NCBI GenBank assembly: GCA_022842995.1 | Contig: JALHOM010000007.1 | Coordinates: forward strand, 78-64,077 | Origin: Candidatus Saccharimonadota bacterium | GTDB taxonomy: Bacteria; Patescibacteriota; Saccharimonadia; Saccharimonadales; 2-12-FULL-41-12 | Reading direction: 5' to 3' | Length of the DNA: 64,000 nt | In this document: positions 1-64,000 of the stretch, piece by piece | Layout: the number at the start of each line of letters is the position of its first letter | Numbering within the stretch: the first letter of the stretch is position 1 | Translations under genes and position numbers: made by a program | Notes under the pieces: generated by a model | Databases searched by the model: none | The model's input: only the letters and a program-made list of their open reading frames with translations | What the model was told of the DNA's origin: nothing

Positions 1-279
1 TTGGTTAAAGAACTGCACATAAAGATTGCCAGATTCTCGTTCTAGGACAAATTTGTCACGTAGAGTCTGGGCTTTGTCAAAGACGTTGCCTTTGCTGAGG
101 TGATTGAGTATTCGCTCAAACTCCTTGTCGGTAAACGTCGTTTTATTATGTTTCTCTAGCTGATTTCTTAGGTTGGCAATTAAATCTGATTCGTCTTTTA
201 CGACAACTCGCTCATATTTCATGCCCTCGAGTTGCTCGATTAGGTTATTTTCTAATGTTTGTTCAGATTGCGTTGTCAT
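1..279 (-). CDS. hsdR: Type I restriction enzyme R subunit, N-terminal 93 codons (gene continues past window start)
   Basis: My reverse-complement translation from 279 down to 1 reads MTTQSEQTLENNLIEQLEGMKYERVVVKDESDLIANLRNQLEKHNKTTFTDKEFERILNHLSKGNVFDKAQTLRDKFVLERESGNLYVQFFNQ with no stop. This is a typical HsdR N-terminus. The ATG at 279-277 lies 1 nt after the stop of the upstream ATPase gene. The ORF is missing from the track because the window edge truncates it. Confidence 0.8.
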   Translation of the reverse strand, partial: MTTQSEQTLENNLIEQLEGMKYERVVVKDESDLIANLRNQLEKHNKTTFTDKEFERILNHLSKGNVFDKAQTLRDKFVLERESGNLYVQFFNQ

Positions 280-280
280 C

Positions 281-1555
281 TTAAGTTGTAAGCTCTCTAG
301 ACATATAAATTATTGATTTTTCAATATCTGACTCTGTTGGTTTTTTCCGGTAATGGCCGAGATCTTTCGCTCTTGAACCCTGCAGGCTCAACTCAGGATG
401 GTGTATGAAGTTCCTGATCCAAACAGGCAGAGTCTCTTCTGTTCCCCAGCTGGGTTTACCGTAGTCTTTTGCGTTAGGGTTACTTGACCGGTTTTGTTTC
501 TTCTCAGTAGTTCTTTTATGGATTTTGTTGTTAAAGTCGTCCACACTTTTGGCTCCCATTTTACAAAAAAGTTTATCGTATAGTTCTATGTGAAGTTCCA
601 TACTGAGAACGCCAAAAACTTTCCATGATAAGTAATTCCAAGACACAAGGCTCGGATTAATTTTATCTTTAAGATCTTCTACGGTGCATGAATCATTTAT
701 GTTACTAAATCGATAAATTTTTGCGGCAATACCGACAGACTTTTGCATCATGTAAGGGCTATGGGTTGAGAAGATTATTTGTTTGCTTGTAGACAGCTCA
801 TTTAATAGCGCATTTAGTCTGATTTGTGCTTGTGGATGCAGGAATGCCTCAGGCTCATCAATGATAATAATGTTATAACTATCAGCTAAAGCAAGGACTA
901 TTCGAAAGAGACTTAACATCCCACTTCCCAATGAAGTATCGATCTCGATATATTTATTTCCTACTTTATAGCCTATCCTGTCTCCCGATCCAGGAGAATG
1001 CGAAGATATGCTCCAGTCGCGAAATTCGGGTATAATCTGCTTGAAGTAGCCATCCATTTTTTGTTTTTTCTTAGGGTCTCTTGCGAGTATTGTAGCTAGT
1101 CTTCTTGCCAGATTACTATCAATTGCAGTCCTGCTATTATCTTGGTTGCCGACATATGCGTCGTGGCCAAAGTTGTCGTCCGTAAAATTTGATGTCCATT
1201 GCCTTGTTTCTTTTACGATTTCAATGTCGTTGTATGAGAAGCTTTCCGATACAAAGTTTACTCTTGAATTATTCTGGCTTTTGTTAATTCTGCATTTGCC
1301 TCGCTCGCTCTGAATCTCTATATAGACTTCGCCGGTACCCGTTGATTCAACATCATAAAAGCGGGAATCCGGCTTTAATTTACCGAACGCATTAATTATT
1401 GTAGATTTGCCAGAGTTGTTTTCTCCAATCAATATTGTAAGACCTGACCCAGGGTTATTGGCTTGCGGGATCCCAAAAGTGATCCCTTGCCCATCGTTAA
1501 GAGACTCAAAAATTTTATAGTTTTGTATTTTTATGCATTCGAGAAAATCGCTCAT
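281..1555 (-). CDS. ABC/AAA-type ATPase with non-ATPase C-terminal region carrying an RNxxxH (HEPN-like) motif; restriction-linked, PrrC/RloC-like candidate
   Basis: 424 aa. Motifs: Walker A GENNSGKST, signature-like LGSGMLSLF, Walker B IIIIDEPEAFLHP, H-loop FSTHSP, and WIRNFIHHPE in the C-terminal region. The start overlaps the hsdS stop (ATGA), and the stop lies 1 nt before the hsdR ATG. Confidence 0.8.
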   Translation of the reverse strand: MSDFLECIKIQNYKIFESLNDGQGITFGIPQANNPGSGLTILIGENNSGKSTIINAFGKLKPDSRFYDVESTGTGEVYIEIQSERGKCRINKSQNNSRVNFVSESFSYNDIEIVKETRQWTSNFTDDNFGHDAYVGNQDNSRTAIDSNLARRLATILARDPKKKQKMDGYFKQIIPEFRDWSISSHSPGSGDRIGYKVGNKYIEIDTSLGSGMLSLFRIVLALADSYNIIIIDEPEAFLHPQAQIRLNALLNELSTSKQIIFSTHSPYMMQKSVGIAAKIYRFSNINDSCTVEDLKDKINPSLVSWNYLSWKVFGVLSMELHIELYDKLFCKMGAKSVDDFNNKIHKRTTEKKQNRSSNPNAKDYGKPSWGTEETLPVWIRNFIHHPELSLQGSRAKDLGHYRKKPTESDIEKSIIYMSRELTT

Positions 1556-2799
1556 ATGAACATTTGCTGGAGGAGGGCTTTTTTGAATATTTTGGCCTGT
1601 CCCAGCTTCCTTTCTTGCTCGTCTATTTTTTCATCAATACTACTTAAAAAATCTGCAATTTTCTCTTGCTCATCAGTGCAGGGCAACGGAAGGGCTAGTT
1701 GTTTGATTATCGCTCCTGATAAGTTTCCCTGACCTCCTTGAAGATAAGTTGAAGTTATTCTTTGCTTTGAAAATTTTAACCATTGATAAAGATAGTAAGT
1801 ATCCTGTTGGCATCTGATACAGAGAACTGCTTGATTTATTGCACCGCTTATTTTTGCGATAGCGACTTCACCGCTAGTTGCACCGTAAAGTGCATACAAT
1901 AAGTCGCCTTGTTCAATTAATTTTGAGGAGGAATTTTTCAATGCCAGCTCTGTGATCGTAGTCGAAATGCGTTCTGACCCAATGTCGCCAGAGCCAATAA
2001 ACGGAATCGACCCATTATAAAAACTTGTATTTGTGCTTGTTGGGGTGCCGCCAGAAAAACTTGAAGATATTTTGCCAAGTTCAGTATAGGTCCAATCGGA
2101 GAATTGTGAGCCGTCGGGTTTTTTGAATCTTAGTTCCGGGTTCGTTTGGTTGTCGCGCGGAAAAAGTTTTTGCATCAGGCCTTTTTTGTATTTTTTACTG
2201 AGCTCGAGTTTTTTCTCCAAAAGCTCAATCAACTCATCGAGCTTAACCAAAAATTCTGCAACATCCCTTTGTTCTCTGATAGTGGGGAGTAATATAGTTA
2301 GTTTCCGTAGGTCGGAATTATAGACGTTACTTATGCTTGAACCACGAGCGAGGGTTGAAATTTTTTTTCTTAGAACGCTGTTAATGTAATAAGAAACATA
2401 AACTGGATCATATAGGTTAGGCTTTTTTGGTCTTAAAATGTTAATTGTCCGACCTATAGCGACATTTTCTAGGACCAATGCAGATGCTGCTCCGATATCT
2501 CTAGGGTCTTCGCCGGCAGATGGCAACAATATCTCGGTTCCTTGACTGAATATCAAATCTTCGTTAGGGATGTTGGTTCGGTTTTGTATTTCCTTAATCA
2601 CCTCTCCATACATATGATAAAGCTCGCCATATCTCACGCATGGCGTTCGGAAGTGTGGTGAAGCCTCATTTTGCTTGATATTTTTTCCATTCGAAAAATT
2701 AAATATTTCAACAAATTTTGTTTTTGTAAGTGAAGGTGCTGAATTAAGGTATTTTGAGAAGCGTAGTTTCGGGACTTTTTTGTTCGTTGTGGTGGGCAT
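1552..2799 (-). CDS. hsdS: Type I R-M specificity subunit
   Basis: 415 aa with two-fold architecture. Two target-recognition halves are each followed by a conserved helical spacer: LLPTIREQRDVAEFLVKLDELIELLEKKLELSKKYKKGLMQKLF and LPLPCTDEQEKIADFLSSIDEKIDEQERKLGQAKIFKKALLQQMF. The gene lies between hsdM and hsdR. Confidence 0.9.
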   Translation of the reverse strand: MPTTTNKKVPKLRFSKYLNSAPSLTKTKFVEIFNFSNGKNIKQNEASPHFRTPCVRYGELYHMYGEVIKEIQNRTNIPNEDLIFSQGTEILLPSAGEDPRDIGAASALVLENVAIGRTINILRPKKPNLYDPVYVSYYINSVLRKKISTLARGSSISNVYNSDLRKLTILLPTIREQRDVAEFLVKLDELIELLEKKLELSKKYKKGLMQKLFPRDNQTNPELRFKKPDGSQFSDWTYTELGKISSSFSGGTPTSTNTSFYNGSIPFIGSGDIGSERISTTITELALKNSSSKLIEQGDLLYALYGATSGEVAIAKISGAINQAVLCIRCQQDTYYLYQWLKFSKQRITSTYLQGGQGNLSGAIIKQLALPLPCTDEQEKIADFLSSIDEKIDEQERKLGQAKIFKKALLQQMFI

Positions 2800-3761
2800 T
2801 ATTTCTCTACTCCGAGCAGTAGCAATATTAAGCCAATCATCTTGTCTTTTTGCTTTGGATCGCTCTCGGCAACGAGCAGGGTTATTGCGGTGAGTGCCTG
2901 GGGGCTGATTTCGGCAGTATTAAGTAAGCCAACTTCTTTCAAAAACCAGACAAAGGCAAATGCTCCGGAGCGTTTATTGCCGTCGTTAAATACATGGTTT
3001 TTAACCACAAAATACAGCAAGTGAGCCGCTTTTTCTTCGAGTGTCGGGTATACGTCTTCGCCCGCAAAGGACTGAAAGACGTTACCGAAGAGGGCTTGCA
3101 GGCCGTCCTTGTGTTTGGGTTGGGCAAAGAGTTCTGTAGCCTCGTTATTGTTTATAAGCTGACGGCGTAAGTCTTGTATTGCAGCTTCTAAGTCGTGCGC
3201 CCCAAGCTCAACGGCGCGTTTAATGCCGCCAGAGCTTGGTAGGTCGGCTTTGTCGTAGGCATCGAGTGAAAACCAGGTGCGGGCAAACTGTGCCGCTAGG
3301 TCAACTGCTTCTGAGCTCCCTACAGTCGGAACATCACTGGCTAGCAGTTTCATGTCGTCTAGTGCTTTTAAGAACTGGCTTTTATTATGTTCGATCCGGC
3401 TTGGGTTAATGGCGTAGCCGTCTGCGATGTAAGCCTTAAGTGTTTTTGTTGCCCACTTCCTAAACTTAATCGCAACCGACGAATTTGTCCGATAGCCTAC
3501 AGCAAGTATCATGTCGAGCGAATACAGTGAGACGGGACGGTCTGATTTAGCAATGTGCGTTTTCCGCACATTGCTTTTTGTATCTATTTCACCGTCTTTG
3601 AGAACATTATTTATGTGTCGCGTAATACGAGAGCGGTCGACTTGAAATAACTCTGCCATTTGAGCTTGAGTTGCCCAGATAGTCTCGGCAGACGCGTCAA
3701 TTTTTAAATCGATCGCGCCGTTTTTGTTCTGAAATATGGCTAATTTATCTTCATCATTCAT
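2799..3761 (-). CDS. RhuM-like N-terminal domain fused to Fic/DOC domain protein
   Basis: 320 aa. The N-terminal part (WATQAQMAELFQVDRSRITRHINNV...ILAVGYRTNS) is RhuM-like. The C-terminal part carries the Fic/Doc core HVFNDGNKRSGAF (HxFxDGNKR). Its stop overlaps the hsdS start by 1 nt. Confidence 0.8.
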   Translation of the reverse strand: MNDEDKLAIFQNKNGAIDLKIDASAETIWATQAQMAELFQVDRSRITRHINNVLKDGEIDTKSNVRKTHIAKSDRPVSLYSLDMILAVGYRTNSSVAIKFRKWATKTLKAYIADGYAINPSRIEHNKSQFLKALDDMKLLASDVPTVGSSEAVDLAAQFARTWFSLDAYDKADLPSSGGIKRAVELGAHDLEAAIQDLRRQLINNNEATELFAQPKHKDGLQALFGNVFQSFAGEDVYPTLEEKAAHLLYFVVKNHVFNDGNKRSGAFAFVWFLKEVGLLNTAEISPQALTAITLLVAESDPKQKDKMIGLILLLLGVEK

Positions 3762-3763
3762 GA

Positions 3764-5320
3764 CTAAAACGGGCTTTCTATCCCCAGTTCATCGGTGTAT
3801 TGTTTGATCTTCTTACTTAGCTCTGCTGATCGTAGGTCAATCTTTTTCATTTCGGCCACGACCTCGTCGAGGTCTATAGGTTCTTCTTCTTCAAAAGTGT
3901 CTACGTAGCGCGGGATATTGAGGTTGTAGTCGTTTTCTTTGACCTCGGCTAGTTTGGCGACGTAGCTGTACTTATCTTCTGCTTTTCGTTGTTCGTAGGT
4001 TTCGATAATTTTGTCTATGTCACTGCTGCGCAGGCGGTTTTGGTTTTTTCCTTTTTCAAAATGTTTTGAGGCGTCGATGAATAAAATATCTTCAGGGTTC
4101 GTGCGACACTTTTTAAATACCAAAATACACGCCGGTATGCTGGTTCCAAAGAACAGATTAGCCGGAAGGCCAATAACTGTGTCGAGATAGTTCTTTTCTC
4201 TGATCAAAAACTCACGAATGTGCCCTTCTGCTGCCCCGCGGAACAAAACGCCGTGCGGCATAACGACAGCCATAGTGCCGTTTTCATCTAGTTGGTAGAT
4301 CATATGTTGGATAAAGGCATAATCTGCTTTGCTGGCCGGAGCAAGTTTGCCGTACTGGCTAAAGCGGTCGTCCTGCAAATGAAGCGGGTTGGCGGACCAT
4401 TGCGCACTAAACGGTGGATTTGCTACCACTGCTTCAAATCTGAATTCGGCGTGTTGCGGGCGTTCTAGGGTATCTTCTTGTTTGATGTTAAATCTGTCAA
4501 AGCGTACATCGTGCAAGATCATGTTCATTCGAGCCAAGTTGTAGGTTGTGTTGTTGAGCTCCTGGCCATAATAATGTCCAACTTCGACGTGACGGCCGAT
4601 TCTGAGCAGTAATGACCCTGAACCACAGGCGGGGTCATAAATGTTTTTGAGCTTCTTTTTGCCCGTAGTCACGATCTTGGCCAGAATTTCTGATATTTCT
4701 TGTGGAGTATAAAATTCACCGGCTTTTTTGCCTGCTCCGGCGGCAAACTGGCTTATGAGGTATTCGTAGGCATCGCCCAAGATGTCGACCTTAGAATCTT
4801 CGAGTCTGAAGTCGATTTTATCAAGATGTATCAAGACCTTGGCAATTAGTTTGCCACGTTCTGCTACCGTGCGGCCAAGCTGGTTTCTGTTGAGGTCAAG
4901 TTCGCTAAAGAGTTTTTCAAAATCTTCTTCGCTATCGGCGCCCATGGTGCTGTGTTCTATGCTGTTCAGAATGCGCTCCAGGATCTCTATCAGGTCATCT
5001 GGGTTGGTGCTGCCTTGCAGGGCAACATGATGAAAAAGCTCATCTGGGCGCAAGAAATAACCAAGGTTGTCCACCGCTTGTTCTTTGATGGCGAGGACGT
5101 ATTCTTCTTGCTTATCATTAGCGTCATTCAGGCTAGAGTAGTCAATATTGTCTGATCTGAGGAGTTTGTTAGCGAACAGCTCCATTTTTTCCGAGAGGTA
5201 TTTGTAGAAAATAAAACCGAGAATATAGTCCCTGAATTCATCGGCATTCATCTTGCCGCGGAGTTCGTTGGCAATATTCCAAAGCTGTCTTTGCAGTTCT
5301 TTCTTTTGGTCCTCGCTCAT
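3764..5320 (-). CDS. hsdM: Type I R-M N6-adenine DNA methyltransferase subunit
   Basis: 518 aa. It has the AdoMet motif IYDPACGSGSLLL, the catalytic motif VVANPPFS, and the typical N-terminal HsdM helical domain (LWNIANELRG). Confidence 0.95.
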   Translation of the reverse strand: MSEDQKKELQRQLWNIANELRGKMNADEFRDYILGFIFYKYLSEKMELFANKLLRSDNIDYSSLNDANDKQEEYVLAIKEQAVDNLGYFLRPDELFHHVALQGSTNPDDLIEILERILNSIEHSTMGADSEEDFEKLFSELDLNRNQLGRTVAERGKLIAKVLIHLDKIDFRLEDSKVDILGDAYEYLISQFAAGAGKKAGEFYTPQEISEILAKIVTTGKKKLKNIYDPACGSGSLLLRIGRHVEVGHYYGQELNNTTYNLARMNMILHDVRFDRFNIKQEDTLERPQHAEFRFEAVVANPPFSAQWSANPLHLQDDRFSQYGKLAPASKADYAFIQHMIYQLDENGTMAVVMPHGVLFRGAAEGHIREFLIREKNYLDTVIGLPANLFFGTSIPACILVFKKCRTNPEDILFIDASKHFEKGKNQNRLRSSDIDKIIETYEQRKAEDKYSYVAKLAEVKENDYNLNIPRYVDTFEEEEPIDLDEVVAEMKKIDLRSAELSKKIKQYTDELGIESPF

Positions 5321-5534
5321 GTGCTTGTAGCCTCTTTTGTATCCTTAAGGATAATTATAGCCTAGATGAGTTAAAGACACGTGAAGTAATACTGAATTAG
5401 AGAGGCCGGACAGCGCACATCCGCAACTGTCCTCGAAACGAGTTTCTGTGGGCAGCCTTGATGACCGTACCGACAACCTAATTCAAAGCGAAGCTTTGAA
5501 TGGTTGCCTTGATTCGGGTCCGGCTTCAAAACAA

Positions 5535-5569
5535 AGAAAAAACCAGCCCGAAATGGACTGGTCTTTTCT
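5535..5569. terminator. Bidirectional rho-independent terminator downstream of tRNA-Asn
   Basis: Stem CCAGCCC (5543-5549) pairs with GGACTGG (5555-5561), including one G-U pair. An A6 run lies on the left (U6 for minus-strand transcripts) and TCTTTTCTT on the right (U-rich for plus-strand transcripts). Confidence 0.6.
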
Positions 5570-5644
5570 TGGCTCCGGAGGCCGGACTCGAACCGGCAAC
5601 CTCGAAGTTAACAGCTTCTTGCTCCACCATTGAGCTACTCCGGA
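5570..5644 (-). tRNA. tRNA-Asn (anticodon GTT), CCA encoded
   Basis: The reverse complement reads TCCGGAG TA GCTC AATGGTG GAGC A AGAAG CTGTTAA CTTCG AGGTT GCCGG TTCGAGT CCGGC CTCCGGA G CCA. This folds as a full cloverleaf with anticodon loop CT-GTT-AA. Confidence 0.9.
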
Positions 5645-5888
5645 TCAACTATGAGACAAACCAAGGTTTTTCTCATCGACCAGTCGGCAAAGACGAGTTG
5701 AATAAATTCAACCAAGCTGGTCTGCTCTTTTCCGAAATCTCGGGAAAATTACCTACGTATTCTAAACTGATACGTCCAGAGTTGTAAATAGTTTCCAGTA
5801 AGATTTTACAGATTAGATTAACTCAAACGAGCATATAAATTGAAACGAGCGTATAATTTGAATAAATCATTCAACGTTTGGAGGGGTT

Positions 5889-6647
5889 ATGAGCGAGAAG
5901 AAATCCATGCAAAAGGTCAGTCTGCAGGTTGATCTGAGGTACGTAGTTGTAGCGTTAGTAGTAGCCTTGGCGGTCTGTATTTTCTTGTGGAAGCCGTGGC
6001 AAGGCGCGGACACAGCGCGGACTATTGAGGCTAAGGGTAGCGCGACCATAAAAGCGGAGCCAGATGAGTATCAATTTAGCCCCAGCTATCAAGAAAAAGG
6101 CACCGATCGAGCCGCGATTCAGAAGACACTAACCGACAAGATAAACACCATTGTTGCCGAGCTCAAGAAGTTGGGCGTGGCTGAAAACAAAATAGTGGTA
6201 GCGTCCACCACATACGACAATTATTGGAATGACGGCTCTGGCGAGATTACCTCAAATTCGATTACTATTACCGTTGACAATAAAGACCTGGCGCAGAAAA
6301 TCCAAGATTATCTCGCTACGACAGCTCCCGAGGGCCAAGTAACTCCCTTCCCGGCGTTCTCTGAGTCCAAGCGTAAAGAGCTAGAGGCCCAAGCCCGCGA
6401 AAAAGCTGTCGCCGACGCTAAGAAAAACGCTCAAGCAATGGCAGCCCAACTCGACGAAGATCTCGGAAAAGTGGTGACTATTGTCGACGACGACCAAGGT
6501 GGCGTTTGGCCGATGATGATGAAGGGCGGCGCCGCACTCGATGTGTCTGCCTCTTCAGAAGAGTCAAGAACCGTCGCTTCCCTACCTGTCACTCCCGGCG
6601 AGCAAGAAATCGTCTATAACGTAAAAGTGAAGTACCAAATTAAATAA
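5889..6647 (+). CDS. SIMPL/DUF541-like secreted or membrane-anchored protein
   Basis: 252 aa with an N-terminal TM/signal segment (VVALVVALAVCIFLW), the family-typical layout, and the C-terminal end PGEQEIVYNVKVKYQIK. A GGAGG RBS precedes the ATG. Confidence 0.6.
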   Translation: MSEKKSMQKVSLQVDLRYVVVALVVALAVCIFLWKPWQGADTARTIEAKGSATIKAEPDEYQFSPSYQEKGTDRAAIQKTLTDKINTIVAELKKLGVAENKIVVASTTYDNYWNDGSGEITSNSITITVDNKDLAQKIQDYLATTAPEGQVTPFPAFSESKRKELEAQAREKAVADAKKNAQAMAAQLDEDLGKVVTIVDDDQGGVWPMMMKGGAALDVSASSEESRTVASLPVTPGEQEIVYNVKVKYQIK

Positions 6648-6692
6648 CCTCCTTTTGACAAATGCGCTAGTAGTTGCGTATATTTATGATAA

Positions 6693-8780
6693 ATGACAGC
6701 ACACAACCCTCTAGATGATAGGGAGAGCGAAGCTCGGTTTGAGAGCCAACTAGATGCTATTGCCAGCTGTCTAGATGATGAAATCAGAGGTATCGCTTAC
6801 GCATTAGAAATTTGCAAAGCATCTGTTGGCGTGCCGGAGGCTCCTGATTCAGAAAACAAACCTGACCCGATTTACGCGGGAAGGTTCGGTACTTTGATTT
6901 TGGCAGTGGCTCGGGACCCGTCTGCGGTAAAGTTTACTCTACCGCGGCTTGAGGAAGAGCACATCAGCCTCCTTCATCCGGCAGAGGTTTCTCGTCTCGG
7001 GGAGGTTGCCATAGGCCTTATGAACAAGCCGGAGTTGCATGGTGATCCCCAAAAAGGGATTATTTCTTGGCTTGTAAACGCGGTGCTAAATAGTAGCCCT
7101 TCTATTCTAACTATCCAGAGTCTTCATGGCGCAGCAAAGGAAAGCGGATTAACCGAAATAGAGGATTTGTTAGATATTGCCAAGAGAGTGGTTGATGACA
7201 GCGAGTCCTTTATGCAAGCTGTTGAGCTGAAAGGCCCAGGTTATTTCGAAGAAAACCCGGAAGTAAGTACTGCGCCTGAAGTAGCCCCCGAGCGGCCGGC
7301 TTCACTGGACTTGGATAGAACCGAAGAAGCCGAAGCGCACCCTCACATGGAGTTGCTTGAGGAATTCGAAAAACTATATATAGATTACGAAGAGAGCAAG
7401 TCGGTAGAACTGCTCATAGCTGATATAGAGGATAGTGTCGTTATCTTGACCGAAATCATTGACCTATCGTGTTCTCATTTCGACCCGTTACATCCAGAAT
7501 ATATAGACCCCGAAATCGCACGGCTCGCGACAAAAATCGTCGATGAAATTTATCACGAGCTTGCAGCCGTAAGTTCGGTGCCGGATCGCTTTCAACGGCC
7601 GATGGATAGAATAATTCAGGCTAAACTCAGGCAGATAACTTCACTTCAAGATCCAGAGAAATTTTGTAGACAATTATCGGAATTTTTCAAAGATCTACCC
7701 CAGCACTATAACTTACGAGATATTGAGCAGATAGATTGTTATATGTCATTTATGGAAAAACGGTTTGCTGCCTCCGCGGTCGAACATGCTAAGCGCCTGC
7801 TCGTAAAGCATAAAGTGGATACGCCGCGACTACTGAATCGGGTTGAATTTGCTAATTTGGATTTTATTTCTGGTCAAGGATATGTTGAGTTCGATGATTT
7901 TGCTAGTTTTTCTCGGGGCATGAAGTCGGTGTTCGACTTTGAAGTTCCGACTGCAGATAACATTGACTTTGGGTCCGAATACGAAATTATTCAGAAAAAC
8001 GTCGGCGTTCTAATCGAGGACTTGCAAGGCTTGTCTGATGTCGAGGAACCAAGTAGTGACGATAAAACCGTCTACACTGCAGATATTTCAGTGCCGTTTC
8101 CAGATGATCTAGCGGGCGTGCGCGTTGAATTCGTCGGGGGTAAATTCAAAGTTGCAATAACAAACCTTTTTGATTACCGAATATTAGCAGCATTGTCGAA
8201 TAATGGCGGTGGTGAAATCCAGTTTTATGGACCTCCTTCAATTCAGTATTCGGCTGAAATGCCATCTTTTCCTGAAGTTCGTTGGCATATTGGCGAAACT
8301 GATCCCCTTGACGCCCATCTCGAACAGACTGATCGAGGCGTCGATGTGACGGCGGACATTGATGTTGCCCAATTTAATTTGGATAGAATGTTTGAACACT
8401 TCAAGGCAATCGGTTTGACGTGCGAAACAATGAAGGAAGAATTTTTGAATGCATTTCTCGTCGAAGAACCTAAGTTCCGAGCTGGCGACATAGATATTTT
8501 GATCTCAAAAAATAGTTGGCAGAAAGTCGGCGACATTTTACGTACTTCGGCTACTGCAAAATATACACGTGGAGAAAAAGGTATCTTGCATAGGCTTGAA
8601 GTATCGTTACCTCAAATTACCTTATCCTTTGTAAGGCCGTCAGAGCAAAGCGTACAATTAGTGGCCGCTCTGAAAGCTCTTCAAGAGAATTTGGCGATGG
8701 TTGATCACTATCGAGGCGAACTTCGTGTCAGGGGTAATACCGTCGACTATATCTCAGGCCGGTTAGATTACCCTAGGTAG
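6693..8780 (+). CDS. Large acidic hypothetical protein (no recognisable domain)
   Basis: A 695-aa uninterrupted ORF rich in D/E, with no TM segment or signal peptide. I recognise no motif in it. Confidence 0.6.
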   Translation: MTAHNPLDDRESEARFESQLDAIASCLDDEIRGIAYALEICKASVGVPEAPDSENKPDPIYAGRFGTLILAVARDPSAVKFTLPRLEEEHISLLHPAEVSRLGEVAIGLMNKPELHGDPQKGIISWLVNAVLNSSPSILTIQSLHGAAKESGLTEIEDLLDIAKRVVDDSESFMQAVELKGPGYFEENPEVSTAPEVAPERPASLDLDRTEEAEAHPHMELLEEFEKLYIDYEESKSVELLIADIEDSVVILTEIIDLSCSHFDPLHPEYIDPEIARLATKIVDEIYHELAAVSSVPDRFQRPMDRIIQAKLRQITSLQDPEKFCRQLSEFFKDLPQHYNLRDIEQIDCYMSFMEKRFAASAVEHAKRLLVKHKVDTPRLLNRVEFANLDFISGQGYVEFDDFASFSRGMKSVFDFEVPTADNIDFGSEYEIIQKNVGVLIEDLQGLSDVEEPSSDDKTVYTADISVPFPDDLAGVRVEFVGGKFKVAITNLFDYRILAALSNNGGGEIQFYGPPSIQYSAEMPSFPEVRWHIGETDPLDAHLEQTDRGVDVTADIDVAQFNLDRMFEHFKAIGLTCETMKEEFLNAFLVEEPKFRAGDIDILISKNSWQKVGDILRTSATAKYTRGEKGILHRLEVSLPQITLSFVRPSEQSVQLVAALKALQENLAMVDHYRGELRVRGNTVDYISGRLDYPR

Positions 8781-9799
8781 TCGTCGGCCATTCGTATGCC
8801 TCGCTGGGTCATCTCGGCGTTGAGAGGCAGTGAGTTAATGAGTGCGTGCCTGCCTAGGTTTACCTGGCTAATTCCTACCTCTTGGCCAGTGACTTGAGCA
8901 ATGCGTTCTGCCAGGAAAACATTTGTTGCTTTGTCGGACACTCTGCTGAGTGTTCCAGGCATCAGCACAAACCGCGTAGATCCTGACCGAAAATCTAGCC
9001 TGTCGGAAGCTTTGACGATATCGCGCGGGATACTAGACCCGGCGATACCTCTGGCAGTTATTTCGAGCTGGGAATAACGAGATATGAATCGCAGAAATTC
9101 CGCATCGGACGGAACGCCATCAAGCAGTTTGTTGTCGGGTTTATAGGTTAATTTGTCCCCTCGCCAAGCATATGCTCCCCAGGTTGCCATTGTTCGTCCG
9201 AGAGATTGAGGGTTCGCTCTTCCTGGTACTTCCCTCATCAAAACGACGTCCGGGCGCATATAGGCCAGGGCCGCAATTCCGGTGTTGCATCCCATAGAAC
9301 AGAGGTCGAAAACCGTTTTCCCTGAGTCGAAATGATTTCTATCAAGACCAAATACAGTTAGTGCATCGTGGAGTGCCTGGACACAAGCTCGAGCCGTAGA
9401 TTGAAAGCTGGTGCGCCGAGGTTCAGTATCGCAATACGGCAAGGGGACACTCAGATCGACGCGTTGTTGGCGCGTTAGTTCGGTGTCCTCGAGCTCTAGG
9501 TTAGTTGATGCGCCAGGGAATCCGACCGTAATTACGTCGGCGTTCAGATATTGGCTCAAGACGCTTGAACGGGCCATTTCAAAAGGTCGGGTTGGGTATT
9601 CGCTAAAATTGCAAAATCGTATTATTTTTAAATTGGTTTGATCTTTCGGCGCAAAACGTGTTACTTCCAGTGCCTGCCTAGTCCATGGGTAGTTGCCTCT
9701 GACACTGACCACTGCCTGATTTGTGGCCTCACCTACTTTCATACCCTTGAAATTTTCGGGGTTCTCTAGTGTCGCATTGGTAGGTGGTAAGATTCTCAT
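8768..9799 (-). CDS. Alpha/beta-hydrolase-like protein (divergent paralogue of 12715..13746)
   Basis: 343 aa. The elbow-like DLCSMGCNTGIAALA aligns with VGYSQGATIAAAVA of the 12715 protein. The two also share GF...L(T/S)R..R...LGR blocks. The gene converges on 6693..8780 with a 13-nt overlap. Confidence 0.55.
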   Translation of the reverse strand: MRILPPTNATLENPENFKGMKVGEATNQAVVSVRGNYPWTRQALEVTRFAPKDQTNLKIIRFCNFSEYPTRPFEMARSSVLSQYLNADVITVGFPGASTNLELEDTELTRQQRVDLSVPLPYCDTEPRRTSFQSTARACVQALHDALTVFGLDRNHFDSGKTVFDLCSMGCNTGIAALAYMRPDVVLMREVPGRANPQSLGRTMATWGAYAWRGDKLTYKPDNKLLDGVPSDAEFLRFISRYSQLEITARGIAGSSIPRDIVKASDRLDFRSGSTRFVLMPGTLSRVSDKATNVFLAERIAQVTGQEVGISQVNLGRHALINSLPLNAEMTQRGIRMADDYLG

Positions 9800-9865
9800 A
9801 TACTAATAAAACAATAGACTATCTACTAAAGCAAATTCTACATTATAATAATTGTCTATATGAAA

Positions 9866-10432
9866 TTAGTCGCTGTAGATAGCAACGATGACGGTGTAGT
9901 GGTCAGAAGTATTGGTTTTTATAGGCACGTCGACGACGGCATAGCCGGCCTTGGTGTGGCTAGAGCGCAACATGCATTCTTTGTGTGCTGGGCTATCGAT
10001 CCATGATCGTACGAAGTAGTTTGGGTCAATAACTTCGTTGATATTTAAGTTTTCGCAGGCAAAGGTATAAGGCAAGTTCTGCTCGTCCATAAGATTATTA
10101 AAAAGGCGACCATCAGGACTTTTGTGAGCGTAGTAGACTTTGTCCTTCATGTCTGCAGCACGCTCTTCGGCAATTCGGTCCAAATCACTCGATCGAGAAA
10201 TGGTTGATAAGCCGTTTGACGAACGCGTTGAGTTGATGAGATCGACTGTTTTCTGTAGTTCAGCGTTCTGATATTGCGCCGTAGTTGTTTGAGCAGTAGT
10301 GCTACTCAGCACCTCTGGAGTTCTGGCACTTGTAGGGTTGGTGAAATTTAGCAAGAAACCAGCGAATAAGCCTGCCGAAGCGAGGATATTGACGGCAATA
10401 ATTACGCTGTGCTTGTGCTTTCTCCACCACAT
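9866..10432 (-). CDS. CAP/SCP (YkwD-like) domain secreted protein
   Basis: The sequence contains RIAEERAADM...YAHKSPDG...WIDSPAHKECML...AGYAVV and an N-terminal TM anchor. I prefer the ATG at 10432 (MWWRKHKH...) because the track start at 10453 would place a TGCTATAAT -10 box inside the CDS. Confidence 0.75.
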   Translation of the reverse strand: MWWRKHKHSVIIAVNILASAGLFAGFLLNFTNPTSARTPEVLSSTTAQTTTAQYQNAELQKTVDLINSTRSSNGLSTISRSSDLDRIAEERAADMKDKVYYAHKSPDGRLFNNLMDEQNLPYTFACENLNINEVIDPNYFVRSWIDSPAHKECMLRSSHTKAGYAVVDVPIKTNTSDHYTVIVAIYSD

Positions 10433-10441
10433 AACAGCAAT

Positions 10442-10450
10442 ATTATAGCA
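10442..10450 (-). promoter_or_regulatory. Extended -10 promoter element (TGCTATAAT) for the CAP-domain gene; near-leaderless
   Basis: The reverse complement of 10442-10450 is TGCTATAAT. The ATG at 10432 begins 9 nt after the -10 hexamer. Confidence 0.4.
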
Positions 10451-10534
10451 CAATTGTCAACTATAAGCAATAGCTTTATATAGAGCGAAGCCCCAGGTTC
10501 ACTTCCCTGTTTACGTTACGCTGTTTTATGGCCT

Positions 10535-10857
10535 GACGCTTGTATAGCGCCGAGGCGCATATAATCCGCAGTCTTTCTCGTAGCAATTCGCTGTACAGCG
10601 AACTTTGATTATCGTACTCCTTACGACAAATCCCTAGCGGGATTTCAACGCACTCTGAAGAGCGCGTTTATCGTCACGTGCTTTCAGCACTTGACGCTTG
10701 TATAGCGCCGCTGCGCATATAATCCGCGGTCTTTCTCGGAGCAAGCTCCTGCGAGAGCCTTTGATTATCGTATTAAATACGACAAATCCCTAGCGGGATT
10801 TCAACGCACTCTGAAGAGCGCGTTTATCGTCACGTGCTTTCAGCACTTGACGCTTGT
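10535..10857 (-). repeat. Tandem repeat (158 + 156 bp units plus a 9-bp partial unit) containing the smpB 3' end and hairpin modules
   Basis: The 80-bp block 10778-10857 (the last 22 smpB codons, the stop, and 12 nt beyond the stop) is repeated perfectly at 10622-10701. The unit junction GACGCTTGT occurs at 10535, 10693 and 10849. Confidence 0.9.
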
Positions 10858-11266
10858 CGTATTTTTTGAGGCCGACACCGGTGGCTATTCGAAGTTTGAT
10901 GTAGCGACCTTGGGTCAAAAGCTCGGTGGGAATAATTGATTTGCCTTGTTTTTTAGCCTCGATCAGCTGGTCTATCTCGCGTCTTTTTAAAAGCAGCTTC
11001 CGACTTCTGGTTTGCTCGGTTTCGTCTAGCTTGACCCCGTTAAATCCTGTAATTGTTGCGTTTAAAAGGAACAGTTCATTTCCTTTTTCGACCACGTAAG
11101 CGCCGCGTAGGTGGCCATGGCCAAGGCGCAAGGCTTTGGTTTCGGCTCCCGTCAGACTTATGCCCGCCACAAAACCATCGCCCAGGGCATAGTCGTGCCG
11201 AGCGCGCTTGTTGGTGATTTTTTTGGTCGTTGCTTGCTTCTTTTTAGCCATAACAGATGTATACAT
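10790..11266 (-). CDS. smpB: SsrA-binding protein
   Basis: 158 aa with NKRARHDYAL...GISLTGAETKALR...LRGAYV...RSRKLLLKRREIDQL...KGKSIIPT...LRIATGVGLKKYDKR. Confidence 0.95.
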   Translation of the reverse strand: MYTSVMAKKKQATTKKITNKRARHDYALGDGFVAGISLTGAETKALRLGHGHLRGAYVVEKGNELFLLNATITGFNGVKLDETEQTRSRKLLLKRREIDQLIEAKKQGKSIIPTELLTQGRYIKLRIATGVGLKKYDKRQVLKARDDKRALQSALKSR

Positions 11267-11318
11267 TGTCTAATAGATTACGGATATTTACAAAAAAGAC
11301 AAAAGAGAAAAGAGAAAA

Positions 11319-11500
11319 GGTTAAAGACAGCTGAGTCAAGAGTCATGAGTCATGAGTTAAGATTCGCCTGCGGCGAAAGGAGCTCGTAGCTAGTCGCTAG
11401 TATCTTGTAGCTATGAGCTACTCTTATCTCATATCTCTTAACTCATGACTCTAAAGCAAATATCACTATCGCAAATCATAGAATAAAACATAATCAGCGA
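11319..11500. repeat. Mosaic nested-palindrome intergenic element, copy 1
   Basis: The outer arm GAGTCATGAGTTAAGA pairs with TCTTAACTCATGACTC. These arms enclose hairpins TTCGCC-TGC-GGCGAA (11362-11376) and AGCTCGTAGCTA...TAGCTATGAGCT. The element is homologous to 38834-39221. Confidence 0.8.
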
Positions 11501-11550
11501 GTTTCTAGTTTCTAGTTTCTAGTTTCTAGTTTCTAGTTTCTAGTTTCTAG
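11501..11550. repeat. Heptamer tandem array (GTTTCTA) x7
   Basis: Seven perfect 7-bp units. The stop codon and last five codons of the glycosidase gene (…LETRN*) lie inside the array. Confidence 0.95.
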
Positions 11551-12693
11551 TTGTTTCTGGATTTCGCGTTTGCCGGTATCCCACAAACTTGGGTCGCCCG
11601 CTTTGACTTTGCGCCAGTACCACCACTCTACTCCCCAGACATCGATGGTCTTGATACCGGTGTTTACGCCGTATTCAATACGTTTCTCGAGTCTTTTGGC
11701 ATCGAGTGATTTATTCTGTTCTGGAATATGATCAGGATTATTCATCTTATAGCCTTCTGGGAGCCAAGCCTCAGTTTGGAGTTCGTGGATGATCATATCT
11801 TTGCCAGTGACTAGTTCACCGTATCCAGCAAGTGATGAATAGAACCAGCTTGGATAAGGGTATTCGAAGTAGCGTTTTGTAAGAGTTTTGTCCCAAACGC
11901 GTTTATAGACTGCCACGCCAAACTGATCAGGGGTCGGATCGCCGATTGGTACACCGCCCCAGTTATTGCTGCGGCTGATGGTGAGTTTGGTGTCTGGATC
12001 AATTCGTTTAACAAGCTCGTATTCCTCGACTAGACGTTCTCTGCTGAAGTCCGGGCACTCGCCAAATACGCTCATGAAGAACTCATTCTCAAGCTGGTAG
12101 CTTTCTAGTGCGGGGCTGTCTTTGTAGCGTTCCACGGTAGCTGCTATGAAGGCATAGAGATCATTTTTCCATTCGGCTATTGGCCTGCCTTTGGCCCATG
12201 CAGGCTCGTGGCACTCTGGCCAGCGTGGTTGCCTCAGGCCTATGGCAAGCGAAACTTCAACTCCAGCGGCTTCGGCTTTTCGGAACTGCCAATCAAGTTC
12301 GCTGAAGTCGTATGTACCTTTGGTTTTCTCGATATCTTTCCAGTAACTTACCAGCCGAAAGCGCTCAAATCCTATGTCATTGATCAAGGCGTCCATGGTT
12401 TCCTGGGGGTCAAGTCCAAAATAACGAGCGTAATTGGGTATAAACGTAGCCCCTATTTTGAGCTCTTCGTTTCGGTGTTTAACGGTGTAGTAGACGGATC
12501 CAAGATATGTAAAAAGTGTAATTAACCCAAAGCAAATTGCGAGCACGAGTGCTCCTTTTTGGACTACATTGAAGCGCTGAATGCGACTCTTGACTTTGGC
12601 CCACGTGCTGCCTGTTGATTTAGTGTATCTAGATTTTTGACTTCCCATTAAATCTCTAACCAAAAGCGGTTTACCTTTGCCATATGATAGCAC
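11533..12693 (-). CDS. Membrane-anchored glycoside hydrolase (TIM-barrel, clan GH-A-like)
   Basis: 386 aa with an N-terminal TM segment (ALVLAICFGLITLF) and the clan GH-A-like YQLENEFF (NE) motif, plus FRLVSYWKDIEKTKGTYDF. The start is uncertain: GTG at 12693 or ATG at 12648. Confidence 0.6.
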   Translation of the reverse strand: MLSYGKGKPLLVRDLMGSQKSRYTKSTGSTWAKVKSRIQRFNVVQKGALVLAICFGLITLFTYLGSVYYTVKHRNEELKIGATFIPNYARYFGLDPQETMDALINDIGFERFRLVSYWKDIEKTKGTYDFSELDWQFRKAEAAGVEVSLAIGLRQPRWPECHEPAWAKGRPIAEWKNDLYAFIAATVERYKDSPALESYQLENEFFMSVFGECPDFSRERLVEEYELVKRIDPDTKLTISRSNNWGGVPIGDPTPDQFGVAVYKRVWDKTLTKRYFEYPYPSWFYSSLAGYGELVTGKDMIIHELQTEAWLPEGYKMNNPDHIPEQNKSLDAKRLEKRIEYGVNTGIKTIDVWGVEWWYWRKVKAGDPSLWDTGKREIQKQLETRN

Positions 12694-12714
12694 TTTGCAA
12701 TAGACTTAGCTACA

Positions 12715-13746
12715 ATGACGTCTAAAATCGAGCCAAATAAATCAGAGTTATACACAACCGTTGCCTGGGACTATGACGATATGAGGGCTAGTATCCCGGC
12801 ATTTATTCATCGGGCAGTCGATGAATTTAATGAACTGGAATTCGAGGACTTGCTACAGAATGCGACTAAGCATCTACGTCACGATGCGCAGTCTGGTCTA
12901 GAGTATCTGCATTTAAATACCCGTTCGAGCTCGGAAGATGAAGTGGTGGTGCACTTTAACCCATTTATGCTCAGTTTTGACGCAAATATGCTACTTAGAG
13001 CACGGTTTTTAGCCTCTTGCATATCAGCCAGTGAGATACGTGATGATACTGGCAAACGGCTGAGTTTGATTGGCTTTGCGTCACCCAATGGCGACGGGAC
13101 GTTGAGACTAAGCCGTCGCGAACGGCGTACGTCGGCCAGGGGTGATTTTTCTTTGCTGGCACGTAACTATATCGGAGTTATTTCGCGACTTGGATACAAA
13201 AAACTCAGGATTGTTGGTTACTCGCAAGGGGCAACTATTGCAGCGGCGGTTGCTGCAGAGGCGCTTCGATCAGGGTTGGGCGTTAGCCACGTTGCTCTCG
13301 GCGAGCCGGCCAATGTCATGCGCCGGGGTCCGCTTAGACTTGGGCGGGACTTTTCGGCGGCAAATCGGTTACTCAATAAGGCTATAGACGACGGTGGGCT
13401 TGAGCACATGAAACGATTCCACTTTTCTTATCGCCCTGCACTCGGCCTTATCTGGGCCTTTCGTAAGTCGCCACGCAAAAACATCAGTGTTATTCGTGGA
13501 CTAGGTAAAGACGGACTCAAGAAGGATCTTCGTATTTTGGCATCCAGTCCTGCCTCATTAACTGTGTCTTATGGGTCTTTGAATCGGGTATGTCCCAAAA
13601 AGGTGATCGAAAAAATATTCTTATCAGCCAGGAGCGACCCGGAGGCGCATTCGCTTCATTCGGTGGAGATCAAGGGCGCACATCATGTCTGGGGCGATAG
13701 ACTAGATCTTTTGGCTTACTTTTATTACTACGCACTTACTCGCTAG
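12715..13746 (+). CDS. Alpha/beta hydrolase family protein
   Basis: 343 aa with nucleophile elbow IVGYSQGA and a C-terminal KGAHHVWGD (candidate catalytic His). Confidence 0.65.
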   Translation: MTSKIEPNKSELYTTVAWDYDDMRASIPAFIHRAVDEFNELEFEDLLQNATKHLRHDAQSGLEYLHLNTRSSSEDEVVVHFNPFMLSFDANMLLRARFLASCISASEIRDDTGKRLSLIGFASPNGDGTLRLSRRERRTSARGDFSLLARNYIGVISRLGYKKLRIVGYSQGATIAAAVAAEALRSGLGVSHVALGEPANVMRRGPLRLGRDFSAANRLLNKAIDDGGLEHMKRFHFSYRPALGLIWAFRKSPRKNISVIRGLGKDGLKKDLRILASSPASLTVSYGSLNRVCPKKVIEKIFLSARSDPEAHSLHSVEIKGAHHVWGDRLDLLAYFYYYALTR

Positions 13747-13786
13747 AGCCAACGGACCATGGTTGGCGTGATATATTGAGTGGTAT

Positions 13787-14608
13787 ATGGAACGCACTGC
13801 AGGCCCTACGCTGTCAATTGTGATACCGGTGTATAACGAGGCGCTCGATCTTGCCGCTTGTTTAGATACGATTGCTCAGCAAACATCCGCGCCAGATGAA
13901 GTTATCGTAGTTGACAACAATTCAACTGACGAGAGTATGGAAATTGCTTTGCGTTATCCATTTGTCAAGATTGTTGTAGCCAAAAAACAAGGTATTGTGC
14001 ACGCCAGAAATGCTGGGTTCGATGCCGCAAAAAGCGACATCATCGGCCGGATAGATGCGGACTCTCGCCTCAAGCCTGGTTGGGTTGAGTCGGTGAAGCG
14101 ATATTATCATAGCCAAGAACACATGAGTCGTGCAGTGAGTGGACGTGGCTATTACTATAATCTGAGGTGGCCGATGTTTGCGGGTATGCTCCAGCACGAC
14201 ATCGCTTTTGAATATAACCGTTTAATTTTGGGAGGCTATATTTTGTGGGGATCAAATATGGCTATTCCGCGTACTTTATGGCACGAGATTAAGCAGGAAG
14301 TTTGTCGACGTACCGATATTCATGAGGATATCGACCTGGCCATACATCTAAAGCATCGTGGATATTCGGTAGATTATCGCAAGAGCTTGATGGTGGGCGT
14401 AAAGATGCGACGCATACATACCGAAAGGACTCAGCTGTGGCCGAATCTTATGCTGTGGCCAAAAACCTTTAAGGCCCACGGTTTTCCTGCTTGGCCAATG
14501 GCAACATTCGGAGCGATTTTCCTGTACTTTTCGGCCATGCCTCTTCGGTGGTTCGAAAGGTTTACGATGGCGACAGCCGGTCGGCCTCGCCGCAGGCGTA
14601 ATATCTAA
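13787..14608 (+). CDS. Glycosyltransferase family 2
   Basis: 273 aa with LSIVIPVYNEA, VIVVDNNSTDES and RIDADS (DxD-like). Confidence 0.85.
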   Translation: MERTAGPTLSIVIPVYNEALDLAACLDTIAQQTSAPDEVIVVDNNSTDESMEIALRYPFVKIVVAKKQGIVHARNAGFDAAKSDIIGRIDADSRLKPGWVESVKRYYHSQEHMSRAVSGRGYYYNLRWPMFAGMLQHDIAFEYNRLILGGYILWGSNMAIPRTLWHEIKQEVCRRTDIHEDIDLAIHLKHRGYSVDYRKSLMVGVKMRRIHTERTQLWPNLMLWPKTFKAHGFPAWPMATFGAIFLYFSAMPLRWFERFTMATAGRPRRRRNI

Positions 14609-14691
14609 GGCGACCGTGTATGGGACCCTTGTTATCGGCTAAGATCTGGCCGTCGCACTGGATTATTTTCGTGGGTTGATATAATAGCCTG

Positions 14692-15921
14692 ATGCGCATC
14701 GGAATTTTCACTGATGATTATTATGCCCGAGAAAGTGGCATGATCACGTCTATTAATCTCCTTCGCCAAGGTCTCGTCGAGGCTGGTCACGAAGTGTATA
14801 TAATTGCCCCGCGACCAGATAAAAAACACCCGCTTCCGGCAGATGACCATGTTGTTTTGGTGAGGTCGTTTAGCGCTATTTTATTTAAGGGTATCCGCTC
14901 TGCTATCCCGACCAAAAAAGAGTACCGCAAAATAGTCGATCTCGAACTCGATATTGTGCATTCTATGACACAACATAACCTCGGTGTGCTGGCCTATAAA
15001 GTGGCCCAAGAATTGGACATACCCCACGTAACGACGTATCACACCATGTTTCCAGAGTTGGCGAGGTTCTACCCTCACAGAGTCGTGATTTTAACGTTCT
15101 TTACAAAGTTTCTTTATGGAAAATGGCTCGGTATTGGCAACCAGGTTGCTTGGCCAAAAATAAGCTGGCTGTATAAAGTCCCAGAATCCGATAAAAAGGA
15201 TTTTATGAGAGATGGATGGGAAATGATTGCTGCCTTTGGTGAAGTCTGTGACGGAATCGTCGTGCCCTCGAGGCATATGGGGAAAATACTACTGCCTCAC
15301 CAGGAATTTGAACGTCCTATGGCGGTAGTTCCGACGGGAATTGACAAGGACTTCTTTGATGGTGAGCGAACTCGATCGTTTCTTCGAAAAAAACAACTAG
15401 AAGTAGCAGTCATTGGCCGTGTCAGTGACGAAAAGAGAGTATCGACTATTATCGAAGCGCAAAACGATGTCGACAATGTGAGGCTACATATTGTTGGAGA
15501 TGGGCCGGAATTGCCAGTTTGTAAGACAAAAATTAAATATCTAGGCCTTGAGAGTAGAACGATTTTTTATGGCGCAAGAACCAGAAAATTTGTGAGAAAA
15601 ATTCTACTAAAGAGTGATATTTTGGTTTTAGCGTCGCTTGATTTTGATACCCAAGGCATGGTTTTGCTGGAAGCGGCAGCCGCGGGAACCCCCGTGGTTT
15701 ATTCTGACAAAAAGCTAGCCAAAAGTTGCGCGCCGAAGGGTTCGATTTGCGCCGGACCAACCAAAGATCATTTACGGCAAGTTTTCGAGCGATTGCTCTC
15801 AGGAGGCTATGATCTAGAAGCTATGTCAGTGTATTCCAAGGAATTTGCAGCGCTTAACACGTATCAGTTATTCGCCGCCAAAACGGTATCTTTCTACGAA
15901 AAACTACTCAAAAACAAATAA
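14692..15921 (+). CDS. Glycosyltransferase family 4 (glycolipid-synthase-like)
   Basis: 409 aa. The N-terminus MRIGIFTDDYYARESGMITSINLL...GHEVYIIAP and the GT-B C-terminal motif GMVLLEAAAAGTPVV are present. Confidence 0.8.
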   Translation: MRIGIFTDDYYARESGMITSINLLRQGLVEAGHEVYIIAPRPDKKHPLPADDHVVLVRSFSAILFKGIRSAIPTKKEYRKIVDLELDIVHSMTQHNLGVLAYKVAQELDIPHVTTYHTMFPELARFYPHRVVILTFFTKFLYGKWLGIGNQVAWPKISWLYKVPESDKKDFMRDGWEMIAAFGEVCDGIVVPSRHMGKILLPHQEFERPMAVVPTGIDKDFFDGERTRSFLRKKQLEVAVIGRVSDEKRVSTIIEAQNDVDNVRLHIVGDGPELPVCKTKIKYLGLESRTIFYGARTRKFVRKILLKSDILVLASLDFDTQGMVLLEAAAAGTPVVYSDKKLAKSCAPKGSICAGPTKDHLRQVFERLLSGGYDLEAMSVYSKEFAALNTYQLFAAKTVSFYEKLLKNK

Positions 15922-15950
15922 TCCCCATAAGAACTAGATTTTCCTCGCAT

Positions 15951-15998
15951 TTAACCCGGGTTAGCGAGAAATTTATCGTCGAAGTGATGCTTAACCAA
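15951..15998 (-). pseudogene. Displaced copy C of the cobO 3' end (reads LVKHHFDDKFLANPG*)
   Basis: My translation of the reverse complement. Across the shared codons it differs from the live cobO end only at synonymous positions. Confidence 0.7.
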
Positions 15999-16077
15999 GC
16001 CTCAAAAAAAGCAGGCTTTTCCGGGGACCCCGTAGCGAAAATCAAACGCCAAGATTTCACGGTCCATCTTGGCCTTA

Positions 16078-16134
16078 CTAGTAATCTATGCCTGGGTTGG
16101 CTAAAAACTTGTCATCAAAGTGGTGTTTGACCAT
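16078..16134 (-). pseudogene. Displaced copy B of the cobO 3' end (reads MVKHHFDDKFLANPGIDY*)
   Basis: My translation. It has 6 nt differences from the live end over 45 nt, all synonymous. Confidence 0.75.
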
Positions 16135-16212
16135 GCCCCAGAAAAACTAGTTTTCCCGGGGGCCCCGAATGAAAATTAAGCATCACGGTCTGACAAGGCT
16201 CGTACAGTCTTA

Positions 16213-16782
16213 CTAGTAATCTATGCCTGGGTTGGCAAGGAATTTATCATCAAAGTGATGCTTAATTTTGGTCATGTTGGTGGCGATGTCTACTTTTGGA
16301 AGAAGTTGTTCTGGAAAATCACGTCCAGTGAGGCATAGGCTGGTTTGTGGGTGTTTTTTGTCGATTAATTCTTCTAGTTTTGATACCTCTAGTAAACCGT
16401 CATGGACCGCGTTGTTGATCTCGTCGCATATAACCAACTGATACTCTCCGCTCGAGGCGGCTTTTAAGGCCTCTTGATATGTTTCTTCGGCTGCTTGTTT
16501 GTGTTGTTCCTCGCTGACGTTTGTTGCGCTCAAGTCGCCGGCAGAGTAAAACCCCTTGCCACCTTTATAAAAATAAAGCTGATCGCCATAAACTGGCTCG
16601 ATGTCGCGGATAAAGGCGTGCTCACCGACGCCCCAATATTTGATGAACTGTATAAAGGCGACGTTCCAGCGGGTGCCGAGGGCACGTGCTAAAAGCCCGA
16701 CAGAGGCGCTGGTTTTACCCTTCCCTTCACCGGTATAGACAACAACGACGCTGTCTTTGGTTTTGAAATCTTCGAAGGCCAT
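16213..16782 (-). CDS. cobO: ATP:cob(I)alamin (corrinoid) adenosyltransferase, CobA/CobO/BtuR family
   Basis: P-loop VVVYTGEGKGKTSASVGLLARALG, FIQFIK, and LVICDEINNAV. I use the ATG at 16782 (MAFEDFK...) rather than the track start at 16818. Confidence 0.8.
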   Translation of the reverse strand: MAFEDFKTKDSVVVVYTGEGKGKTSASVGLLARALGTRWNVAFIQFIKYWGVGEHAFIRDIEPVYGDQLYFYKGGKGFYSAGDLSATNVSEEQHKQAAEETYQEALKAASSGEYQLVICDEINNAVHDGLLEVSKLEELIDKKHPQTSLCLTGRDFPEQLLPKVDIATNMTKIKHHFDDKFLANPGIDY

Positions 16783-16794
16783 TACACTACAGTT

Positions 16795-16872
16795 TAAAGG
16801 TAAAAGAGTAAAGAGCAAAGTTTAAAGACCAAAGACCAAAGATTAAAGATTAAAGAGCAAGAGTAAAGCGTG
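16795..16872. repeat. Purine-rich word-repeat tract (AAAGAnn units) just upstream of the cobO start
   Basis: The tract reads taaaggtaaaagagtaaagagcaaagtttaaagaccaaagaccaaagattaaagattaaagagcaagagtaaagcg. The same word family appears at 38821-38850, 38985-39005 and 52075-52156. Confidence 0.7.
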
Positions 16873-16899
16873 AAGGGCTGGTTGGCTTAGGGGAAGAGT

Positions 16900-17433
16900 T
16901 TAGTTGTATATTGCTTTGGCTCGTCTTTCGGGCGAAAGTGCAACAGAAGTAGAAATATCATTTCGAGTTGCGTCGGGCGAGGCAGATTCTTCATTTAGTG
17001 CATCCATCCCCTTTGTCTTTTTATCCCACGCTATGATTGATTTTTGGATTTTTTCAAGTGAGTCCTGTATGGACTTTACGGCCCACCTGAACTCGAGTTG
17101 GAAGGGGGTTTCTGCCGTCGCTGTTATATATACGGCTAGTCCTGAAACAGCCGATAGAGTAGTTGCTTTTGGCTCATAAACATTTCCGTTGTCTGCCTCA
17201 TGTATAAACAGACTAAACGAAGGAATCATCAGTGCACCAGACATAAGGGTGTGTCTGACGTCTTGTGCTTGGGATGATCTTCCTAGGCGATATTCTAGGT
17301 CGGGATTGAGGTGTGGAAGGTTTTGATAAAGCCCGTCGCGCTCGCCGGGATTATCTGTTGGCGCGACATACGCTCGTTGGTCGATGTAGCGTAGAAATTC
17401 AGCAGTTTTGCGTGGCGGTAATTGAGAGATCAT
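16900..17433 (-). CDS. Hypothetical protein
   Basis: 177 aa. A strong RBS AAGGAGG lies 6-7 nt upstream of the ATG. No motif recognised. Confidence 0.6.
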   Translation of the reverse strand: MISQLPPRKTAEFLRYIDQRAYVAPTDNPGERDGLYQNLPHLNPDLEYRLGRSSQAQDVRHTLMSGALMIPSFSLFIHEADNGNVYEPKATTLSAVSGLAVYITATAETPFQLEFRWAVKSIQDSLEKIQKSIIAWDKKTKGMDALNEESASPDATRNDISTSVALSPERRAKAIYN

Positions 17434-17460
17434 GACTGGCCTCCTTTTTAACTAGATCAA

Positions 17461-17796
17461 TTACTTATTATTCATTCTTTGCGAGATCCAGGTGGCTACG
17501 CAAGCAATTCCGAATAATGCACCTCCAGCATACATATCCTTTTGGTCATTGAATAGATGGCTGTACTCACTCTTTCGTGCTGGATTAAGTAGGCCTGCAG
17601 CGCCCAGCAATCCCGTGGTTGCAGCGACGCGTACGTAGAAGTTGCGGAGTCGCGAAAACCTGATCTCTTGTGCCTTTATTAGGTCATCGGGTAATGGGTA
17701 GGTATCGCGTGAGTTTGGGTCGATGGCAGCTTCTTGCTTTTGGAAGCATCTAGTAACATGAACAGCCCCATTTCCGCCGTCAATTGTTGTCGTCAT
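17461..17796 (-). CDS. Hypothetical small membrane protein (two hydrophobic segments)
   Basis: I chose the ATG at 17796 (MTTTIDGG...) because the track extension to 18003 runs through an AT-rich divergent promoter region. Hydrophobic stretches: VAATTGLLGAAGLL and GGALFGIACVATWI. Confidence 0.5.
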   Translation of the reverse strand: MTTTIDGGNGAVHVTRCFQKQEAAIDPNSRDTYPLPDDLIKAQEIRFSRLRNFYVRVAATTGLLGAAGLLNPARKSEYSHLFNDQKDMYAGGALFGIACVATWISQRMNNK

Positions 17797-17943
17797 ATTC
17801 GAAATAGCCTTTGCTTGAAAATTCACAAAACAATAAATAGATATTTTAGTAGAAATGTTGTAAAAATGCAATACAGAAGGGATAACGTTAAATGTTGACA
17901 AAATGTCAATGAAGTCACTCTGGAATCTTGACGATTCGCCTAG

Positions 17944-17949
17944 TATAAT
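17944..17949 (+). promoter_or_regulatory. Putative -10 box TATAAT for 17961..19085 (short leader)
   Basis: TATAAT at 17944-17949. The ATG at 17961 follows after 11 nt. Confidence 0.3.
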
Positions 17950-17960
17950 GGCTTTATAGG

Positions 17961-19085
17961 ATGGAAAGCCCTGAATCTGAGCGCAGGCATCAGCAACAGC
18001 CAACTGAATGGACGATTGGTGGAAGACTCTTTATTGTTAGGGATCCAGAGGCGGTTTTTGATAGTGCTGATTATGAAAGCACTAAACACTTACTTGAAAT
18101 TAGTTTTCTTGAAGGTTCTGCGGTTAGCCGTATCGGAATAAAATCTCATTATTCTCGCGTTGACGCCATTAAGAGGCAGTTTGTTGTTTCTTGCAATTTA
18201 GAACTCGATGGCAGAGTTGTAGATATTGATGGGTTTCAGAGTGAAATAGCCAATCCCATCTGGTCCCCTCCTAAATCTTCTGGGCTAGAAATTGTTCGCA
18301 GAGTACCAACATCCGCTGAGAATAAATATGTATTGGAGCTATCTGATTCACGGCAATTATTGCTTGAATTTGTGAAGGTTCGGCACCAGCTGAGAGTTAG
18401 AATTACAAACGACCTTTCGCAAATACGAAAAAATGCAGAAGATGGGCATGCGACGCCTATCGAATCATGGAATATGGATCCACGTTCAGAACTGGTAGAT
18501 ACTTTAACCGCAGTTTCGGCGATTATGGATATGGTCACCGAGACCCCAGGCAGGCTATTACAGGCGAGGTCCTCTTTGGGTGCTGAACAGTTGCAAGAAT
18601 GGTGTCTTAACCCTACCGAGGATGATCTGAAGCACTATACTCTTATGCCATTAATTGTCGAGAATGCTCCGCCATCTATTAGCGTCAAGGCATTTTTAAA
18701 TTGGATGCAGGCTGTATTGCCTGAAAAACCTCAGAATAGTCCTGATGTTATCGAAAGTGCCGTAGACCAAATTGTTTCGGGCCAACAAGAATCAGATGCG
18801 CTAAATTTCCCTGACTTTGAAGCACGAAGGAAAATAATTTGTTCTTTATTAGCTGCCATGAGCATAGATTATTGGGTTGGCAAGCGACAGTTTTATCCAG
18901 TACTTGATTCTCAAGGGGGCTTTTTGGACAGGTTGTCGGCAGAAACCCACAATCTTGTTACTCAAGAAGTAGTTAAGGCACTTGTGAGTGCTGTTCCTGG
19001 GACTTCAGCGCATTATGACCGTTTGTTGTTGACGGATATACTTCACAGTATTGAAAAAGTCAGGAAAGAGGCGAACGGTTCGTAG
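17961..19085 (+). CDS. Hypothetical protein
   Basis: A 374-aa ORF with no recognisable motif. It is divergent from the 17461/16900 gene pair. Confidence 0.6.
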   Translation: MESPESERRHQQQPTEWTIGGRLFIVRDPEAVFDSADYESTKHLLEISFLEGSAVSRIGIKSHYSRVDAIKRQFVVSCNLELDGRVVDIDGFQSEIANPIWSPPKSSGLEIVRRVPTSAENKYVLELSDSRQLLLEFVKVRHQLRVRITNDLSQIRKNAEDGHATPIESWNMDPRSELVDTLTAVSAIMDMVTETPGRLLQARSSLGAEQLQEWCLNPTEDDLKHYTLMPLIVENAPPSISVKAFLNWMQAVLPEKPQNSPDVIESAVDQIVSGQQESDALNFPDFEARRKIICSLLAAMSIDYWVGKRQFYPVLDSQGGFLDRLSAETHNLVTQEVVKALVSAVPGTSAHYDRLLLTDILHSIEKVRKEANGS

Positions 19086-19157
19086 AACTTTTTTAATCCT
19101 TCCCCCGCAATTCCCTGAACGTAAGCTCGTGGAGATTCATTTTGGCCTTAAGAATGG

Positions 19158-19187
19158 TTGCCACTATGCCAACAGAGGTGATATACT
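19158..19187 (+). promoter_or_regulatory. Putative sigma70-type promoter of the atp operon (TTGCCA-18-TATACT)
   Basis: TTGCCA at 19158-19163 and TATACT at 19182-19187. The first ATG of the operon (19198) begins 10 nt after the -10 box. Confidence 0.4.
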
Positions 19188-19197
19188 ATTATCAAAG

Positions 19198-19443
19198 ATG
19201 AGTGCTGTCGTAATGAAAAAGACGGATAATGAGAAAGTGCAGAAAGCCAAGGTCGCCTTTATTATGGGTGTCATGGATCTCTCGTGGAAATTGGCTGTGC
19301 TTTTTCTAACCCCAGTTATTATTGGATTTGGCTATGATACTGCTCGTGGAAGTGACCGGGGCGTATTGATCGGTTCGATCATGGGTCTACTTTTGGCGGT
19401 AATGTATATTTTCAAGATGGGTCTGGAGGCAAATAAGAAATGA
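19198..19443 (+). CDS. AtpZ/AtpI-like small membrane protein
   Basis: 81 aa counted from the ATG at 19198, with two TM helices (LAVLFLTPVIIGFGY and LIGSIMGLLLAVMYIF). It lies immediately upstream of atpB and overlaps it by 4 nt. Confidence 0.5.
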   Translation: MSAVVMKKTDNEKVQKAKVAFIMGVMDLSWKLAVLFLTPVIIGFGYDTARGSDRGVLIGSIMGLLLAVMYIFKMGLEANKK

Positions 19444-20225
19444 ATATCTTCCGATTCGCCGCTGAAGACGGACCGCATATTGCCATAGCTCCGGAGTACC
19501 TGTTTAGTATCGGCGGAGTAGATATCACTAACTCAATACTCTATGGGTGGATAAGTGCTGTTTTACTGCTGGGACTATTTTTTTATTTACGAAAAAGTAT
19601 CACAATTCAGGGCAGTAAAGGTGTGGCACGGGTTTTCGATGCTTTGAGCGAATTCATCATTGGGCTTATGGCATCTAGCCTCGGCTCCAGGGAAAAAGCT
19701 TTGAGATATGCACCACTATTTGTTACGACATTTTTCTTTATTGTATTTAACAACTGGATGGGTCTCTTGCCGGGGGTTGGTCCAGCGCTAGAGTATAACG
19801 GAACGCCCCTACTCCGACCTTATACGGCTGATCTTAATGCAACCTTGGCGATGGCGTTCGTCATGATAATTATCGTTCAAACGCTTGCAATCCGAGAATC
19901 TGGAATAGCAAAACACATCGGACATTATTTTCAAGGCAGCATGAAAAACCCCATGACCTACGCTATTGGTGGTTTAGAGATGTTCGGAGAATTAACGAGA
20001 ATCGCTAGCTTGGCACTCCGGTTATTTTTGAATATTGTGATTGGAAAGATATTGATCTCGATATTTTCGTACCTGGGTAGTAGTGCCGCCCCGTTGACGG
20101 CCTTGCCATTTACCTTGATGGAGTTATTTATCGGCCTCTTGCAGGCGTATATATTCGTCGTGCTTTGTATTTCCTATCTGGCGGTGGCTACTTCGCATAA
20201 TCATAATCATGAGGAGCACGCCTAG
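19440..20225 (+). CDS. atpB: F0F1 ATP synthase subunit a
   Basis: A 261-aa polytopic membrane protein with the conserved LALRLFLNI (essential Arg) region. It sits in the atp operon position. Confidence 0.9.
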   Translation: MNIFRFAAEDGPHIAIAPEYLFSIGGVDITNSILYGWISAVLLLGLFFYLRKSITIQGSKGVARVFDALSEFIIGLMASSLGSREKALRYAPLFVTTFFFIVFNNWMGLLPGVGPALEYNGTPLLRPYTADLNATLAMAFVMIIIVQTLAIRESGIAKHIGHYFQGSMKNPMTYAIGGLEMFGELTRIASLALRLFLNIVIGKILISIFSYLGSSAAPLTALPFTLMELFIGLLQAYIFVVLCISYLAVATSHNHNHEEHA

Positions 20226-20309
20226 CGAAGGACAAATGTAGGGTTATATATAATTGGCATGTTTGCCATAAATATGTCACAATAATTTAAACGATTTAAG
20301 GAGAAGAAT

Positions 20310-20540
20310 ATGGAATTATTTGCAGAAGCTACTAACCTCGTGCCACTTGCTAAGGGTATCGCGCTTGGATTTGGTGTTATGGGTCCGGCAATTGCTATTG
20401 GTATGATCGGTACCGCATTTATGAATGGCGTTAGCCGAAACCCGGAAAGTTCAAAGTTCTTGGGACAGATTTTGGTGTTTGTTTCTTTGGCTGAGCTTTT
20501 CGGATTGATTGCATTTGCGTCTATTTTCATCATCAAATAA
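20310..20540 (+). CDS. atpE: F0F1 ATP synthase subunit c
   Basis: A 76-aa hairpin proteolipid with a GxGxGxG-like GFGVMGPAIAIGMIG and the carboxylate helix FVSLAELFGLIAF. An AAGGAG RBS is present. Confidence 0.9.
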   Translation: MELFAEATNLVPLAKGIALGFGVMGPAIAIGMIGTAFMNGVSRNPESSKFLGQILVFVSLAELFGLIAFASIFIIK

Positions 20541-20569
20541 ATTGGAATATTACCAGAAATGCACATTTT

Positions 20570-20640
20570 GAGCGAAAATCTCCGAGTCGTACTCACCGTA
20601 CATAATGTACGGCTCGTTTACGATTCTCGATTTTCATCTC
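20570..20640 (+). promoter_or_regulatory. 71-nt extended imperfect hairpin between atpE and atpF
   Basis: Three stem segments: apical CCGTACA/TGTACGG (20596-20612); middle GAGTCGTA/TACGATTC (20584-91 with 20619-26); basal GAGCGAAAATC/GATTTTCATCTC. A small TTCGC-TCA-GCGAA hairpin follows at 20665-20677. Confidence 0.6.
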
Positions 20641-20702
20641 AAACTGCCCTATTTCAGATAAATATTCGCTCAGCGAAGATTGAGAGAGGAATATAATCAA
20701 GT

Positions 20703-21245
20703 ATGAATTTTGATAGTTTGATGATTTTCGCTGCCGAGGGCGGCCAGGAGGCTGAGGGGATTTCAGCTCTGGGACTCAGTGGTGAATACCTCATTGTTCA
20801 GTTGATAACTTGGCTCTTGGTATTTTTTGTAGGAGCAAGGTTTGTTTTTAAACCAATCGCACGTATTTTACGCGAGCGACAAGAAGCGATCGATGAAGGT
20901 CTGCGACTGACAACAGAGATGGTTACCGAGAAAGATAAGCTAGAAGCTGAAGTCGAAAAAACCCTGAAGAAGGCCCGAAAAGAGGCTAACGAAATATTGA
21001 GTAAGACTCATGAACAGGCCTCGACCATAATCAAGGAAGCCGAAGAGACTGCTCAAGTTAAAGTTGAGGCTATGATCATCGATGCTCGAAAGCGCATCGA
21101 CGAAGATTCTGCTCGCGCTCGTCGGGCACTTGAAAAAGAAGTAGTAAGTCTCGTTGTTGAGGCGACCGAGACTGTGCTAGAGGAAAAAATGGACGCCAGT
21201 AAAGACGCGGGATTGATCGCAAGAGCAATAAAGGCTAAGGCGTAA
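20703..21245 (+). CDS. atpF: F0F1 ATP synthase subunit b
   Basis: 180 aa with one N-terminal TM helix followed by a long charged helix (EAE...KKARKEANEIL). Operon position fits. Confidence 0.85.
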   Translation: MNFDSLMIFAAEGGQEAEGISALGLSGEYLIVQLITWLLVFFVGARFVFKPIARILRERQEAIDEGLRLTTEMVTEKDKLEAEVEKTLKKARKEANEILSKTHEQASTIIKEAEETAQVKVEAMIIDARKRIDEDSARARRALEKEVVSLVVEATETVLEEKMDASKDAGLIARAIKAKA

Positions 21246-21258
21246 GGGTGACAGTATA

Positions 21259-21648
21259 ATGGCAGTTAAGATTTCACGAAAGGCACTCGCTAAATATCTG
21301 GTCGAGAATAGTACTTCCGACACTCTAGCATCTGAAGTGGCTGCTCTTTTGATTGATTCTAATCAAACTGCCGAACTTGATTCGTTGATGCGCGACCTCA
21401 ACGCGATGCGCAGCCAGGTGCTGGGTATTGTTGAGGTCACGGCGCGATCTGCTTTTTCGTTAGATCAGCAGGCCAAGAATGAAATCGAGCAATTGGCGCG
21501 CAAGTTGTTTCCTTCCTTTAAAGAGTTAATAATCCACGAAGAACATGACAAGACGGTTATTGGTGGAGTAAATCTGAATTTCCCGGGGATGAACGTTGAC
21601 CTTACTTTGAGAAGAAAATTGAATAAATTGAAAGAATTGGCTACCTAA
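21259..21648 (+). CDS. atpH: F0F1 ATP synthase subunit delta (short, 129 aa)
   Basis: The C-terminal OSCP-like segment [28 protein letters not shown] is present. The gene lies between atpF and atpA. Confidence 0.7.
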
Positions 21649-21682
21649 AGTTACCAATATATACCGAGAAAGAGGAGTAATA

Positions 21683-23212
21683 ATGAGCGAAATTAATATC
21701 AAAGAACTCTCTGGTGACATCCGACGTGCGATTGCAGAGTTAAAGGCGCAACCCGACATTCAGAATGTTGGCGTTGTTACTCGTGTTGGTGATGGCGTTG
21801 CTTGGATCTATGGCCTACGAGAGGCGGGATTTAACGAAGTTGTCGCTATCGAAAATTCTGACGGCTCTTCAACAAATGCATTTGCTCTTAACCTCGGTGA
21901 AAATGAGATCGGTGCTGTTGTTTTAGGTAGTGACCTTGGTATTAAAGCCGGTGCACGTGTAACATTAACCGGTAAAGCGCTCGAAGTTCCGGTTGGTCCT
22001 GAGCTTCTTGGTCGGGTTATTGACCCTCTCGGCAACCCTTTAGACGGTAAAGGTCCCATCAAGTCCAAGCTAACTGGCCCGATTGAAAACACTGCCCCCG
22101 GTGTACTCGCTCGTAAAAGTGTGCATGAGCCACTTATGACCGGTATTACTGCCATCGACGCTTTGGTGCCTATTGGTCGTGGCCAGCGTGAGTTGATTAT
22201 TGGCGACCGCCAAACCGGAAAGACGGCTGTTGCCCTGGATACAATGATCAACCAGCATCGTCAGAAGACCGGTGTTGTAAATATTTACGTAGCTATTGGT
22301 CAAAAAGCGAGCAAGGTGGCTCGTTTGATCGACCGACTAAAACGAGAAGGCGTTATGGAGCAGACCGTCGTTGTGTCTACCTCTGCTGCTGATGCTGCTT
22401 CTTTGCAGTACCTCGCGCCGTATGCCGGTGCAGCGATCGGCGAATATTTCCGCGACAATAAAGGCCATGCCTTGATTATTTATGACGACCTTTCAAAGCA
22501 CGCTAATTCATATCGTCAGATGAGCTTGTTGCTTCGTCGTCCACCGGGCCGCGAAGCCTATCCTGGTGATGTCTTTTATCTTCATTCACGACTTCTTGAA
22601 CGAGCGGCTAAATTAAGCGACAAGTTGGGTGGCGGTAGCTTAACTGCATTGCCAATCATTGAAACGCAGGCTGGTGATATTTCAGCATATATCCCAACTA
22701 ACGTTATTTCTATCACCGATGGTCAGATCTTCCTTGAAACGAACTTGTTTTACCAGGGTATTCGTCCAGCTATCTCTGTTGGTACTTCGGTATCGCGTGT
22801 TGGTGGTAGTGCCCAGACGAAGGCTGTAAAAGCTGCTTCTGGTGGTTTGAAGCTTAGTCTTGCGCAGTTCCGTGAACTCGCCGCGTTTGCGCAGTTCTCT
22901 ACTGACCTTGATGCCGATACTAAGCAGCGTATTGAACGAGGTCGTCGCTTGACCGAACTTTTGAAGCAACCGCAGTATTCACCGCTATCTGTATGGGAGC
23001 AGACTTCCCTTTTGCTAGCTGCTAACGCCGGAGCATTTGACGAGGTTGAAGTTTCTCAGGTGCAGGCAGCTTCTCGGGCAATGCTGGACGAACTGAAACG
23101 CTCAAGTAAAAAAGAGATGGATAAGCTAAACGAGGGCGATAAGCCAGACGAAAAGACGTCCGAATTGATCATTAAAACAGCCAAAAAAGTCGCCAAGGAC
23201 TTTAAGAAGTAG
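21683..23212 (+). CDS. atpA: F0F1 ATP synthase subunit alpha
   Basis: 509 aa with P-loop GDRQTGKT and [12 protein letters not shown]. Confidence 0.97.
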
Positions 23213-23230
23213 TCGTCGAGAGGATTAATT

Positions 23231-24100
23231 GTGGCAAATACAACCGCGTTAAAGCGCAGAATCGGTTCAGTCAAGAACACTCGCCAGATTACGAAGGCGA
23301 TGGAGCTTGTGGCTGCTTCAAAAATGAAGAAAGCCCAAGACCAGGCTGTTCATGCTCGAGCTTACCGGATGGCTGCACATGAGTTGTTGCGTAAACTCGG
23401 CAGTGTTAGTGATGTCGAGAATCATCCTCTGTTTCTGAATCGAAAAATTAACCAACATTTAATCTTGGTCATAACGAGCGATATCGGTTTGGCAGGAGCT
23501 TATGATGCGAATGCCCTTAAGCAGCTCACCAAGGTCTTGAAGGTCGATGTTGAGAATAAGGTCAAGTCGCAGGTTGTCGGCATCGGTAAAAAAGCTTCGC
23601 AGTTCGTTGGCCGTCTCGAGGGCGTGGACCTGGTTGCGGCCTACCCTATCTTTACTGGACAGCCAAAAGGCGCAGATATCCGGCCAATCGTACGAACCAT
23701 TTTGGAAAAGTATGAAACCGAAGAAGTCGATAAAGTGACCATCATTTATACTGGTTTTGTGTCGAGTATTAAGCAGGACGTCTCGACTTTGGAACTTTTG
23801 CCCGCGGCAATCAAAGAAGATAAAACGCTATCAGAACTAGAAGTGGCCATATTTGAGCCATCAATTAATGAAATTGTAGAGTCGGCAGTGGCTCGGTTGA
23901 TAGAAGTTCAGGTTTGGCAATCGATTTTGGAAAGCCTTGCAAGTGAGCACAGTTCGCGAATGTTGGCGATGAAGAATGCGACCGATAATGCGTCGGATAT
24001 TATTGATGATTTAACATTAGAATTTAACACGGCTCGTCAGGCAGCGATTACGCAAGAAATTGCCGAAATTGTCGGCGGCGCCGAGGCGGTTTCAGCTTAA
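23231..24100 (+). CDS. atpG: F0F1 ATP synthase subunit gamma
   Basis: 289 aa with a GTG start. The N-terminus reads LKRRIGSVKNTRQITKAMELVAASKM and the C-terminus NTARQAAITQEIAEIVGGAEA. Confidence 0.95.
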   Translation: MANTTALKRRIGSVKNTRQITKAMELVAASKMKKAQDQAVHARAYRMAAHELLRKLGSVSDVENHPLFLNRKINQHLILVITSDIGLAGAYDANALKQLTKVLKVDVENKVKSQVVGIGKKASQFVGRLEGVDLVAAYPIFTGQPKGADIRPIVRTILEKYETEEVDKVTIIYTGFVSSIKQDVSTLELLPAAIKEDKTLSELEVAIFEPSINEIVESAVARLIEVQVWQSILESLASEHSSRMLAMKNATDNASDIIDDLTLEFNTARQAAITQEIAEIVGGAEAVSA

Positions 24101-24118
24101 GAAGGAATGGATTTGTAG

Positions 24119-25510
<1,392 letters not shown>

Positions 25511-25664
25511 GATTTTTTAGTATGCACACTTTGAATCTAAATTTTGCAGGCCGCAGTCAACGTATTCAAGATACGTTTGCTTCGCGGGCTTCAAATTTAT
25601 CTCCAAATTGCACTATCCAAAAAATCCTATCCCAGGACACTAAGACGACAGAGGTTATTACATA

Positions 25665-26090
25665 ATGTTTCAGTTGCAGATAATTACACTCAGCGGCGTT
25701 TACCTCGATGAGGAAGTTTTTGAAGTTCAAGTGCCAACGGCGGCGGGTGCAATTGCGGTAAATGCTGACCATGCCCCGCTCGTTGGAGTTATTGAGCCGG
25801 GTATCTTAACGATTATTCGTAAAAAAGGCGACGCTCTTGAGCACCATGATCAAGTCGGTGTCTACGAAGGCACGATCGATATCTTGAACAACAGCGTTAA
25901 AGTTCTGGTTGATGATGTTGATACGCCAGACGCATACTCTGAAGAAGAAGCCAAAAAAGCCCTCGAACGTGCCAAAGAAATGACCGAAAAATCCGGCGAT
26001 GCAGTTGCACTATCCGAAGCTCAAGCCATGATGGACCGCTCCGCTGTCCGCCTGCAACTCGCCAGCCTTAAAAAACGCTCCAAGCGCTAG
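25665..26090 (+). CDS. atpC: F0F1 ATP synthase subunit epsilon
   Basis: 141 aa with an N-terminal beta-sandwich-like region (VQVPTAAGAIAVNADHAPL) and a C-terminal helical hairpin. It is the last gene of the operon. Confidence 0.85.
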   Translation: MFQLQIITLSGVYLDEEVFEVQVPTAAGAIAVNADHAPLVGVIEPGILTIIRKKGDALEHHDQVGVYEGTIDILNNSVKVLVDDVDTPDAYSEEEAKKALERAKEMTEKSGDAVALSEAQAMMDRSAVRLQLASLKKRSKR

Positions 26091-26253
26091 ACACTGACCG
26101 AAGGCCATTCATTTTCCCTCGCCGAGGAATTTCCTATTGCCTTATTGCAACACGCTAGCTTGCCTGTATATGCTAGATTCTTTGAAGCGATATTTTCTAG
26201 TTTTCAAAACAACAAAATACATAGAAAATCAAAATCATGAATTAATCCTGAAT

Positions 26254-26294
26254 TTACCCAATTTTATATGCCGATCGTCACAAAAATAGGGTAA
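26254..26294. promoter_or_regulatory. Imperfect 41-bp palindrome centred on CGATCG, copy 1 (upstream of PaaX-like gene)
   Basis: Sequence: ttacccaattttatatgccgatcgtcacaaaaatagggtaa. It shares GAATTTACCCAATTTT...CGATCGTCACAA...TAGGGTAAA with copy 2. Confidence 0.7.
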
Positions 26295-26304
26295 AATTAC
26301 CGTT

Positions 26305-26790
26305 GTGAAAGAGGTGAGAAACAAGTACAAATCGGTGACGCATTATTTACTTATGTCCCTGATTCCCTACACTCATCCGAATGTTGCACTCACCTTCCGG
26401 CCGAATCGATTTTTGAGTGATATTATTAATATTCATATCTATCGTGAGCGAACAATCAGGAATGCATACTATAGTTGCGTTCGGGAGGGACTGGTAGTGT
26501 TCGATGGTTACAACGGTCAGCCCGTGATAACCGAGAAGGGTCTGCGACTCATACATCCTTTTTGTCCAAAGGAGTTGAAGGGTTCAAAATTAATGATTGT
26601 TTTTGACATTCCCGAGGCAGAGAGATGGAAGAGGAATCAACTCAGGGTTGTTCTTCGGCAATTGAAATTTGTGCAAGTCCAAAAAAGCGTGTGGATTACT
26701 GACTATGATGTTCGTGAATATATCGAGCAGGAAGTTAAGCGACTTAAGTTGAGTAACTATATAAAAATGTTCCAAGCATTATCGATTTGA
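26305..26790 (+). CDS. PaaX-like regulator (N-terminal wHTH-like plus Cas2-like ferredoxin-fold C-domain)
   Basis: 161 aa. The block LMIVFDIPEAERWKRNQLRVVLRQLKFVQVQKSVWITDYD matches the W/R-x-V-x-FDIPE...R..LR..L...GF..LQ.SVW pattern of PaaX-C-type proteins common in CPR genomes. Confidence 0.65.
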   Translation: MKEVRNKYKSVTHYLLMSLIPYTHPNVALTFRPNRFLSDIINIHIYRERTIRNAYYSCVREGLVVFDGYNGQPVITEKGLRLIHPFCPKELKGSKLMIVFDIPEAERWKRNQLRVVLRQLKFVQVQKSVWITDYDVREYIEQEVKRLKLSNYIKMFQALSI

Positions 26791-26792
26791 AT

Positions 26793-26833
26793 TTACCCAA
26801 TTTTTTATGACGATCGTCACAATTTTAGGGTAA
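26793..26833. promoter_or_regulatory. Imperfect 41-bp palindrome centred on CGATCG, copy 2 (immediately downstream of PaaX-like gene)
   Basis: Sequence: ttacccaattttttatgacgatcgtcacaattttagggtaa. Confidence 0.7.
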
Positions 26834-26886
26834 ATTGGTGGTGTGACAATTCGAGTGTCTCCCGGGGCTTTTGGTTGATCGCAGGG

Positions 26887-29800
26887 TTACAGTTCAAGCA
26901 AGGCTTTTTCGAATTGGTTAATTCCTTGAATCGTGTTTGGATATTGATTGGTGTCCGGGAGTTCTAGTGATTGGATAATTTCCCAGACTTTGTTAACGAG
27001 CTTTTCGATATGGGCTTGTTTCTCGTCATCGAACTGTATATAAAGGGCGGGAGGAATTTGACCGTTTGCTAGGGGTTCTACAAATTCAAGGCGAGCTGAC
27101 TCGACTCGGTAACCTCGGTAAGTCGAAGATTTTTCTACCAGAATTTTATAAAGATAGAGCTGTTGCTCGTATTTTTTGGCCTTTAAGTCGCTATTTGTTT
27201 TCCAGGCAGAGATACTGGAGCCGGTTTTGTAATCAACGATAGTTATTGATTTATTTACTTCGTCGACTTCTAGTCGGTCGATTTTGCCACTGAGTCGTGC
27301 ATTCCCTATCACGACGCCTTCGTAGGCGAAATTAACTTCGGTTTTCGCAGGACCTTTAAACATTTCTTCCCGAGCTGTCAGATACGTGGAAATAGCAGTC
27401 GAGGCCTTCCGTTTGCACTCCTTCAGATCTTGCTCAGGAATGTAGCGTTGTTCTAGTTCTTTAGTGACGTACTTTATAGCACCGGCAACAGATTGGGGTG
27501 TGTTTTGGTTCATCTGATTCTGGAACCACTCTAGGGTGTTGTGTATGGCAGTTCCGTATTCTCCGCTTAAGGAAGGGGCTTGTGGAAAGCGAAGCAGCGT
27601 GCCGATAACGAAGCTATCCGGACCGCCGTAGATGAGGTCGACAAATGTGTTGAGGTGGGTCGGACTTAACTTATAGTTTTCTAGTCTGATCTTGAGCAGA
27701 TCTTTTAGCTGACAGACAAGCCTTACCTGTGATTCGTGCCACAGCAGTTCGGTGGCCTCTTGTTGCTGGGTTGATGACACCTTCGGGCTGGTTATTTTAT
27801 TATGGTCATCTGGCAAAATACCGTTTATGTCTTCGCTTTCGTTAAGATAACGCAGTGGAGTAATTTTCTTGCCCGATTCACTGGTTGCATACGACGACAA
27901 AACGAGCCCGATCTTTGCGCGAGTAACTGCTACGAACAGGAGTCGCTTTAGTTCGTCTTCGGAACTGCCACGATAGCGAATCCACTGTAGGTTTATCGGC
28001 AGCGAGAATTTATTGCTCTGGCTACGTGAGCTTTTGCCCCATATATCTTCGTGAAGGCTTATTAAAAAGACATACTTGAATTCAAGCCCCTTTGATTTAT
28101 AGGCGGTCATGAGTTGAACTGAATTGTCTGATTGCGAGATAGGATGCGTGTTTATTAAAGGTTGTTCTGCGGCTCGGTACATCTCGGCCAACTCAACGAA
28201 TTTATCGATGTTAAGCTTATCTTCTGAGCCGTTTTGGTAATCGCGTAATTTCGATCTGATGACACTTAAATGTGACACTGATTCGTAAAAGGCAAGCGTA
28301 TTCGAGCTCGCATTTTCAGCTCCGAAGTAAAAGGCTTTGAACGGAGATGCGAGTAAAGTGTTTTCATCTATCATTAGTTCACTAGACCCAGACAAATAAT
28401 CGAGCATAAGTTCCAGTGGCGTTGTGATGGCTAACAATCCAAGTTTCAGATAAAACAAGGTTGCTGTTTTTAATTCGGGCACCTCAAGAGCAATTTCGGC
28501 CCAGGTTCTGGGTTCTTCTTTTTTGGCTCGCTGCCAGTTCACTTGCCAAATTTTTTCGGTGGGTATCTGCCAATATTCTTGGGATAAGACTCGGGCGAAA
28601 AGTGCTTCGGAAGCGTGTTGATCGTTTTGTGACAATGCGATGATCAGTCGTGCTTGTTCGTATAATTGTTCGATTACTTTTGTTTCGAAGATATTTTCGC
28701 GTTTTTCGTAGGATACGGGAACGGACCGCTTAGTGATAAATGGTACGATTTGCTCTAAAAGCCGGTGTTTTGGCGACAATACAGCTATTTCTGAAGGCTC
28801 TACCCCGTCATTTATGAGGGATTCGATCTCTTGGGCTATCCAGGCGTATTCAGAAGCCTGAGAATCGAATAGATGTCGTTTTATGTATGCCTTTTTTGGT
28901 AGTACATCTGAAGCAGCTTCTAGAGTTTTATCGATATTTTCAAGAGAATGATGGAACCGATCTTCAATTTGTGCAGATATTTTATGAGCAGTGTCGATGA
29001 TAGCATGGTGCGATCGATAGTTTTTTGTGAGGTTGATTACAGCTACATTTCTGTATGAATCAATAAAATTCCTCATATTGCCTGTATCTGCGCCCTGGAA
29101 GGCGTAGATTGCTTGATCGTCATCTCCGACGGCCATGATGTTGGGTCGGCCCTCGTGGATAGGATGATTTGCTATAAGGTTGACGAGCTCGAATTGACTT
29201 GGGTTTGTATCCTGAAACTCATCAAGAAGGATATAATGGAATTTTTCTTGTAGGTTAAAACGTAGCTCATCGTTTGTTTTTATGGCTTCGATACTGCTGA
29301 GTATCATATCGTCGAAGTCGTATAGCCCGTGTTTCTTGAGTTGGTTTTGGTAAGCGGAATAGATGTCTGCAAAGGCGAGCAAGCGTTCGTGGTCTAAGGG
29401 GCGGGTGAACTCGAACTGATCGGATTCGTTTTTATATAGCCACTTGTTCTTCCACTTGGTGAGGCTTTTGGTGCTACTCGCTTCGTTTGCCTCCTCGAGT
29501 GCTTGGCCTAGCTCCTTAGATGCTTTGGTGCATAGATCTGACCTATGTTGAATCAAATGATCGAATATTTCACGGTATTGATCGATCGCATCTTGTTTTT
29601 TACGAGAAAAACTGCCACTTGAAATTACGTTTTGCAGGACATCACCAATTCTTTTTGATTCCTCAAGGTTGTTTTGCGCGATTTCTCGGGCGTCTTCAGG
29701 GCTAAGCAATGCCCGCTTGAACTCACTAATAGCACCGACGATGCTTTTGACATAATAGCGGGCACTCAGCATCGGATTATCGTAGGTTAGTCGCTCTAGA

Positions 29801-30201
29801 ATACTCTGGACAACCTGAACGGCGGTGAGTTCGTCTATCGGCCTTTCGAAGCGAATGTCTTGGTTTTTATCAACATAGATTTTCTGAAAGAATTCTGGGT
29901 AGCTTTTTATGATCTCACTGCCAAAGCTGTGGTAGGTACTGATACTTACTTTATGAGCTTCTTGGCCAATGATACTCTCCAGGCGCTGGCGCATGGCGAA
30001 GGCTCCTGATTCAGTAAAAGTCAGGCATAAAATATTTTCTGGGAGTGTGTCGGTTGCTTGAAGGATGTATGCTACGCGAGCACTGAGGAGCTGCGTCTTC
30101 CCTGTTCCTGGTCCGGCAATTACAAGCAGTGGTCCATCAATAGTCTGGACTGCCCTTTTCTGTTCGGGGTTCAAATTTTCTAGATAAGCGGTCTGCACCA
30201 C
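26887..30201 (-). CDS. UvrD/PcrA-family helicase fused to C-terminal PD-(D/E)XK (RecB-like) nuclease
   Basis: 1104 aa with Walker A VIAGPGTGKTQLL, motif II LLDEFQDTNPSQ, and the C-terminal nuclease-like GKIDRLEVDE...IVDYKTG. Confidence 0.85.
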   Translation of the reverse strand: MVQTAYLENLNPEQKRAVQTIDGPLLVIAGPGTGKTQLLSARVAYILQATDTLPENILCLTFTESGAFAMRQRLESIIGQEAHKVSISTYHSFGSEIIKSYPEFFQKIYVDKNQDIRFERPIDELTAVQVVQSILERLTYDNPMLSARYYVKSIVGAISEFKRALLSPEDAREIAQNNLEESKRIGDVLQNVISSGSFSRKKQDAIDQYREIFDHLIQHRSDLCTKASKELGQALEEANEASSTKSLTKWKNKWLYKNESDQFEFTRPLDHERLLAFADIYSAYQNQLKKHGLYDFDDMILSSIEAIKTNDELRFNLQEKFHYILLDEFQDTNPSQFELVNLIANHPIHEGRPNIMAVGDDDQAIYAFQGADTGNMRNFIDSYRNVAVINLTKNYRSHHAIIDTAHKISAQIEDRFHHSLENIDKTLEAASDVLPKKAYIKRHLFDSQASEYAWIAQEIESLINDGVEPSEIAVLSPKHRLLEQIVPFITKRSVPVSYEKRENIFETKVIEQLYEQARLIIALSQNDQHASEALFARVLSQEYWQIPTEKIWQVNWQRAKKEEPRTWAEIALEVPELKTATLFYLKLGLLAITTPLELMLDYLSGSSELMIDENTLLASPFKAFYFGAENASSNTLAFYESVSHLSVIRSKLRDYQNGSEDKLNIDKFVELAEMYRAAEQPLINTHPISQSDNSVQLMTAYKSKGLEFKYVFLISLHEDIWGKSSRSQSNKFSLPINLQWIRYRGSSEDELKRLLFVAVTRAKIGLVLSSYATSESGKKITPLRYLNESEDINGILPDDHNKITSPKVSSTQQQEATELLWHESQVRLVCQLKDLLKIRLENYKLSPTHLNTFVDLIYGGPDSFVIGTLLRFPQAPSLSGEYGTAIHNTLEWFQNQMNQNTPQSVAGAIKYVTKELEQRYIPEQDLKECKRKASTAISTYLTAREEMFKGPAKTEVNFAYEGVVIGNARLSGKIDRLEVDEVNKSITIVDYKTGSSISAWKTNSDLKAKKYEQQLYLYKILVEKSSTYRGYRVESARLEFVEPLANGQIPPALYIQFDDEKQAHIEKLVNKVWEIIQSLELPDTNQYPNTIQGINQFEKALLEL

Positions 30202-30280
30202 TATATTCTATAGGAATTTACGAGGTAATTCTTATAAACCTTAATAATTTTTACCGGTCGATTATGATATTGGATTTTTG

Positions 30281-31060
30281 TTATTGTACCCGAGGGTCAA
30301 TTTTGTTGAAATTTGGGCTATTCCCGTAGCTTGATACAGCATTAGAGCTGTACATTACTGGAGCTAGTGCTAGATAGTCGCTGTATCTACTTCTGTCGCC
30401 ATCGATATACCTTCTCATTGGTAGCCAGTGATCAATACTAGCCTCCCATGGTCCAGTTCCGTATTCATTGATAGCCCAGACTGCCAGATATGCATTTGTG
30501 CGTGGGTTGTGTAAGTTAGCGTCGATTTTGACCATTTTGGCTTTCGGATTTCGCTTTTTCTCAGCCCTGTGCTTACGCACAGCCATCGTTCTTAGACCTG
30601 TAGACCAAGCTCTGACGTTATACGTGCCAATCTGAAATAGGCCTTTATGACGGCCTGTTTCGTAGTCGTTCTCTGTTGGAATAAGTCGACTTTCGCTAAC
30701 GGCCATTCGGACCGTTCCTAGCGGGTTTTTGTTGGCAAATTTTGAAGCTTCTTCAATGGCTTGCAAAGAGCCGAGTAATTCTCTGCCACGGTTACGGGCG
30801 CTACACTCGGAAACCGAAATTTTACCCGTCCAGATGGCGCCGTGCTTTAGATAAAAACTTACTTTTTCTGCACAAGTTTCTCCGCTGGGTTCAGGCAGGA
30901 CGGGTGCAGGCTCGGGGCGAGTTAAGGCGCCGTTTGCAGTGGCGGGCGCTATATTTAATGCTGTAGCTAATGCCATACAGGCCGCAACTTTAATCATTGG
31001 CCCTGGAAGACTGTTTCGTAATTGGTTATGGCGTAATCTAATAGGATTCTCCTTCTGCAT
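30281..31060 (-). CDS. Secreted lytic transglycosylase (SLT domain)
   Basis: 259 aa with a signal/anchor segment (MIKVAACMALATALNIAPATA) and SLT motifs AVSESRLIP and GLFQIG. Confidence 0.65.
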   Translation of the reverse strand: MQKENPIRLRHNQLRNSLPGPMIKVAACMALATALNIAPATANGALTRPEPAPVLPEPSGETCAEKVSFYLKHGAIWTGKISVSECSARNRGRELLGSLQAIEEASKFANKNPLGTVRMAVSESRLIPTENDYETGRHKGLFQIGTYNVRAWSTGLRTMAVRKHRAEKKRNPKAKMVKIDANLHNPRTNAYLAVWAINEYGTGPWEASIDHWLPMRRYIDGDRSRYSDYLALAPVMYSSNAVSSYGNSPNFNKIDPRVQ

Positions 31061-31266
31061 GCAAAGTTAATGGAGTCCGGCGAACTGAGTATATTTCGCA
31101 GTGCACAAATAATAATTGTTTAACTGTGTAGAGTCGTAATCACGCGCCTTTTTATGCTGGCAGCTAAGGCGAATATTTACCGCACTACTTGTCTTTTGTC
31201 GTTCGGACAATTTTTATTATAACAGATTGATCGTCTCGATGGCTCTACTTTCAGTGCCGAGCCAAA

Positions 31267-32511
31267 TTAGACGAGAGCCAATTCTTCGTCGCTCAGAAAC
31301 TTTTTGGCGAGGTCTATGAAGACCGCATTAGTCCAAGCGAAGCCCGTTTGATGAGGATACACTCCTTTTTGAGGAGGGTCATTAGGGCTAACGACATTGT
31401 AGGTCTCTCGGAAAGCTCCATAGTTTTTATAATATTCCAAGCAGGTTTTGAGCCAGCGTCTTGCTATGTTTTCGGCCTCAGATTGATAACCGTAGCGGAC
31501 TAGTCCTTCGCAAACTATGTAATGCAGGGGAGCCCATCCATTAGGGTAGGCCCACTGCCATGATATATCGCGTTGGTCTTCGTGGGGTCCAGACGATGTT
31601 GTCGAAAGTCCGCCTTCATAAAGAAATTTTTGAAGATTTTCGACCAAGTATTTTGCTTGATCTTGATCGGCAATCCCGAGCCACATTGTGTAATATGCTG
31701 CCAATGACCAGACAATTGAGTGTTTACCATTTTTGAAATTTAGGTCGAAGTAAAAGCCGGTATCGTTGTCCCATAATTCGTCGTACATGGTTTGTTTACG
31801 TAATGATGCTCGTTCAAGCCAAACTTCCGCGGTATCTTCTTGACCAAAGATTTTGTAGGCGCGTGCAAAGTCGGTTTCGTATTTGTATAGTAACGAATTT
31901 AAATCTACGGCGACATGATCGAGGATTTTTCCTGCAAATCTGGTTGTCATGTCCCAGCCTGATTCCGTCTCTGCTAGATCGTGCAAGTAGTCAATTTGAT
32001 AGTTTCGACTTAATCCTTTGTGAACATTTCGTACGTTAGGTTGTTCGTTGGCAGTCCAGACGATCCGATATTCTTTTTCAGCTACAGCTATACGTTCTCT
32101 TAGCCACTCATCGGACTTTTCAATTTGATCGTAGACCTCGAAAATATAACTCGTTAATATCGGCGGCTGAGATCTGCTTGTTTGATAAAATCTGCTGGTG
32201 TTCGGGATTATGTCAAAGCGTTTAGCGAGGTGAATTAAATTTTCAAGCATTCCTTCTGCCAGATCATTGTATCCTGCCTGGAGTAAAGCGATCGCAACAA
32301 AATAACTGTCCCAATAATACATTTCTCTCATCACGAAGCCTTCGCCTTCTTCGCTCGGAACGATAAAAGGATGAGGTAAGCCGATGAGCGTTCCTTTATC
32401 TTCCTTTTGGTCGACTGTTAATCGTGGCCAAACTTCTTCGATGTGTGCAAAGGCCTCAGCGATTTCTTTGGCATTAAATATAACCTTTTGAGATAACTGA
32501 TCTTCAAGCAT
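31267..32511 (-). CDS. Alpha,alpha-trehalase (GH37)
   Basis: 414 aa. Both GH37 signatures are present: MREMYYWDSYF (signature 1-like) and QWAYPNGWAPLH (signature 2). QPPILTSY, WDMTTRF and DLNSLLY are also present. Confidence 0.9.
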   Translation of the reverse strand: MLEDQLSQKVIFNAKEIAEAFAHIEEVWPRLTVDQKEDKGTLIGLPHPFIVPSEEGEGFVMREMYYWDSYFVAIALLQAGYNDLAEGMLENLIHLAKRFDIIPNTSRFYQTSRSQPPILTSYIFEVYDQIEKSDEWLRERIAVAEKEYRIVWTANEQPNVRNVHKGLSRNYQIDYLHDLAETESGWDMTTRFAGKILDHVAVDLNSLLYKYETDFARAYKIFGQEDTAEVWLERASLRKQTMYDELWDNDTGFYFDLNFKNGKHSIVWSLAAYYTMWLGIADQDQAKYLVENLQKFLYEGGLSTTSSGPHEDQRDISWQWAYPNGWAPLHYIVCEGLVRYGYQSEAENIARRWLKTCLEYYKNYGAFRETYNVVSPNDPPQKGVYPHQTGFAWTNAVFIDLAKKFLSDEELALV

Positions 32512-32564
32512 TACCCTATTCTAACGGCCGGTTTACTATAAAATCAAACTTGAAATAAATTTAA

Positions 32565-33161
32565 TTAATGCTTTGTGCGCACCAGTGCCCACAAAAGCCA
32601 CCCAAAAATGAGCAGTAACGCCGCATAGAATCCGATTTCTCCGTAGAGCTGAATTTTGTAGCCCTCGTTGAAGTTGATAACAAAATAAGCTACCGCGGTT
32701 GTTGTGTATATTATCGCACTCGCCGCTGCGACCACCATTATCATACCTAGTCGTTTTACTGCCGCCGCTACTATTATCGGAAGGACAAATAGGACCAGTG
32801 CTTTACTGGACATGCCTCGCTGGGTGTAGACGCTAAACGCTGCAAATACCAAATCGACAGCTATTAATAACCAGGCCAGATTTCTGATTACTGTCCGCGT
32901 GTTGTTGAGGCGAGCCAGATACCAGCAGACTATTGCTGCTAGAATGAAAAATCCAGTGAAGATCCACCGCTTCAAGACCATCTCTGGTGTTATAAGTTTG
33001 GCTGCATCGTAAGCGACGATTTGAGCGACGAGGAATAAGCCAATTAAAATATGCATTTTGGAAACCCGAATAAGCGTTGATCTTTCGCCATTCTTGGTGG
33101 TGGCTATTTTTGATTTTGGCATTCTGAAGTAAATATAACCACAAGCATTTAGTAAATGCAA
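32565..33161 (-). CDS. Hypothetical polytopic membrane protein
   Basis: 198 aa with about 5 hydrophobic helices. The start is uncertain (in-frame ATGs at 33161, 33122 and 33056). Confidence 0.55.
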   Translation of the reverse strand: MHLLNACGYIYFRMPKSKIATTKNGERSTLIRVSKMHILIGLFLVAQIVAYDAAKLITPEMVLKRWIFTGFFILAAIVCWYLARLNNTRTVIRNLAWLLIAVDLVFAAFSVYTQRGMSSKALVLFVLPIIVAAAVKRLGMIMVVAAASAIIYTTTAVAYFVINFNEGYKIQLYGEIGFYAALLLIFGWLLWALVRTKH

Positions 33162-33295
33162 CTATGTAAATCCGTGCGTACGAACGTTGAGGCAGTGGAG
33201 TTTCTTAGTGGATGGCCTTTTTTCTCATGGCGAAAAACTGAGTGTGCGACGTGGGCTATTTTGCGCTTGAGGCTTCCACGATGATCGACTTTTTT

Positions 33296-33331
33296 ACCCT
33301 AAAATTGTGACGATCGTCACAATTTTAGGGT
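33296..33331. promoter_or_regulatory. Perfect 36-bp palindrome, copy 3 of the CGATCG-centred motif
   Basis: The sequence accctaaaattgtgacgatcgtcacaattttagggt is its own reverse complement. It lies 135 bp upstream of the membrane-protein gene at 32565..33161. Confidence 0.8.
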
Positions 33332-33430
33332 GAAAACTTGTCTATGTAATGTTTATTAAATTCTACAAATAAATGATATTGATCGTTTCTTTTTAAGTGT
33401 GAGTAAGAGGCTTGTTGTTGGAGGTCTGCA

Positions 33431-34291
33431 CTATTCGGTTAGGGCGTCTTTGCCGACCCAGACGTATTCCCATGACTCTGGTTCGGGTCCCTGTTTGCCG
33501 GCGCCTTCAGGGTAGCTCGGTATATAACCGTAGGTTTTTGCGTTCCTATAGTTATCTGCGCTGAGCCAGTCAAAACAGACCGTGTTTTCGAATGCAATAG
33601 CCGGTTGATTTTGGCAACCGATATCTATTGTGTACCCCGTGTGATGTCGGGAGTATCCAGGGATAGCAGTCATGGACAAGACTTGGTTTATCTGCGCGTC
33701 ATAAGTGCCTCCGGCAATAGCTGGATAATTAGAGACATTGATACCGAGTCGTTCAATAAAGATCTGGCGTTGTTCGTCCGCGGATCTATAGGCAGCGGTA
33801 AGATCTAAATTAATTCCATCTTTTTTTGCGGCGGCTTGCATGTCTAGCCACGGGCTGGCTGCACGTTCTTGTAGTTGCATGTCTTTCTGTACTGTTTTAA
33901 AGACGTTACTCACTGGTGCGCTACGTCGCACATAACCTCGTTTTTCGGCCAATTCTTGGATATGAGCATCGACTTCCCCGTTTTCGGTAATCACGGTATC
34001 GTCGGCAATGTATTCGGTGTTCGGATAGGCAAAATTATTGTATAAATTTCTGAATTGTTCTCCGGTGAAGGTTTTAAGAATCCCCTTTTTGGACGGTTCT
34101 GCAGGTAGGTTCTGACTCACGACGACGTCTTGTTGGGCTGGCGTCGGTTCGGTGTCTTTGTCAACGAAAAAAAGATATCCAAAAATTCCTGCCGAAACCA
34201 AGATTGCAGTCAAAATACCAAATAACAAATATGGTTTATTTTTCTTGGATTTTTTATGACCCTTTGGCTTGTGTTTGGCGGCCTCTGCCAC
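33431..34291 (-). CDS. Peptidase M15B (VanY-like D-Ala-D-Ala carboxypeptidase), membrane-anchored
   Basis: 286 aa with an N-terminal TM segment, AAYRSADEQ, the metal-binding SRHHTGYTIDI, and ESWEYVWVG. Confidence 0.8.
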   Translation of the reverse strand: MAEAAKHKPKGHKKSKKNKPYLLFGILTAILVSAGIFGYLFFVDKDTEPTPAQQDVVVSQNLPAEPSKKGILKTFTGEQFRNLYNNFAYPNTEYIADDTVITENGEVDAHIQELAEKRGYVRRSAPVSNVFKTVQKDMQLQERAASPWLDMQAAAKKDGINLDLTAAYRSADEQRQIFIERLGINVSNYPAIAGGTYDAQINQVLSMTAIPGYSRHHTGYTIDIGCQNQPAIAFENTVCFDWLSADNYRNAKTYGYIPSYPEGAGKQGPEPESWEYVWVGKDALTE

Positions 34292-34398
34292 GACTGGTAC
34301 GTCCCTCTCTCGTCTGATTTTTTAACGCAAAATTTACTAGCATTATGACACGGATGCACCGATTCTGAGAATACGCTTTTGGTATACTATGCTTACAG

Positions 34399-35376
34399 AT
34401 GTGGAACAGAAAACAGCGCCCAGTGCGCTACTACAACGCTTACGCTCCCGAAAAGTCTCGACCGGTAACTTTACGACATCTGAGACCTGCTAATCATGCA
34501 TCAATCAATAAGCCATCTTCTGTTAAAAAATTTAGTCTCATCGCTGTAATATTATTGATGCTCGGCGTAGTGGGGACAGTTCTATTCAAGGTCTATTTTT
34601 CTCCAGATACGCCACAAAGTAACTCGGATGCTAAGGTTGAAGTAGTGCCAAAAAAAGAATATAAGCCGATTAACGAGACCCAGCTCCAGACTGATGTTGC
34701 CTCGGTCATTGCAGAAAACTCGAGTCTGGACATTGGGGTGTCAATTATCGACATACGGACTAACAAGCAATATACCTACGGTGTCGATGTTCCATATATT
34801 GCAGCCAGTGTCGGGAAGATATTGTCGGCTTGTTTGCTTCTTCATGAAGTCGAATCAGGTAAATACACACTAGAACAGCAAATTGGAAACGAATCTGCGC
34901 GCGTCCAGATCCAAAAGATGATAAGTAAAAGCGATAACGAATCCTGGCGTGCAATTAATAATGATTTGGGCCGTCCGGCCCTGCAGGCGTATGCGGCTAG
35001 TGTTGGTGTCCAGAACTATGACGCCGATAAAAATACGGTCACTCCTAGTAGCGTCGCCTCTTTATTGAATAAGCTGTATGCGCATCAGCTGCTGAATCAT
35101 GACAATACCTCTTTTTTGCTGGCCAATATGCAGACTGACCTAGAAGAGATTCAGTTTATTCGTAAATATATTGATCCGATGACGTCGGTTTATCACAAAG
35201 CAGGCTGGCTTGATGATCGGGCTCACGACACCGCGATTGTTGAAAATGGAGATAGGCCGTATGTCCTTGTTGTGTTTAGCAAGAAACGATTCGGTGACTA
35301 TGATTTTTCTGTAGGTCAAAAGATTTTTGAAGAGTTAACCACTAGAACCAACGGAATTTTTGTGGCGGCTTTATAG
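34399..35376 (+). CDS. Class A beta-lactamase-like serine hydrolase, membrane-anchored
   Basis: 325 aa with all three class A motifs: SxxK (AASVGKIL), SDN (SKSDNESW), and a KTG-like HKAGW. Confidence 0.75.
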   Translation: MWNRKQRPVRYYNAYAPEKSRPVTLRHLRPANHASINKPSSVKKFSLIAVILLMLGVVGTVLFKVYFSPDTPQSNSDAKVEVVPKKEYKPINETQLQTDVASVIAENSSLDIGVSIIDIRTNKQYTYGVDVPYIAASVGKILSACLLLHEVESGKYTLEQQIGNESARVQIQKMISKSDNESWRAINNDLGRPALQAYAASVGVQNYDADKNTVTPSSVASLLNKLYAHQLLNHDNTSFLLANMQTDLEEIQFIRKYIDPMTSVYHKAGWLDDRAHDTAIVENGDRPYVLVVFSKKRFGDYDFSVGQKIFEELTTRTNGIFVAAL

Positions 35377-35472
35377 GTCAAAAATGAAGTAAAACTTTCA
35401 TTAAATTGATATAATCATTAGAGGATTATGCAGTCTTTAATGTGAGACGGTGGAGTCACGTAGGCATATTTT

Positions 35473-37377
35473 GTGAAAAACAATAACGATTTCGACGGCA
35501 ACATTGAGAATGGCTCATCTGGTGAGCTGATTATTGATCATGGTAACAAGTCAAAAGGGAAAAGTGCTAGTAAGTCCGCCTCTGGCTCAACAAAGTCATT
35601 GCAAGTATCGCCATCGCCTCCGAAAGAAAAAACGAGGTCCCCAGTTGAAGAAATCCCTGCATTGATCTATGAAAAGCCTGGAGTTGCCAAGAAGGACCCG
35701 CCACAAGATAGCCCTTCCCAGCCAATTGCATCTGAGGCAAGGAATCCGTCTTTTGAGGATGGTGACGACCAACGGCTACAAACTCCGCCTAATCGCCCGG
35801 TCAACCGTCAAGTTTATTCAGACGACGAGCCTCCTTTGAAAGATATTTTTGATCCATCGCCTAATAATATTGTCGCTGACGATCAAGCATTGGTCCCGGG
35901 TGGGTTTATGAGTGGCGTTCCCAACCCGCAGGCCTTCTTTAAAAGCCGCTACCGTTCACACCCCCAGTCTTCTGTGAGCACTAGTCAAGCCAACGGTCCG
36001 ATTGCTCAGCCCGTAGCCCAAAAGGCTCAGATACTTGCCGGTGCTTCTCCTCAAAGTTTTGCGCCAATTCCACCTCGACGAGGATTATTTAAGTCTCGGT
36101 TGCCTTTTCGGATAAATTTCATAAGTTTAGTTGCTGCTACATCAGTGGCTGGCTTATTGATTATTGTTCTCGTCGTTGCGGGCAATAGACCTGAGCGCGT
36201 CTATGGCAATGGCATGACCCGCACAGGCAAGGCTTTGGATAAGTTGCATGAAGAAATTTTTGCTGCTGAAGGCGGCGCGCGTCTTGTGAATTCAGCGCTT
36301 AGTGGGTCAATTACGACGAAGTATCCCGGTGAAGAAACGGTATCGACTTTTGAAGGCTCGTTGTCGGAGGGGCTGGTCACGATCAATGGCGAAGGTTCTG
36401 TTGTGCAAGCCGGCCAGCAAAAAGCCATTAATTATAGCCTGAGGACGAGTAATGGCTCAACTCCATTAACTCCTGAAATATTTATTAACATTGGACCGAC
36501 AGCAACTCAGTCGGCTGAATTTGTGGCTCCGGGCATTAGTACTCGTCCAAATACATGGATCGCGAGCGACGAAGCCACTACGAAGGCAGTTATAGATAGG
36601 TTCTCGGGTACGCTAAGTGGATTATTCCCGCAGGGAGTGTTGGGCGCAGAAAGAGTAGAGCCAAATTATCAAACATTCAGGTCGGACGCAGTTTACGGCG
36701 GCACCAAAGCGATTATAGAAAGTCTCAGAAAATTTGTATTTACTGCAAAAGACGAAGGAATATTAGAGTACCGCGAATTCGTTGGTCAAGAAAACGATGA
36801 GGATCTCGCCCTCAATCATTACTCGACCGCTGTAAATAAAGTAGCCTATAAAGACTTTTGTGTTGACATGAAGCAACGACTAGGATCCGAGCAATTGATG
36901 ATCGCAAGTTTGGTTGGCGTTACTCCTGCTTCTCTCGACGACGCATCAAGTTGCGATAGTGCAGCTGACGCCATAACTGATGACACTGTTATCGATATTT
37001 GGATTGATACTGAGCAAAAAGTTCTTCAGAAGATGAGAGTATATTATTCTCCGGACCTTACGTCTTATAGAGAGTTTGGTCAAGTCACAAAAGTCGATAA
37101 ATCAGTGGAATTTTATTTCACCGATAAAGATACTGCGAATGGTCTGGATGCGAGAGCAACATTGTGGTATGAGTTCAACACATCAAAACTAGGCGTAGGC
37201 TATACCCAAAGTCTTCAAGAGGCTGACAGCTTCAAAGAAATCTCTCTGAAGTTGGACTTTATGCCAGGTGAAAATGCAAGTTTAGATAATTCAAAGCCTA
37301 TCGAAACAGTGCCACTAAATCAATTCCTGAATGCACAGGGTAAGACCCCGGCTGATCTCTTAAGGCACAAGAGATAG
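35473..37377 (+). CDS. Large surface protein: Pro/Ser-rich N-terminus, single TM, extracellular domain (paralogue of 47645..49570)
   Basis: 634 aa with TM segment LVAATSVAGLLIIVLVVAG. The post-TM block NRPERVYGNGMTRTGKALDKL resembles NKPENVWSTSLDRSGKALEKV in the 47645 protein. Confidence 0.65.
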   Translation: MKNNNDFDGNIENGSSGELIIDHGNKSKGKSASKSASGSTKSLQVSPSPPKEKTRSPVEEIPALIYEKPGVAKKDPPQDSPSQPIASEARNPSFEDGDDQRLQTPPNRPVNRQVYSDDEPPLKDIFDPSPNNIVADDQALVPGGFMSGVPNPQAFFKSRYRSHPQSSVSTSQANGPIAQPVAQKAQILAGASPQSFAPIPPRRGLFKSRLPFRINFISLVAATSVAGLLIIVLVVAGNRPERVYGNGMTRTGKALDKLHEEIFAAEGGARLVNSALSGSITTKYPGEETVSTFEGSLSEGLVTINGEGSVVQAGQQKAINYSLRTSNGSTPLTPEIFINIGPTATQSAEFVAPGISTRPNTWIASDEATTKAVIDRFSGTLSGLFPQGVLGAERVEPNYQTFRSDAVYGGTKAIIESLRKFVFTAKDEGILEYREFVGQENDEDLALNHYSTAVNKVAYKDFCVDMKQRLGSEQLMIASLVGVTPASLDDASSCDSAADAITDDTVIDIWIDTEQKVLQKMRVYYSPDLTSYREFGQVTKVDKSVEFYFTDKDTANGLDARATLWYEFNTSKLGVGYTQSLQEADSFKEISLKLDFMPGENASLDNSKPIETVPLNQFLNAQGKTPADLLRHKR

Positions 37378-37398
37378 AACTTAAAGCCTTATATCTTG

Positions 37399-37427
37399 TT
37401 GACTTAAGCATTATCAAGTGATATTAT
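37399..37427 (+). promoter_or_regulatory. Putative sigma70-type promoter TTGACT-17-TATTAT with ~170-nt leader for the DEAD-box helicase gene
   Basis: TTGACT at 37399-37404, a 17-nt spacer, and TATTAT at 37422-37427. Confidence 0.4.
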
Positions 37428-37601
37428 ATAGGCAATTGTTATTGATGAATCATTTTAAGAATGTTCGTTAACGTGCGTAGGTTTTTAATTTCATTGGCAA
37501 CAATTTCGCTCTTAATAGGTATATCAGCATAGATTGCCGTGAGCGTAGCCCATGTGAATGGCCTATATCACAACTAAACATTTTTAAAGGATTCATTTTT
37601 T

Positions 37602-38813
37602 ATGCCTCAAAATTTTAAAAAAACCTATCATGCTCGACCAAAACCGAGTGGTAACTTCCGTTCAAACAGTCGTCGCAAACCAATGCGTCGTAGTAAAGCA
37701 ACTATCGATCCTCGTCGTTACGTTAAAGCCGCGGTTCCGGTAGAAGAAACTACATTTACTCCTCAGCATACGTTTGCCGACTTCCCTATCAGCCAGGTTC
37801 TTATAGATAATATCTCGAACCAAGGATTTATTTCCCCTACTCCCGTTCAAGACGAGGCAATTCCGGTTGCTTTGACCGGAGTTGACGTTCTTGGCCTTGC
37901 CGATACCGGTACTGGTAAGACGGCTGCTTTTGGCATTCCTCTCCTTGATAAGCTGATCAAAGACCGCCAAGCCAGAGCATTGATTTTGGCGCCAACTCGT
38001 GAACTAGCGCAACAGATCGAAACCGAACTTCGTTGGATGGCTAAAGGCAGTGGCCTGCGGACAGTTCTTTTGATCGGTGGCTCTTCAATGGGGCTACAGC
38101 TACGCTACTTGCAGAATAATCCACGGATTATCATCGGAACACCAGGACGAGTAAAAGATCATATCGATCGTAAGACACTCAGAATCGAACAATGTAATGT
38201 TGTCGTACTCGACGAAGTAGACCGTATGCTTGATATGGGCTTTGTGAATGACATCTCTACTATTCTCGGCATGGCTGCAACACCACGCCAGTCACTGTTT
38301 TTCTCGGCAACGATGGACAAACGAGTTCGTGATCTTATAGATGGCTTTACGAAGGATCCGGTTACTGTTTCTGTACGTACTGGAGATACTTCTCAGAACG
38401 TTGAGCAAGACGTCGTTGCGTATCAGACTAATGATGATCGTATGGAACAGCTACATGACCTATTGATCTCGACTCAAGTTGAAAAAGCGCTTGTTTTTGA
38501 TGAAACCCAACGAAGTGTCGAGCGACTGAGTAACGAACTGATCGCTCGTGGCTTCAAAGCAGATGCGATTCACGGCGGGAAAAGCCAAGGTCAGCGAACG
38601 CGTGCTCTTGGTAAGTTTAAAAACAACCAAGTGAACATATTAGTCGCTACCGATGTTGCCGCGAGAGGAATTGATATCAAAGATATTTCTCACGTGATCA
38701 ACTTTTCTGAACCCCAAGTTTACGATGACTACGTACACCGTATTGGTCGCGCCGGTCGTGCGGGACGAAAAGGTTTTGCATATACTTTTGTGAAGCTTCC
38801 GGCTCGAAATTAG
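37602..38813 (+). CDS. DEAD-box ATP-dependent RNA helicase
   Basis: 403 aa with a Q-motif region, motif I ADTGTGKT, motif II VLDEVDRM, motif III SAT, and motif VI HRIGRAGRAG. Confidence 0.93.
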   Translation: MPQNFKKTYHARPKPSGNFRSNSRRKPMRRSKATIDPRRYVKAAVPVEETTFTPQHTFADFPISQVLIDNISNQGFISPTPVQDEAIPVALTGVDVLGLADTGTGKTAAFGIPLLDKLIKDRQARALILAPTRELAQQIETELRWMAKGSGLRTVLLIGGSSMGLQLRYLQNNPRIIIGTPGRVKDHIDRKTLRIEQCNVVVLDEVDRMLDMGFVNDISTILGMAATPRQSLFFSATMDKRVRDLIDGFTKDPVTVSVRTGDTSQNVEQDVVAYQTNDDRMEQLHDLLISTQVEKALVFDETQRSVERLSNELIARGFKADAIHGGKSQGQRTRALGKFKNNQVNILVATDVAARGIDIKDISHVINFSEPQVYDDYVHRIGRAGRAGRKGFAYTFVKLPARN

Positions 38814-38833
38814 AGCCAAGTCTAAAGATAAAA

Positions 38834-39335
38834 GCTTAAAGATAGCTGAGTCAAGAGTCAAGATTCGCCTGCGGCGAGGGGGGGTGGGAGCTCGTAGCTA
38901 GTCGCTTGTACCTAGTAGCTAGGAGCTACTCTTATCTCATGACTCTAGGTCAGAAATTAGAAAATAGAAATTGGTAATCAGAGTAAAGTCTAAAGACTTA
39001 TGAAAGAAGAGTCATGAGTCAAGAGTTTTGAGTTAAGATTCGCCTGCGGCGAGGGGGGTGGGAGCTCGTAGCTAGTCGCTTGTACCTAGTAGCTAGGAGC
39101 TACTCTTGTCTCTTGACTCATACCTCTTAATTCTAATTTAGGAATTAGAAATTCGAAATTTGAAATTGGCATTAACCCAAAAATCGCTATTGCCAACCAC
39201 AACCGAATAAAACATACTCAGCTAGTTTCTAGTTTCTAGTTTCTAGTTTCTAGTTTCTAGTTTCTATTCTAATTCTTGACTCATGACTCATATCTCATAT
39301 CTCATAACTTATATCTCATAACTCATGACTCAAGG
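38834..39335. repeat. Mosaic nested-palindrome intergenic elements, two tandem copies plus trailing word-repeat arm
   Basis: Copy a spans 38834-38950 and copy b 39008-39221. Each contains AAGATTCGCCTGCGGCGA(G)n TGGGAGCTCGTAGCTAGTCGCTTGTACCTAGTAGCTAGGAGCTAC flanked by GAGTCA(A/T)GAGT words and their complements. The poly-G run is G7 in copy a and G6 in copy b. Both copies are homologous to 11319-11500. Confidence 0.85.
39222..39266. repeat. Heptamer tandem array (TAGTTTC) x6
   Basis: Same unit as the 11501-11550 array. It is preceded by the same conserved ~45-nt segment (GAATAAAACATA(A/C)TCAGC). Confidence 0.9.
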
Positions 39336-39347
39336 CTGAAAGCTATT

Positions 39348-40064
39348 CTATATGTGGACGTCGAAGAGTGTGCCGATGCCGTATGTAATGAGCATTGCTA
39401 TGGCTCCTCCGATAACGACTCTCATAGTTGCTTTGCGACGACTGGCTTGGCCGAGTGTAGCGCTGATGTAGCCGGTAAGTATCAAGGCTAGAATCACCGA
39501 AACAAAGGCTACGGGGACGCGTAGGTCTTCTGGTGGAAGTAAGATTGCCGTGAGAGGCAGAACAGCCCCCAGTGTAAACGAAACGCCGGAAGCAATGGCC
39601 GCGTGAGTCGGATTGGTTAGTTCGTCTTGATTAATACCAATCTCGGCGTCTAGGTGGGCTTTGATGGCGTCGTGATCGGTAAGCTCTTGAGCGACTTTTT
39701 TGGCTGTTGGCTTTGAAAGCCCTTTTGATTCATAGATTGCAGCCAATTCTTTGAGCTCTTTGTCGGGGTTTTCTTTGAGCTCGATAATCTCGCGGTTAAT
39801 TAATGATTTTTCGGCATCTTTTTGGCTGCTAACGGATACATATTCCCCGGCAGCCATCGACAACGCTCCAGCTACTAGTCCGGCAATTCCGGCAGTTAAA
39901 ATGGTTGCTTTGTTGGTGGTGGCACCGGCAACCCCTACGACCAATCCAGCTATGGAAACAATACCGTCGTTAGCGCCTAAGACGGCCGCTCGAATCCAGT
40001 TTAATTTGGTGTTTGTGGCAGCCGAATCATGGAATTCATGGTGGTCGTTGTTTGTTTTCGTCAT
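39348..40064 (-). CDS. VIT1/CCC1-family iron/manganese transporter
   Basis: 238 aa with LGANDGIVSIAGLVVG, the central ferritin-like helical segment, and C-terminal TM helices. Confidence 0.85.
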   Translation of the reverse strand: MTKTNNDHHEFHDSAATNTKLNWIRAAVLGANDGIVSIAGLVVGVAGATTNKATILTAGIAGLVAGALSMAAGEYVSVSSQKDAEKSLINREIIELKENPDKELKELAAIYESKGLSKPTAKKVAQELTDHDAIKAHLDAEIGINQDELTNPTHAAIASGVSFTLGAVLPLTAILLPPEDLRVPVAFVSVILALILTGYISATLGQASRRKATMRVVIGGAIAMLITYGIGTLFDVHI

Positions 40065-40072
40065 GCCGGGGA

Positions 40073-40663
40073 TTAGCCTCGTTCTCTTTCTAGGGCGCCA
40101 ATCATCATGAGTAGTAGAACGGTCAAAGATTGCTCTTTTTCGTCCATCTTGTTTAAGGTAATGTTCTCTATGGTGTAGTAGCCTTCAAAAACAGCCGGAC
40201 GCTTGACGAAGTTCGCAATGATAGTGCCATCAGGAGAAAAAATATCATATTTCGGGTTGATAAAGTACCCGAATACTAAACCCAAGATAGGGATTTCGCC
40301 CAGAATTGCATCGAGAAATTTAACCCACGGGTTATGCTCCTTCAGCGTCCCTATAAGTTTGTCGCCGACATTCAACTCGTATGTAGCATTGAAGAGGGAT
40401 TTTGCACCATTTCGCTTGGTGCTGGCGAGAGCATTACCCGATGGATCGTAGATAGTGTAGGTCGGTGACCAGTCGATAATTTTATCAGCTTTAATTTTAT
40501 AAAGCTCGGTTGATTTGCTCCGGTCGCTAAAGACGATGACTTCTTCTTTTAGTTTGAGCAGTTTTTGGCGAACATAAGCAATATCTTGCCCTGCCCCGTC
40601 AATAACCCGCATTTCATTGGTTAAGGTAATCTTTTTGAAACGTAGCTGGATGGGATAATTCAT
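40073..40663 (-). CDS. Hypothetical protein, tentatively LURP-one-related/DUF567-like
   Basis: 196 aa. The pattern ...VIDGAGQDIAYVRQKLLKLKEEVIVFSD...YKIKADKIIDWSPTYTIYDPSGN resembles tubby-C-like LOR family repeats. This assignment is from memory only. Confidence 0.4.
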   Translation of the reverse strand: MNYPIQLRFKKITLTNEMRVIDGAGQDIAYVRQKLLKLKEEVIVFSDRSKSTELYKIKADKIIDWSPTYTIYDPSGNALASTKRNGAKSLFNATYELNVGDKLIGTLKEHNPWVKFLDAILGEIPILGLVFGYFINPKYDIFSPDGTIIANFVKRPAVFEGYYTIENITLNKMDEKEQSLTVLLLMMIGALERERG

Positions 40664-40748
40664 CCTTATATCTTACCTTACTCGGAAGTTTTAGCCGACT
40701 TTTATAAAAGTTCCTTCCCTGTTATAATGTCAAAGTTCTGTAAAATAA

Positions 40749-40822
40749 TGGGAATTGGCCAAGTGGTAAGGCAACGGGTTCTGGTCCCGTGATCGGGGGT
40801 TCGAATCCCTCATTCCCAGCCA
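40749..40822 (+). tRNA. tRNA-Gln (anticodon CTG), CCA encoded
   Basis: TGGGAAT TG GCC AAGTGGTAA GGC A ACGGG TTCTGGT CCCGT GATC GGGGG TTCGAAT CCCTC ATTCCCA G CCA. The acceptor stem TGGGAAT/ATTCCCA pairs fully. The overall sequence is very similar to canonical bacterial tRNA-Gln. Confidence 0.9.
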
Positions 40823-41222
40823 CGAAAATACCGGGCTTCAATGTCCGGTTTTTTCGTGGCTCAGGGTATTCGAACACCCGATCACGATCGGGGTGAAAAC
40901 AGCCTGTGGCTGTTTGCAAGGCAGTCAACTCTTGCGAACTGGTTTCGCAAAGATGTTGCTGCGGGCCGGCGGAACGTCGGTCGAATCCCTCATTCCCAGC
41001 CACGAAAATACCGGGCTTCAATGTCCGGTTTTTTCGTGCCCGAAGGGATCCGAACGCTCGATCACGATCGGGGTGAAAACAGCCTGTGGCTGTTTGCAAG
41101 GCAGTCAACTCTTGCGAACTGGTTTCGCAAAGATGTTGCTGCGGGCCGGCGGAACGTCGGTCGAATCCCTCATCCCTAGCCAGGTTTTGAATTTTAAAGG
41201 GCGAATCCCTCATCCCTAGCCA
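40801..41222 (+). repeat. Tandem array: two exact-period 180-bp units, each starting with the last 22 nt of tRNA-Gln, plus two further variant 3'-end copies
   Basis: TCGAATCCCTCATTCCCAGCCA occurs at 40801 and 40981. The variant TCGAATCCCTCATCCCTAGCCA occurs at 41161 and GAATCCCTCATCCCTAGCCA at 41203. The two 180-bp units are identical except for a patch of clustered mismatches at 40859-40880 versus 41039-41060. Confidence 0.95.
40823..40858 (+). terminator. Rho-independent terminator after tRNA-Gln
   Basis: Stem ACCGGGC/GTCCGGT with loop TTCAAT, followed by T6 (40849-40854). An outer CGAAAA/TTTTCG pairing is also possible. Confidence 0.65.
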
Positions 41223-41318
41223 GGTTTTAAATTTTAAAAAAACTCTTAGTTCGTCGGCAGTTTTGGACTTTTCGCTCTTGTACGAAAAAGGAATCTTATA
41301 TAAATTATTATTAATTCT

Positions 41319-41870
41319 ATGCAAGAAAATCGGCTAAAATTCGAATGCAAAAATAGCTCCAGATCCGAGTTGCATGCTAGAGATAGGATTCAGAATATTT
41401 TAGAACGTTTTGATTTATCGAAGTATACGTTCACCCAGGAAATTATAATTGAAGACAGAGCCATCCCCCATAGTCATCCTGTCTTGACGCTGAACTCATT
41501 CCCTTACAATGATGAAAATATAATTCTAGAAACTTTTATCCATGAGCAACTACATTGGTATCTTGAATCGTTGCCACGAAAATTGGCAGAAGCAGTAACA
41601 GAGCTTAAGAAACAGTATCCAAAAGCCCCTTGGGGTTTTCCGCTTGGCTGTGTTGATCAAAATTCTACTTATGAACACCTTATTCTTTGTCGCCTATCAC
41701 ATAAAATAATGCGGAAGCTCATAGGTAATGACGACGCGTCGAAAGTCTTGTACTACCTCCAGAACCACCATTATCTATGGGTGTATGAAACCATTCAAAA
41801 AGATTCAGAATATTTGGATTCTATTCTCGACAAATACGAGCTGGGTCGTTTATTGGATAAAAATTCTTGA
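41319..41870 (+). CDS. Hypothetical protein with HExxH motif (possible metallopeptidase-like)
   Basis: 183 aa. It contains FIHEQLHWYL (HEQLH). No other motif recognised. Confidence 0.5.
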   Translation: MQENRLKFECKNSSRSELHARDRIQNILERFDLSKYTFTQEIIIEDRAIPHSHPVLTLNSFPYNDENIILETFIHEQLHWYLESLPRKLAEAVTELKKQYPKAPWGFPLGCVDQNSTYEHLILCRLSHKIMRKLIGNDDASKVLYYLQNHHYLWVYETIQKDSEYLDSILDKYELGRLLDKNS

Positions 41871-41924
41871 TTGTTAGAATACATTAATTTTGATTCACGA
41901 ACAAAATGATGTAATATTATTCCA

Positions 41925-42374
41925 ATGTCTAGTAATTCTTGTGAAATGGCGCGACCAGCTCAATTAGGAGCTATTCGATTTGAAGTTGACAGATTACTAT
42001 CGGTTTATGGATTTGAAGTGTGCACTATTGCCCCTAAGGAAAACTCCATGACTACTCAGCTGTATGGAGCATTTGCAATGAAATCAACTAGATTGGTTCA
42101 CCCAACTCCACATACGATAATGCCGACTATTGATTTAGCCGTAAATCTTGCGCCACCCCAAATTATACCCTGGAGAATCTCTATTTTTTACGAGTTGCAA
42201 GATTTCGAGGCTTCCCGTCTAGTCGTTTTATATGGCGATGTAACTGGTACCGGAAATTGCCCAATAAGGGGAACTGTCGAAACGGCAGACGGTTGGCCGA
42301 TTCCAATTTCTTCTAGTCAGGCTAACCTGGTTATTGAAGACCTTGATACCATCCGCTTAGCCTCGGGCTATTGA
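41925..42374 (+). CDS. Hypothetical protein
   Basis: A 149-aa ORF with no recognisable motif. Confidence 0.45.
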   Translation: MSSNSCEMARPAQLGAIRFEVDRLLSVYGFEVCTIAPKENSMTTQLYGAFAMKSTRLVHPTPHTIMPTIDLAVNLAPPQIIPWRISIFYELQDFEASRLVVLYGDVTGTGNCPIRGTVETADGWPIPISSSQANLVIEDLDTIRLASGY

Positions 42375-42545
42375 ATGCTACATCCGGGACAGAATTTAGA
42401 TCCTCGGCAGTATCTATAAAAATTCAATTAACCCAACTAGCGAATAAGGATACTACTACTTGGATACTCTGGATGGCCCGGAGCTCCATACGAGAATTAA
42501 TACGAGAATTAATACGAGGAGCCCTCGTCCGGAATAGCTAAAAAC

Positions 42546-42731
42546 ATGGAACACAAACTTTTTATTGTCTTTGGCGCTTCCCTACTCGACGAATACGAGG
42601 CTGCAAGAAGAATGGGAATAGACGATGAGCGTCTTGCTCAGATAGCACGAAATAGTATTCGGTTCAGTGGCTTGCCAGAAGCGAGCAAACAAAGGCATCT
42701 CGTTAAGATTGACGAGTGGATTGCGGCCTAG
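42546..42731 (+). CDS. Hypothetical small protein
   Basis: A 61-aa ORF with no obvious RBS, so coding status is uncertain. Confidence 0.3.
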   Translation: MEHKLFIVFGASLLDEYEAARRMGIDDERLAQIARNSIRFSGLPEASKQRHLVKIDEWIAA

Positions 42732-42815
42732 ATATCGCAATTAAACGAGTATAGTATCTAGTCCTGCGAGCTCGAGTTTATCGGCTTAAAGACATGATTT
42801 GCTACACTTAAGATT

Positions 42816-43211
42816 ATGAGCATGAAAATTGATCAAGATCTTCAAGATTTCTTAGGTACCGTTGATGCTTCTAAGCTTCAAGACACCAAAGATTTGCTAG
42901 AGATCATACATGCCGAAACTGGTGAGCAGCCTTATTTATCCAGCTCGAGCATTATCGGCTTTGGTTCGTATCATTACGTGTACGAGTCTGGTCGCGAGGG
43001 AGATTCTCCGATCATTGCTTTTTCGCCGCGGAAGGCCGCTCTGGTTATCTATGGATTGGTATTTTATGAAGAACGGCGTGATGGTTTGAGCAAACTTGGC
43101 AAGCACAAGGCCGGCAAAGGCTGTGTGTATATTAATAAATTGGGGGACGTTGATCAGCAAATTTTGAGACAAATGATCCGCGAGGCGTACCAGGATAAAA
43201 AAGGAAAATAG
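42816..43211 (+). CDS. DUF1801 (YdhG-like) domain protein
   Basis: 131 aa with IIGFGSYHYVYESGREGDSPIIAFSPRKAALVIY...GKGCVYINKL, typical of this family. Confidence 0.7.
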   Translation: MSMKIDQDLQDFLGTVDASKLQDTKDLLEIIHAETGEQPYLSSSSIIGFGSYHYVYESGREGDSPIIAFSPRKAALVIYGLVFYEERRDGLSKLGKHKAGKGCVYINKLGDVDQQILRQMIREAYQDKKGK

Positions 43212-43217
43212 CTGCTC

Positions 43218-43523
43218 ATGACGATTTACTACTTAACGTGCAAAGACAAGGCTGAAGCCCGAAAGATTGCCAAGGCGCTACTGAATGATAAGCTGATCGC
43301 CTGTTGTCGTATGACGAACGTGGAGTCAATGTATTGGTGGGATGAAGCTATCAATCAGGATGAAGAAGTTTTGCTGATGATGGAGAGCGTTCCGGGTAAG
43401 TTCGAGGACATCGAAAAAGTGATCGCCGATAACCATAGTTACGAACAGTTTGTCCTGACAGAAGTCAAAGTTAGACGCACGTCAAAGGGTGTGCTTGAGT
43501 GGCTGCATCGCACAATTAGGTAG
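43218..43523 (+). CDS. cutA: Divalent-cation tolerance protein CutA
   Basis: 101 aa with KAEARKIAKALLNDKLIACC...VESMYWWDEAINQDEEVLLMMES. Confidence 0.85.
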   Translation: MTIYYLTCKDKAEARKIAKALLNDKLIACCRMTNVESMYWWDEAINQDEEVLLMMESVPGKFEDIEKVIADNHSYEQFVLTEVKVRRTSKGVLEWLHRTIR

Positions 43524-43531
43524 CCATCCAG

Positions 43532-44359
43532 CTATAGATAAACGAACGGAAGGCTGCCGTCAGTTTTTATGCGGTCTCCCCCGTTGTTGCGGCCGTGATA
43601 GGCGTCGGTAAAGTGTTTGACAATTTCTATGTTTTTGATGTGCCCAGTTTTTTGAAGTCCCTTTACCACGAAGTCACGTTCTTTATCGACGTCTTTATGG
43701 ATCTTGTGATCTATTTGTCCTGTTGCTGCCTTGATGCTGAGGTGCGTATCGTACGTTGCTGCCGCTAGCCAGTCAGCTTTATGTCCACCGGGCAGATACC
43801 AGCCATTCGGTACTTTCCAGAACCGGATATGGTGTCTTTTGCTCGGGTATCCGTTGACTTGGATTTGATACGCGAAGCTATGTCGTTTTTTGAATAGATA
43901 CATGTGCCCTACCGGAGCATTTGGATAGCTTTTGCGAAACAGAATCGAATATATCATTCGAGCAGAAGTTTTGAAGGTTAGTGGGTCGGCAAGTTCCCAT
44001 CCGGCTGCTTGCATAGCGATGTGTATTCGACGGCGCGAGCCAAAAAAGGCTACATTAATCGGATCGCTCAGTAGCCCTGCGGGACTTTTTGCTCTACCTA
44101 CAAAATAATTCGGAGCGTAAAAATACGAGAATGCTCGGTGTACGAGGGGAATGACAAAGTAAGATCCAATAAGCCACAGACCAAAGAGGATCGGCAGTTG
44201 GTTGTCGCCGGTATAGAATCTTGTCAGTATGAACTTATAGAAGATAAAAAATAACACAACAACGGCCACGAACTGCGTAATTCTCCACAGAAATGTAGCC
44301 GTATTTAATGATACTCCCGGAATCTTTTTGAGATGGTGCACTTCTATAAATGGTAGCAT
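43532..44359 (-). CDS. LssY C-terminal domain-like membrane protein
   Basis: 275 aa with N-terminal TM helices, then DPINVAFFGS...AAGWELADP...MYLFKKRHSFAYQ...KRHHIRFWKV. Confidence 0.6.
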   Translation of the reverse strand: MLPFIEVHHLKKIPGVSLNTATFLWRITQFVAVVVLFFIFYKFILTRFYTGDNQLPILFGLWLIGSYFVIPLVHRAFSYFYAPNYFVGRAKSPAGLLSDPINVAFFGSRRRIHIAMQAAGWELADPLTFKTSARMIYSILFRKSYPNAPVGHMYLFKKRHSFAYQIQVNGYPSKRHHIRFWKVPNGWYLPGGHKADWLAAATYDTHLSIKAATGQIDHKIHKDVDKERDFVVKGLQKTGHIKNIEIVKHFTDAYHGRNNGGDRIKTDGSLPFVYL

Positions 44360-44586
44360 AAAATGGCATTGAAAGGTGCCGTATAGCTCACAACACTGCA
44401 GTAGCTTACTGTGTCCTTAAGTTTGAAAAACACTTAATCACTGTGTTTTGACGAAAGTACGACTTTGGAATGAGATATATCATGTTTGATGAATAAACAT
44501 ATTTCTGTTATAGTTTCGATATAATAAAATAAACGAAACGTCAATTAGTAACAGGACTTTTTTAGAGTTAAAGAACTTACACTGTT

Positions 44587-45201
44587 ATGAAAATTCCTAG
44601 GACACTTACAGCATTAACTGCTTCATTGACTTTGGGGGCTACAATGTTAGGCTGTAGTTCTAATCCAGAGTCTAGAGTTGCTTCAGCAGAGGCTTTCGCT
44701 ACTAAAGTAGATTCATTGGCTTTTAGGATAGGACAAGCAGTACTAGCCGATAATAAAAACATCCCTGGTGGGTATATCGATTTAGTATGCCATCCATACT
44801 ATTGTGAAAATCGTATTGGTGGTCAGTTTAGTTCCGATAGATACATTGATCCTTATCTCGGATCTGACCCTGCTACGTCCGCAAAGATTCATATAACAAG
44901 CGAATTTGGTAAAGTTGACGGTGAGTTTTCGCCTAAAAAGACGCTGGCATTTCAAATCAATGTCGGTACCTGTGCCTTGCAAGTAACAAAGAAAGATTGC
45001 ATTCGGGATCGTTGGTTGAACGAAAAGAGGTATTTATTTATCCGTTCGGATACAGATGGAACGATTAGATGGTCTGTTTCGACAATAGTCCCTGGAGATG
45101 ATTTGAAGGAAACGATTTGGACATCCGACATTCGTGACGAGAATTTAACGAAAGTCGAGAAGCTTGTTGACCAGTTCGAGACAGGTGATCCTGTTCAGTA
45201 G
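44587..45201 (+). CDS. Putative lipoprotein
   Basis: 204 aa. The signal peptide ends in the lipobox-like LGATMLGC. Confidence 0.6.
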   Translation: MKIPRTLTALTASLTLGATMLGCSSNPESRVASAEAFATKVDSLAFRIGQAVLADNKNIPGGYIDLVCHPYYCENRIGGQFSSDRYIDPYLGSDPATSAKIHITSEFGKVDGEFSPKKTLAFQINVGTCALQVTKKDCIRDRWLNEKRYLFIRSDTDGTIRWSVSTIVPGDDLKETIWTSDIRDENLTKVEKLVDQFETGDPVQ

Positions 45202-45228
45202 ACTGTCGCATTGGTATACTTTAGCCAC

Positions 45229-45651
45229 ATGAGAATTTTTGTCGCCGCATCTTATTCATCGAAGGTAAATTACGAAACCGGACATGTCCATGCTGATTAT
45301 CGGGCGGAGCTAGAGGCTATACTGGCAAATCTTGAGTCGTATGAACACGAGGTTTTTTGTGCTCTACGGGCAGACGGGTATAGGATCAATGACACCAGCC
45401 CAGAAGAAGCCTTTCGTTTAGATAAAAACGAGATTATTAAAGCTGACGCTATATTTGCAATTGTCAGCGACCTGCCTTCAGTCGGAGTTCAAACTGAGAT
45501 TGGGATGGCTATTGCTCTTGGTAAACCGGTTGTTTTCGCTCACTATCCCGATCATAAACTTGCATTTTTTAACGCGGCTTTAGTCCAGGCTGGACATGCG
45601 TCGGAAGTTACTTTTCCACTCCATGATGATCCGTATACTAAAGGAAACTGA
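45229..45651 (+). CDS. Nucleoside 2-deoxyribosyltransferase-like protein
   Basis: MRIFVAASY... followed by KADAIFAIVSD...VGVQTEIGMAIALGKPVV, which follows the family pattern. I prefer the ATG at 45229 over the track start at 45211. Confidence 0.65.
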   Translation: MRIFVAASYSSKVNYETGHVHADYRAELEAILANLESYEHEVFCALRADGYRINDTSPEEAFRLDKNEIIKADAIFAIVSDLPSVGVQTEIGMAIALGKPVVFAHYPDHKLAFFNAALVQAGHASEVTFPLHDDPYTKGN

Positions 45652-46052
45652 TGAGTGAAACAGCCTGATATTATCGAGGATTCACGCCTCGCATAGTAGA
45701 TCTTGGCAACTCGTAAAGTTTAAATTAGCTCAGGATCCGGGCTTCATAATTGTCGGTCTGCCCCAGCCTCTCCAATATACTGTTACTGCGGATATCTCCC
45801 AGAAGAGTAATTCGTTTAGAGCTGGTGCTTGCTAAGTATCTTGGCGGAACAGTATAATTCGGCTGTACGTGCGATAAATGCGCTACCAATAATATTGAGG
45901 AAGACACAAATGTCGATACTTGATCTCATAGTCGATTTACTCTCGACGTCCGTTAGTCGTAGAAAGAAAAGATATATCATTGAAACGGTACTAGTGCTTG
46001 CTATTTTCTTGGTGATTATCGTCGCTATGGTATTGGTTACGGAGCTCGGTTA

Positions 46053-46592
46053 GTGCCAGACGAGCTTATTGTTCTGCTAGACGAAAAAACCCTACAGCCG
46101 ATTGGCGATGCCCCAAAACTAGCTTCGCATCACGCTACTACGCCTTTGCATCTGGCATTTTCGGTCTGGGTATTTAACGATAAGGGCGAACTTTTGCTGA
46201 CCAAACGTGCGTCTTCTAAGAAAGTGTGGCCTGGTGTTTGGACGAATAGTTTTTGCGGGCATCCTTTACCCGGCGAAACTATATCGGACGCAATTTTTCG
46301 TCGTGCAAGGTTTGAACTTGGCATTATTGGTTTAGAAAATATTGAAGAAAAGCTTCCAGATTATCGTTACGTAACTCCGCCGTATATCGGAATTATTGAG
46401 AACGAGTTTTGCCCGGTTTTTTTTGCTTCACTGCCAAAAGAGGGCCTTATTAAGCCCAACCCTACCGAAGTAGACTCTTTCCAATTTGTGAAAGTGGATG
46501 ATTTGCGGCAGATGATTGATGCTGAACCCGGGCAATATTCATACTGGTTTAAAGATCAGTTCATTATCCTCGCCGAAAAAGGCTTCTTGTAA
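46053..46592 (+). CDS. idi: Isopentenyl-diphosphate delta-isomerase, type 1 (Nudix)
   Basis: 179 aa with LHLAFSVWVFNDKGELLLTKRASSKKVWPGVWTNSFCGHP...E-rich Nudix region. GTG start. Confidence 0.9.
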   Translation: MPDELIVLLDEKTLQPIGDAPKLASHHATTPLHLAFSVWVFNDKGELLLTKRASSKKVWPGVWTNSFCGHPLPGETISDAIFRRARFELGIIGLENIEEKLPDYRYVTPPYIGIIENEFCPVFFASLPKEGLIKPNPTEVDSFQFVKVDDLRQMIDAEPGQYSYWFKDQFIILAEKGFL

Positions 46593-46620
46593 AATCCACG
46601 CGCGCGGTAAGGCTGATACA

Positions 46621-46860
46621 ATGTTTATTATGAATATTCAGTTAGCTCCAGGCGATTTTGTGCTCTGGAAATGGGCGGGATCAATAGCTCACGGAGAGGA
46701 CATGGAAGTTGTCCGCGGCAGAGTAGAAATCGTCAGTGGCGGGAAAAGAATTGTCAGAAATGGGTCGGTAGATAACCCTGCAGTAATAATCCGGCATGCT
46801 TCTGGAAATGATGTTTTAAAATTAGCGAGCGAACTACATAAAGCTGCGTCTGAATCATGA
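46621..46860 (+). CDS. DUF2945-like small protein
   Basis: 79 aa counted from the ATG at 46621, with GDFVLWKWAGSIAHGE...GKRIVRNGSVDNPAVII. An ATGA overlap joins it to the next gene. Confidence 0.55.
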   Translation: MFIMNIQLAPGDFVLWKWAGSIAHGEDMEVVRGRVEIVSGGKRIVRNGSVDNPAVIIRHASGNDVLKLASELHKAASES

Positions 46861-47639
46861 AAATACTGATCCACACCTCAAAAACCATGAAGCAGAAATC
46901 GGTAGGTCTGCCAGAAAATTCTACGCCGCAATTTCTCGCTCAGGCGAAAGAACTGATGTTGGCTACAAACCAGCTTTCGCCGCAGCAACTAACAAAGTTA
47001 ATGCATATCTCGCCTAAGCTTGCAGAAACGGTGGCCGGGGTGCATAGCCGCTGGTCGGATTCGCTTGGACTACAGTCGAGAGCAGTCGATACCTTTGTGG
47101 GGGATATTTATAGTGGTCTTCAGTCCGCAGATTGGTCGCTTGACGAGAGAAACTATGCGCAGGAACATCTGTATATTTTGTCGGGGCTGTATGGAATTTT
47201 ACGCCCTAACGACGGAGTAATGCCTTATCGATTAGAGATGGGTTATTCATTGCCAGGTCCAACGTGGAAAAATCTATATGACTATTGGAAGCCTTATCTT
47301 ATGCAACAATTTAACGATCAGGAGTTGATTGTTAATCTGAGCGCCGTAGAATACACCAAAGCCTTGCTCCCGGAATTGCCGGGTTGCCGCGTGGTTCAGC
47401 CGTACTTCATGAGTATGAGCCCAAAAACTAATCAGCCAACATTTGTCGTTGTACATGCCAAGATTGCACGTGGAGCTTTCGCCTCTTGGCTTATCAGAGC
47501 GAAAATACAAGACCCGGCTCGTTTTTCGGAGTTTAATGACTTAGGTTACGCGTATTCAGCCAAATTAAGTACCGAAGATAGGCCGGTATTTGTATGTCGA
47601 GAGTTTCGTGGTCTTGGTTTGAGCGTCCGACTCTCGTGA
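46857..47639 (+). CDS. yaaA: YaaA/UPF0246 (DUF328) peroxide-stress protein
   Basis: 260 aa with MKILIHTSKTM..., the YSGLQ...LYILSGLYGILRP...PYRLEM pattern, and KIARGAFASWLI. Confidence 0.85.
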   Translation: MKILIHTSKTMKQKSVGLPENSTPQFLAQAKELMLATNQLSPQQLTKLMHISPKLAETVAGVHSRWSDSLGLQSRAVDTFVGDIYSGLQSADWSLDERNYAQEHLYILSGLYGILRPNDGVMPYRLEMGYSLPGPTWKNLYDYWKPYLMQQFNDQELIVNLSAVEYTKALLPELPGCRVVQPYFMSMSPKTNQPTFVVVHAKIARGAFASWLIRAKIQDPARFSEFNDLGYAYSAKLSTEDRPVFVCREFRGLGLSVRLS

Positions 47640-47644
47640 TTTTT

Positions 47645-49570
47645 TTATTGTAAATTATTCTTCACGTAGGTTGAATTGTCTGTTAGGATTCCGCTGAGCT
47701 TATAGGACTGACATTCCGTTTTGGGAGCGTTACAATCGCTCGATGCATAGGCATAGATTTTTGAGGCGGGGATTTCTGAGCTAAAGAATTTATTCGTACT
47801 GCCTGGAGCGGTAATGGCCGAAATATCTATCTTTAGTTCATTTATAACGAATTCTTCCCGGTTCATATTCGCGAAACCAGGATAGTGACCTTTAAGTGCA
47901 TAGTATTCTTCAAGTTTTGAATGAATCGCATTGATGTCTGATGTAACTTCGCTATCAACTGGATTGGATGATTCAGTCGAAGAGGCAGGGTTTAAGCCGA
48001 AGGCACCAAGCACTTCTTCAAAAGGTATAGTGTCTTTCGGCGTATCAACCTTGACCTCGCCACCGAATGGCTTGGCAGTCATTTTCATGGAGCCTTCGAT
48101 TTTACTCTCGCCTGCCCCAAAGACGGCTGCTATGGACCCCGATGTTTGATTGGTCTTCATGTTCGAGGATATCTCTACCTTAACTTCGGACTTAGATGTA
48201 GGGTCATTGTAAACGGCAAAGAATCCAAAGTCGTCACCACCCTTATAGGTCTGCCCGACGTCGAGGTAGGTTTTGGTATTATTGTCATATAACCTGACTT
48301 TATAGATAAGTTTGAATTTTTTATCTACCCATACGTCATACGTCTCGCCATCTTTGAAGTCGCTATCAACTGATTTTTGACAAGATTCAGTCGTGCTTTG
48401 CTTGTCCTTTTCTACGTCGCTTCCTTCGGCGAGAGTTTTTTTGTAAAAGTTGGTTGAAAATACTGCTTCGAAGAGAGCCTTACAGTAATCTTTGGCGTGC
48501 TTTTTATTGACGGAGGCCTTGTAACGGATCGTTTCTCGGCCGTCAACTTCTTCTTCACCTACGACTGAGTCACGCTGAAGTACGGCTTTATCTTCGTTGC
48601 TCGAAAAGATGTACTGCCTGGTGGGCTCGGCAGCTTTGCGCGTTAGTTCGGCAACGTCGTCGGCCGTAATTTGCTGGTCTTTGCCTTCAGTCTGGGTCCC
48701 GAGAATTTGGTCTAAGTATTTACTGTCCATGGCAATCCACTTGTTCTCGTAGGTCGCTACTCCGGGCAGCAAGGCGTCAAATCCTAATGCGGTAATGCCA
48801 TTGACTTTCAAAAAGGCATCAGGATAGGTCTTGTTGGCCTCGAGTTTACTTAAGAATTCAACGGCCAGTTCTTTGCCAGGCGTGTTTTTCTCGTCTTTAA
48901 TGACGAGCTTACCGTTGGTGTTGGCGCTGTCATATTTCACGTCAACTTGGCCGGTGTATTCAAGGTCTTGGCTGGTAATACTAACCGTGGCACTTACATC
49001 TGATTTTTTTATTGATTGCAGGGTAGATTTGTCGGCAGTCTTGTCGACTACTTTTTCAAGGGCTTTACCGGATCTGTCCAAACTTGTACTCCAGACGTTT
49101 TCTGGCTTGTTTGGCAGATACATCCCAAAAACGTAGCCTGCTCCGCCGAGAACTATCAAGGCGATCAGTCCAGAAATAGCAAGTAGCGGCTTACGGGCAC
49201 GAGACTTAGTGGATTTCAGGTTTTGGCTACTATAAGAAACCGGGCTGGCTGCCGGTTGATTAGGCGCAGGAGCTGGTTCTGAGGCTAGGGTGCTTTGGTC
49301 ATTAATGGGTCCTTGAGTCGACTGTAGGGGCGCGCTGGAGTCCGGTTGAGGGGCTGGTTGCGGCACGGGCTCGTTAGACAGTGGAGTTTCGGGCTCACTC
49401 GCCAGAAATTCTTGATGTAGTTCCTCTATCGCACTGGTGCTTAAGGGCTGGTTGGGAATAGCTGAAGTGCCCGTGGCTGTAGAATCTTGCTCTAAAGGTG
49501 TTGAAGTTGCTTCAGGCGCCGGCGGAGGTGTCCCTTCGGAGGCAGGTTTAGTTGGTTCTTCTGGCTTCAT
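47645..49570 (-). CDS. Large surface protein: Pro-rich N-terminus, single TM, extracellular domain, pilin-like C-terminal module
   Basis: 641 aa with TM segment LLAISGLIALIVLGGAGYVFGMY. The C-terminal end reads IHSKLEEYYALKGHYPG...SDCNAPKTECQSY (a Cys-x8-Cys loop). Confidence 0.65.
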   Translation of the reverse strand: MKPEEPTKPASEGTPPPAPEATSTPLEQDSTATGTSAIPNQPLSTSAIEELHQEFLASEPETPLSNEPVPQPAPQPDSSAPLQSTQGPINDQSTLASEPAPAPNQPAASPVSYSSQNLKSTKSRARKPLLAISGLIALIVLGGAGYVFGMYLPNKPENVWSTSLDRSGKALEKVVDKTADKSTLQSIKKSDVSATVSITSQDLEYTGQVDVKYDSANTNGKLVIKDEKNTPGKELAVEFLSKLEANKTYPDAFLKVNGITALGFDALLPGVATYENKWIAMDSKYLDQILGTQTEGKDQQITADDVAELTRKAAEPTRQYIFSSNEDKAVLQRDSVVGEEEVDGRETIRYKASVNKKHAKDYCKALFEAVFSTNFYKKTLAEGSDVEKDKQSTTESCQKSVDSDFKDGETYDVWVDKKFKLIYKVRLYDNNTKTYLDVGQTYKGGDDFGFFAVYNDPTSKSEVKVEISSNMKTNQTSGSIAAVFGAGESKIEGSMKMTAKPFGGEVKVDTPKDTIPFEEVLGAFGLNPASSTESSNPVDSEVTSDINAIHSKLEEYYALKGHYPGFANMNREEFVINELKIDISAITAPGSTNKFFSSEIPASKIYAYASSDCNAPKTECQSYKLSGILTDNSTYVKNNLQ

Positions 49571-49709
49571 GCACCTACTTTCTGATTAGGCGCCATTTTT
49601 GGCCCCTACTCTTTTCACTTAGCGTCAATGTAGATTAGTATAGCTTGATAGGTCTATTCTTCAAAAAGGCCGCATATTGGGCGATCTTTATTCAAGAATC
49701 GATGGTGTA

Positions 49710-49739
49710 TTGACATTAAGTGACTATACAAAATATACT
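49710..49739 (+). promoter_or_regulatory. Putative promoter TTGACA-18-TATACT upstream of glutaredoxin-like gene
   Basis: TTGACA at 49710-49715 and TATACT at 49734-49739. Confidence 0.35.
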
Positions 49740-49819
49740 TACTAGAGCATTAACCTGAAATTGTGTATGCTATATCAAAGCTTGAATTTAACGCATTGTA
49801 AATATAAGGAAGGAAAAGT

Positions 49820-50074
49820 ATGAAAAATATTGTAATCTACTCTACCCATACCTGCGGATTTTGTAACATGCTTAAGAAGTATCTTGACGATCATGGTATT
49901 GCATATAGTGTCAAGTACGCCGATGAAGATCAGGCCCTCGCTCAAGAACTGTATGAAAAAAGCGGTCAATTAGGCGTTCCTTTTACAATAATCACCGATG
50001 AATCAGGTCAAGAGACCTCTATTCTTGGTTTTGATCGATCAAAAGTTGATGCTGCGCTTGGTTTGGCAAAGTAG
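49820..50074 (+). CDS. Glutaredoxin-like protein (NrdH/Grx family)
   Basis: 84 aa with the redox motif CGFC and GVPFTII. A GGAAGGA RBS is present. Confidence 0.85.
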   Translation: MKNIVIYSTHTCGFCNMLKKYLDDHGIAYSVKYADEDQALAQELYEKSGQLGVPFTIITDESGQETSILGFDRSKVDAALGLAK

Positions 50075-50120
50075 GCTATTTAATAAAACCTCTTTCCTTT
50101 GTGCGGTATATTCGCGATAA

Positions 50121-51302
50121 TTGATTATAAGCATGACTATATTGCGGCGCATCTTACTGCTGATCGCTGGCTTTTTTCTGAGAAGCCTATTGTTTTTTGG
50201 TTTTACTCTCCTCGCGGCAAGTTTGGTGCTGGGCAGTCAACCTGCTATTAAAGAAACCCTCACCTCGGTCAATGCTTATGAGCGTTTTTCTCAGGCGTTA
50301 ATCGACAGTGGAGCCGAAAGCTCAAAAAACGACCCTGCGTCGATTCCATTTAATGATCCTGAAATTGCGAAGGTAATACGAGAAAGTTTTGGTCCGGTTC
50401 AGCTAGAACAGATTTCAGAAACTTTGATTGATTCTGGATATTCGTGGCTCGAAGGTGATTCATCGACGTTAACGTTTTCTATCGACCTAGCTTCTAATAA
50501 AGAAAAGCTTGCTCGTGGGCTGTCGAACTATGCCATTGATCGCCTACAGAGCCTGCCCGTCTGTACGACAATTCCGACAGAAAGTAATATATACCTTTTG
50601 ACTTGCCGACCGGCATACCTAGACCTCGATCAGCAACGAAGTCAGCTCTATAACACTATAGTAAATGACGAGTCTTTCTTGAAAGACACGACTTTTTCTG
50701 ATGCCGATTTACCAAAGACGAGCTCTGGTCAAACATTCTCGGAAGCATACGCAAAAGCACCGGAGTATTTTGGATATTTCAAAATGTCCCCTTATGTTCT
50801 GCTGGGATCCTCGGCATTACTTGCATTATTGGTGATATTTTTGAGCAAAACCAAACGACTAGGAATTAAATATATCAGTACTTCCTTGCTCTCAACGGGA
50901 GTGTTTTTGTCAATCACGCCGATTATCTACACCTATGTTTTGCCGGCTATTGGCTTTAAGCTACCGAGTTTCGGTGGCGGTGGTAATCAAGCAATATCTC
51001 AGGTAGTTAACGATGTGATGTCGGCGCTGTATATGAATTTTAATGTTATGCTGATCAATGTTGCGATACAGGTCGTTGCAGCTGGACTTATATTGTATTT
51101 TGCAACCCGATTCTTCAAGCCTACTGTTGCTATGTATGATCAGCTCGACAAAAAGTCAGGTCTGGCCCTCAGTAACGAAGCGGGCGGTTCACCAAAACTA
51201 CCTGGATTTTCTGCTAAGTCTGTTCCGTTGCAATCATCAGAAGGCGGTAAAAAAGGCGGTCGAAAAGCTAGTACACTAGATAAGAAGTTTCGTAAAATGT
51301 GA
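50121..51302 (+). CDS. Hypothetical membrane protein
   Basis: 393 aa with an N-terminal TM helix and about 3 C-terminal TM helices around a large loop. An alternative ATG start exists at 50133. Confidence 0.6.
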   Translation: MIISMTILRRILLLIAGFFLRSLLFFGFTLLAASLVLGSQPAIKETLTSVNAYERFSQALIDSGAESSKNDPASIPFNDPEIAKVIRESFGPVQLEQISETLIDSGYSWLEGDSSTLTFSIDLASNKEKLARGLSNYAIDRLQSLPVCTTIPTESNIYLLTCRPAYLDLDQQRSQLYNTIVNDESFLKDTTFSDADLPKTSSGQTFSEAYAKAPEYFGYFKMSPYVLLGSSALLALLVIFLSKTKRLGIKYISTSLLSTGVFLSITPIIYTYVLPAIGFKLPSFGGGGNQAISQVVNDVMSALYMNFNVMLINVAIQVVAAGLILYFATRFFKPTVAMYDQLDKKSGLALSNEAGGSPKLPGFSAKSVPLQSSEGGKKGGRKASTLDKKFRKM

Positions 51303-51345
51303 TTATTAGGAATTAGGATTCGCTGTACAGCGAAAGGAATTAGGG
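51303..51345. repeat. ATTCGC..GCGAA hairpin module flanked by AATTAGG words
   Basis: TTCGCTGTACAGCGAA at 51319-51334 is a perfect 16-bp palindrome. The same 16-mer occurs at 10587-10602 and 52041-52056. Confidence 0.8.
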
Positions 51346-51380
51346 TGCGCAGTTTAGATAATTAGGAAGAGAGGGTTGAT

Positions 51381-52025
51381 ATGAGGATTGGATTGGTTGG
51401 TTCTGGTGACGTTGCGCAAAGTCTCGCTAAGGGCTTTATTGGTATGGATCATGAGGTGATGATTGGAACGCGTGATCCGGGCAAGAAGGATCTTGAAAAA
51501 TTGAAAACCAAGCTCGGAAAGCATTTTACCGTCGGTACTACTACTGAAGCTGCAAATTTTGGCGAGATAGTTTTCTTGGCGGTTGCGTGGCATGCTGGCG
51601 AAGATGTGATAGCGCAGATCAGACCGCAGCTGGCCGGAAAAATCGTTATTGATGTTACTAATCCGCTGATTTTTAATGATGGTGAACCGCCACAGCTGGC
51701 CGTTGGCCATACTATCTCGGGTGGCGAAATTGTCCAGCAAAGCCTACCGGATAGCCATGTGGTGAAGGCTCTTAATATCATCAATCATCAAAATATGATA
51801 CAGCCAAAATATAAATCTGGTGTGCCGACGATGTTCGTCTGCGGTAATAACAAGTCAGCGATTAATCACACCGGTGAACTGCTGCATGAAATGGGCTGGG
51901 AAGATATCGTCGATTTGGGTGGGATCGAAAAAAGTCGTCTACTTGAACCGCTTTGTCTTTTATGGGTAGAATACGGCATTGCTAAGAACACCTGGAGTCA
52001 TGCTTTTAGCGTCCTTGCTAAGTAG
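51381..52025 (+). CDS. NADPH-dependent F420 reductase-like / NADP oxidoreductase (Rossmann)
   Basis: 214 aa with MRIGLVGSGDVAQSLAKGF (a GxGxxA dinucleotide-binding motif). The overall pattern resembles NpdG-family proteins. Confidence 0.65.
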   Translation: MRIGLVGSGDVAQSLAKGFIGMDHEVMIGTRDPGKKDLEKLKTKLGKHFTVGTTTEAANFGEIVFLAVAWHAGEDVIAQIRPQLAGKIVIDVTNPLIFNDGEPPQLAVGHTISGGEIVQQSLPDSHVVKALNIINHQNMIQPKYKSGVPTMFVCGNNKSAINHTGELLHEMGWEDIVDLGGIEKSRLLEPLCLLWVEYGIAKNTWSHAFSVLAK

Positions 52026-52156
52026 AAAATCGAAATTAGGATTCGCTGTACAGCGAAAGAAATTAGAAATTAGAAAAAAGATTAAAGACTAAAGAAAAAA
52101 GATTTTTTGAAGAGAGCTCAGCAACTATCTTTAAACTTTTATCTTTAGGCTTTAAT
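52026..52156. repeat. Hairpin module plus long word-repeat inverted arms between convergent genes
   Basis: TTCGCTGTACAGCGAA lies at 52041-52056. The arm AGATTAAAGACTAAAGAAAAAAGAT (52078-52102) faces the arm ATCTTTAAACTTTTATCTTTAGGCTTTAATC (52126-52156). Confidence 0.75.
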
Positions 52157-52164
52157 CATTGGTC

Positions 52165-53361
52165 TTATTTGGCAAGGTCGTCAGCGCAGTGTGGGCAGCT
52201 TTCTTCTTTGTCGATTTCTGCCAAAAAACGAGAGAACGTCATCGGCCAGGAAGAGTAATCTTTATAGGCCATAAAATCGGCTGCTCGACGAAGTGCATAA
52301 CCAGCATAGCCATAGAATCGGACTCTGCCCCATACAACCGCCGCCCATCGAGGGCCGGCCGGCAGAACATAGACTGGTTTTTTGGCGCGGTACGGCCAAG
52401 CTTCTTTGCCCTCGGCGATTCTGGTTAGGTTACGAGCGATCGTCTTGCCGTCGTAGAGGGCCGTTTGGGCCATTCCGCTATACGGAGTGTCGGCGTTGTC
52501 GCCAAGGACGTAAATGCCTGGCTCTGCTTGAAGGTACTGATCGACGCGAACTTTGCCATTTTGGGTTGTTTGGAAGTTGTTTTCCTTGAAAAATGGATTG
52601 TTGCTCATCCCGGCAGTCCAAACCACCGTATGACTTCGTATCGGCTTATCATGGATCAGTAGCTCATCGGCGCTCTGACCAAGGACCGCAGTATTGAGAT
52701 AGATCTTTACGCCTTGCTTCCGTAAATTGAAGGCAACGGAGCTCGAAATACTTCTTGGTAGCCTCGGGAGAAGGCGTGGAGCGGCCTCTACGAGGTCGAC
52801 ATGAATCTGTGGCTTTTCTACGCCGTGGTAGCGCGCAACGCGCTTTATGTAGCTTGGTAGCATGCCAGCTAGTTCAATCCCCGATGGGCCACCACCAACG
52901 ACAACGTAGTGGTAGGTGCTCAAGTGCTTTTTGGTGATTTTGTCATGGATGTGCTTTTTTAATTCATTGGCTTCGGCTAGGGACTTCATGCCATACGAAT
53001 ATTCTGGGAGTCCTTCGATGTTGAAGTAGTTGGTGACCATTCCGAGAGCCAAGATCAGGATATCGAATGAAATCTTCTGGTCATCAACAGTAATTATCTG
53101 TTTTGCCTTGCGATCGAGTTCTTTCGCGGGACATTGTACTATATTGATTTTTCTTTCTGCGAAGATCTCGCTCAACGGTATAGTAGAGACTTTCGTAGAG
53201 CCTCCTACAATGGTGTGATACAGCGAACCATAAATTTCAAAGTTCGGTCGGTTTGTCACGAGGGTGATATCAAAAAGACCTGAGTCGCATAGTTCTATGG
53301 CTGTTTTTACGCCAGCAAAACCACCTCCAACAATAACAACATGTTGTTTTTGCTTTTTCAT
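52165..53361 (-). CDS. ndh: Type II NADH:quinone oxidoreductase (NDH-2)
   Basis: 398 aa with two dinucleotide-binding folds: VVIVGGGFAGV and YVVVGGGPSGIELAG. Confidence 0.85.
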   Translation of the reverse strand: MKKQKQHVVIVGGGFAGVKTAIELCDSGLFDITLVTNRPNFEIYGSLYHTIVGGSTKVSTIPLSEIFAERKINIVQCPAKELDRKAKQIITVDDQKISFDILILALGMVTNYFNIEGLPEYSYGMKSLAEANELKKHIHDKITKKHLSTYHYVVVGGGPSGIELAGMLPSYIKRVARYHGVEKPQIHVDLVEAAPRLLPRLPRSISSSVAFNLRKQGVKIYLNTAVLGQSADELLIHDKPIRSHTVVWTAGMSNNPFFKENNFQTTQNGKVRVDQYLQAEPGIYVLGDNADTPYSGMAQTALYDGKTIARNLTRIAEGKEAWPYRAKKPVYVLPAGPRWAAVVWGRVRFYGYAGYALRRAADFMAYKDYSSWPMTFSRFLAEIDKEESCPHCADDLAK

Positions 53362-53460
53362 CTTACGTATAAGTGTACTAAATGCATATGCTTAGTGTAA
53401 AATATTCTATAAAGATAGACGATCAATAAATGGCCACAAATTTTTGGCTACAAAGGTAAT

Positions 53461-55113
53461 ATGTCCAAACTTAAAGACGACTTAGCTAAACTGATCAAGG
53501 GTGATGTTCAAAACAGTGCCGCCATTAAGGATGAATTTTCGCACGATGCTTCGATGTTCGAGTTACGACCAGAGGTGGTGGTGTCGCCGAAAGACTCATC
53601 GGACGTTCAAAAGATAGTCGCCTACGTCGCCAAGAATAAGAAGAAAAATCCGGAACTCGCAATTACCGCCCGCAGTGCCGGCACCGATATGAGCGGAGGA
53701 GCAATCGGTGAATCGATTGTGCTTAATATGAAACGTTATTTCACGGAAATTGTTTCGGTGAGTCGGACGGCTGCTCAGGTGCAACCTGGTGTGTTTTATC
53801 GTGATTTTGAGCCCGCGACTTTGCGGCATGATGCTCTTTTGCCCTCCTTCCCTGCCAGCCGAGATCTTTGTACGTTGGGTGGTATGGTGGCCAACAACTC
53901 TGGTGGCGAGAAATCTCTGCAATTTGGTAAAACGGAAGATTATGTTACGTCACTCCAAGTGGTATTTGCTGACGGTAAAGAATATACGGTGAAACCTATC
54001 AACAAAAATGAACTCGATAAAAAATGTCGACAGAAGGATTTTGAAGGCCGCGTTTACCGCGAGGTATTCGAACTGGTTGATAAGAATTATGACGAGATTA
54101 AGTCAGCAAAACCAAATGTTTCAAAAGATTCTACTGGTTACCATATGTGGAATATTTGGGATAGAAAAACTGGAATATTCGACCTCACTAAGGCAATTGT
54201 GGGTTCTCAAGGGACTCTTGGTATCGTAACAGATATAAACTTTCGTCTTATTCCTGCCCCCAAGAATTCGGGCACTCTGGTGATTTTTGTGAAAAAAACT
54301 AAACATCTCGGCGGTATCATCAACGACACTCTCAAGCACAAGCCGGCGACTTTTGAGGGGTTCGATAATCACACACTTATGTTGAGCTTTAAGCTATTCT
54401 TTTATTTTAGGAAAAAGCTCGGACTGCTTGGCATGATGAAACTTGGTCTGCAACTATTGCCTGACGCCCTTATTTTGATGAGAGGTATACCAAAAATGGT
54501 GTTGCTCGTAGAGTTCAACGGCGAAACTGAAGCAATTGTTGCCGAAAAGGTTCATGCCCTGAGGTTAGATCTTCAGAAATACGGTGCCGATATGCTTTTT
54601 GAAGAAGACGAGACGGAAGCCAAGGCCAGGAAATTTAGGATTATGCGTCGTGAAAGCTTCAATCTACTTAGGCAAAAAGTGAAGGATAAGCACACGGCTC
54701 CTTTTATTGATGACTTAGTTGTCTTGCCGAAGCATTTGCCAGAGTTTTTGCCCGAACTTCGTAGGATCATTGAAAAATATAAGTTTTTAGCTACTATCCA
54801 AGGTCATTTCGGAGATGGTAATTTTCATGTTATCCCGTTAATGAAAATCGAAGATTCGCGTGAAATCGCCAAGATTGAGCCCGCCATGAAAGAAGTTAAT
54901 GCTCTTGTGTTTAAATATGGTGGCTCAATGAGTGGTGAGCATAATGATGGTATGTCACGTGGTCCGTGGCTGTCTCAGATGTACGCGCCAGAGATTATGG
55001 AGCACTTCAGAACTCTCAAGCGGATTTTTGACCCAGAAAATATCTTTAATCCCAAGAAAAAGACTGATGCTGACTGGCAGTACAGCATGGATCATCTAAG
55101 AGAACATTTTTAG
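53461..55113 (+). CDS. FAD-linked oxidase (GlcD/D-lactate dehydrogenase-like)
   Basis: 550 aa with a PCMH-type FAD-binding region (ITARSAGTDMSGGAIG, GGMVANNSGG) and the C-terminal GSMSGEHNDGMSRG. Confidence 0.8.
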   Translation: MSKLKDDLAKLIKGDVQNSAAIKDEFSHDASMFELRPEVVVSPKDSSDVQKIVAYVAKNKKKNPELAITARSAGTDMSGGAIGESIVLNMKRYFTEIVSVSRTAAQVQPGVFYRDFEPATLRHDALLPSFPASRDLCTLGGMVANNSGGEKSLQFGKTEDYVTSLQVVFADGKEYTVKPINKNELDKKCRQKDFEGRVYREVFELVDKNYDEIKSAKPNVSKDSTGYHMWNIWDRKTGIFDLTKAIVGSQGTLGIVTDINFRLIPAPKNSGTLVIFVKKTKHLGGIINDTLKHKPATFEGFDNHTLMLSFKLFFYFRKKLGLLGMMKLGLQLLPDALILMRGIPKMVLLVEFNGETEAIVAEKVHALRLDLQKYGADMLFEEDETEAKARKFRIMRRESFNLLRQKVKDKHTAPFIDDLVVLPKHLPEFLPELRRIIEKYKFLATIQGHFGDGNFHVIPLMKIEDSREIAKIEPAMKEVNALVFKYGGSMSGEHNDGMSRGPWLSQMYAPEIMEHFRTLKRIFDPENIFNPKKKTDADWQYSMDHLREHF

Positions 55114-55183
55114 GATAACTTGAGTAGCGCGCATCATATCCGAACTCGGTTTATGTTGTCGACAGTACTGAAATAATGGCAGT

Positions 55184-55450
55184 CTAATCTCTGCTGGAAA
55201 CAGTTATTGCGGTGAGTCGGCGGCTAGCAACGTATGCTAGTGTGCCGATGCAGGCGAGCGTGATCGTTCCTGAAATACAAACATGGGTTAAGTGATTGGG
55301 GTTCATTACCGCGAGCAACGCTCCACTTATGGCGGTCAAACTGCCTAAGACGAGAGTTGATAAAAGAGAACTTTTCGAAACTCGCATAAGAGCAAAAATT
55401 CCTACTAGTATAGAGCTAACACCGATGAGAATATGAATTGTAAGTATCAT
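55184..55450 (-). CDS. Hypothetical small membrane protein downstream of cyoE
   Basis: 88 aa with three hydrophobic helices and no clear RBS. Confidence 0.4.
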   Translation of the reverse strand: MILTIHILIGVSSILVGIFALMRVSKSSLLSTLVLGSLTAISGALLAVMNPNHLTHVCISGTITLACIGTLAYVASRRLTAITVSSRD

Positions 55451-55479
55451 GATAATGATTATAGTGTTTTTCTTGAAAA

Positions 55480-56346
55480 TTAGCCAAGAATTCTGATGAG
55501 CCCTGAAACTGCTAACAGTGCGGTGCTGAATGGCAGAACAACCAAAGACTTAACGAACACAGCTTTGGCCCACTGCTCTGAGTTCTGCGACTTTTGTAGT
55601 GCAGAAGTAAGCCACCACAGGCATGCTACTGCGGCAAAAATCGAAAGTATAACACCGGCCCGATATTGAAACAGTACGGTTACGAGACTGACGAAGAAAA
55701 GCACTATAGAAACTTTGATTGTCAGGGTTATGGTTGATGGTTTATAGGCGATTGCGGGAGTAGGAATTTGCGCAGATTGATAGTCTTTCTTCCTGCGCAA
55801 ACCAATAGCGTAAAAATGAGCAATCTGCCAAAAAAACATCAGGCAGAATAATAGAAAGATGTCTGATCCGTTTAGGCTACCGGACGCCATATAGCCCACG
55901 ACCAAACCTGCTGCACCGGGCAGTGTCCCGAAAGGCACGGCAAGAGGTGTTTTTCGCTTCAGGAAGGTATAGATAAAGCCGTATGAAATATAGGCGGCAA
56001 GTCCGACAATGGCACATAAGGTAGTCGTTAACGTGAATAGTGCATAAAGTCCCAAAGAAGCTAGTATAGCGGACAAGCCAATCAGTTCGTGAGAGCTCAG
56101 GGCGCCGTTAGAAGACGGCCGTGAACGTGTCCGTTCCATTCGTTGGTCAATATCTCTATCAAATAAATTATTGATGACACAACCCGCCGCTACTAAAAGT
56201 GTGGTTCCTGATATAACACCGATCAGCGCAGTGAGTGAGAAATCAACGCCAGCAAAGAATAAGCCGGCGATGGCCGTTAAGACATTGGCTTTCACCAGTC
56301 CAGGCTTGGTTGCTTGGAAAAAAAGCCGAATTTTTGGCGGAATCAT
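55480..56346 (-). CDS. cyoE: Protoheme IX farnesyltransferase (heme O synthase)
   Basis: 288 aa of the UbiA family, with NNLFDRDIDQRMERTRSRP. Confidence 0.9.
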   Translation of the reverse strand: MIPPKIRLFFQATKPGLVKANVLTAIAGLFFAGVDFSLTALIGVISGTTLLVAAGCVINNLFDRDIDQRMERTRSRPSSNGALSSHELIGLSAILASLGLYALFTLTTTLCAIVGLAAYISYGFIYTFLKRKTPLAVPFGTLPGAAGLVVGYMASGSLNGSDIFLLFCLMFFWQIAHFYAIGLRRKKDYQSAQIPTPAIAYKPSTITLTIKVSIVLFFVSLVTVLFQYRAGVILSIFAAVACLWWLTSALQKSQNSEQWAKAVFVKSLVVLPFSTALLAVSGLIRILG

Positions 56347-56723
56347 TGCCGTATTTCGTAGCCTTCGTTTTCAAGTATTTTTTGTTCGATGTTTGGATCC
56401 TGGGGCTTCATATTGTAGTGGAGATTGTGCATAATCCAGAGTGAGCCAGCGACAATAGCAAAGACAGTCAGCGCTGTATAGATAAAGGCCATCTGGTTGT
56501 AGCGTGGCTTGGATTCTTGGTCTAGGTGCAAGAAGCAGATCAGTTGAGTCAATAATTGTCCGAAGGCAAATAAGGCTAGGGTTATCCCGAAAAGTAATCC
56601 CCCGCTGGTGTTGCTCGTTGCAAAAAAGTAGGCGGCAAGCGTGAAGATTAACGAAAATACGAAACCCTGAACATATAGTTTGAACGATTTGTCTTGAAGG
56701 AGTGATTTTGTCGGGGCGCTCAT
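56343..56723 (-). CDS. cyoD: Cytochrome o ubiquinol oxidase subunit IV
   Basis: 126 aa counted from the ATG at 56723 (MSAPTKSLLQDKSFKLYVQGFVFSL...), with three TM helices. Operon position fits. Confidence 0.8.
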   Translation of the reverse strand: MSAPTKSLLQDKSFKLYVQGFVFSLIFTLAAYFFATSNTSGGLLFGITLALFAFGQLLTQLICFLHLDQESKPRYNQMAFIYTALTVFAIVAGSLWIMHNLHYNMKPQDPNIEQKILENEGYEIRQ

Positions 56724-57307
56724 AGTGTCTTGTCTCCTATTAGGTATACAACCGTGAATATAAATATCCACACCACATCAAGAAAATGCCAGAACATGCT
56801 GAAGAGAGTGAGGCGTGAGATGGTGAGAGAGTCGATTTTTGAACGGAAAAACTTTGGCAGCAATACCAGCAGCCATATGATACCAGCGGTAATATGAAGC
56901 CCGTGAGTAGCTACCAAAGTAAAGTAGGCCGAGAGGAAGGCACTTTCGCGCCAGGAATGTCCTTCGTTGTACATTTTTATGAACTCGTACAGCTCCATGG
57001 CAAGGAATGACACTCCTAGAACAAGTGTAGCGATCAATAGTTTGCGTGCCAGCGAGATCATTGATTTTTTGGCCGCCAGAAGCGCGATCCCAGCGGTGAA
57101 GCTACTTGCAAGTAGCAGGAGTGTCTCCACGAGTATAAACGGCATATCAAATATATCGCTGGCCGATGGACCCCCGGCTGTGTTGTTTCGTAAAACGGCG
57201 TAAACCGCAAATAAGGTGGCGAATAAGATACAATCAGTCATCAGGTAGATCCAAAAACCGAGTTGTACTTTAGAGCTGTTTTGAGTGGACGCGAGAGTAT
57301 GGCTCAT
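56720..57307 (-). CDS. cyoC: Cytochrome o ubiquinol oxidase subunit III
   Basis: 195 aa counted from the ATG at 57307, which overlaps the cyoB stop as ATGA. Contains LGFWIYLMTDCILFATLFAVY...FWHFLDVVWIFIF. Confidence 0.9.
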   Translation of the reverse strand: MSHTLASTQNSSKVQLGFWIYLMTDCILFATLFAVYAVLRNNTAGGPSASDIFDMPFILVETLLLLASSFTAGIALLAAKKSMISLARKLLIATLVLGVSFLAMELYEFIKMYNEGHSWRESAFLSAYFTLVATHGLHITAGIIWLLVLLPKFFRSKIDSLTISRLTLFSMFWHFLDVVWIFIFTVVYLIGDKTL

Positions 57308-59271
57308 GATCTTGTCCTTTTGAGTAGTTGGTTCTCGTAGGCTTTTATAGCGGCTGCAGGGATTATGATTTCGCCTGGGTTTATGATGGAACGACGGATA
57401 AGAATTACTATGCAGCCAATAAGTCCAAGTGCCGCTAACCACCAGATATGCCATATCAGAGCAAAACCAACCGCACCTGCCATCCCGGCGATTATAATCC
57501 CATCTGGCGTGTTTCTAGGAAGCTCGATGTCTTCGTATGGGGAAGCATCTGGTTTGCTTTTTGATCGTTTTCTTTCCCAGAATTCGTCTCTATGCGTCAC
57601 TGATGGTAATTTAGCAAAGTTATAAAATGGTGCTGGCGATGGAGTTGACCATTCTAGAGTACGGCCGTTCCAAGGATCTCCATTTGTGTCACGGAGCTTG
57701 TGGCGCTGCTTAATACTAACGTAGAGCTGGAGAAGCTGTAACCCGACACCTAGCAATATGACACCCACACCGATAGCAGAAATAATAAACAGCCATTGCC
57801 AGCCAAGCGACGAGTCGTAGTGGTCTAGCCTCCTTGTGGCGCCCTTTAATCCTAAGATGTAGAGTGGCAAAAATGCCAGTAAAAAGCCGATTAGCCAGGC
57901 GCCAACTACATACGTTCCTAGTTTTTCGTGAAGCCTAAAGCCAAAAATTTTTGGAAACCAATAGATAAAGCCGGCGATATAGCCAAAGACCACTCCACCG
58001 ATAATCATGTTATGAAAGTGAGCTACAAGGAACATTGAATTGTGCATTTGGAAGTCGATTGCTGGAACGGACATCATAACGCCGGTCATCCCTCCAATCG
58101 TGAAGGTCATTACAAATCCTAAGAACCAGATCATCGGATTTTTAAAGTCAATCGAGCCTCTGTACATCGTGAATAACCAGTTGAAGACTTTAACGCCAGT
58201 TGGAATTGCGATAATCATTGTCATTATGCCGAAGAAGGCGTTCACATTTGGCCCAGCACCCATGGTGAAGAAGTGGTGTAGCCACACAATGTAAGACAGG
58301 ACGGCAATTGCCAACAATGCAATAACCATCGATTTATAGCCAAACAAGCGTTTTCGTGAAAAAGTAGCTACAATTTCAGAAAAAATACCGAAAGCAGGCA
58401 AAATCAGGATATAGACCTCCGGGTGTCCCCAGGCCCAAATGAGATTTACATACATCATTGGATCGCCACCGAGGGTGGTCGTAAAGAAATTCGTGCCTAG
58501 CAGGCGATCCAGGGAAAGCAGGCCTAAGGTAACGGTCAGCACAGGGAAGGCTGTTACGACGAGCATCATACTGGTTAAGACACTCCATGCAAAGATAGGC
58601 ATTTTCATGAGGGTCATTCCTGGTGCGCGCATTTTTAGAATTGTTGTAATGAAGTTTATTCCTGACAAAAGACTTCCAATTCCGGCAATTTGCAGACTCC
58701 AGATCCAGTAGTCAACGCCCACCCCAGGACTATATTCGAGGCCTGATAACGGTGGATAGGCCAACCACCCTGCTGCCGAGAATTCACCGATAATCAGGGA
58801 GGTGTTGACGAGTGCCATGCCGGCAAAAAACAACCAGAAACTGACAGAGTTCAGAAAAGGAAAAGCGACATCTCGTGCACCAAGCATCAGCGGTAGGACC
58901 AAATTTATAAGACCGAACATGAGGCCCATCGCTACGAAAAATATCATTATTGTTCCATGGGCAGAAAACATCTGTTGAAAATGATCGGAAGTGAGGTAGC
59001 CGCTGTTTTCTCCGCTCGCGATGGCAGTTTGTCCGCGCAACATGGCGGCATCCATGAGACCTCTGAGCAGCATCAGTGTGGCCACAACAATATACATGAT
59101 GCCTATTTTTTTCGCATCAAGGGAGGTCAGCCACTCTTTGTAAAGCCATCCCCAACGTTTTTTATAAGTCAGAAGTGCAGCGATGCCAATAGTGCCTCCG
59201 ATTAATGAAATTGCACCACCGATTGCTATTGGGTCGTATGGTAGAGCGTCAAGGTTTAGTTTACCGAGCAT
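57304..59271 (-). CDS. cyoB: Cytochrome o ubiquinol oxidase subunit I (heme-copper oxidase)
   Basis: 655 aa with WAWGHPEVYILILPAFG and HFHNMIIGG. Confidence 0.97.
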   Translation of the reverse strand: MLGKLNLDALPYDPIAIGGAISLIGGTIGIAALLTYKKRWGWLYKEWLTSLDAKKIGIMYIVVATLMLLRGLMDAAMLRGQTAIASGENSGYLTSDHFQQMFSAHGTIMIFFVAMGLMFGLINLVLPLMLGARDVAFPFLNSVSFWLFFAGMALVNTSLIIGEFSAAGWLAYPPLSGLEYSPGVGVDYWIWSLQIAGIGSLLSGINFITTILKMRAPGMTLMKMPIFAWSVLTSMMLVVTAFPVLTVTLGLLSLDRLLGTNFFTTTLGGDPMMYVNLIWAWGHPEVYILILPAFGIFSEIVATFSRKRLFGYKSMVIALLAIAVLSYIVWLHHFFTMGAGPNVNAFFGIMTMIIAIPTGVKVFNWLFTMYRGSIDFKNPMIWFLGFVMTFTIGGMTGVMMSVPAIDFQMHNSMFLVAHFHNMIIGGVVFGYIAGFIYWFPKIFGFRLHEKLGTYVVGAWLIGFLLAFLPLYILGLKGATRRLDHYDSSLGWQWLFIISAIGVGVILLGVGLQLLQLYVSIKQRHKLRDTNGDPWNGRTLEWSTPSPAPFYNFAKLPSVTHRDEFWERKRSKSKPDASPYEDIELPRNTPDGIIIAGMAGAVGFALIWHIWWLAALGLIGCIVILIRRSIINPGEIIIPAAAIKAYENQLLKRTRS

Positions 59272-60206
59272 CAGTGGTGTCCTCCTGAATGCTCGCTGCT
59301 TTCGCTTGAGCTTTCATTTTTGATGTTTGAGCCATGATGATACTTGTGTGAACTGTGTGTGTAGCGTTCCATAATCTTCCAGTATAGATCCTCTTCCTTT
59401 AAATAAAATAGAGTTGGGTTTGGCGGGATCGAAGGTTTTCTGAGTTCGTTATACGTGGTCGTATCTAGCTGAGCTAGGGTGGGTTTGCTCGTTTGAGTCC
59501 AGTCATAGAATTCTGATTCCGCTGTGCTATCAACGGTAAATCTCATGTCAGCAAAACCTGGACCGGAGATATTACTAGAGACACCGTTATATGTACCAGT
59601 CTCATTCGCAATTAAATGTAATTGAGTGCTCATGCCGGTCATCGTGTAAATCATACCTCCTAATTGCGGTATCCAGAACGAATTCATGGGAGCATCTGAA
59701 GTAAGTACGAATTTAACGGGACGATCGACGGGTATCTGCGCATAATTAACGCTAGCTATGTTGTATTCGGGGTAGATAAATAGCCACTTCCATTGGAGTG
59801 ATACTACTTGAATTTCGAGCGGCTCTTTAGTACTTTGAATTGGCCTGAATGGATCGAGCTCGTGGGTAGACTTCCAGGTTACCACCGACAGGATGATAAT
59901 GATAAAAATAGGTATTCCCCACCACATCGTTTCGGCTTTTTTACTATGGTCCCAATCTGGCTGATAGTCCACTGGCTTTTTTGAAGCGCGATATTTTATG
60001 GATACGTAGATGGTGAGTGCGAACACGGGAAGAATAACTAGCAAAGATAGTGCCGTTGCAAAAACTATAAGATCAAATTGCTTTTGTGCTATCTCCCCTT
60101 TAGGGTTTAGTACGGCGTTATCTCCTGTTATGAGCACAAATACGGTAGCAGCAATTATGAAAAAGCTGAGCCCCCCTAGCAGTGCAAGAAAAGTCTTTTT
60201 CCTCAC
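59271..60206 (-). CDS. cyoA: Cytochrome o ubiquinol oxidase subunit II (quinol-type, no CuA ligand pattern)
   Basis: 311 aa. TSDAPMNSFWIPQLGGMIYTMTGMSTQLHLIAN closely parallels the E. coli CyoA segment (MNSFFIP.LG.QIY.M.GM.T.LHLIAN), rather than the CuA HSF...C..C.H pattern. Confidence 0.9.
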   Translation of the reverse strand: MRKKTFLALLGGLSFFIIAATVFVLITGDNAVLNPKGEIAQKQFDLIVFATALSLLVILPVFALTIYVSIKYRASKKPVDYQPDWDHSKKAETMWWGIPIFIIIILSVVTWKSTHELDPFRPIQSTKEPLEIQVVSLQWKWLFIYPEYNIASVNYAQIPVDRPVKFVLTSDAPMNSFWIPQLGGMIYTMTGMSTQLHLIANETGTYNGVSSNISGPGFADMRFTVDSTAESEFYDWTQTSKPTLAQLDTTTYNELRKPSIPPNPTLFYLKEEDLYWKIMERYTHSSHKYHHGSNIKNESSSESSEHSGGHH

Positions 60207-60373
60207 AAGATTTATTGTTCCTCTCTATTAATATCTATAGTACCATAAGCACTAAAGTCAGTGGCTAAAACTGCTATTGCAGCATTAATTCCGTTCCATT
60301 AAATAGATGAATAATCAACAACGAAGTAAATGTTTACGAGAGCCTAGGCGTATGGGATAGTTATTGTAGCTTT

Positions 60374-61294
60374 ATGGATAAGAAAAAAATTGACCGCTAT
60401 ATAACCGAACTTAACATGGATGGTCTTCGTGGTCGTATGTTGCGTAAACCAGCTACGGGTAGTAATAAGCAGGAGATACTTCTGATCTATGGGCACCATT
60501 CTAGCCTGGAGCGCATGTATAGTTTTGCTGACGCGTTGAGTGATTATGGCTCGGTAACTATTCCGGATTTACCTGGTTTTGGTGGGATGGATTCGTTCTA
60601 TAGCATCGGTGAAAAGCCGAGTATTGATCAACTAGGAGATTATTTGGCAGCGTTTGTAAAAATGAAATACAAGCGCAAGAAGGTTATTTTGGTCGGTTTT
60701 TCATTGTCGGTTCCGATTATTATAAATATGCTTCAAAGGTATCCGGAGCTAACTTCTAGGGTCACCTACATTCTGAGCGTGGTCGGTTTTGTGCATAAAG
60801 AGGATTTTGCCATGCCAGACCGTTATCAACGAGCGCTGAAAGCTCTTTCCTGGGTAGGGTCCACGAAAGTGGTATCGTTTATTGTGTCGAAGCTTATCTT
60901 AAGGCCGTTTGTTATAAAATCAGCCTATCGTCTGGTAGCTTCGCGTCACCAAAAAATGAAATCAGATGGTCAGATTAGTATTAACGAACTTCTTGATTTC
61001 GAGGTAGAGCTATGGACGATAAACGACGTAAGAACGTGGTTTTATACGATGGGTGAGATGTTCCGGCTTGATTTGTGTCATACAAGAGTTGATGTTCCGA
61101 TTCATCATGTTTCCCCGGACAGTGACGCGTATCTCGATGATGCCGTCGTCCAGCAGCACATGCAAATAATTTTTAAAAATTTTAAGTCTTATAAAACCAA
61201 AATGTTGGATCATGCGCCGAGTGTTGTTGCCGATAAAAAAGAGATACTTCCCCTCTTCCCGCCCAAAGTAAGAAAGTTACTCGCCAATCGATAA
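60374..61294 (+). CDS. Alpha/beta hydrolase family protein
   Basis: 306 aa with ILLIYGHHSS (oxyanion region) and the elbow VGFSLS. Confidence 0.65.
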   Translation: MDKKKIDRYITELNMDGLRGRMLRKPATGSNKQEILLIYGHHSSLERMYSFADALSDYGSVTIPDLPGFGGMDSFYSIGEKPSIDQLGDYLAAFVKMKYKRKKVILVGFSLSVPIIINMLQRYPELTSRVTYILSVVGFVHKEDFAMPDRYQRALKALSWVGSTKVVSFIVSKLILRPFVIKSAYRLVASRHQKMKSDGQISINELLDFEVELWTINDVRTWFYTMGEMFRLDLCHTRVDVPIHHVSPDSDAYLDDAVVQQHMQIIFKNFKSYKTKMLDHAPSVVADKKEILPLFPPKVRKLLANR

Positions 61295-61335
61295 TACCCC
61301 AGTAGATGGTATACTAAGAGCAAGATATTTTGCTT

Positions 61336-62469
61336 ATGAAAATTGGTTTAGTTTGTCCATATAATATGTTTCGTGGTGGAGGCGTTCAGGAGTGCGTTCT
61401 TGCTCTTCGTGAAGGTATTGTTGCGCGCGGTCACGAAGCTTTCATTATTACACCGCAACCTCGGGATTATAAAGAAGACCCGCCGGAAGGATTTATTTTT
61501 GTTGGTACAGGACGGATGATTCGGGCTTCACATACGACATCTGATTTATCGGTTAGCATTGATTTTGCTCGTTTGCAAGAAGTGCTGGATACGTATCAGT
61601 TTGATATTCTTCATTTTCATGAACCCTGGGTTCCTATTATCTCTCGGCAGCTACTCTCGCGCTCCAGTGCTATTCATATTGCGACTTTTCATGCTGCCAT
61701 GTCTGAGCGTCGAACTTCCAGGACGTTTGAAAAAGTTATTATCCCTTATACCAAATCTATCTTGAAATATCTTGATGTTATGACCGCTGTCTCGCCGACG
61801 GCAACAAATTATGTACGATCATTAACTTCGCGGAAAATTAAAATTGTACCCAATGGAATAGATCTAAATAAGTATAATCACTCGCATGTTAGCGATCCTC
61901 CTAAGGCACCTAAGCAAATTCTCTACGTTGGCCGTTTAGAAAAGCGAAAAGGGGTAAATTATTTATTGAATGCCTTCAAAGAGTTGGTAGCTATCGACGA
62001 TGGCTTTACACTGCTGATTGCCGGTGATGGCCCGGATCGAGAGAAACTAGAGGATCAGGTAATGCTCAATTCCATACCCGGTGTTACCTTCTTGGGTTAT
62101 ATCGATGACGAAACGAAGCAGCGCCTCCTGAAAGAATCGGCCGTATTTTGTTCACCGGCTCTTTATGGGGAAAGTTTTGGGATTGTTTTACTTGAGGCCA
62201 TGGCCTCCGGATGTGTAACGGTTGCTGGAAATAATTCTGGGTATGCTAGCGTCATGCAAGACGAAGGAGAGATTTCTTTGGTCAACCCAAAGGATTCACT
62301 CGAATTTGCTCGAAGGTTGCAGCTGCTTGCAACCAACCGACCCTTGAGGGACGTCTGGCGCCATTGGGCTCAAGCAAGCATCGGGCAGTACGATTATTCT
62401 GAGGTAGTCGATCAATACGTAGCTATTTATCAAGAGGCGTACGACAAACATCAAGCTACTCACCCTTAA
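61336..62469 (+). CDS. Glycosyltransferase family 4 (PimA-like)
   Basis: MKIGLVCPYNMFRGGGVQECVLALREGIVARGHEAFIITP, the EKRKG motif, and GESFGIVLLEAMASG. I prefer the ATG at 61336 over the TTG at 61330. Confidence 0.85.
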   Translation: MKIGLVCPYNMFRGGGVQECVLALREGIVARGHEAFIITPQPRDYKEDPPEGFIFVGTGRMIRASHTTSDLSVSIDFARLQEVLDTYQFDILHFHEPWVPIISRQLLSRSSAIHIATFHAAMSERRTSRTFEKVIIPYTKSILKYLDVMTAVSPTATNYVRSLTSRKIKIVPNGIDLNKYNHSHVSDPPKAPKQILYVGRLEKRKGVNYLLNAFKELVAIDDGFTLLIAGDGPDREKLEDQVMLNSIPGVTFLGYIDDETKQRLLKESAVFCSPALYGESFGIVLLEAMASGCVTVAGNNSGYASVMQDEGEISLVNPKDSLEFARRLQLLATNRPLRDVWRHWAQASIGQYDYSEVVDQYVAIYQEAYDKHQATHP

Positions 62470-62483
62470 AGGACGGATGATTC

Positions 62484-63665
62484 ATGTCCAAAGTAACGAA
62501 AAGCAAGCAAGCGAGTAGAAGAATCCTCAAGATTGCTTATGTCATAGATGATGGCATGAACTCCGAGGATGGTGTCCAGGCTTATGTAAAGACGCTCGGT
62601 GCGTGGATGAGTTCTCGGGGACACAGCGTACACTATTTATGCGGAGAAACCTCAAGAACGGATATTCCTGGTCTCTATCCACTTGCGAAAAACCTCAAAG
62701 TTACATTTAACGGTAATCGTTTAAGTATGCCTTGGCCGACGTCGACGGCTAAAATTAAGCAACACGTACAGATGAATGACTATGACGTTGTGCATGTCCA
62801 GATTCCTCATAGTCCTTTTTTCGGGGCTAAAGTAGCTAGATTGTCTTCAGAAAAATCCGTCGTCATGAGCACCTTTCATATACTGCCGTATGGTGTTGTG
62901 GCCCGTTATGGTTCGAAACTCTTAGGTATCTGGCTTTGCAGAAATTTACGTTATTTTGATAAACATATCGCAAATTCGCCGGCTACGATGATGTTTTCGC
63001 GCTGGGCTTTTGGGTTAAAAGATAGTGTTCTTGTTCCAAACATGGTCAATTTGGCGCTTTTCTCTCCGAAACAAGATAGACATATCTCGCCCGCCAATAA
63101 AACCTTTGAAATTGTTTTCGTGGGGCGATTAGTCGAGCGGAAAGGCTGTCGGTACTTACTGCAGGCGGCACGGAGGCTTCATGGGCAACAGCCTGATCTT
63201 GATTTTAAAATTCATATTTGCGGTAAGGGTCCCCTTGAAGGTGAGCTTCAGCGGCTAGCGAATGAGAACGGGCTGAAAGATGTGGTCGAGTTCCATGGAT
63301 TTATTAGTAATGAGGAGAAAGTTCGTCGTCTCCAGGCGGCGGATATTGCTGTCTTCCCGTCGTACTCCGGTGAAAGTTTTGGTATCGTACTGATCGAGGC
63401 TATGGCGGCAGGAGCAGGGGTTGTTATTGGTGGTAATAACCCAGGCTACTCTTATGTTTTGCAAGAGACGCCTGAGACTCTTGTCGATGTGCAGGACGAA
63501 GAAAGATTCGCTGAACTTCTTGGACGCGTCATGACAGATGTCGATTTTTATAAAAAAATCCACGAAAAACAGCAGCAATCTGTTCGCCAATTTGATGTCG
63601 AGGTTGTAGGCAATCAGATACTAGAACTGTACGAAAGTTGCATGCATCGTCGAAATCGTAAATAA
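62484..63665 (+). CDS. Glycosyltransferase family 4
   Basis: 393 aa with VERKG and GESFGIVLIEAMAAGAGVV. It is a paralogue of the preceding gene. Confidence 0.85.
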   Translation: MSKVTKSKQASRRILKIAYVIDDGMNSEDGVQAYVKTLGAWMSSRGHSVHYLCGETSRTDIPGLYPLAKNLKVTFNGNRLSMPWPTSTAKIKQHVQMNDYDVVHVQIPHSPFFGAKVARLSSEKSVVMSTFHILPYGVVARYGSKLLGIWLCRNLRYFDKHIANSPATMMFSRWAFGLKDSVLVPNMVNLALFSPKQDRHISPANKTFEIVFVGRLVERKGCRYLLQAARRLHGQQPDLDFKIHICGKGPLEGELQRLANENGLKDVVEFHGFISNEEKVRRLQAADIAVFPSYSGESFGIVLIEAMAAGAGVVIGGNNPGYSYVLQETPETLVDVQDEERFAELLGRVMTDVDFYKKIHEKQQQSVRQFDVEVVGNQILELYESCMHRRNRK

Positions 63666-63690
63666 TAAAAGGCATAAGAGGCTCTTTTGT

Positions 63691-64000
63691 ATGAGAAACG
63701 GAAAAAATATTCATGTAACTTTTGAAACGGCGACGGTAATTCGAGTCATATTGTTGGTTGTTGTCACAATTCTTGGCTTGATGTTCTTGAGCAAAATCAT
63801 CCAGCCGCTGATATTGATCGTGGTGTCCTTCTTTTTGGCAATCGGCCTCAACCCGATCGTGTCATGGATTGCAAGTATCTTTAAGAGTCAGAACCGGGTT
63901 TTGGCAACTGGAATCGCTTATTCTTTAGTCATCGGATTTTTGATCGCATTTTTCTCTTTCGTGTTCCCGCCTCTTGTGAAGCAGACGGTTGATTTTGTCA
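63691..64000 (+). CDS. AI-2E family transporter (PerM-like), N-terminal part; continues past window end
   Basis: My translation from the ATG at 63691 reads MRNGKNIHVTFETATVIRVILLVVVTILGLMFLSKIIQPLILIVVSFFLAIGLNPIVSWIASIF... with no stop up to 64000. The N-terminal TM pattern is typical of the family. Confidence 0.6.
   Translation, partial: MRNGKNIHVTFETATVIRVILLVVVTILGLMFLSKIIQPLILIVVSFFLAIGLNPIVSWIASIFKSQNRVLATGIAYSLVIGFLIAFFSFVFPPLVKQTVDFV

Follow-up and report, generated by a model that had tools for sequence, protein, structure and literature searches.

What process leaves genes of a CPR bacterium trailed by spare copies of their own 3' ends? In the window, by which we mean the whole 64,000-nt stretch of Candidatus Saccharimonadota DNA that was analysed, four genes are each followed by one or two inserts of 135-180 nt that carry no genes. 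An earlier note on this DNA had reported such copies behind smpB, cobO and tRNA-Gln, and Tandem Repeats Finder (TRF) together with a repeat search recovered all three arrays where it had placed them; a fourth, decayed case, at tRNA-Asn (5402-5569), had been missed. The inserts are 135, 136, 156, 158, 180 and about 165 nt in length, and the ORFs overlapping them are all spurious. A core or a tail is directly repeated at each of the four loci, and the genes themselves, smpB, cobO, tRNA-Gln and tRNA-Asn, are intact. Each insert provides its gene with a new 3' end and leaves the older copies displaced downstream, a pattern that site-specific integrating elements, here pared down almost to nothing, would leave behind.

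The last 16 codons of all window ORFs of at least 90 aa were compared with the 450 nt downstream; cobO and smpB scored 94 and 75, respectively, against 23 for the next ORF and at most 25 for the opposite-strand control. The fold z-scores of the units ranged from -3 to -7. Comparison of the spacers of smpB, cobO and tRNA-Gln found no sequence common to them, as the earlier note had said, and a Pfam scan of about 60 window ORFs found no recombinase, transposase or reverse transcriptase.

The smpB and cobO arrays

The features of the smpB locus are as follows.
10790-11266, minus strand: smpB (from the ORF list; homologues carry Pfam PF01668, SmpB), the final 66 nt being part of unit 1
10701-10856, minus strand: unit 1 (156 nt), with core CAAGCGTCA, functional tail KRQVLKARDDKRALQSALKSR and stop, and a 90-nt hairpin spacer with the end GCGCTATA
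10543-10700, minus strand: unit 2 (158 nt), with a tail identical to that of unit 1 and the palindrome TTCGCTGTACAGCGAA in place of one spacer hairpin
10476-10542, minus strand: displaced tail of a diverged type, KRQAIKQRNVNREVNLGLRSI and stop, adjoining the promoter region of a CAP-domain gene

The true start of smpB is likely the ATG at 11251, giving a product of 153 aa. TRF reported the array at 10534-10857, with a period of 156, 2.1 copies and 89% matches. The 9-nt core occurs three times on the minus strand (first bases 10856, 10700 and 10542), and the cores bound the two units, each of which comprises a 66-nt coding tail and a spacer of about 90 nt. The RNA of unit 1 folds with z = -4.3. 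There are two kinds of tail at this locus, both genuinely SmpB, and each serves as the functional tail in other Saccharimonadales. The distal one is, judged from sequence comparison, most likely the original gene end; the flank beyond it (tattgctt...tataat) also follows smpB in L001 and L002, two of the loci used for comparison, which are numbered with L.

The same element family was found in L001, L012, L058 and L100/L101, where it is recognised by the right end GCYATA|CAARCG, a hairpin across the stop codon and the motif ATATATGC, and it was absent from about 17 other Saccharimonadales smpB loci. The tail is more conserved than the gene body: 95.7 versus 78.9% identity between the window and L001, 87.0 versus 66.7% between L012 and L058, and 71 versus 54.6% between the window and L012. 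In the related hosts L012 and L058 the distal tails are unlike, and conservation lies in the proximal tail and its spacer. The window and L001 share the two-unit array in sequences that are only 71-79% identical, and within each genome lineage-specific substitutions are common to both units; as far as these alignments go, units 1 and 2 are in concerted evolution.

The features of the cobO locus are as follows.
16213-16818, minus strand: cobO, ATP:corrinoid adenosyltransferase (Pfam PF02572, E = 1.3e-46)
16132-16266, minus strand: unit 1, comprising the functional tail c1 (16213-16266) and spacer sp1 (16132-16212)
15996-16131, minus strand: unit 2, comprising the displaced tail c2 (16078-16131) and spacer sp2 (15996-16077)
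15951-15995, minus strand: copy c3, a third allele, cut off past ...ANPG

Translation of cobO likely begins with the ATG at 16782, which yields 189 aa, the length of its homologues. Its array is too diverged for TRF and was detected by the repeat search (families D5 and D8, spacing 135-136). The tail, (I/V)KHHFDDKFLANPG(IDY) and stop, occurs three times (16213-16266, 16078-16131 and 15951-15995), and all 120 of the 120 CobO homologues retrieved keep the C-terminus seen in the window. Pairwise, the three copies differ at 8-12 sites, 7-11 of them third codon positions, with 0-1 amino acid change (P = 0.008 to 5e-5); between c2 and c3, 11 of the 12 differences are at third positions and none changes an amino acid. 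Since the differences are almost all synonymous, the copies are three alleles, each of which evolved as a functional gene end. A block of 28 nt is identical in c1 and c2.

Unit 1 contains a perfect 15-bp long-range stem, in which 16255-16269 pairs with 16172-16186. The stem of the functional copy is perfect in the window and in L001/L089, where three substitutions are compensated in the opposite arm, and it has decayed in the displaced unit 2. The c2 tail and sp2 spacer share 86.9% identity with their L001 counterparts, in a surrounding genome that is 71-77% identical. The cobO spacer module is also present in L001 and L089, which lack a displaced cobO tail. Across genomes, tail-plus-spacer units are better conserved than the host genes and have identical boundaries in 4-5 Saccharimonadales lineages; the units have a history separate from that of the genes, and their boundaries recur. 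The better conservation could in part reflect constraint on the hairpins instead of recent transfer.

The tRNA genes, and recombinase-bearing DNA in a relative and a viral contig

The features of the tRNA-Gln locus are as follows.
40749-40822, plus strand: intact tRNA-Gln(CTG) (ARAGORN; Rfam tRNA model, 62.3 bits)
40801-40980, plus strand: unit 1 (180 nt), beginning with the 22-nt 3' end of the gene; fold z = -6.9
about 40823-40858, plus strand: terminator hairpin of unit 1
about 40856-40872: imperfect inverted copy of the tRNA-Gln 3' end, unit 1
between the inverted copy and the 87-nt insert: tRNA fragment CCCGATCACGATCGGGG, unit 1
40894-40980: 87-nt three-hairpin insert, unit 1
40981-41160, plus strand: unit 2, 96% identical to unit 1, holding a second 87-nt insert at 41074-41160
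41161-41222, plus strand: two more tRNA-Gln 3' ends, of the allele CATCCCTAGCCA, 40 nt apart

TRF reported this array at 40801-41182, with a period of 180 and 95% matches, and a further repeat of 40 nt at 41162-41238. Four copies of the 22-nt segment from the T-loop to CCA are present, at 40801, 40981, 41161 and 41201, against 0.00 expected by chance. The array described in the earlier note is thus present, and its make-up needs amending: the four copies are of two allele types, and the duplicated segment is about 42 nt, split by the 87-nt insert. The differences between units 1 and 2 are concentrated in the patch of the inverted copy. The distal allele matches the acceptor stem TAGGGAT, unlike the TGGGAAT of the gene, and a related type, TAGGGGT, is found in L092. 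The distal copies therefore misfit the present acceptor stem, and the notion that the distal copy is the original end of this gene fails at tRNA-Gln. The 87-nt three-hairpin element sits in tRNA loops, and a comparison of it with Rfam gave no match.

The features of the tRNA-Asn locus are as follows.
5402-5644, minus strand: the tRNA-Asn array, with tRNA-Asn at 5570-5644 (ARAGORN)
5417-5569, minus strand: micro-unit, about 153 nt long and including a terminator hairpin, aligned with the units of L005 and L103
5402-5416, minus strand: decayed displaced 3' end GCGCTGTCCGGCCTC, a 15-nt exact match to the distal junction of L103

In Saccharimonadales loci, 5 of 16 tRNA genes are followed by a displaced 3' end at a distance of 95-167 nt (controls, at most 13 of 20 matches). 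The identity block begins in the T-loop in the window tRNA-Gln (22 nt), L005 tRNA-Asn, L014 tRNA-Leu and L093 tRNA-Gln, and in the anticodon loop in L001 tRNA-Asn (43 nt); the blocks are in direct orientation and run to the CCA end. L001 and L005 share homologous DNA beyond the distal tRNA-Asn copy. The earlier note had judged three cases in 64 kb unusual; this holds against the control loci and less well against the 5 of 16 sampled tRNA genes of the clade.

In L103, tRNA-Asn is followed by a 7.7-kb island with Resolvase and Zn_ribbon_recom ORFs, then by a micro-unit and a displaced 3' end. The serine recombinase is split over two ORFs, and the micro-unit has homologues in L005 and the window. 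Stacking of a unit with a recombinase-bearing island is thus directly visible in a relative, for the tRNA-Asn family only and outside the window. The end of the island beside the tRNA has no homology to the micro-unit, and the island is at most a putative parent of it. A viral contig, L098, has a partial tRNA-Gln, 32 nt of which are identical to the 3' part of the tRNA-Gln of L093, and a Phage_integrase ORF (E = 2.8e-39) at a distance of 128 nt from it; the flanks in L098 are unrelated to the window units. Searches with the smpB and cobO tails and the unit sequences gave no match in viral contigs, GenBank phages, plasmids or full-length elements, and we know of no recombinase for the smpB or cobO sites.

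Origin and meaning of the arrays

We think it probable, with some reserve, that the arrays are the residue of site-specific integration at conserved gene 3' ends, cut to gene-less units and followed by local amplification. An integrating element would bring its own copy of the target 3' end, and recombination at a short core would join this copy, with its terminator-bearing flank, to the host gene body. The previous 3' end would be shifted downstream, and repeated events would stack the alleles, the oldest lying farthest from the gene. The elements would have been reduced to, or perhaps would travel as, hardly more than attachment-site flanks of 135-180 nt. Once two direct repeats were present, unequal crossover or gene conversion could duplicate and homogenise the units, which would give the near-identical pairs at smpB and tRNA-Gln. 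The junctions of smpB and cobO were presumably made by a recombinase, and the units would derive from larger elements through internal deletion. Of the two processes proposed in the earlier note, 3'-end-targeted integration is favoured, on the alleles that evolved as functional gene ends, the conserved flanking DNA beside the distal copies, the boundaries at the classical T-loop and anticodon-loop positions, the island stacked on the micro-unit in L103 and the integrase beside a partial tRNA-Gln in L098; unequal crossover is retained as a secondary step, on the shared substitutions of the smpB units. The uniform insert size counts against integration: among at least 10 inserts, all but one of 360 nt are 190 nt or shorter, and random, independent decay of large elements should have given a wider spread. 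Further points against it are that the Pfam scan of window ORFs and the searches for smpB or cobO tails in phages, plasmids and full-length elements found nothing, that L001 and L089 have the cobO spacer module with no displaced tail, and that the distal tRNA-Gln copies misfit the stem of the present gene.

Two simple schemes were rejected. In-place tandem duplication is excluded, as the cobO differences are synonymous, the distal smpB tail belongs to another family and the distal tRNA-Gln copies misfit the stem; the mark of one local ancestor with neutral divergence was found only in smpB units 1 and 2 and tRNA-Gln units 1 and 2. A diversity-generating retroelement was rejected because the differences are synonymous, involve all base types and are not confined to adenines, and none of the window ORFs scanned is a reverse transcriptase.

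The arrays might instead have formed with neither a mobile element nor a site-specific recombinase, which we regard as unlikely, though as the best of the alternatives. In some lineage the gene end and terminator would have been duplicated in tandem once, the large hairpin being the site of slippage or unequal crossover. The duplication would have been tolerated because the first copy stays intact, and would have spread by homologous recombination; DNA taken up from related strains would produce the allele mosaics, and occasional deletions would restore downstream copies to the functional position. Saccharibacteria are naturally competent, which speaks for such a course, as do the lack of a recombinase among the window ORFs scanned, the concerted evolution at smpB and the 28-nt block of cobO. 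Moreover, the spacers resemble native 3' flanks, L001 and L089 having one cobO spacer and no array, and all units form a large hairpin with its 5' arm at the duplication boundary, a structure that favours slippage. This course leaves unaccounted for, however, the T-loop and anticodon-loop boundaries in five tRNA genes of three identities, the same smpB boundary where the genes are only 55-60% identical in nucleotides, the conserved proximal tail and spacer beside differing distal tails (L012 versus L058), and the island stacked on the micro-unit in L103. In copies that were mostly non-functional, third codon positions should also not account for 11 of 12 differences, as they do in cobO.

Less likely still is it that the units are functional 3' modules, such as structures that stabilise or terminate mRNAs or offer alternative 3' ends, kept by selection, with duplication as a by-product. 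The cobO stem, perfect and compensated at the functional copy and decayed in the displaced one, fits this idea, as do the maintained pairing of the smpB stop-codon hairpin (CCC/GGG versus CTC/GAG) and the fold z-scores. The module is present, however, at only 3 of 13 cobO and about 5 of 22 smpB loci of the order and is therefore dispensable; a trailer able to pair with the T-arm should disturb the folding of the tRNA instead of aiding it; and the stacked alleles and displaced tails are not accounted for. Such functions are compatible with integration, as something extra that the incoming flank brings, and offer no true alternative.

That an assembler chained strain variants of one locus in tandem is very improbable: although the SmpB sequence of the window is on no other record, leaving no independent assembly of the same strain in which to re-observe the arrays, and L091, a 1-kb contig of the same species, breaks within the tRNA-Gln region, the architecture recurs in independent JGI, ENA, NCBI/GTDB and Logan assemblies (L001, L005, L012, L014, L058, L093, L100/L101 and L103), the unit junctions are fixed and in frame, and the window and L001, 71-79% identical, both have the two-unit smpB array.

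Residual integration, our preferred reading, has parallels. Integration in tRNA genes reportedly falls into sublocation classes, T-loop and anticodon loop among them (Williams 2002). To our knowledge, smpB and cobO have not been reported as integration targets of the CIME or microCIME kind. CIMEs are cis-mobilizable elements of streptococci; in Streptococcus salivarius, microCIMEs of 130-220 bp lie at the 3' ends of the genes rpmG, rpsI, fda and rplL, sometimes two in tandem, the most decayed being farthest from the target gene (PMC7563491). Like CIMEs and microCIMEs, the present units are gene-less and of that size, have attachment-site repeats on both sides at the 3' ends of conserved or tRNA genes, can occur as tandem pairs with the most decayed copies outermost, and stack with recombinase-bearing elements, here in L103. 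They differ in standing mostly alone, with no neighbouring ICE, IME or prophage, no evident link to conjugation and no known parent element, in their host (a CPR bacterium of the Saccharimonadales) and their targets smpB and cobO, and in out-conserving the host genes and carrying long-range stems with compensated substitutions. Tyrosine integrases likewise put genomic islands and prophages into tRNA or tmRNA genes (Islander, PMC4383910). The regenerated target, the displaced 3' fragment in direct orientation, the identity blocks of about 20 nt from the T-loop or 43 nt from the anticodon loop (L001 tRNA-Asn) and the integrase beside a partial tRNA in L098 agree with these; the inserts here are, in contrast, 95-360 nt, not kilobases, and lack an integrase, protein-coding targets share the pattern, and the L103 enzyme is a serine recombinase. 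With duplications by unequal crossover or slippage the arrays share head-to-tail units, about 2.1 copies, a short junction repeat and the concerted smpB and tRNA-Gln units, but their outer copies are other alleles or another tail family, which a single in-place duplication cannot yield. The novelty is modest: the remnant type is known from streptococci, and the host clade and the target genes are new.

Since the units are uniformly small and better conserved than the host genes, it is conceivable that they are themselves mobile. We put forward only tentatively, as rather doubtful, that they are transmissible, non-autonomous miniature integrative elements, an attachment-site counterpart of MITEs and not dead remnants. 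Such an element would bring along a new gene end and a terminator, together with a stretch complementary to the site at which it inserts, and would spread among Saccharimonadales lineages through a recombinase in trans or natural transformation, repeatedly overwriting the 3' ends of conserved genes.

The ultra-small CPR genomes are usually described as poor in mobile DNA. If the integration reading is true, their gene 3' ends preserve a dense record of site-specific integration, cut down to about 150 nt, that touches 5 of 16 sampled tRNA genes and also smpB and cobO. In practice, the arrays would then account for broken contigs and spurious ORF calls where they occur. Essential genes could acquire functional 3' ends, the C-terminal tail of SmpB included, from other lineages, and the scars could mark past traffic of phages and elements, and their attachment-site specificities, in a group with few cultured representatives.

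Layout of the arrays and recurrence of gene 3' ends

The earlier note had described smpB, cobO and tRNA-Gln as each trailed by copies of their own 3' ends. This was borne out, as all three arrays are present in the window, and a fourth locus, at tRNA-Asn, was added. Each unit of an array is comprised of a tail, which is a copy of the gene 3' end, and a structured spacer. The arrays are laid out as follows:

10790-11266, minus strand: smpB, continued by two units (156 and 158 nt) that both begin with the core CAAGCGTCA and carry a 66-nt tail encoding KRQVLKARDDKRALQSALKSR and the stop, then about 90 nt of hairpin spacer; after a third core comes a different tail type, KRQAIKQRNVNREVNLGLRSI and the stop
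16213-16818, minus strand: cobO, with the end (I/V)KHHFDDKFLANPG(IDY) and the stop present three times, separated by spacers of 81-82 nt
40749-40822: tRNA-Gln, whose 22-nt segment from T-loop to CCA is present four times

Two of the tRNA-Gln segments have the sequence of the gene and are spaced by 180 nt, and the other two represent another allele (CATCCCTAGCCA) at a spacing of 40 nt.

The homologues of SmpB and CobO carry Saccharimonadales labels (TM7, candidate phyla radiation), and no exact protein match to the window SmpB is on record. The closest available relative is L001, a syntenic JGI contig of 446 kb, with protein identities of 94% for SmpB and 90% for CobO and a nucleotide identity to the window of only 71-79%. 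When the last 16 codons of each ORF were compared with the 450 nt downstream, the recurrence scores were 94 for cobO and 75 for smpB; all other ORFs of the window scored at most 23, and the opposite-strand control reached up to 25. The same scan of 55 fetched loci flagged, among Saccharibacteria, only smpB of L001 and of another relative, L012, and gave one borderline match in 955 ORFs of other phyla. That the arrays are an artefact is highly improbable.

Repeats of other kinds were also observed. The intergenic stretches 11290-11552, 16796-16868 and 38818-39332 are made of 7-nt periodic repeats (AGTTTCT 7.6 times at two places, and GAGTCAA, ACTCATA and AAAGNNN series), located upstream of smpB, at the cobO start and between the DEAD-box helicase and VIT1 genes; the blocks 11303-11382 and 38818-39058 are mutually related, with GATTCGCCTGCGGCGA in each. 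A 47-nt direct repeat with a hairpin inside (26249-26295 and 26788-26834, 89% identical) flanks the ORF 26305-26790, which matches the central Cas2-like domain of PaaX (E = 4.6e-17). There are three copies of the perfect palindrome TTCGCTGTACAGCGAA (10587-10602, 51319-51334 and 52042-52057; chance expectation 0.04). The first copy stands in for a hairpin of smpB unit 2, the other two lie inside 33-nt repeats flanking an F420-oxidoreductase-like ORF (51381-52025), and the palindrome may be a small dispersed terminator-like or REP-like element.

Allelic copies and history of the units

The three cobO copies differ pairwise at 8-12 positions, 7-11 of them in the third place of a codon, and 0-1 amino acids are altered; between the two displaced copies, c2 and c3, 11 of the 12 differences fall on third positions and no amino acid is changed (P = 5e-5). 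Since the differences are mostly of this type and the C-terminus of the array is kept in all of the 120 CobO homologues retrieved, each copy evolved while serving as a functional gene end. Other Saccharimonadales have functional smpB tails of both types. The distal tRNA-Gln copies fit the acceptor 5' strand TAGGGAT, the gene itself having TGGGAAT, and the related acceptor type TAGGGGT is seen in another tRNA-Gln locus, L092. Judged from these sequences, the array copies are alleles and not drifted duplicates. A diversity-generating retroelement was rejected, because the copy differences are synonymous and involve all base types and no reverse transcriptase is present in the window.

The smpB unit family is recognised by a stop-codon hairpin, a GTCGTA...TACGA hairpin, the motif ATATATGC and the right end GCYATA|CAARCG. 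It was found, with spacers of 90-146 nt, in the window and in the relatives L001, L012, L058 and L100/L101, and was not found at about 17 other Saccharimonadales smpB loci. A metagenome scan with SmpB gave at least three Saccharibacteria loci among the matches listed, the L001 contig not being among these. The cobO spacer module is present at three of 13 cobO loci only, those of the window, L001 and L089, and the latter two have a single module each, without a displaced tail. Directly beyond the displaced smpB tail of L012 lies markedly GC-rich DNA with different ORF content (about 1000-8759), which a horizontal acquisition or a chimeric contig could explain.

The promoter region of the next gene directly adjoins the distal smpB tail, and the sequence after this tail is also found behind smpB in L001, and likewise in L002, where there is no array. 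At tRNA-Asn, L001 and the relative L005 have homologous DNA beyond the distal copy. Nucleotide identity of the smpB tail exceeds that of the gene body in each pair compared: 95.7 vs 78.9% for the window and L001, 87.0 vs 66.7% for L012 and L058, and 71 vs 54.6% for the window and L012. The displaced smpB tails differ strongly between the related hosts L012 and L058, and the displaced cobO copy c2 with its spacer sp2 is 86.9% identical to the functional tail and spacer of L001, the rest of this genome pair being at 71-77%. By these comparisons, the conserved part of the arrays is the proximal tail with its spacer. The distal flanks and the conserved proximal tails and spacers fit an insertion at the core, by which units with a separate history would have entered and pushed the previous gene end downstream.

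Within each genome, smpB units 1 and 2 have in common the substitutions that separate the window from L001; therefore, they were duplicated or homogenised after the lineages split. Units 1 and 2 of tRNA-Gln are 96% identical. A secondary amplification of the smpB and tRNA-Gln units by unequal crossover or gene conversion may thus be proposed.

Displaced tRNA ends, recombinase-bearing elements and the 87-nt insert

The last 20 nt are recopied 95-167 nt downstream in five of 16 tRNA genes of the Saccharimonadales loci, with matches of 16-20 out of 20 compared with at most 13 in the upstream and opposite-strand controls. The genes with a displaced 3' end are tRNA-Gln of the window and of the distant relative L093, tRNA-Leu of L014, and tRNA-Asn of L005 and L001. 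The identity block of the L001 tRNA-Asn measures 43 nt and starts in the anticodon loop; starts in the T-loop and the anticodon loop are the classical integrase sublocations. At the tRNA-Asn of L057 there is a 360-nt insert with a 95-aa ORF, followed by a partial CCGGAGCCA.

A regenerated target with a displaced fragment is the mark of an island (PMC4383910). In L103 (GCA_041600715.1), tRNA-Asn is followed by a 7.7-kb island with a Resolvase ORF and a Zn_ribbon_recom ORF, which from their sequences look like one large serine recombinase split in two. Beyond the island there are a degenerate GAGCCA, a micro-unit and the displaced end CTGTCCGGCCTCCCGAGCCA. Homologues of this micro-unit are the L005 insert (41 nt at 95%) and the DNA following the window tRNA-Asn, where a 15-nt exact stretch spans the junction; the latter homology therefore identifies a fourth, decayed case in the window at 5402-5569. 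On the viral contig L098, the gene for a Phage_integrase-family protein (E = 2.8e-39) is located 128 nt from a partial tRNA-Gln, 32 nt of which are identical to the 3' part of the L093 tRNA-Gln; when relatives of this integrase were sought in viral contigs, L098 itself was the only match.

Several features were noted at these loci. Immediately beyond the tRNA-Asn micro-unit of the window is a defence-type block (281-5320, minus strand) encoding type I restriction-modification HsdM and HsdS, a RhuM/Fic protein and an AAA_21 (AbiEii-like) ATPase. The block is missing from the corresponding place in L001, and it may be cargo of a tRNA-Asn-integrated element with its far end beyond the window. In L001, a small GIY-YIG ORF (15973-16224) stands just upstream of the intact tRNA-Asn, and a second tRNA-Asn copy (16325-16439) retains the 5' strand of the acceptor and the 43-nt stretch that runs from anticodon loop to CCA, its D-arm region being swapped for a 16-bp hairpin, TCCGCCTTTCGCCGGA...TCCGCCGAAAGGCGGA. 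The tRNA-Gln is not syntenic at the distant YxjI-neighbour loci L093-L096, of which L093 happens to have one. There (2325-2760, minus strand), a tRNA-Gln 5' part with an 87-nt insert and a truncated 3' end is followed by a promoter-like TATAAT, the intact tRNA-Gln, a terminator, about 150 nt of hairpins and a decayed displaced 3' end (TCGAAAATCCCTCATCCCAAGCA), so that here the live copy is preceded by the dead one.

Each tRNA-Gln unit of the window holds the tRNA fragment CCCGATCACGATCGGGG and then an 87-nt insert exactly at the expected T-loop position, laid out as TGAGAAA, hairpin A, GCAAGG, hairpin B, CGGG and hairpin C. Its copies are:

40894-40980 and 41074-41160: window
1-247, minus strand: L091 (SRR28154525), of the same species as the window (neighbouring protein 99% identical), with three inserts, in the D, anticodon and T loops of the orthologous tRNA-Gln
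1-121, minus strand: L092
about 2620-2704, minus strand: L093
about 10766-10852, minus strand: L014, in the displaced tRNA-Leu fragment

The insert always has the orientation of the tRNA. Five copies fold alike, and compensatory changes affect five pairs of hairpin A. A permissive Rfam search of the tRNA-Gln array and of L091 and L092 gave nothing credible and no match for the insert, and there were 0 matches to viral contigs. Spliced introns were rejected: excision leaves the D, anticodon and T loops non-canonical, because 2 nt are missing per site, so the insert may be a miniature element that targets tRNAs and not an intron. In all three cases that can be seen in full, the insert-bearing copy adjoins an intact gene, so the insert probably marks dead tRNA copies.

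Origin and structure of the units

Of the mechanisms suggested in the earlier note, integration targeted to 3' ends is the best supported, and unequal crossover is retained only as a second step. We consider it reasonably probable that the arrays are remnants of integration at gene 3' ends. This estimate is held back by the lack of a recombinase in the window and of any phage or other element with an smpB or cobO end, by the cobO module of L001 and L089, which has no displaced tail there, and by the narrow sizes, since large elements decaying independently should leave a wider range. Scans of viral contigs with unit k-mers and with degenerate smpB and cobO tail patterns gave 0 matches, blastn of the smpB and tRNA-Gln units against GenBank phages gave none, and in Rfam at the gathering threshold two tRNAs were the sole matches of the whole window. 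A recombinase-free history of duplication and recombination is an unlikely source of the arrays, and it is similarly doubtful that the units themselves are the mobile form.

Integron and insertion-sequence readings were rejected. The cobO unit starts resemble the GTTRRRY of integron attC sites, but the inverted repeat pairs with its own unit start, in the wrong order. No gene of the IS200/IS605 or IS110/bridge-RNA type was found, and a target duplication of 50-66 nt is not theirs. The motif ATATGCGC has only a weak resemblance to dif/Xer sites.

The microCIMEs of Streptococcus salivarius are gene-less, 130-220 bp long, flanked by attachment sites and located at the 3' ends of rpmG, rpsI, fda and rplL; at times two stand in tandem, the most decayed being farthest from the target (PMC7563491). 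The units of the window are like them in size, position, gene-less state and stacking. However, they belong to another host clade, have smpB and cobO as targets, stand alone without a known parent element, are unusually uniform in their small size and are conserved.

Every unit forms a large hairpin whose 5' arm is at the duplication boundary. The paired arms in cobO are AAAATTAAGCATCAC and GTGATGCTTAATTTT in the window and AAAATCAAACACCAC and GTGGTGTTTGATTTT in L001 and L089, the three substitutions between the two versions each being compensated on the opposite arm; the stem is decayed in the displaced unit. The smpB stem is formed by AAATACGACAA and TTGTCGTATTT (TATGAC/GTCATA in L012), and in tRNA-Gln the pairing of TCGAATCCCT with AGGGTATTCGA encloses the terminator. 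This hairpin layout may reflect recombinase binding, a role at the 3' end of the transcript, or the way in which the units arise.

Follow-up and report, generated by a model that had tools for sequence, protein, structure and literature searches.

Stacked synonymous copies of the cobO 3' end in a Saccharimonadota genome: a possible record of serial insertion by a small gene-specific cassette

The classical cases in which a protein gene receives a replacement 3' end from a prophage are those of e14 and phage 21 in the icd gene of E. coli. The end brought by the prophage and the end that it displaces differ mainly at synonymous sites, both having been selected for the same protein. Saccharibacteria have become genetically tractable only recently, by natural transformation, and to our knowledge very few mobile elements are recognized among them. 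Accretion of elements at one gene is exemplified by ICESt1 and the CIME at fda in Streptococcus thermophilus and by the ssrA islands of Dehalococcoides, and elements without an integrase of their own can persist between att repeats (PMC5704250, PMC3146451). Here a much smaller arrangement is described from a Candidatus Saccharimonadota bacterium, within a stretch of 64,000 nucleotides of contig JALHOM010000007.1 (the window). Behind the live end of cobO lie two further versions of that end, each preceded by a spacer of about 80 nt, as listed below.

16213..16782, minus strand: live cobO (ATP:corrinoid adenosyltransferase) including its stop; Pfam PF02572, E=1e-46
16257..16269, minus strand: IRL-A, AAAATTAAGCATC, the codons K-I-K-H-H; holds the insertion point AAAA/T (slash marking the boundary) and the left arm of a long-range helix
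16213..16265, minus strand: repeat A, the live 3' end (TTAAGCATC...TAC TAG; codon table), first part of unit A
16265-16131, minus strand: unit A, the putative inserted unit
16131..16212, minus strand: spacer sp1-A; sp1 covariance model 67 bits, E=2e-15
16184-16172, minus strand: IRR-A, GATGCTTAATTTT, inside sp1-A; 13/13 Watson-Crick pairs with IRL-A
16166-16158, minus strand: GGGGCCCCC, inside sp1-A
16161-16136, minus strand: hairpin H-A, inside sp1-A (helix statistics)
16078..16130, minus strand: repeat B, the probable former end, displaced (TCAAACACC...TAC TAG)
15995..16077, minus strand: spacer sp1-B; covariance model 66 bits; counterpart of the single sp1 of L081 and L084 (alignment to L081)
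16050-16038, minus strand: IRR-B, GGCGTTTGATTTT, inside sp1-B
16031-16023, minus strand: GGGGTCCCC, inside sp1-B
16026-16000, minus strand: hairpin H-B, inside sp1-B
15951..15994, minus strand: repeat C, the most distal, probably displaced end (TTAAGCATC...CCG GGT TAA)
14692..15921, plus strand: GT4 glycosyltransferase gene, convergent, bounding the array; Pfam PF13439/PF00534

The live gene stops at TAG (16215-16213, minus strand). Copy B reads (M)VKHHFDDKFLANPGIDY up to its stop at 16080-16078, 135 nt past the live stop, and copy C reads (L)VKHHFDDKFLANPG up to its stop at 15953-15951, as an earlier sequence-only reading of this DNA had placed them. In copy C the homology to cobO breaks off abruptly past NPG and the last three residues are missing. 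Copies B and C are thus 136 nt apart from K codon to K codon and 127 nt apart from stop to stop, the second distance being shorter because the homology of C is lost three codons early. The cobO-end repeats that flank each spacer are direct repeats of about 44-53 nt. The GT4 neighbor is present in the closest relatives, L081 and L084, and missing in L085.

An independent Logan assembly, L089 (SRR28154522), matches the window over 5051 nt without gaps at 99.9% identity, its five mismatches all lying outside the array, and the same architecture is found in assemblies from JGI, ENA, NCBI, and Logan. A metagenome assembly artefact is on these grounds scarcely credible, as is an ordinary tandem duplication of the gene end undergoing neutral decay; the head-to-tail order, and spacers that have diverged more than the coding parts, would suit either, whereas the codon changes described next run against decay. 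Tandem Repeats Finder did not detect the cobO array, because overall identity within it is too low, and the longest exact repeat, read by eye, is 28 nt. Exact-match look-up with the proteins of the window led to one contig for GT4 and to none for CobO and SmpB.

Differences among the three coding ends are synonymous throughout. Counted from the K codon, they amount to 7 nt in 6 codons between A and B, 7 nt in 7 codons between A and C, and 11 nt in 10 of 13 codons between B and C. The codon alignment of the sequence-only reading held under computation and its A-C count was correct; for A and B the synonymous character of the changes stood, but the total given, 6 nt, had missed an AAG/AAA difference. 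Tested formally, by placing the same number of substitutions at random (kappa 2), purely synonymous change has a probability of 2e-5 for A-B, 5e-6 for A-C, and <5e-6 for B-C. The proportion of synonymous sites changed ranges from 0.86 to >1, so these sites are saturated among the three ends, and 0/23 differing codons change an amino acid where neutrality predicts about 3 replacement changes for each synonymous one. Pooled over all loci, the codons that differ in displaced copies are synonymous-only in 35 cases and amino-acid-changing in 17 (P=6e-5, even when the dead copy is modelled as decaying neutrally); the displaced copy of L083 is decayed and that of L046 partly so, with a stop or several replacements. 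Random divergence of the same three copies in relatives, named earlier as the mark of a decaying duplication, was not seen, since L081 and L084 lack intact displaced cobO copies and the other species show the synonymous bias just given. These data support the view that B and C bear the signature of ends shaped by purifying selection for CobO and, in all likelihood, displaced later. All A-B differences fall in codons 1-9, and the final 7 codons with TAGTAAG are identical (Fisher P=0.01). Mosaic identity is seen inside arrays, and points to gene conversion between repeats as a probable process.

Saturated dS with dN=0 in the window would also be expected if the displaced copies were themselves expressed, as small peptides that mimic the C-terminus of CobO or SmpB and are directly under purifying selection. 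Copies B and C happen to begin with ATG and TTG, and in L010, L046, and L082 no stop interrupts the frame through the hairpin. The ATG and TTG starts are incidental, however, as copies in other species have no start codon in common, and neither a start nor the spacing of a ribosome-binding site is conserved, L082 having no start at all. In-frame stops lie 3-6 codons upstream of the copy in window B, window C, and L083, and the lesions in L083 and L046 together with the truncation of C also weigh against this explanation, which is very improbable.

Comparison with the sister genomes gives the arrangement a direction. Relative to L081, the window contains a clean 135-nt insertion made up of a new end and sp1 (MAFFT alignment), and the live ends of L081 and L084 are identical to copy B at 44/48 positions and to the live end of the window at 38/48. 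This polarity, compared in one lineage (L010, L046, L082, and L083 having no sister lineage close enough), fits a resident end, B, that would have been moved downstream by the insertion. Together with the synonymous-only divergence, it agrees with the earlier proposal that the copies are 3' ends that evolved in functional cobO and were then displaced. Third-position identity of the cobO body to L081 is flat at 41-56% and so says little about import; no imported tract is visible upstream of the repeat. Live ends are of the C-terminal class NPGIDY or NKGIDF, and the class agrees with the clade in every case, so that any import would have come from fairly close relatives, and vertical descent may account for the ends as well. 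Synonymous sites are 49% identical between the window and L081, and both the 3' half of sp1 and the greater part of an array at a second gene, smpB, are conserved well beyond that level, which a selected function of the spacers would fit better than a passive scar. Copy C poses a separate puzzle in that its 13 codons carry no amino-acid change despite a presumably early displacement; should sp1-B and the L081 sp1 be orthologs, the displacement of C would predate a split across which synonymous sites are saturated.

The spacer sp1, about 80 nt in length, is a conserved, structured module, not recognized as such in the sequence-only reading, that six independent Saccharimonadales lineages carry, in all cases at a cobO end and nowhere else. 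These have a 58-nt core in common, the left ~30 nt being unconserved. As noted earlier and borne out by alignment, sp1-A and sp1-B are homologous yet more diverged than the coding repeats. Each sp1 has a covarying hairpin and a 13-nt stretch (IRR) that is the complement of the K-I-K-H-H codons of cobO, where the insertion point lies. Pairing between IRR and the adjacent gene is 13/13 in 7/7 cases at a spacing fixed at 82-85 nt, and the IRL:IRR helix has three compensated positions in the window, with 97% of cells paired; sliding the partner lowers this to 40-60%. The two helices covary and fold best on the sense strand, where alone many G.U pairs are tolerated; folding z-scores of the spacer are modest (-0.7 to -2.2). 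IRR can pair alternatively with the start of the displaced copy, and the imperfect inverted repeat composed of IRR and the start of the copy encloses a hairpin. Within hairpin H the U-run is part of the stem and no U-tract follows, and a scan of 15700-16900 found no canonical Rho-independent terminator. No convincing promoter was seen in the cobO array, nor any tRNA or tmRNA at the cobO or smpB locus, and Rfam 15 gave chance-level matches only for sp1, sp2, and the smpB spacer at the cobO array, four related loci, and the smpB array. At the insertion point AAAAT is present in 7/7 independent spacer-bearing lineages and in 29/80 others (P=0.0014). The junctions are base-identical across lineages, most unit junctions reading G/TCAAR, and a second spacer type, sp2, obeys the same logic as sp1.

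The same architecture, passed over in the sequence-only reading, occurs in the window at smpB, with the following features.

10790..11263, minus strand: live smpB, an ORF with a duplicated tail (ORF scan); tblastn match to the PF01668 (SmpB)-annotated gene of L081
10856-10790, minus strand: live repeat
10864-10854, minus strand: IRL, AAATACGACAA
10701..10789, minus strand: spacer spS-1, with two internal hairpins and a terminal hairpin
10785-10775, minus strand: IRR, TTGTCGTATTT, inside spS-1; pairs 11/11 with IRL
10721-10701, minus strand: terminal hairpin of spS-1, abutting the next repeat
10634..10700, minus strand: repeat 2, displaced, identical to the live end over 67 nt
10543..10633, minus strand: spacer spS-2
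10480..10542, minus strand: repeat 3, a decayed partial copy (CAAGCGTCAGGCCATAAAACAGCG...); distal end 10480 approximate

Repeats at smpB are 67 nt long, and arrays analogous to that of the window (10856-10480) are found in L081 and L022. Compared with L081, spS-1 of the window is 82-86% identical and the smpB gene body 70-80%. Repeat 3 is present in L081 as well, also decayed, and in both genomes repeat 2 resembles the live end of its own genome, a pattern of concerted evolution. In L022 the IRR corresponds to a His codon that is specific to the lineage and situated outside the repeat.

Several of these observations favor the main rival to cassette insertion, which carries a minor but substantial share of the probability. 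On this account sp1 and spS are vertically inherited functional RNA modules of the 3'-UTR, the repeats arise incidentally as the array grows and shrinks and stay gene-like through conversion by the live end, and the patchy distribution reflects frequent loss. Such modules might stabilize the mRNA 3' end, act in termination, or sense translation by a switch of IRR between two pairing partners, the coding sequence and the start of the downstream copy. The sense-strand tolerance of G.U pairs in two covarying helices, spacer cores conserved far beyond neutral sites, and the alternative pairing of IRR all speak for an RNA function, as do the agreement of live-end class with clade, the smpB array common to the window and L081 with its self-tracking second copy, and the His codon of L022. 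However, the account leaves unexplained the 13+ synonymous and 0 amino-acid changes at saturated dS, as a dead copy refreshed by conversion is expected to match the live synonymous sites or to vary randomly. The clean 135-nt insertion relative to a sister lineage, the lack of an Rfam family or canonical terminator, the modest z-scores, and a distribution limited to a small minority of species also count against it. A functional RNA and a mobile cassette are compatible, and both could be true.

The distribution of sp1 was assessed in a cobO set of 576 relatives confirmed in a genome scan, from which 80 species loci were kept, almost all labelled Saccharibacteria/Saccharimonadales. Downstream of cobO, sp1 is missing from most of the 80 and occurs only at loci with a duplicated end, plus L081 and L084. 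Loci with sp1 are scattered across the cobO tree; the duplicated-end architecture recurs in 6-7 lineages, and the spacer module is present in only 7-9% of species, whereas the host genes are universal. The sp1 covariance model found no further copy in 64 kb + 935 kb, and a metagenome-wide pattern scan gave two matches only, both of them cobO ends with a displaced copy. A duplicated target-gene 3' end is the classical footprint of integrative elements, and tandem arrays of such ends can arise by accretion (PMC3146451, PMC5704250). The copies could accordingly be att-site scars of serial integration by integrase-bearing elements (prophage, ICE, or IME) of which later deletion left ~80 bp, an origin that synonymous-only divergence would also fit. 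It is nevertheless improbable. No larger insert, integrase, or distant second repeat was found at about 90 cobO loci, and at about 44 smpB loci there was no larger insert, adjoining integrase, or second repeat within 6 kb. None of the viral contigs, INPHARED phages, and PLSDB plasmids had a cobO end or spacer, no free, circular, or larger parental element appeared in the collections searched, and separate deletions would not yield identical junctions and a 58-nt core in six lineages. The head-to-tail junction of an excised circle would, for its part, read the same as a tandem junction. The idea in the sequence-only reading that the ~80-bp pieces are leftovers of larger integrase-bearing elements therefore finds no backing, the comparison with related genomes that it proposed having revealed no larger insertion; nor do the spacers look like mere remnants, given their base-identical junctions and cobO-specific structured module with a 13-nt complement of the insertion site. 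No recombinase was found among the Pfam families of the syntenic L081 locus and its flanks (+-8 kb) or by a motif screen of the window (a weak test), and a literature search combining Saccharibacteria, integrase, and attB returned nothing. The palindrome ATCAAA-CACCAC-TTTGAT was considered as a recombinase core in the cobO target and rejected, palindrome scores failing to set spacer-bearing loci apart from others in a scan offset by one codon.

The explanation preferred here, held with about even confidence, is that a small cassette specific to cobO, bringing its own replacement end, was inserted serially and that the array is the record of these events. Recurrence of the architecture in other species and at smpB suggests a tiny insertion cassette that carries a gene end, of which we could find no earlier description. 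Such a cassette (~135 nt) would open with a full replacement of the last 17 cobO codons and the stop, continue with about 30 nt of variable sequence and the 13-nt IRR complementary to the K-I-K-H-H codons spanning the insertion point, and close with the conserved GGGG-N-CCCC motif, an 11-bp hairpin, and four further bases ending in G. It would enter between the AAAA and the T of the K-I codons, after which cobO would finish in the end supplied by the cassette and the former end would lie downstream, untranslated. At least two events would be needed in the window, displacing C first and B second. Each end would have been the working end of cobO in the same or a related lineage before its displacement, and the copies would differ only synonymously because each worked in cobO until displaced. 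Displaced repeats may later exchange patches by gene conversion, and arrays presumably also collapse through recombination between repeats, which would account for the patchy distribution among species. We infer that the cassette moves as one unit, that the folded spacer, with IRR pairing across the junction, is a recombination or targeting determinant, and that the catalyst acts in trans. That catalyst might be a site-specific recombinase; alternatively, RecA might recombine DNA taken up by natural transformation, the displaced copy providing homology on the right-hand side. Natural competence and recombination of incoming DNA are both on record for Saccharibacteria (PMC10633639). More tentatively, and with the balance tilted against it, Saccharibacteria (CPR) may harbor an undescribed class of miniature mobile cassettes without a recombinase of their own, lodged near the 3' end of the coding sequence of conserved housekeeping genes, here cobO and smpB. 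A cassette would combine a replacement end that keeps the host gene intact, a guide-like complement of the insertion site, and a hairpin. The cassettes may act as folded single strands in natural transformation, or a host recombinase may use them as substrates, and stacks of synonymous-only ends would be their fossil record.

Should they prove mobile, the cassettes would be the smallest elements known to integrate within coding sequence without damage, and their built-in target complement would suggest a choice of site guided by base pairing or by a hairpin. If the spacers are instead functional 3'-UTR structures, they would represent new CPR RNA motifs, each pairing with the tail of the coding sequence it follows. 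Under either reading the stack preserves earlier alleles of a housekeeping gene in dated order. Similar systems may be sought by a simple signature, the recurrence of a gene tail within the next 200 nt, and short 'pseudogene' tails behind conserved CPR genes should not be discarded as assembly noise.

Among described systems, a diversity-generating retroelement (TR/VR) does not match differences that run T/C and C/T both ways, are not adenine-specific, and are all synonymous. A MITE or transposon does not match an unconserved left ~30 nt, a 44-67-nt gene end as the only duplication, and no copies elsewhere. Silent cassettes, shufflons, and DGRs likewise place untranslated partial 3' copies beside an expressed gene with which they exchange sequence; those systems diversify the protein, whereas the cobO copies all encode the same amino acids. 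Integron cassettes resemble the cobO units, as reconstructed here, in being inserted newest-first at one fixed point heading the array and in their terminal imperfect inverted repeat, which can fold in single-stranded form, and the unit boundary lies within a short conserved core, of which G/TTAAGC and G/TTAGAC fit G/TTRRRY. The attC consensus is matched in part only: of the junctions, those of window C and L046 alone agree with GTTRRRY, and IRR departs from RYYYAAC. The cobO target, unlike that of integrons, is a housekeeping coding sequence at which no IntI, attI, or Pc is seen. As in CIME accretion, the old end would be displaced and stay as a direct repeat, repeated events building arrays (PMC5704250, PMC3146451). 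Known CIMEs and islands are kilobases long, with cargo and integrase-bearing relatives, while the unit described here measures 135-157 nt, has no integrase-bearing relative in the collections searched, keeps base-identical junctions across lineages, and carries its own insertion-site complement inside. As with the icd prophages, the alternative ends of cobO differ synonymously; at icd, however, a complete, integrase-encoding prophage lies between the two ends, which stem from a single event, whereas at cobO three ends are stacked 135 nt apart.

The relatives of the cobO gene in the window come almost exclusively from Candidatus Saccharimonadales.

16782-16213, minus strand: cobO, ATP:corrinoid adenosyltransferase (ORF; PF02572, E=1e-46)

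A sequence-only reading had reported that the last cobO codons recur twice downstream of the live end (A) and differ only at synonymous sites. Both copies (B and C, minus strand) lie exactly where they had been placed. Counted from the K codon, A and B differ at 6 codons (7 nt), A and C at 7 codons (7 nt), and B and C at 10 of 13 codons (11 nt), with no amino-acid change in any of the three comparisons. Placing equal numbers of substitutions randomly gives probabilities of an all-synonymous outcome of 2e-5 (A-B), 5e-6 (A-C), and <5e-6 (B-C), and synonymous sites are saturated among the three ends. Two features had escaped the sequence-only reading: the A-B differences are confined to the first nine codons, with identity over the last seven codons and TAGTAAG (Fisher P=0.01), and in copy C homology to cobO ends abruptly past NPG. 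The array is not an assembly artefact, since an independent Logan assembly from another run (L089) matches the window gap-free at 99.9% identity over 5 kb, without mismatch in the array itself. The observation on the cobO ends is confirmed and highly non-random. The codon counts exclude a tandem duplication decaying neutrally, as they are 23 synonymous-only to 0 amino-acid-changing in the window and 35 to 17 over the pooled loci (P=6e-5 against a model of freely decaying copies). Translation of the displaced copies is unlikely, because they share no start codon, three of them have stops just upstream, and some are decayed (in locus L083, and partly in L046).

The cobO stop abuts the next gene directly in most of the 80 species-representative cobO loci and close relatives that were compared. 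Extra downstream copies were found with a C-terminal peptide query (tblastn) in four related loci (L010, L046, L060, and L080). The spacer type of the window, sp1, was present among the fetched cobO loci only in the window (twice, as sp1-A and sp1-B), L010, L046, the sister genomes L081/L084, and L060, which has its first half only. An exact-pattern scan of a metagenome collection gave just two matches, L082 and L083, each a cobO end followed by a displaced copy; viral contigs gave no match to this pattern. A covariance model of the 58-nt sp1 core, against which the known copies score 66-76 bits, found no further copy when run on the window with filters off, nor on 935 kb from related loci. 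Loci with sp1 are spread over five separate clades in a tree of cobO-body sequences. The spacer is a specific module rather than generic downstream sequence. Junctions are identical across independent lineages, and AAAAT is found at the insertion point in 7/7 independent spacer-bearing lineages versus 29/80 others (P=0.0014). A different spacer, sp2, is likewise flanked by a duplicated cobO end, and its repeat starts 6 nt later than that of sp1.

L060 6568-6700: sp2 between live and displaced cobO end
L080 6568-6656: sp2 between live and displaced cobO end

This second spacer has two covarying hairpins, the junction CTCATTAYCGT|CAYTTYGAC, and no match in Rfam. In L060 the half sp1, IRR (see below) included, is combined with sp2, suggesting modular exchange or nested insertion.

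The sp1 spacer begins with about 30 nt past the stop that vary in sequence and hardly in length, followed by the invariant GGTGTTTGATTTT (IRR), GGGG-N-CCCC, an 11-bp hairpin (CCCC-NN-AAAA ... UUUU-NN-GGGG), NNNG, and the displaced copy, which begins T(C/T)AA(A/G)CA. IRR is the reverse complement of AAAATCAAACACC in cobO itself (IRL, codons K-I-K-H-H), a segment that straddles the repeat's left edge. Seven sp1 copies adjoin a live end, and in every one of them the two pair at 13/13 positions (Watson-Crick and G.U) with a constant offset of 82-85 nt. The live cobO of the window has AAAATTAAGCATC as its variant, to which the variant in sp1-A, GATGCTTAATTTT, corresponds exactly; sp1-B matches the start of copy B at 11/13. 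With both helices taken together, 97% of cells are paired versus 40-60% with the partner slid, and five pairs vary on both sides, values reached by only 0-4 of 500 shuffles; covariation was also examined with RNAalifold. Several helix positions are conserved G.U alternating with A-U, so the fold works for the sense strand, whether as mRNA or as single-stranded DNA of that sense, but fails for the antisense strand. Sp1 is not a canonical terminator, and it matches no Rfam family.

The order of arrival could be assessed at the window only, as the other loci have no sufficiently close sister lineage. L081 and L084 are the nearest relatives (89-90% amino-acid identity), with sp1 and without an intact copy; cobO differs by 22% between the window and L081, with third-position identity of only 49%. 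In a MAFFT alignment the L081 live end and its sp1 align with copy B and sp1-B, leaving in the window a clean 135-nt insertion (16265-16131, the new end plus sp1-A) between ACCAAAA and TCAAACACC. Against L081/L084, copy B agrees at 44/48 positions and the current live end of the window at only 38/48, so B is the resident end and A a later arrival that came with the spacer whose IRR fits it. The earlier interpretation is partly supported: this polarity and the synonymous-only differences uphold the proposal that B and C are displaced functional ends, and scars of large integrase-bearing elements are not supported, as no larger insert, integrase, or distant second repeat was found in about 90 loci. 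Nor was any phage, plasmid, or viral carrier of the cobO end or spacer found.

A GT4 glycosyltransferase gene and a 343-aa ORF (weak thioesterase match) lie beside cobO in the window, L081, and L084. The syntenic L085 lacks both, and its cobO is directly convergent with a GT2 gene (window 12715-15921 versus L085 6606-7530), which makes a two-gene indel immediately next to the array. Of the five mismatches that separate the window from the otherwise identical L089, four cluster within 65 nt (12600-12664), a short way upstream of an ORF whose start is at 12715, and may reflect strain variation or a small patch of recombination. In the window, L081, and L084 the cobO 5' leader or promoter region is filled by some ten tandem copies of a heptamer (CTTTRRT, period 7/14/21), variable in number and sequence; L085, L010, and L082 lack them.

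Window 16796-16868, minus strand: CTTTRRT heptamers immediately 5' of the cobO start
L081 7930-7995: CTTTRRT heptamers
L084 20-100: CTTTRRT heptamers

A scan of 2698 ORFs from the window and all loci for genes whose C-terminal tail recurs downstream yielded cobO and smpB alone.

10856-10790, minus strand: smpB live end
10789-10701, minus strand: spS-1, an 89-nt structured spacer
10700-10634, minus strand: second end, 67 nt identical to the live end
10633-10543, minus strand: spS-2, second spacer
From 10542, minus strand: third copy, decayed
Whole smpB array: window 10480-10864, minus strand; L081 14080-14440; L022 11240-11520

Of about 44 smpB loci, just 3 have the smpB array. The window shares it with L081, so it is older than their split; L022, a distant species, has one repeat (5 synonymous-only and 2 amino-acid-changing codons). 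Here too the spacer starts with a complement of the gene sequence where the repeat begins on its left: TTGTCGTATTT pairs with AAATACGACAA in the window (11/11) and TTGTCGTAGTG with CACTACGACAA in L022 (11/11, including a lineage-specific His codon outside the repeat), and only 7-8/11 pair in L081. The smpB body shows 70-80% identity between the window and L081, but the last ~110 nt plus array reach 82-96%. In both genomes the synonymous variants of copy 2 are those of the live end in the same genome, a case of concerted evolution. By eye, a possible 7-8-bp hairpin (CGCGCUCU-UC-AGAGUGCG; 10805-10825, minus strand) lies in the coding end and is duplicated along with the repeat. Weak Rfam Acido-Lenti-1 matches that overlap both repeats on the opposite strand (10648-10691 and 10804-10847), at 18 bits versus a gathering score of 37, are probably chance.

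Spacer cores are conserved well above neutral, suggesting a function, either as RNA 3'-UTR structure or as an active recombination site, rather than a passive scar. The main rival to insertion takes the spacers as a functional 3'-UTR module that is passed on vertically and subject to array dynamics; conservation and covariation would follow from it, while the saturated synonymous-only divergence and the clean 135-nt insertion are left unexplained. In the favored account, the array would arise by serial insertion at AAAA|T of a gene-specific mini-cassette comprising a replacement end and a structured spacer, each insertion displacing the previous cobO end. Every end would have worked as a cobO end until displaced, which would explain the synonymous-only differences. 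Later gene conversion would make patches identical (the A/B 3' half, the L010 5' part, smpB copy 2), and repeat-repeat recombination can presumably remove units, which would account for the patchy distribution. The catalyst may be a trans-acting site-specific recombinase using the folded spacer; alternatively, RecA-dependent recombination may follow natural transformation, which Saccharibacteria perform (PMC10633639), with the displaced copy as right-hand homology arm. Live ends are without exception of the C-terminal class of their own clade, so donors would be fairly close relatives, which fits homology dependence. Besides the conservation of the spacer cores, two further points may count against serial insertion. 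The cobO body shows no donor tract, and copy C has kept 13 codons intact even though its position should make it older than a split at which synonymous sites are saturated. The mini-cassette and 3'-UTR-module readings may both be partly true.

No description of stacked gene-end mini-cassettes was found in the searchable literature, and there is a real, if minority, chance that the arrays are a new class of miniature gene-end-carrying cassettes. The closest parallels are integrative elements and CIMEs that accumulate in tandem at the 3' ends of genes (PMC5704250), with the Dehalococcoides ssrA islands and their many tandem repeats as a further case (PMC3146451). Replacement gene ends borne by prophages, as with e14 and phage 21 in icd, are also close. 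A trans-acting recombinase working on a folded spacer resembles in its logic integron attC sites and cis-mobilizable elements, although the full set of defining features of those families was not found here. With CIME accretion, ssrA islands, and e14/phage 21 the common principle is that a replacement end displaces the old one and that ends stack up; in contrast to these systems, the cobO and smpB units are only 135-157 nt long, have no recombinase or cargo in any relative, show base-identical junctions, carry a built-in complement of the insertion site, and reside in CPR bacteria.

Follow-up and report, generated by a model that had tools for sequence, protein, structure and literature searches.

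Two tandem 180-bp units in the T-loop of a Saccharibacterial tRNA-Gln gene, probable members of a family of protein-less insertion elements

Integrative elements that target tRNA genes are among the closest described counterparts of the arrangement reported here, and the T-loop and the anticodon loop are the classical crossover sites of their integrases (e.g. Williams 2002). The units described below share with such elements the insertion into a tRNA loop, the stacking of successive insertions, the flanking direct repeats of the tRNA 3' end, and a copy of the displaced gene end carried by the insert, so that the tRNA stays intact. They differ in measuring about 180 bp, in lacking an integrase or cargo, in containing a covarying 88-nt core (module M) and an antisense arm, in having a mirror form that restores the 5' part of the gene together with a promoter, and in using D-loop sites. 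Group I introns occur in the tRNAs of Patescibacteria, where group II introns were not detected (PMC13011429). M resembles these group I introns in host phylum, in its insertion into tRNA genes, and in being structured on the tRNA strand, but it is only 88–120 nt long, gives no match to the RF00028 covariance model (window positions 38000–44000 or 25 loci), is mostly placed in the T-loop or the D-loop and seldom in the anticodon loop, and occupies dead tRNA fragments next to an intact copy of the gene; taking it out leaves the tRNA inexact.

Four further systems invite comparison. Retrozymes share the ~180-nt unit, the tandem arrays, the conserved structured core and the absence of a protein, whereas the M units are bacterial, tied to tRNA genes, known here from DNA, associated with gene-restoring duplications, and contain no known ribozyme motif: hammerhead, twister, twister-sister, pistol, hatchet, HDV-like and hairpin ribozymes gave no Rfam 15 match in the window or 25 loci. 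Folded single-stranded DNA sites, such as integron attC and the attP(+) of CTX-phi used by XerCD, are strand-specific imperfect hairpins or rods formed by an antisense stretch and a sense copy of the target, with mismatches adjoining the crossover, a form that the M units may take as RNA or ssDNA; the M units add three hairpins at the junction, have a tRNA loop as target, and are accompanied by no recombinase in the 20 ORFs searched. Free-standing homing-endonuclease insertions of organelles also provide a replacement gene terminus and co-convert the flank to the donor allele, but they bring an endonuclease gene, which is absent here, and their target is a protein gene rather than a tRNA. REP/BIME and MITE repeats are short, structured, multi-copy and protein-less, and lie near gene ends and terminators. 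In contrast with these, M copies are diverged (~67–73% identity) yet conserved in structure, lack terminal inverted repeats and a fixed target-site duplication, and are strictly linked to tRNA genes, with 101 of 103 copies oriented like the neighboring tRNA.

The window analyzed here is a stretch of 64,000 nucleotides from contig JALHOM010000007.1 of a Candidatus Saccharimonadota genome (GCA_022842995.1). The only close homologues of its AtpD that bear a name (83–86% identity) come from Candidatus Saccharimonadales, and several of its proteins match the Saccharibacteria loci fetched for comparison at 35–62% (tblastn). Saccharibacteria have genomes of about 1 Mb in which tRNA genes are mostly single-copy. 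The tRNA-Gln gene read from the letters in a preliminary description is called by both ARAGORN and Rfam, and its acceptor stem is TGGGAAT/ATTCCCA. The features of the locus are collected in Table 1.

Table 1. Features of the tRNA-Gln locus and of the two tandem units (positions in the window).
Feature	Position	Strand	Evidence or remark
tRNA-Gln promoter-like site, TTTATA-16-TATAAT	40701..40728	+	Sequence; comparison with L006
tRNA-Gln(CUG), intact, CCA encoded	40749..40822	+	ARAGORN; Rfam tRNA 62.3 bits
Unit 1 left end: element-borne replacement 3' end, T-loop to CCA, allele ATTCCCAG	40801..40822	+	
Unit 1 terminator hairpin, CGAAAATACCGGGC-TTCAAT-GTCCGGTTTTTTCG, and T-run	40823..40856	+	Differs from native downstream DNA (versus L131)
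Unit 1 antisense arm, begins TGG	40857..40885	+	Degenerate reverse complement of tRNA positions ~76 to 44
Unit 1 short sense exon fragment GATCGGG	40886..40892	+	Variable loop and 5' strand of T-stem
Unit 1 module M, 88 nt	40893..40980	+	Covariance model R1: 92.9 bits, E = 7e-22
Unit 1 M hairpins	P1 40894-40918; P2 40921-40962; P3 40965-40981	+	Consensus structure
Unit 2 left end: second copy of imported 3' end, allele ATTCCCAG	40981..41002	+	
Unit 2 terminator hairpin	41003..41036	+	Same as in unit 1
Unit 2 antisense arm	41037..41065	+	8 positions unlike unit 1 arm
Unit 2 short sense exon fragment GATCGGG	41066..41072	+	
Unit 2 module M	41073..41160	+	Same as unit 1 M; covariance model
Displaced resident-type 3' end, allele ATCCCTAG, joined to M	41161..41182	+	
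GGTTTTGAATTTTAAA, copy of native downstream DNA, then GGG; no arm, no M	41183..41201	+	May be footprint of older unit or precursor duplication
Last resident 3' end copy, CGAATCCCTCATCCCTAGCCA	41202..41222	+	Runs into native downstream DNA as in L131

Repetition begins inside the tRNA gene itself. Exact copies of the 22-mer TCGAATCCCTCATTCCCAGCCA start at 40801 and 40981; further copies lie at 41161, with two mismatches, and at 41201, with three (where the true copy starts at 41202). None is expected by chance (100 shuffles). TRF reports a 180-bp period (2.1 copies, 40801–41182) and a 40-bp period (41162–41238). The recurrence of the T-loop-to-CCA end, its variant copies and the 180-bp tandem units, all noted in the preliminary description, are thus borne out. 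The leftmost copy now belongs to the functional tRNA-Gln. In each unit, the order runs from the replacement 3' end through a terminator hairpin (terminator-like hairpins at 40830–40849 and 41010–41029), the antisense arm and the short sense fragment to M; M is followed by the next TCGAAT...CCA copy and so takes the place of the T-loop in a tRNA 3' fragment. The stretch 41183–41222 is a duplicated resident end without arm or M. A 200-aa minus-strand ORF at 40722–41324 is spurious and is produced by the units; the 180-bp insert has no real ORF and no cargo. The arrangement from 41133 onward is matched exactly by L130, a contig from an independent sample, and hence is not an artefact of a single assembly.

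The 180-bp unit folds at −82 kcal/mol (z = −6.1 versus shuffles), and the three hairpins named in the preliminary description are present within this fold. The two units differ at eight positions, all within 40859–40878, so that the clustering of mismatches reported before was correct; the patch of 22 bp in which they had been placed is not random divergence but the antisense arm, which the preliminary description had missed. Between 40868–40886 and the reverse complement of 40788–40806, 18 of 19 positions match, and the arm can base-pair with both of the exon pieces that flank M. Compared with a shuffled arm, the genuine one lowers the fold energy by about 10 kcal/mol, and in minimum free energy folds it pairs with the 3' exon copy in 14 of 29 units. 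The probability that all eight differences fall in the arm by chance is ~5e-8; the tandem pairs of L082 and L139 have no such arm-confined differences.

A contig of the same species from another sample, L131, on which the downstream 183-aa protein is 100% identical, shows the locus without units. It reads ...GTCCCGTGATCGGGGGTTCGAATCCCTCATCCCTAGCCA|GGTTTTAAATTTTAAAAAAACTCTTAG..., which corresponds to window positions 40786–40813 joined to 41214 onward, and relative to it the window contains 400 extra bp (180 + 180 + 40) between direct repeats of TCGAATCCCTCAT. The tRNA-Gln 3' end of L131 is the ATCCCTAG “variant” allele, with native downstream DNA directly after it. In a related species (L137), an intact tRNA-Gln, TAGGGAT...ATCCCTAGCCA, is followed by homologous native DNA, GGTTTTAAATT, and a TGGGAAT-type copy lies upstream as an M-interrupted fragment. 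These two contigs indicate that the window's variant copies represent the former resident end, while the ATTCCCAG end and its terminator are imported. The proposal that the variants derive from a foreign allele therefore has the polarity reversed; judged from these alignments, the functional ATTCCCAG end and the terminator behind it arrived with the element. L131, whose 5' acceptor strand lies off the contig, could in principle be a deletion derivative formed via the 13-nt repeats instead of an ancestral empty site; L137 speaks against such a deletion, but it represents a different species. In two further loci, L133 and L143, the allele of the displaced copy is also unlike the functional end. 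The insertion point in the tRNA-Gln T-loop lies between positions 53 and 55, and the earlier view that a repeat boundary in the T-loop marks insertions into the tRNA gene is upheld by the empty site and by the same architecture in dozens of loci. Because each insertion brings a replacement 3' end, direct repeats of this end stack up.

Searching for relatives of the unit by exact sequence was unproductive: a 27-nt piece of the module had no match in genome contigs, a 24-nt piece had none in viral contigs, and blastn of the unit against plasmids and phages returned nothing meaningful. The window species is absent from the collections searched, which made a degenerate structural pattern necessary. 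Homologues of the LOR-like protein encoded upstream of tRNA-Gln led to short metagenomic contigs and, through these, to more M copies; an exact look-up of the same protein found no record, and a look-up of VIT1 gave one short contig only. On one of the contigs, the strain contig L006, the LOR-like protein is 99% identical and a tRNA-Gln copy, preceded by the same promoter as the window gene, is broken by M three times, once each in D-loop, anticodon loop and T-arm; on L005 and L008 (78–81% identity) M-bearing fragments precede a new −10 box with an intact tRNA-Gln behind it. The presence and copy number of units thus vary within one species among the window, L131 and L006; the window type (as L130), the empty type (L131) and the triple-M type (L006) are represented in the samples SRR28154521, SRR28154523 and SRR28154525. 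A degenerate 29-nt pattern, GTGARANNNNCCWGYGGNNNNTYGCAAGR, derived from the copies on these contigs, was then used on species-representative genomes and matched at least 120 genome stretches, nearly all of them from Saccharibacteria/Saccharimonadales or other Patescibacteria MAGs, and none in the viral collection. Among the matches listed, several MAGs give two to four loci, and some loci hold up to four M copies.

Ninety-four short-form copies of M, aligned as A1, served as the basis of the consensus structure, a row of three hairpins. The first, P1, ends in an invariant CCWGYGG tip and contains an A.G mismatch within its stem; the long hairpin P2 comes next, and in P3 a GAA-type loop closes a stem of 7 bp. 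The covariation check on homologous units gave a positive result, with compensatory changes in 25 of the 32 pairs; 94.5% of cells are paired, compared with 71.5% after column shuffles and 30–45% with slid partners, and the covariation score is 0.584 against 0.176. A covariation test for a kissing interaction between the P1 and P2 loops detected none. A G.U pair in P3 is present in 78 of the 94 copies, and two other pairs alternate between G.U and G-C; conserved G.U pairs identify the tRNA strand as the structured one. The covariance model finds just two copies in the window, at 92.9 bits each. Across the family, M ranges from 88 to 120 nt and has no terminal inverted repeats; the repeat that flanks it is a stretch of tRNA whose length varies. 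The ends of M, GU...YC, mimic the target G53 U54 | U55 C56, and GTTC is also the site in the anticodon loop of the L006 tRNA-Gln. Rfam 15 contains no family for M: permissive scans of window positions 38000–44000 (E <= 10) and of 25 loci (gathering score for 16, E <= 0.5 for nine) returned tRNA, RNase P and SAM only. A literature search yielded no paper on M, but only group I introns in tRNAs of Patescibacteria. Of the structured RNA-like module of ~120 nt suspected in the preliminary description, the 88-nt core is thus substantiated by structure and covariation; a functional small RNA is taken up below among the alternatives. The link to TnpB, IscB or an omega-RNA suggested there finds no domain in the neighboring ORFs and no Rfam match.

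Identity among M copies is 73% within one genome and 67% between genomes, and a search by copy identity gave no sign of recent intragenomic bursts. Low identity combined with intact structure argues for long-term selection on each copy rather than a recent burst. Where ARAGORN places a tRNA nearby, M lies on the tRNA strand 101 times and on the opposite strand twice; a further 44 copies have no tRNA in range, many of them near locus ends. Judged by the left exon, M is placed in the T-loop in 59 cases, in the D-loop or D-stem in 22 and in the anticodon loop in four, and 16 amino-acid types of tRNA are represented. Two mirror-image architectures are about equally frequent. The downstream type, to which the window belongs, has 42 cases and leads from the intact tRNA through a terminator, the arm, a short exon and M to the full 3' exon; the upstream type, with 48 cases, opens with a promoter and a 5' exon, which M, a short 3' exon, a short arm and a new −10 box separate from the intact tRNA. 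In both, the arm is antisense to the uninterrupted junction. The downstream architecture of the window unit recurs in about 40 loci with a spacer of 57–88 nt (typically ~70), the unit is ~180 nt long in 29 loci, and head-to-tail repeats of unit length are found in the window (two units), L082, L139 and L138. In several loci M is nested inside another M, the P3 loop of M being one of the insertion sites, and L006 carries several copies within a single dead tRNA fragment.

Wherever the flank is long enough, the M-bearing tRNA fragment is adjoined by an intact tRNA, and no example of M as an intron in a sole-copy tRNA exists among the checkable loci. Excision of M would leave the tRNA inexact, as one G of the T-stem run is missing, so that M does not behave as a working intron. 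The loci fetched for comparison had been selected because they contain M; of their 139 tRNA genes, 49 have their own 3' end copied downstream and 30 their own 5' end copied upstream. Some tRNAs in these loci have duplicated ends but no M, and carry other structured inserts in the same architecture. Several unrelated insert families occupy the same tRNA-flanking niche. In the neighborhood of the window units, a Pfam search of the 20 largest ORFs from 31.2 to 53.4 kb detected no domain of a recombinase, a transposase or a reverse transcriptase; six of these ORFs had no match at all.

We consider it probable, though by no means certain, that the window contains two tandem protein-less insertion elements of about 180 bp in the T-loop of tRNA-Gln, belonging to a large undescribed family of Saccharibacteria and Patescibacteria. 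The anatomy of the units, the conserved structure of the family, the polymorphism between empty and filled sites, and the contrast between an imported functional end and resident variants are all directly apparent: insertions in tRNA loops carry a replacement gene end and an expression signal, can stack, and can overwrite resident halves with donor alleles. The element would keep the tRNA gene alive by supplying the T-loop-to-CCA segment and a terminator, the old 3' end being moved downstream.

How the units move is a more tentative matter. A mechanism that we regard as possible but somewhat doubtful combines Campbell-style recombination of a unit-length copy with selection on a folded single strand. 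Such a copy, a circle or a tandem repeat, would be looped out between direct repeats, pass from strain to strain as DNA, and recombine with the chromosomal tRNA inside a shared 13–23 nt of the 3' segment; in the window, we infer a crossover within the 13 shared bases of TCGAATCCCTCAT. Arm, exon fragments, terminator and M may fold as a single strand into a closed rod with a four-way junction: drawn as a circle, the unit would have the arm paired to both exon pieces, the terminator and a small loop capping the ends, and M as a three-hairpin branch, and selection would maintain this single-stranded form, whether RNA or ssDNA. The second unit may reflect a second integration or unequal crossing-over between the 56-bp direct repeats. 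The constant size of ~180 nt and the tandem arrays fit a unit-length intermediate, while the strong purifying selection on every copy of M would also fit a host function. Several points bear on these proposals. A shared segment of 13–23 nt is short for RecA-type recombination, and the arm with its eight clustered differences is not accounted for by simple recombination; both count against the favored reading, as does the low identity of M copies within a genome, with its lack of recent bursts. The position of downstream-type units behind a terminator argues against an abundant RNA. A bolder version, in our estimate less likely than the recombination scheme, would make the M units protein-less homing elements, that is, single-stranded circles or rods of ~180 nt, of RNA or ssDNA, with a conserved and possibly catalytic core of three hairpins and an antisense arm, whose joint mimicry of a tRNA loop would let them insert, rebuild the gene and overwrite resident tRNA halves with donor alleles as they spread between Saccharibacteria.

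Much of the same evidence can be read at the level of RNA. Were M an intron-like element or ribozyme of small size that enters tRNA loops as RNA and is fixed by reverse transcription, in the manner of retrozyme-like retro-copies, cDNA synthesis or template switching from the CCA end would have produced the arm, as its initial TGG, the complement of CCA, would suggest. The choice of three exposed tRNA loops and of the P3 loop of other M copies as sites, the strand bias, the conserved G.U pairs, the mimicry of G53 U54 | U55 C56 by the ends of M, the extension of the duplicated segment to the terminator T-run (the transcript end) and the retrozyme-like, unit-length tandem copies all agree with an RNA route. 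The CCA is genome-encoded, however, so the TGG start is not diagnostic; an intact copy lies near every M-interrupted tRNA wherever this can be checked, removal of M leaves the tRNA one G short, no Rfam ribozyme or intron family was matched in the window and 25 loci, the 20 ORFs between 31.2 and 53.4 kb contain no reverse transcriptase domain, and the phylum lacks detected group II introns (PMC13011429). We therefore hold this route to be rather unlikely. Still less probable, in our judgment, are M units that benefit the host as tRNA-linked noncoding RNAs or cis-elements and were duplicated along with neighboring tRNA pieces; their roles might lie in processing or termination, in controlling tRNA 3' halves by antisense pairing, or in acting as decoys. 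Structure is indeed kept in every copy, old and diverged as these are, copies of tRNA ends are frequent (49 and 30 of the 139 genes of the M-selected loci, as given above), and the arm is complementary to the 3' half of the tRNA. Against a host role stand the variation in presence and copy number within a species, the several unrelated insert families in the same niche, the multiple M copies in one dead fragment, the M-in-M nesting at several loci, and allele replacement, which points to import from other lineages.

The att-type scars favored in the preliminary description survive in part: stacked, gene-restoring insertions in the T-loop are what the locus contains, while their origin from an integrase finds no recombinase domain in the 20 ORFs and no cargo to sustain it. 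Taken as attL/attR-type remnants of tyrosine-integrase islands or prophages at tRNA-Gln that were later deleted, the repeats would span the T-loop to the 3' end, have crossovers at loops classically used by integrases, and supply a replacement 3' end, all of which is seen. Deleted islands are nevertheless hard to reconcile with a constant spacer of ~70 nt and a unit of ~180 bp in dozens of loci with cargo nowhere, with the mirror-image upstream type (promoter and 5' part), which is not an integrase product, with the existence of D-loop sites, or with the lack of matches in phage, plasmid and viral collections, and we regard this origin as very improbable. The remaining alternative, already named in the preliminary description, was a lineage-specific slippage duplication without wider meaning. 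The tandem 180-bp and 40-bp periods are what slippage would leave, but it is refuted by the module in at least 120 other genome stretches, by the conserved structure of M, and by the L131 comparison with its imported terminator and allele; we give it practically no weight.

For the insertion-element reading, the consequences concern both RNA or DNA structure and tRNA gene evolution. With its 25 covarying pairs and no entry in Rfam 15, M constitutes a new family of RNA or ssDNA structures, and the units represent a new way to colonize essential genes without killing them. Many tRNA genes in the M-selected loci are flanked by their own dead fragments with a conserved structured insert, and tRNA gene halves can be replaced by imported alleles. 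In practical terms, the units break assemblies at tRNA loci and generate long spurious ORFs. If the core were catalytic or guided recombination, these units would be a minimal mobile element without a protein of its own.

The 88-nt three-hairpin module M (hairpins P1, P2 and P3), found in units stacked in the tRNA-Gln T-loop, is itself interrupted by further copies of M in contigs from other genomes or metagenomes (L005, L024, L040, L076, L091, L102 and L107). The nested copy enters at CGG|G, immediately 5' of P3 of the host module, indicating that M's own hairpin is also one of its targets.

Structured inserts of about 40-130 nt that are unrelated to M fill the same layout, in which an arm (a degenerate antisense copy of the tRNA 3' half) and an insert are followed by a copy of the tRNA 3' end. 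Among these kinds, type B carries CCCCGGCACCCUUGCC and type C carries UUCCUUGCUUGGCC...GAGCGA, and very short inserts also occur in the layout; Rfam 15 holds no family for any of these three.

The anticodon loop of a tRNA-Ile gene in L115 is interrupted by a 172-bp segment that lacks M and carries a complete tRNA-Ile of its own. The 5' part of a tRNA-Leu(UAG) in L046 is fused to a truncated M, no intact tRNA-Leu being found within 1.2 kb, the sole case seen of a tRNA fragment without an intact partner nearby.

A typical M unit adjoins tRNA-Leu on a 2.4-kb contig of a Calothrix MAG (L022), which is probably a misbinned Saccharibacteria contig. The Anaerolineae match (L042) is due to chance, the search pattern falling there within non-tRNA DNA.

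Elsewhere in the window, the intergenic stretch that separates the VIT1 gene from the DEAD-box helicase gene contains two neighbouring 7-nt tandem arrays. The genome, which encodes cytochrome o oxidase, F1 ATPase and HsdM, appears to be that of a member of the Saccharimonadales. Three ORFs of 108-200 aa span the tRNA and repeat units without a break; they are repeat artefacts and risk being mis-annotated as genes.

Coordinates of inserts, tRNA loci and window features
Locus	Feature	Coordinates	Strand
L028	M-unrelated insert, downstream of tRNA-Leu	643-729 (tRNA)	
L129	M-unrelated insert, tRNA-Ser	2882-2971 (tRNA)	
L129	M-unrelated insert, tRNA-Arg	1345-1421 (tRNA)	
L122	M-unrelated insert, tRNA-Pro	6690-6766 (tRNA)	
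L069, L055, L133, L143	M-unrelated inserts		
L115	Interrupted tRNA-Ile	3372-3625	
L046	tRNA-Leu(UAG)-M fusion	~2331	minus
Window	HsdM, type I restriction-modification	3764-5320	
Window	F1 ATPase alpha and beta subunits	21683-25510	
Window	CTAGTTT x6.4	39222-39266	
Window	ACTCATA x7.7	39279-39332	
Window	Spurious ORF	40722-41324	minus
Window	Spurious ORF	40841-41179	plus
Window	Spurious ORF	40893-41219	plus
Window	Cytochrome o ubiquinol oxidase subunit I	57304-59271	

A variant of the module, termed beta (L011, L031 and L077), has the 5' GUGAGA-P1-GCAAG domain in common with M, departs from it past GCAAG and terminates 3' in GGACAGUUCCUGUAAGGAA. This shared 5' domain joined to different remainders suggests that M and beta belong to a modular RNA family.
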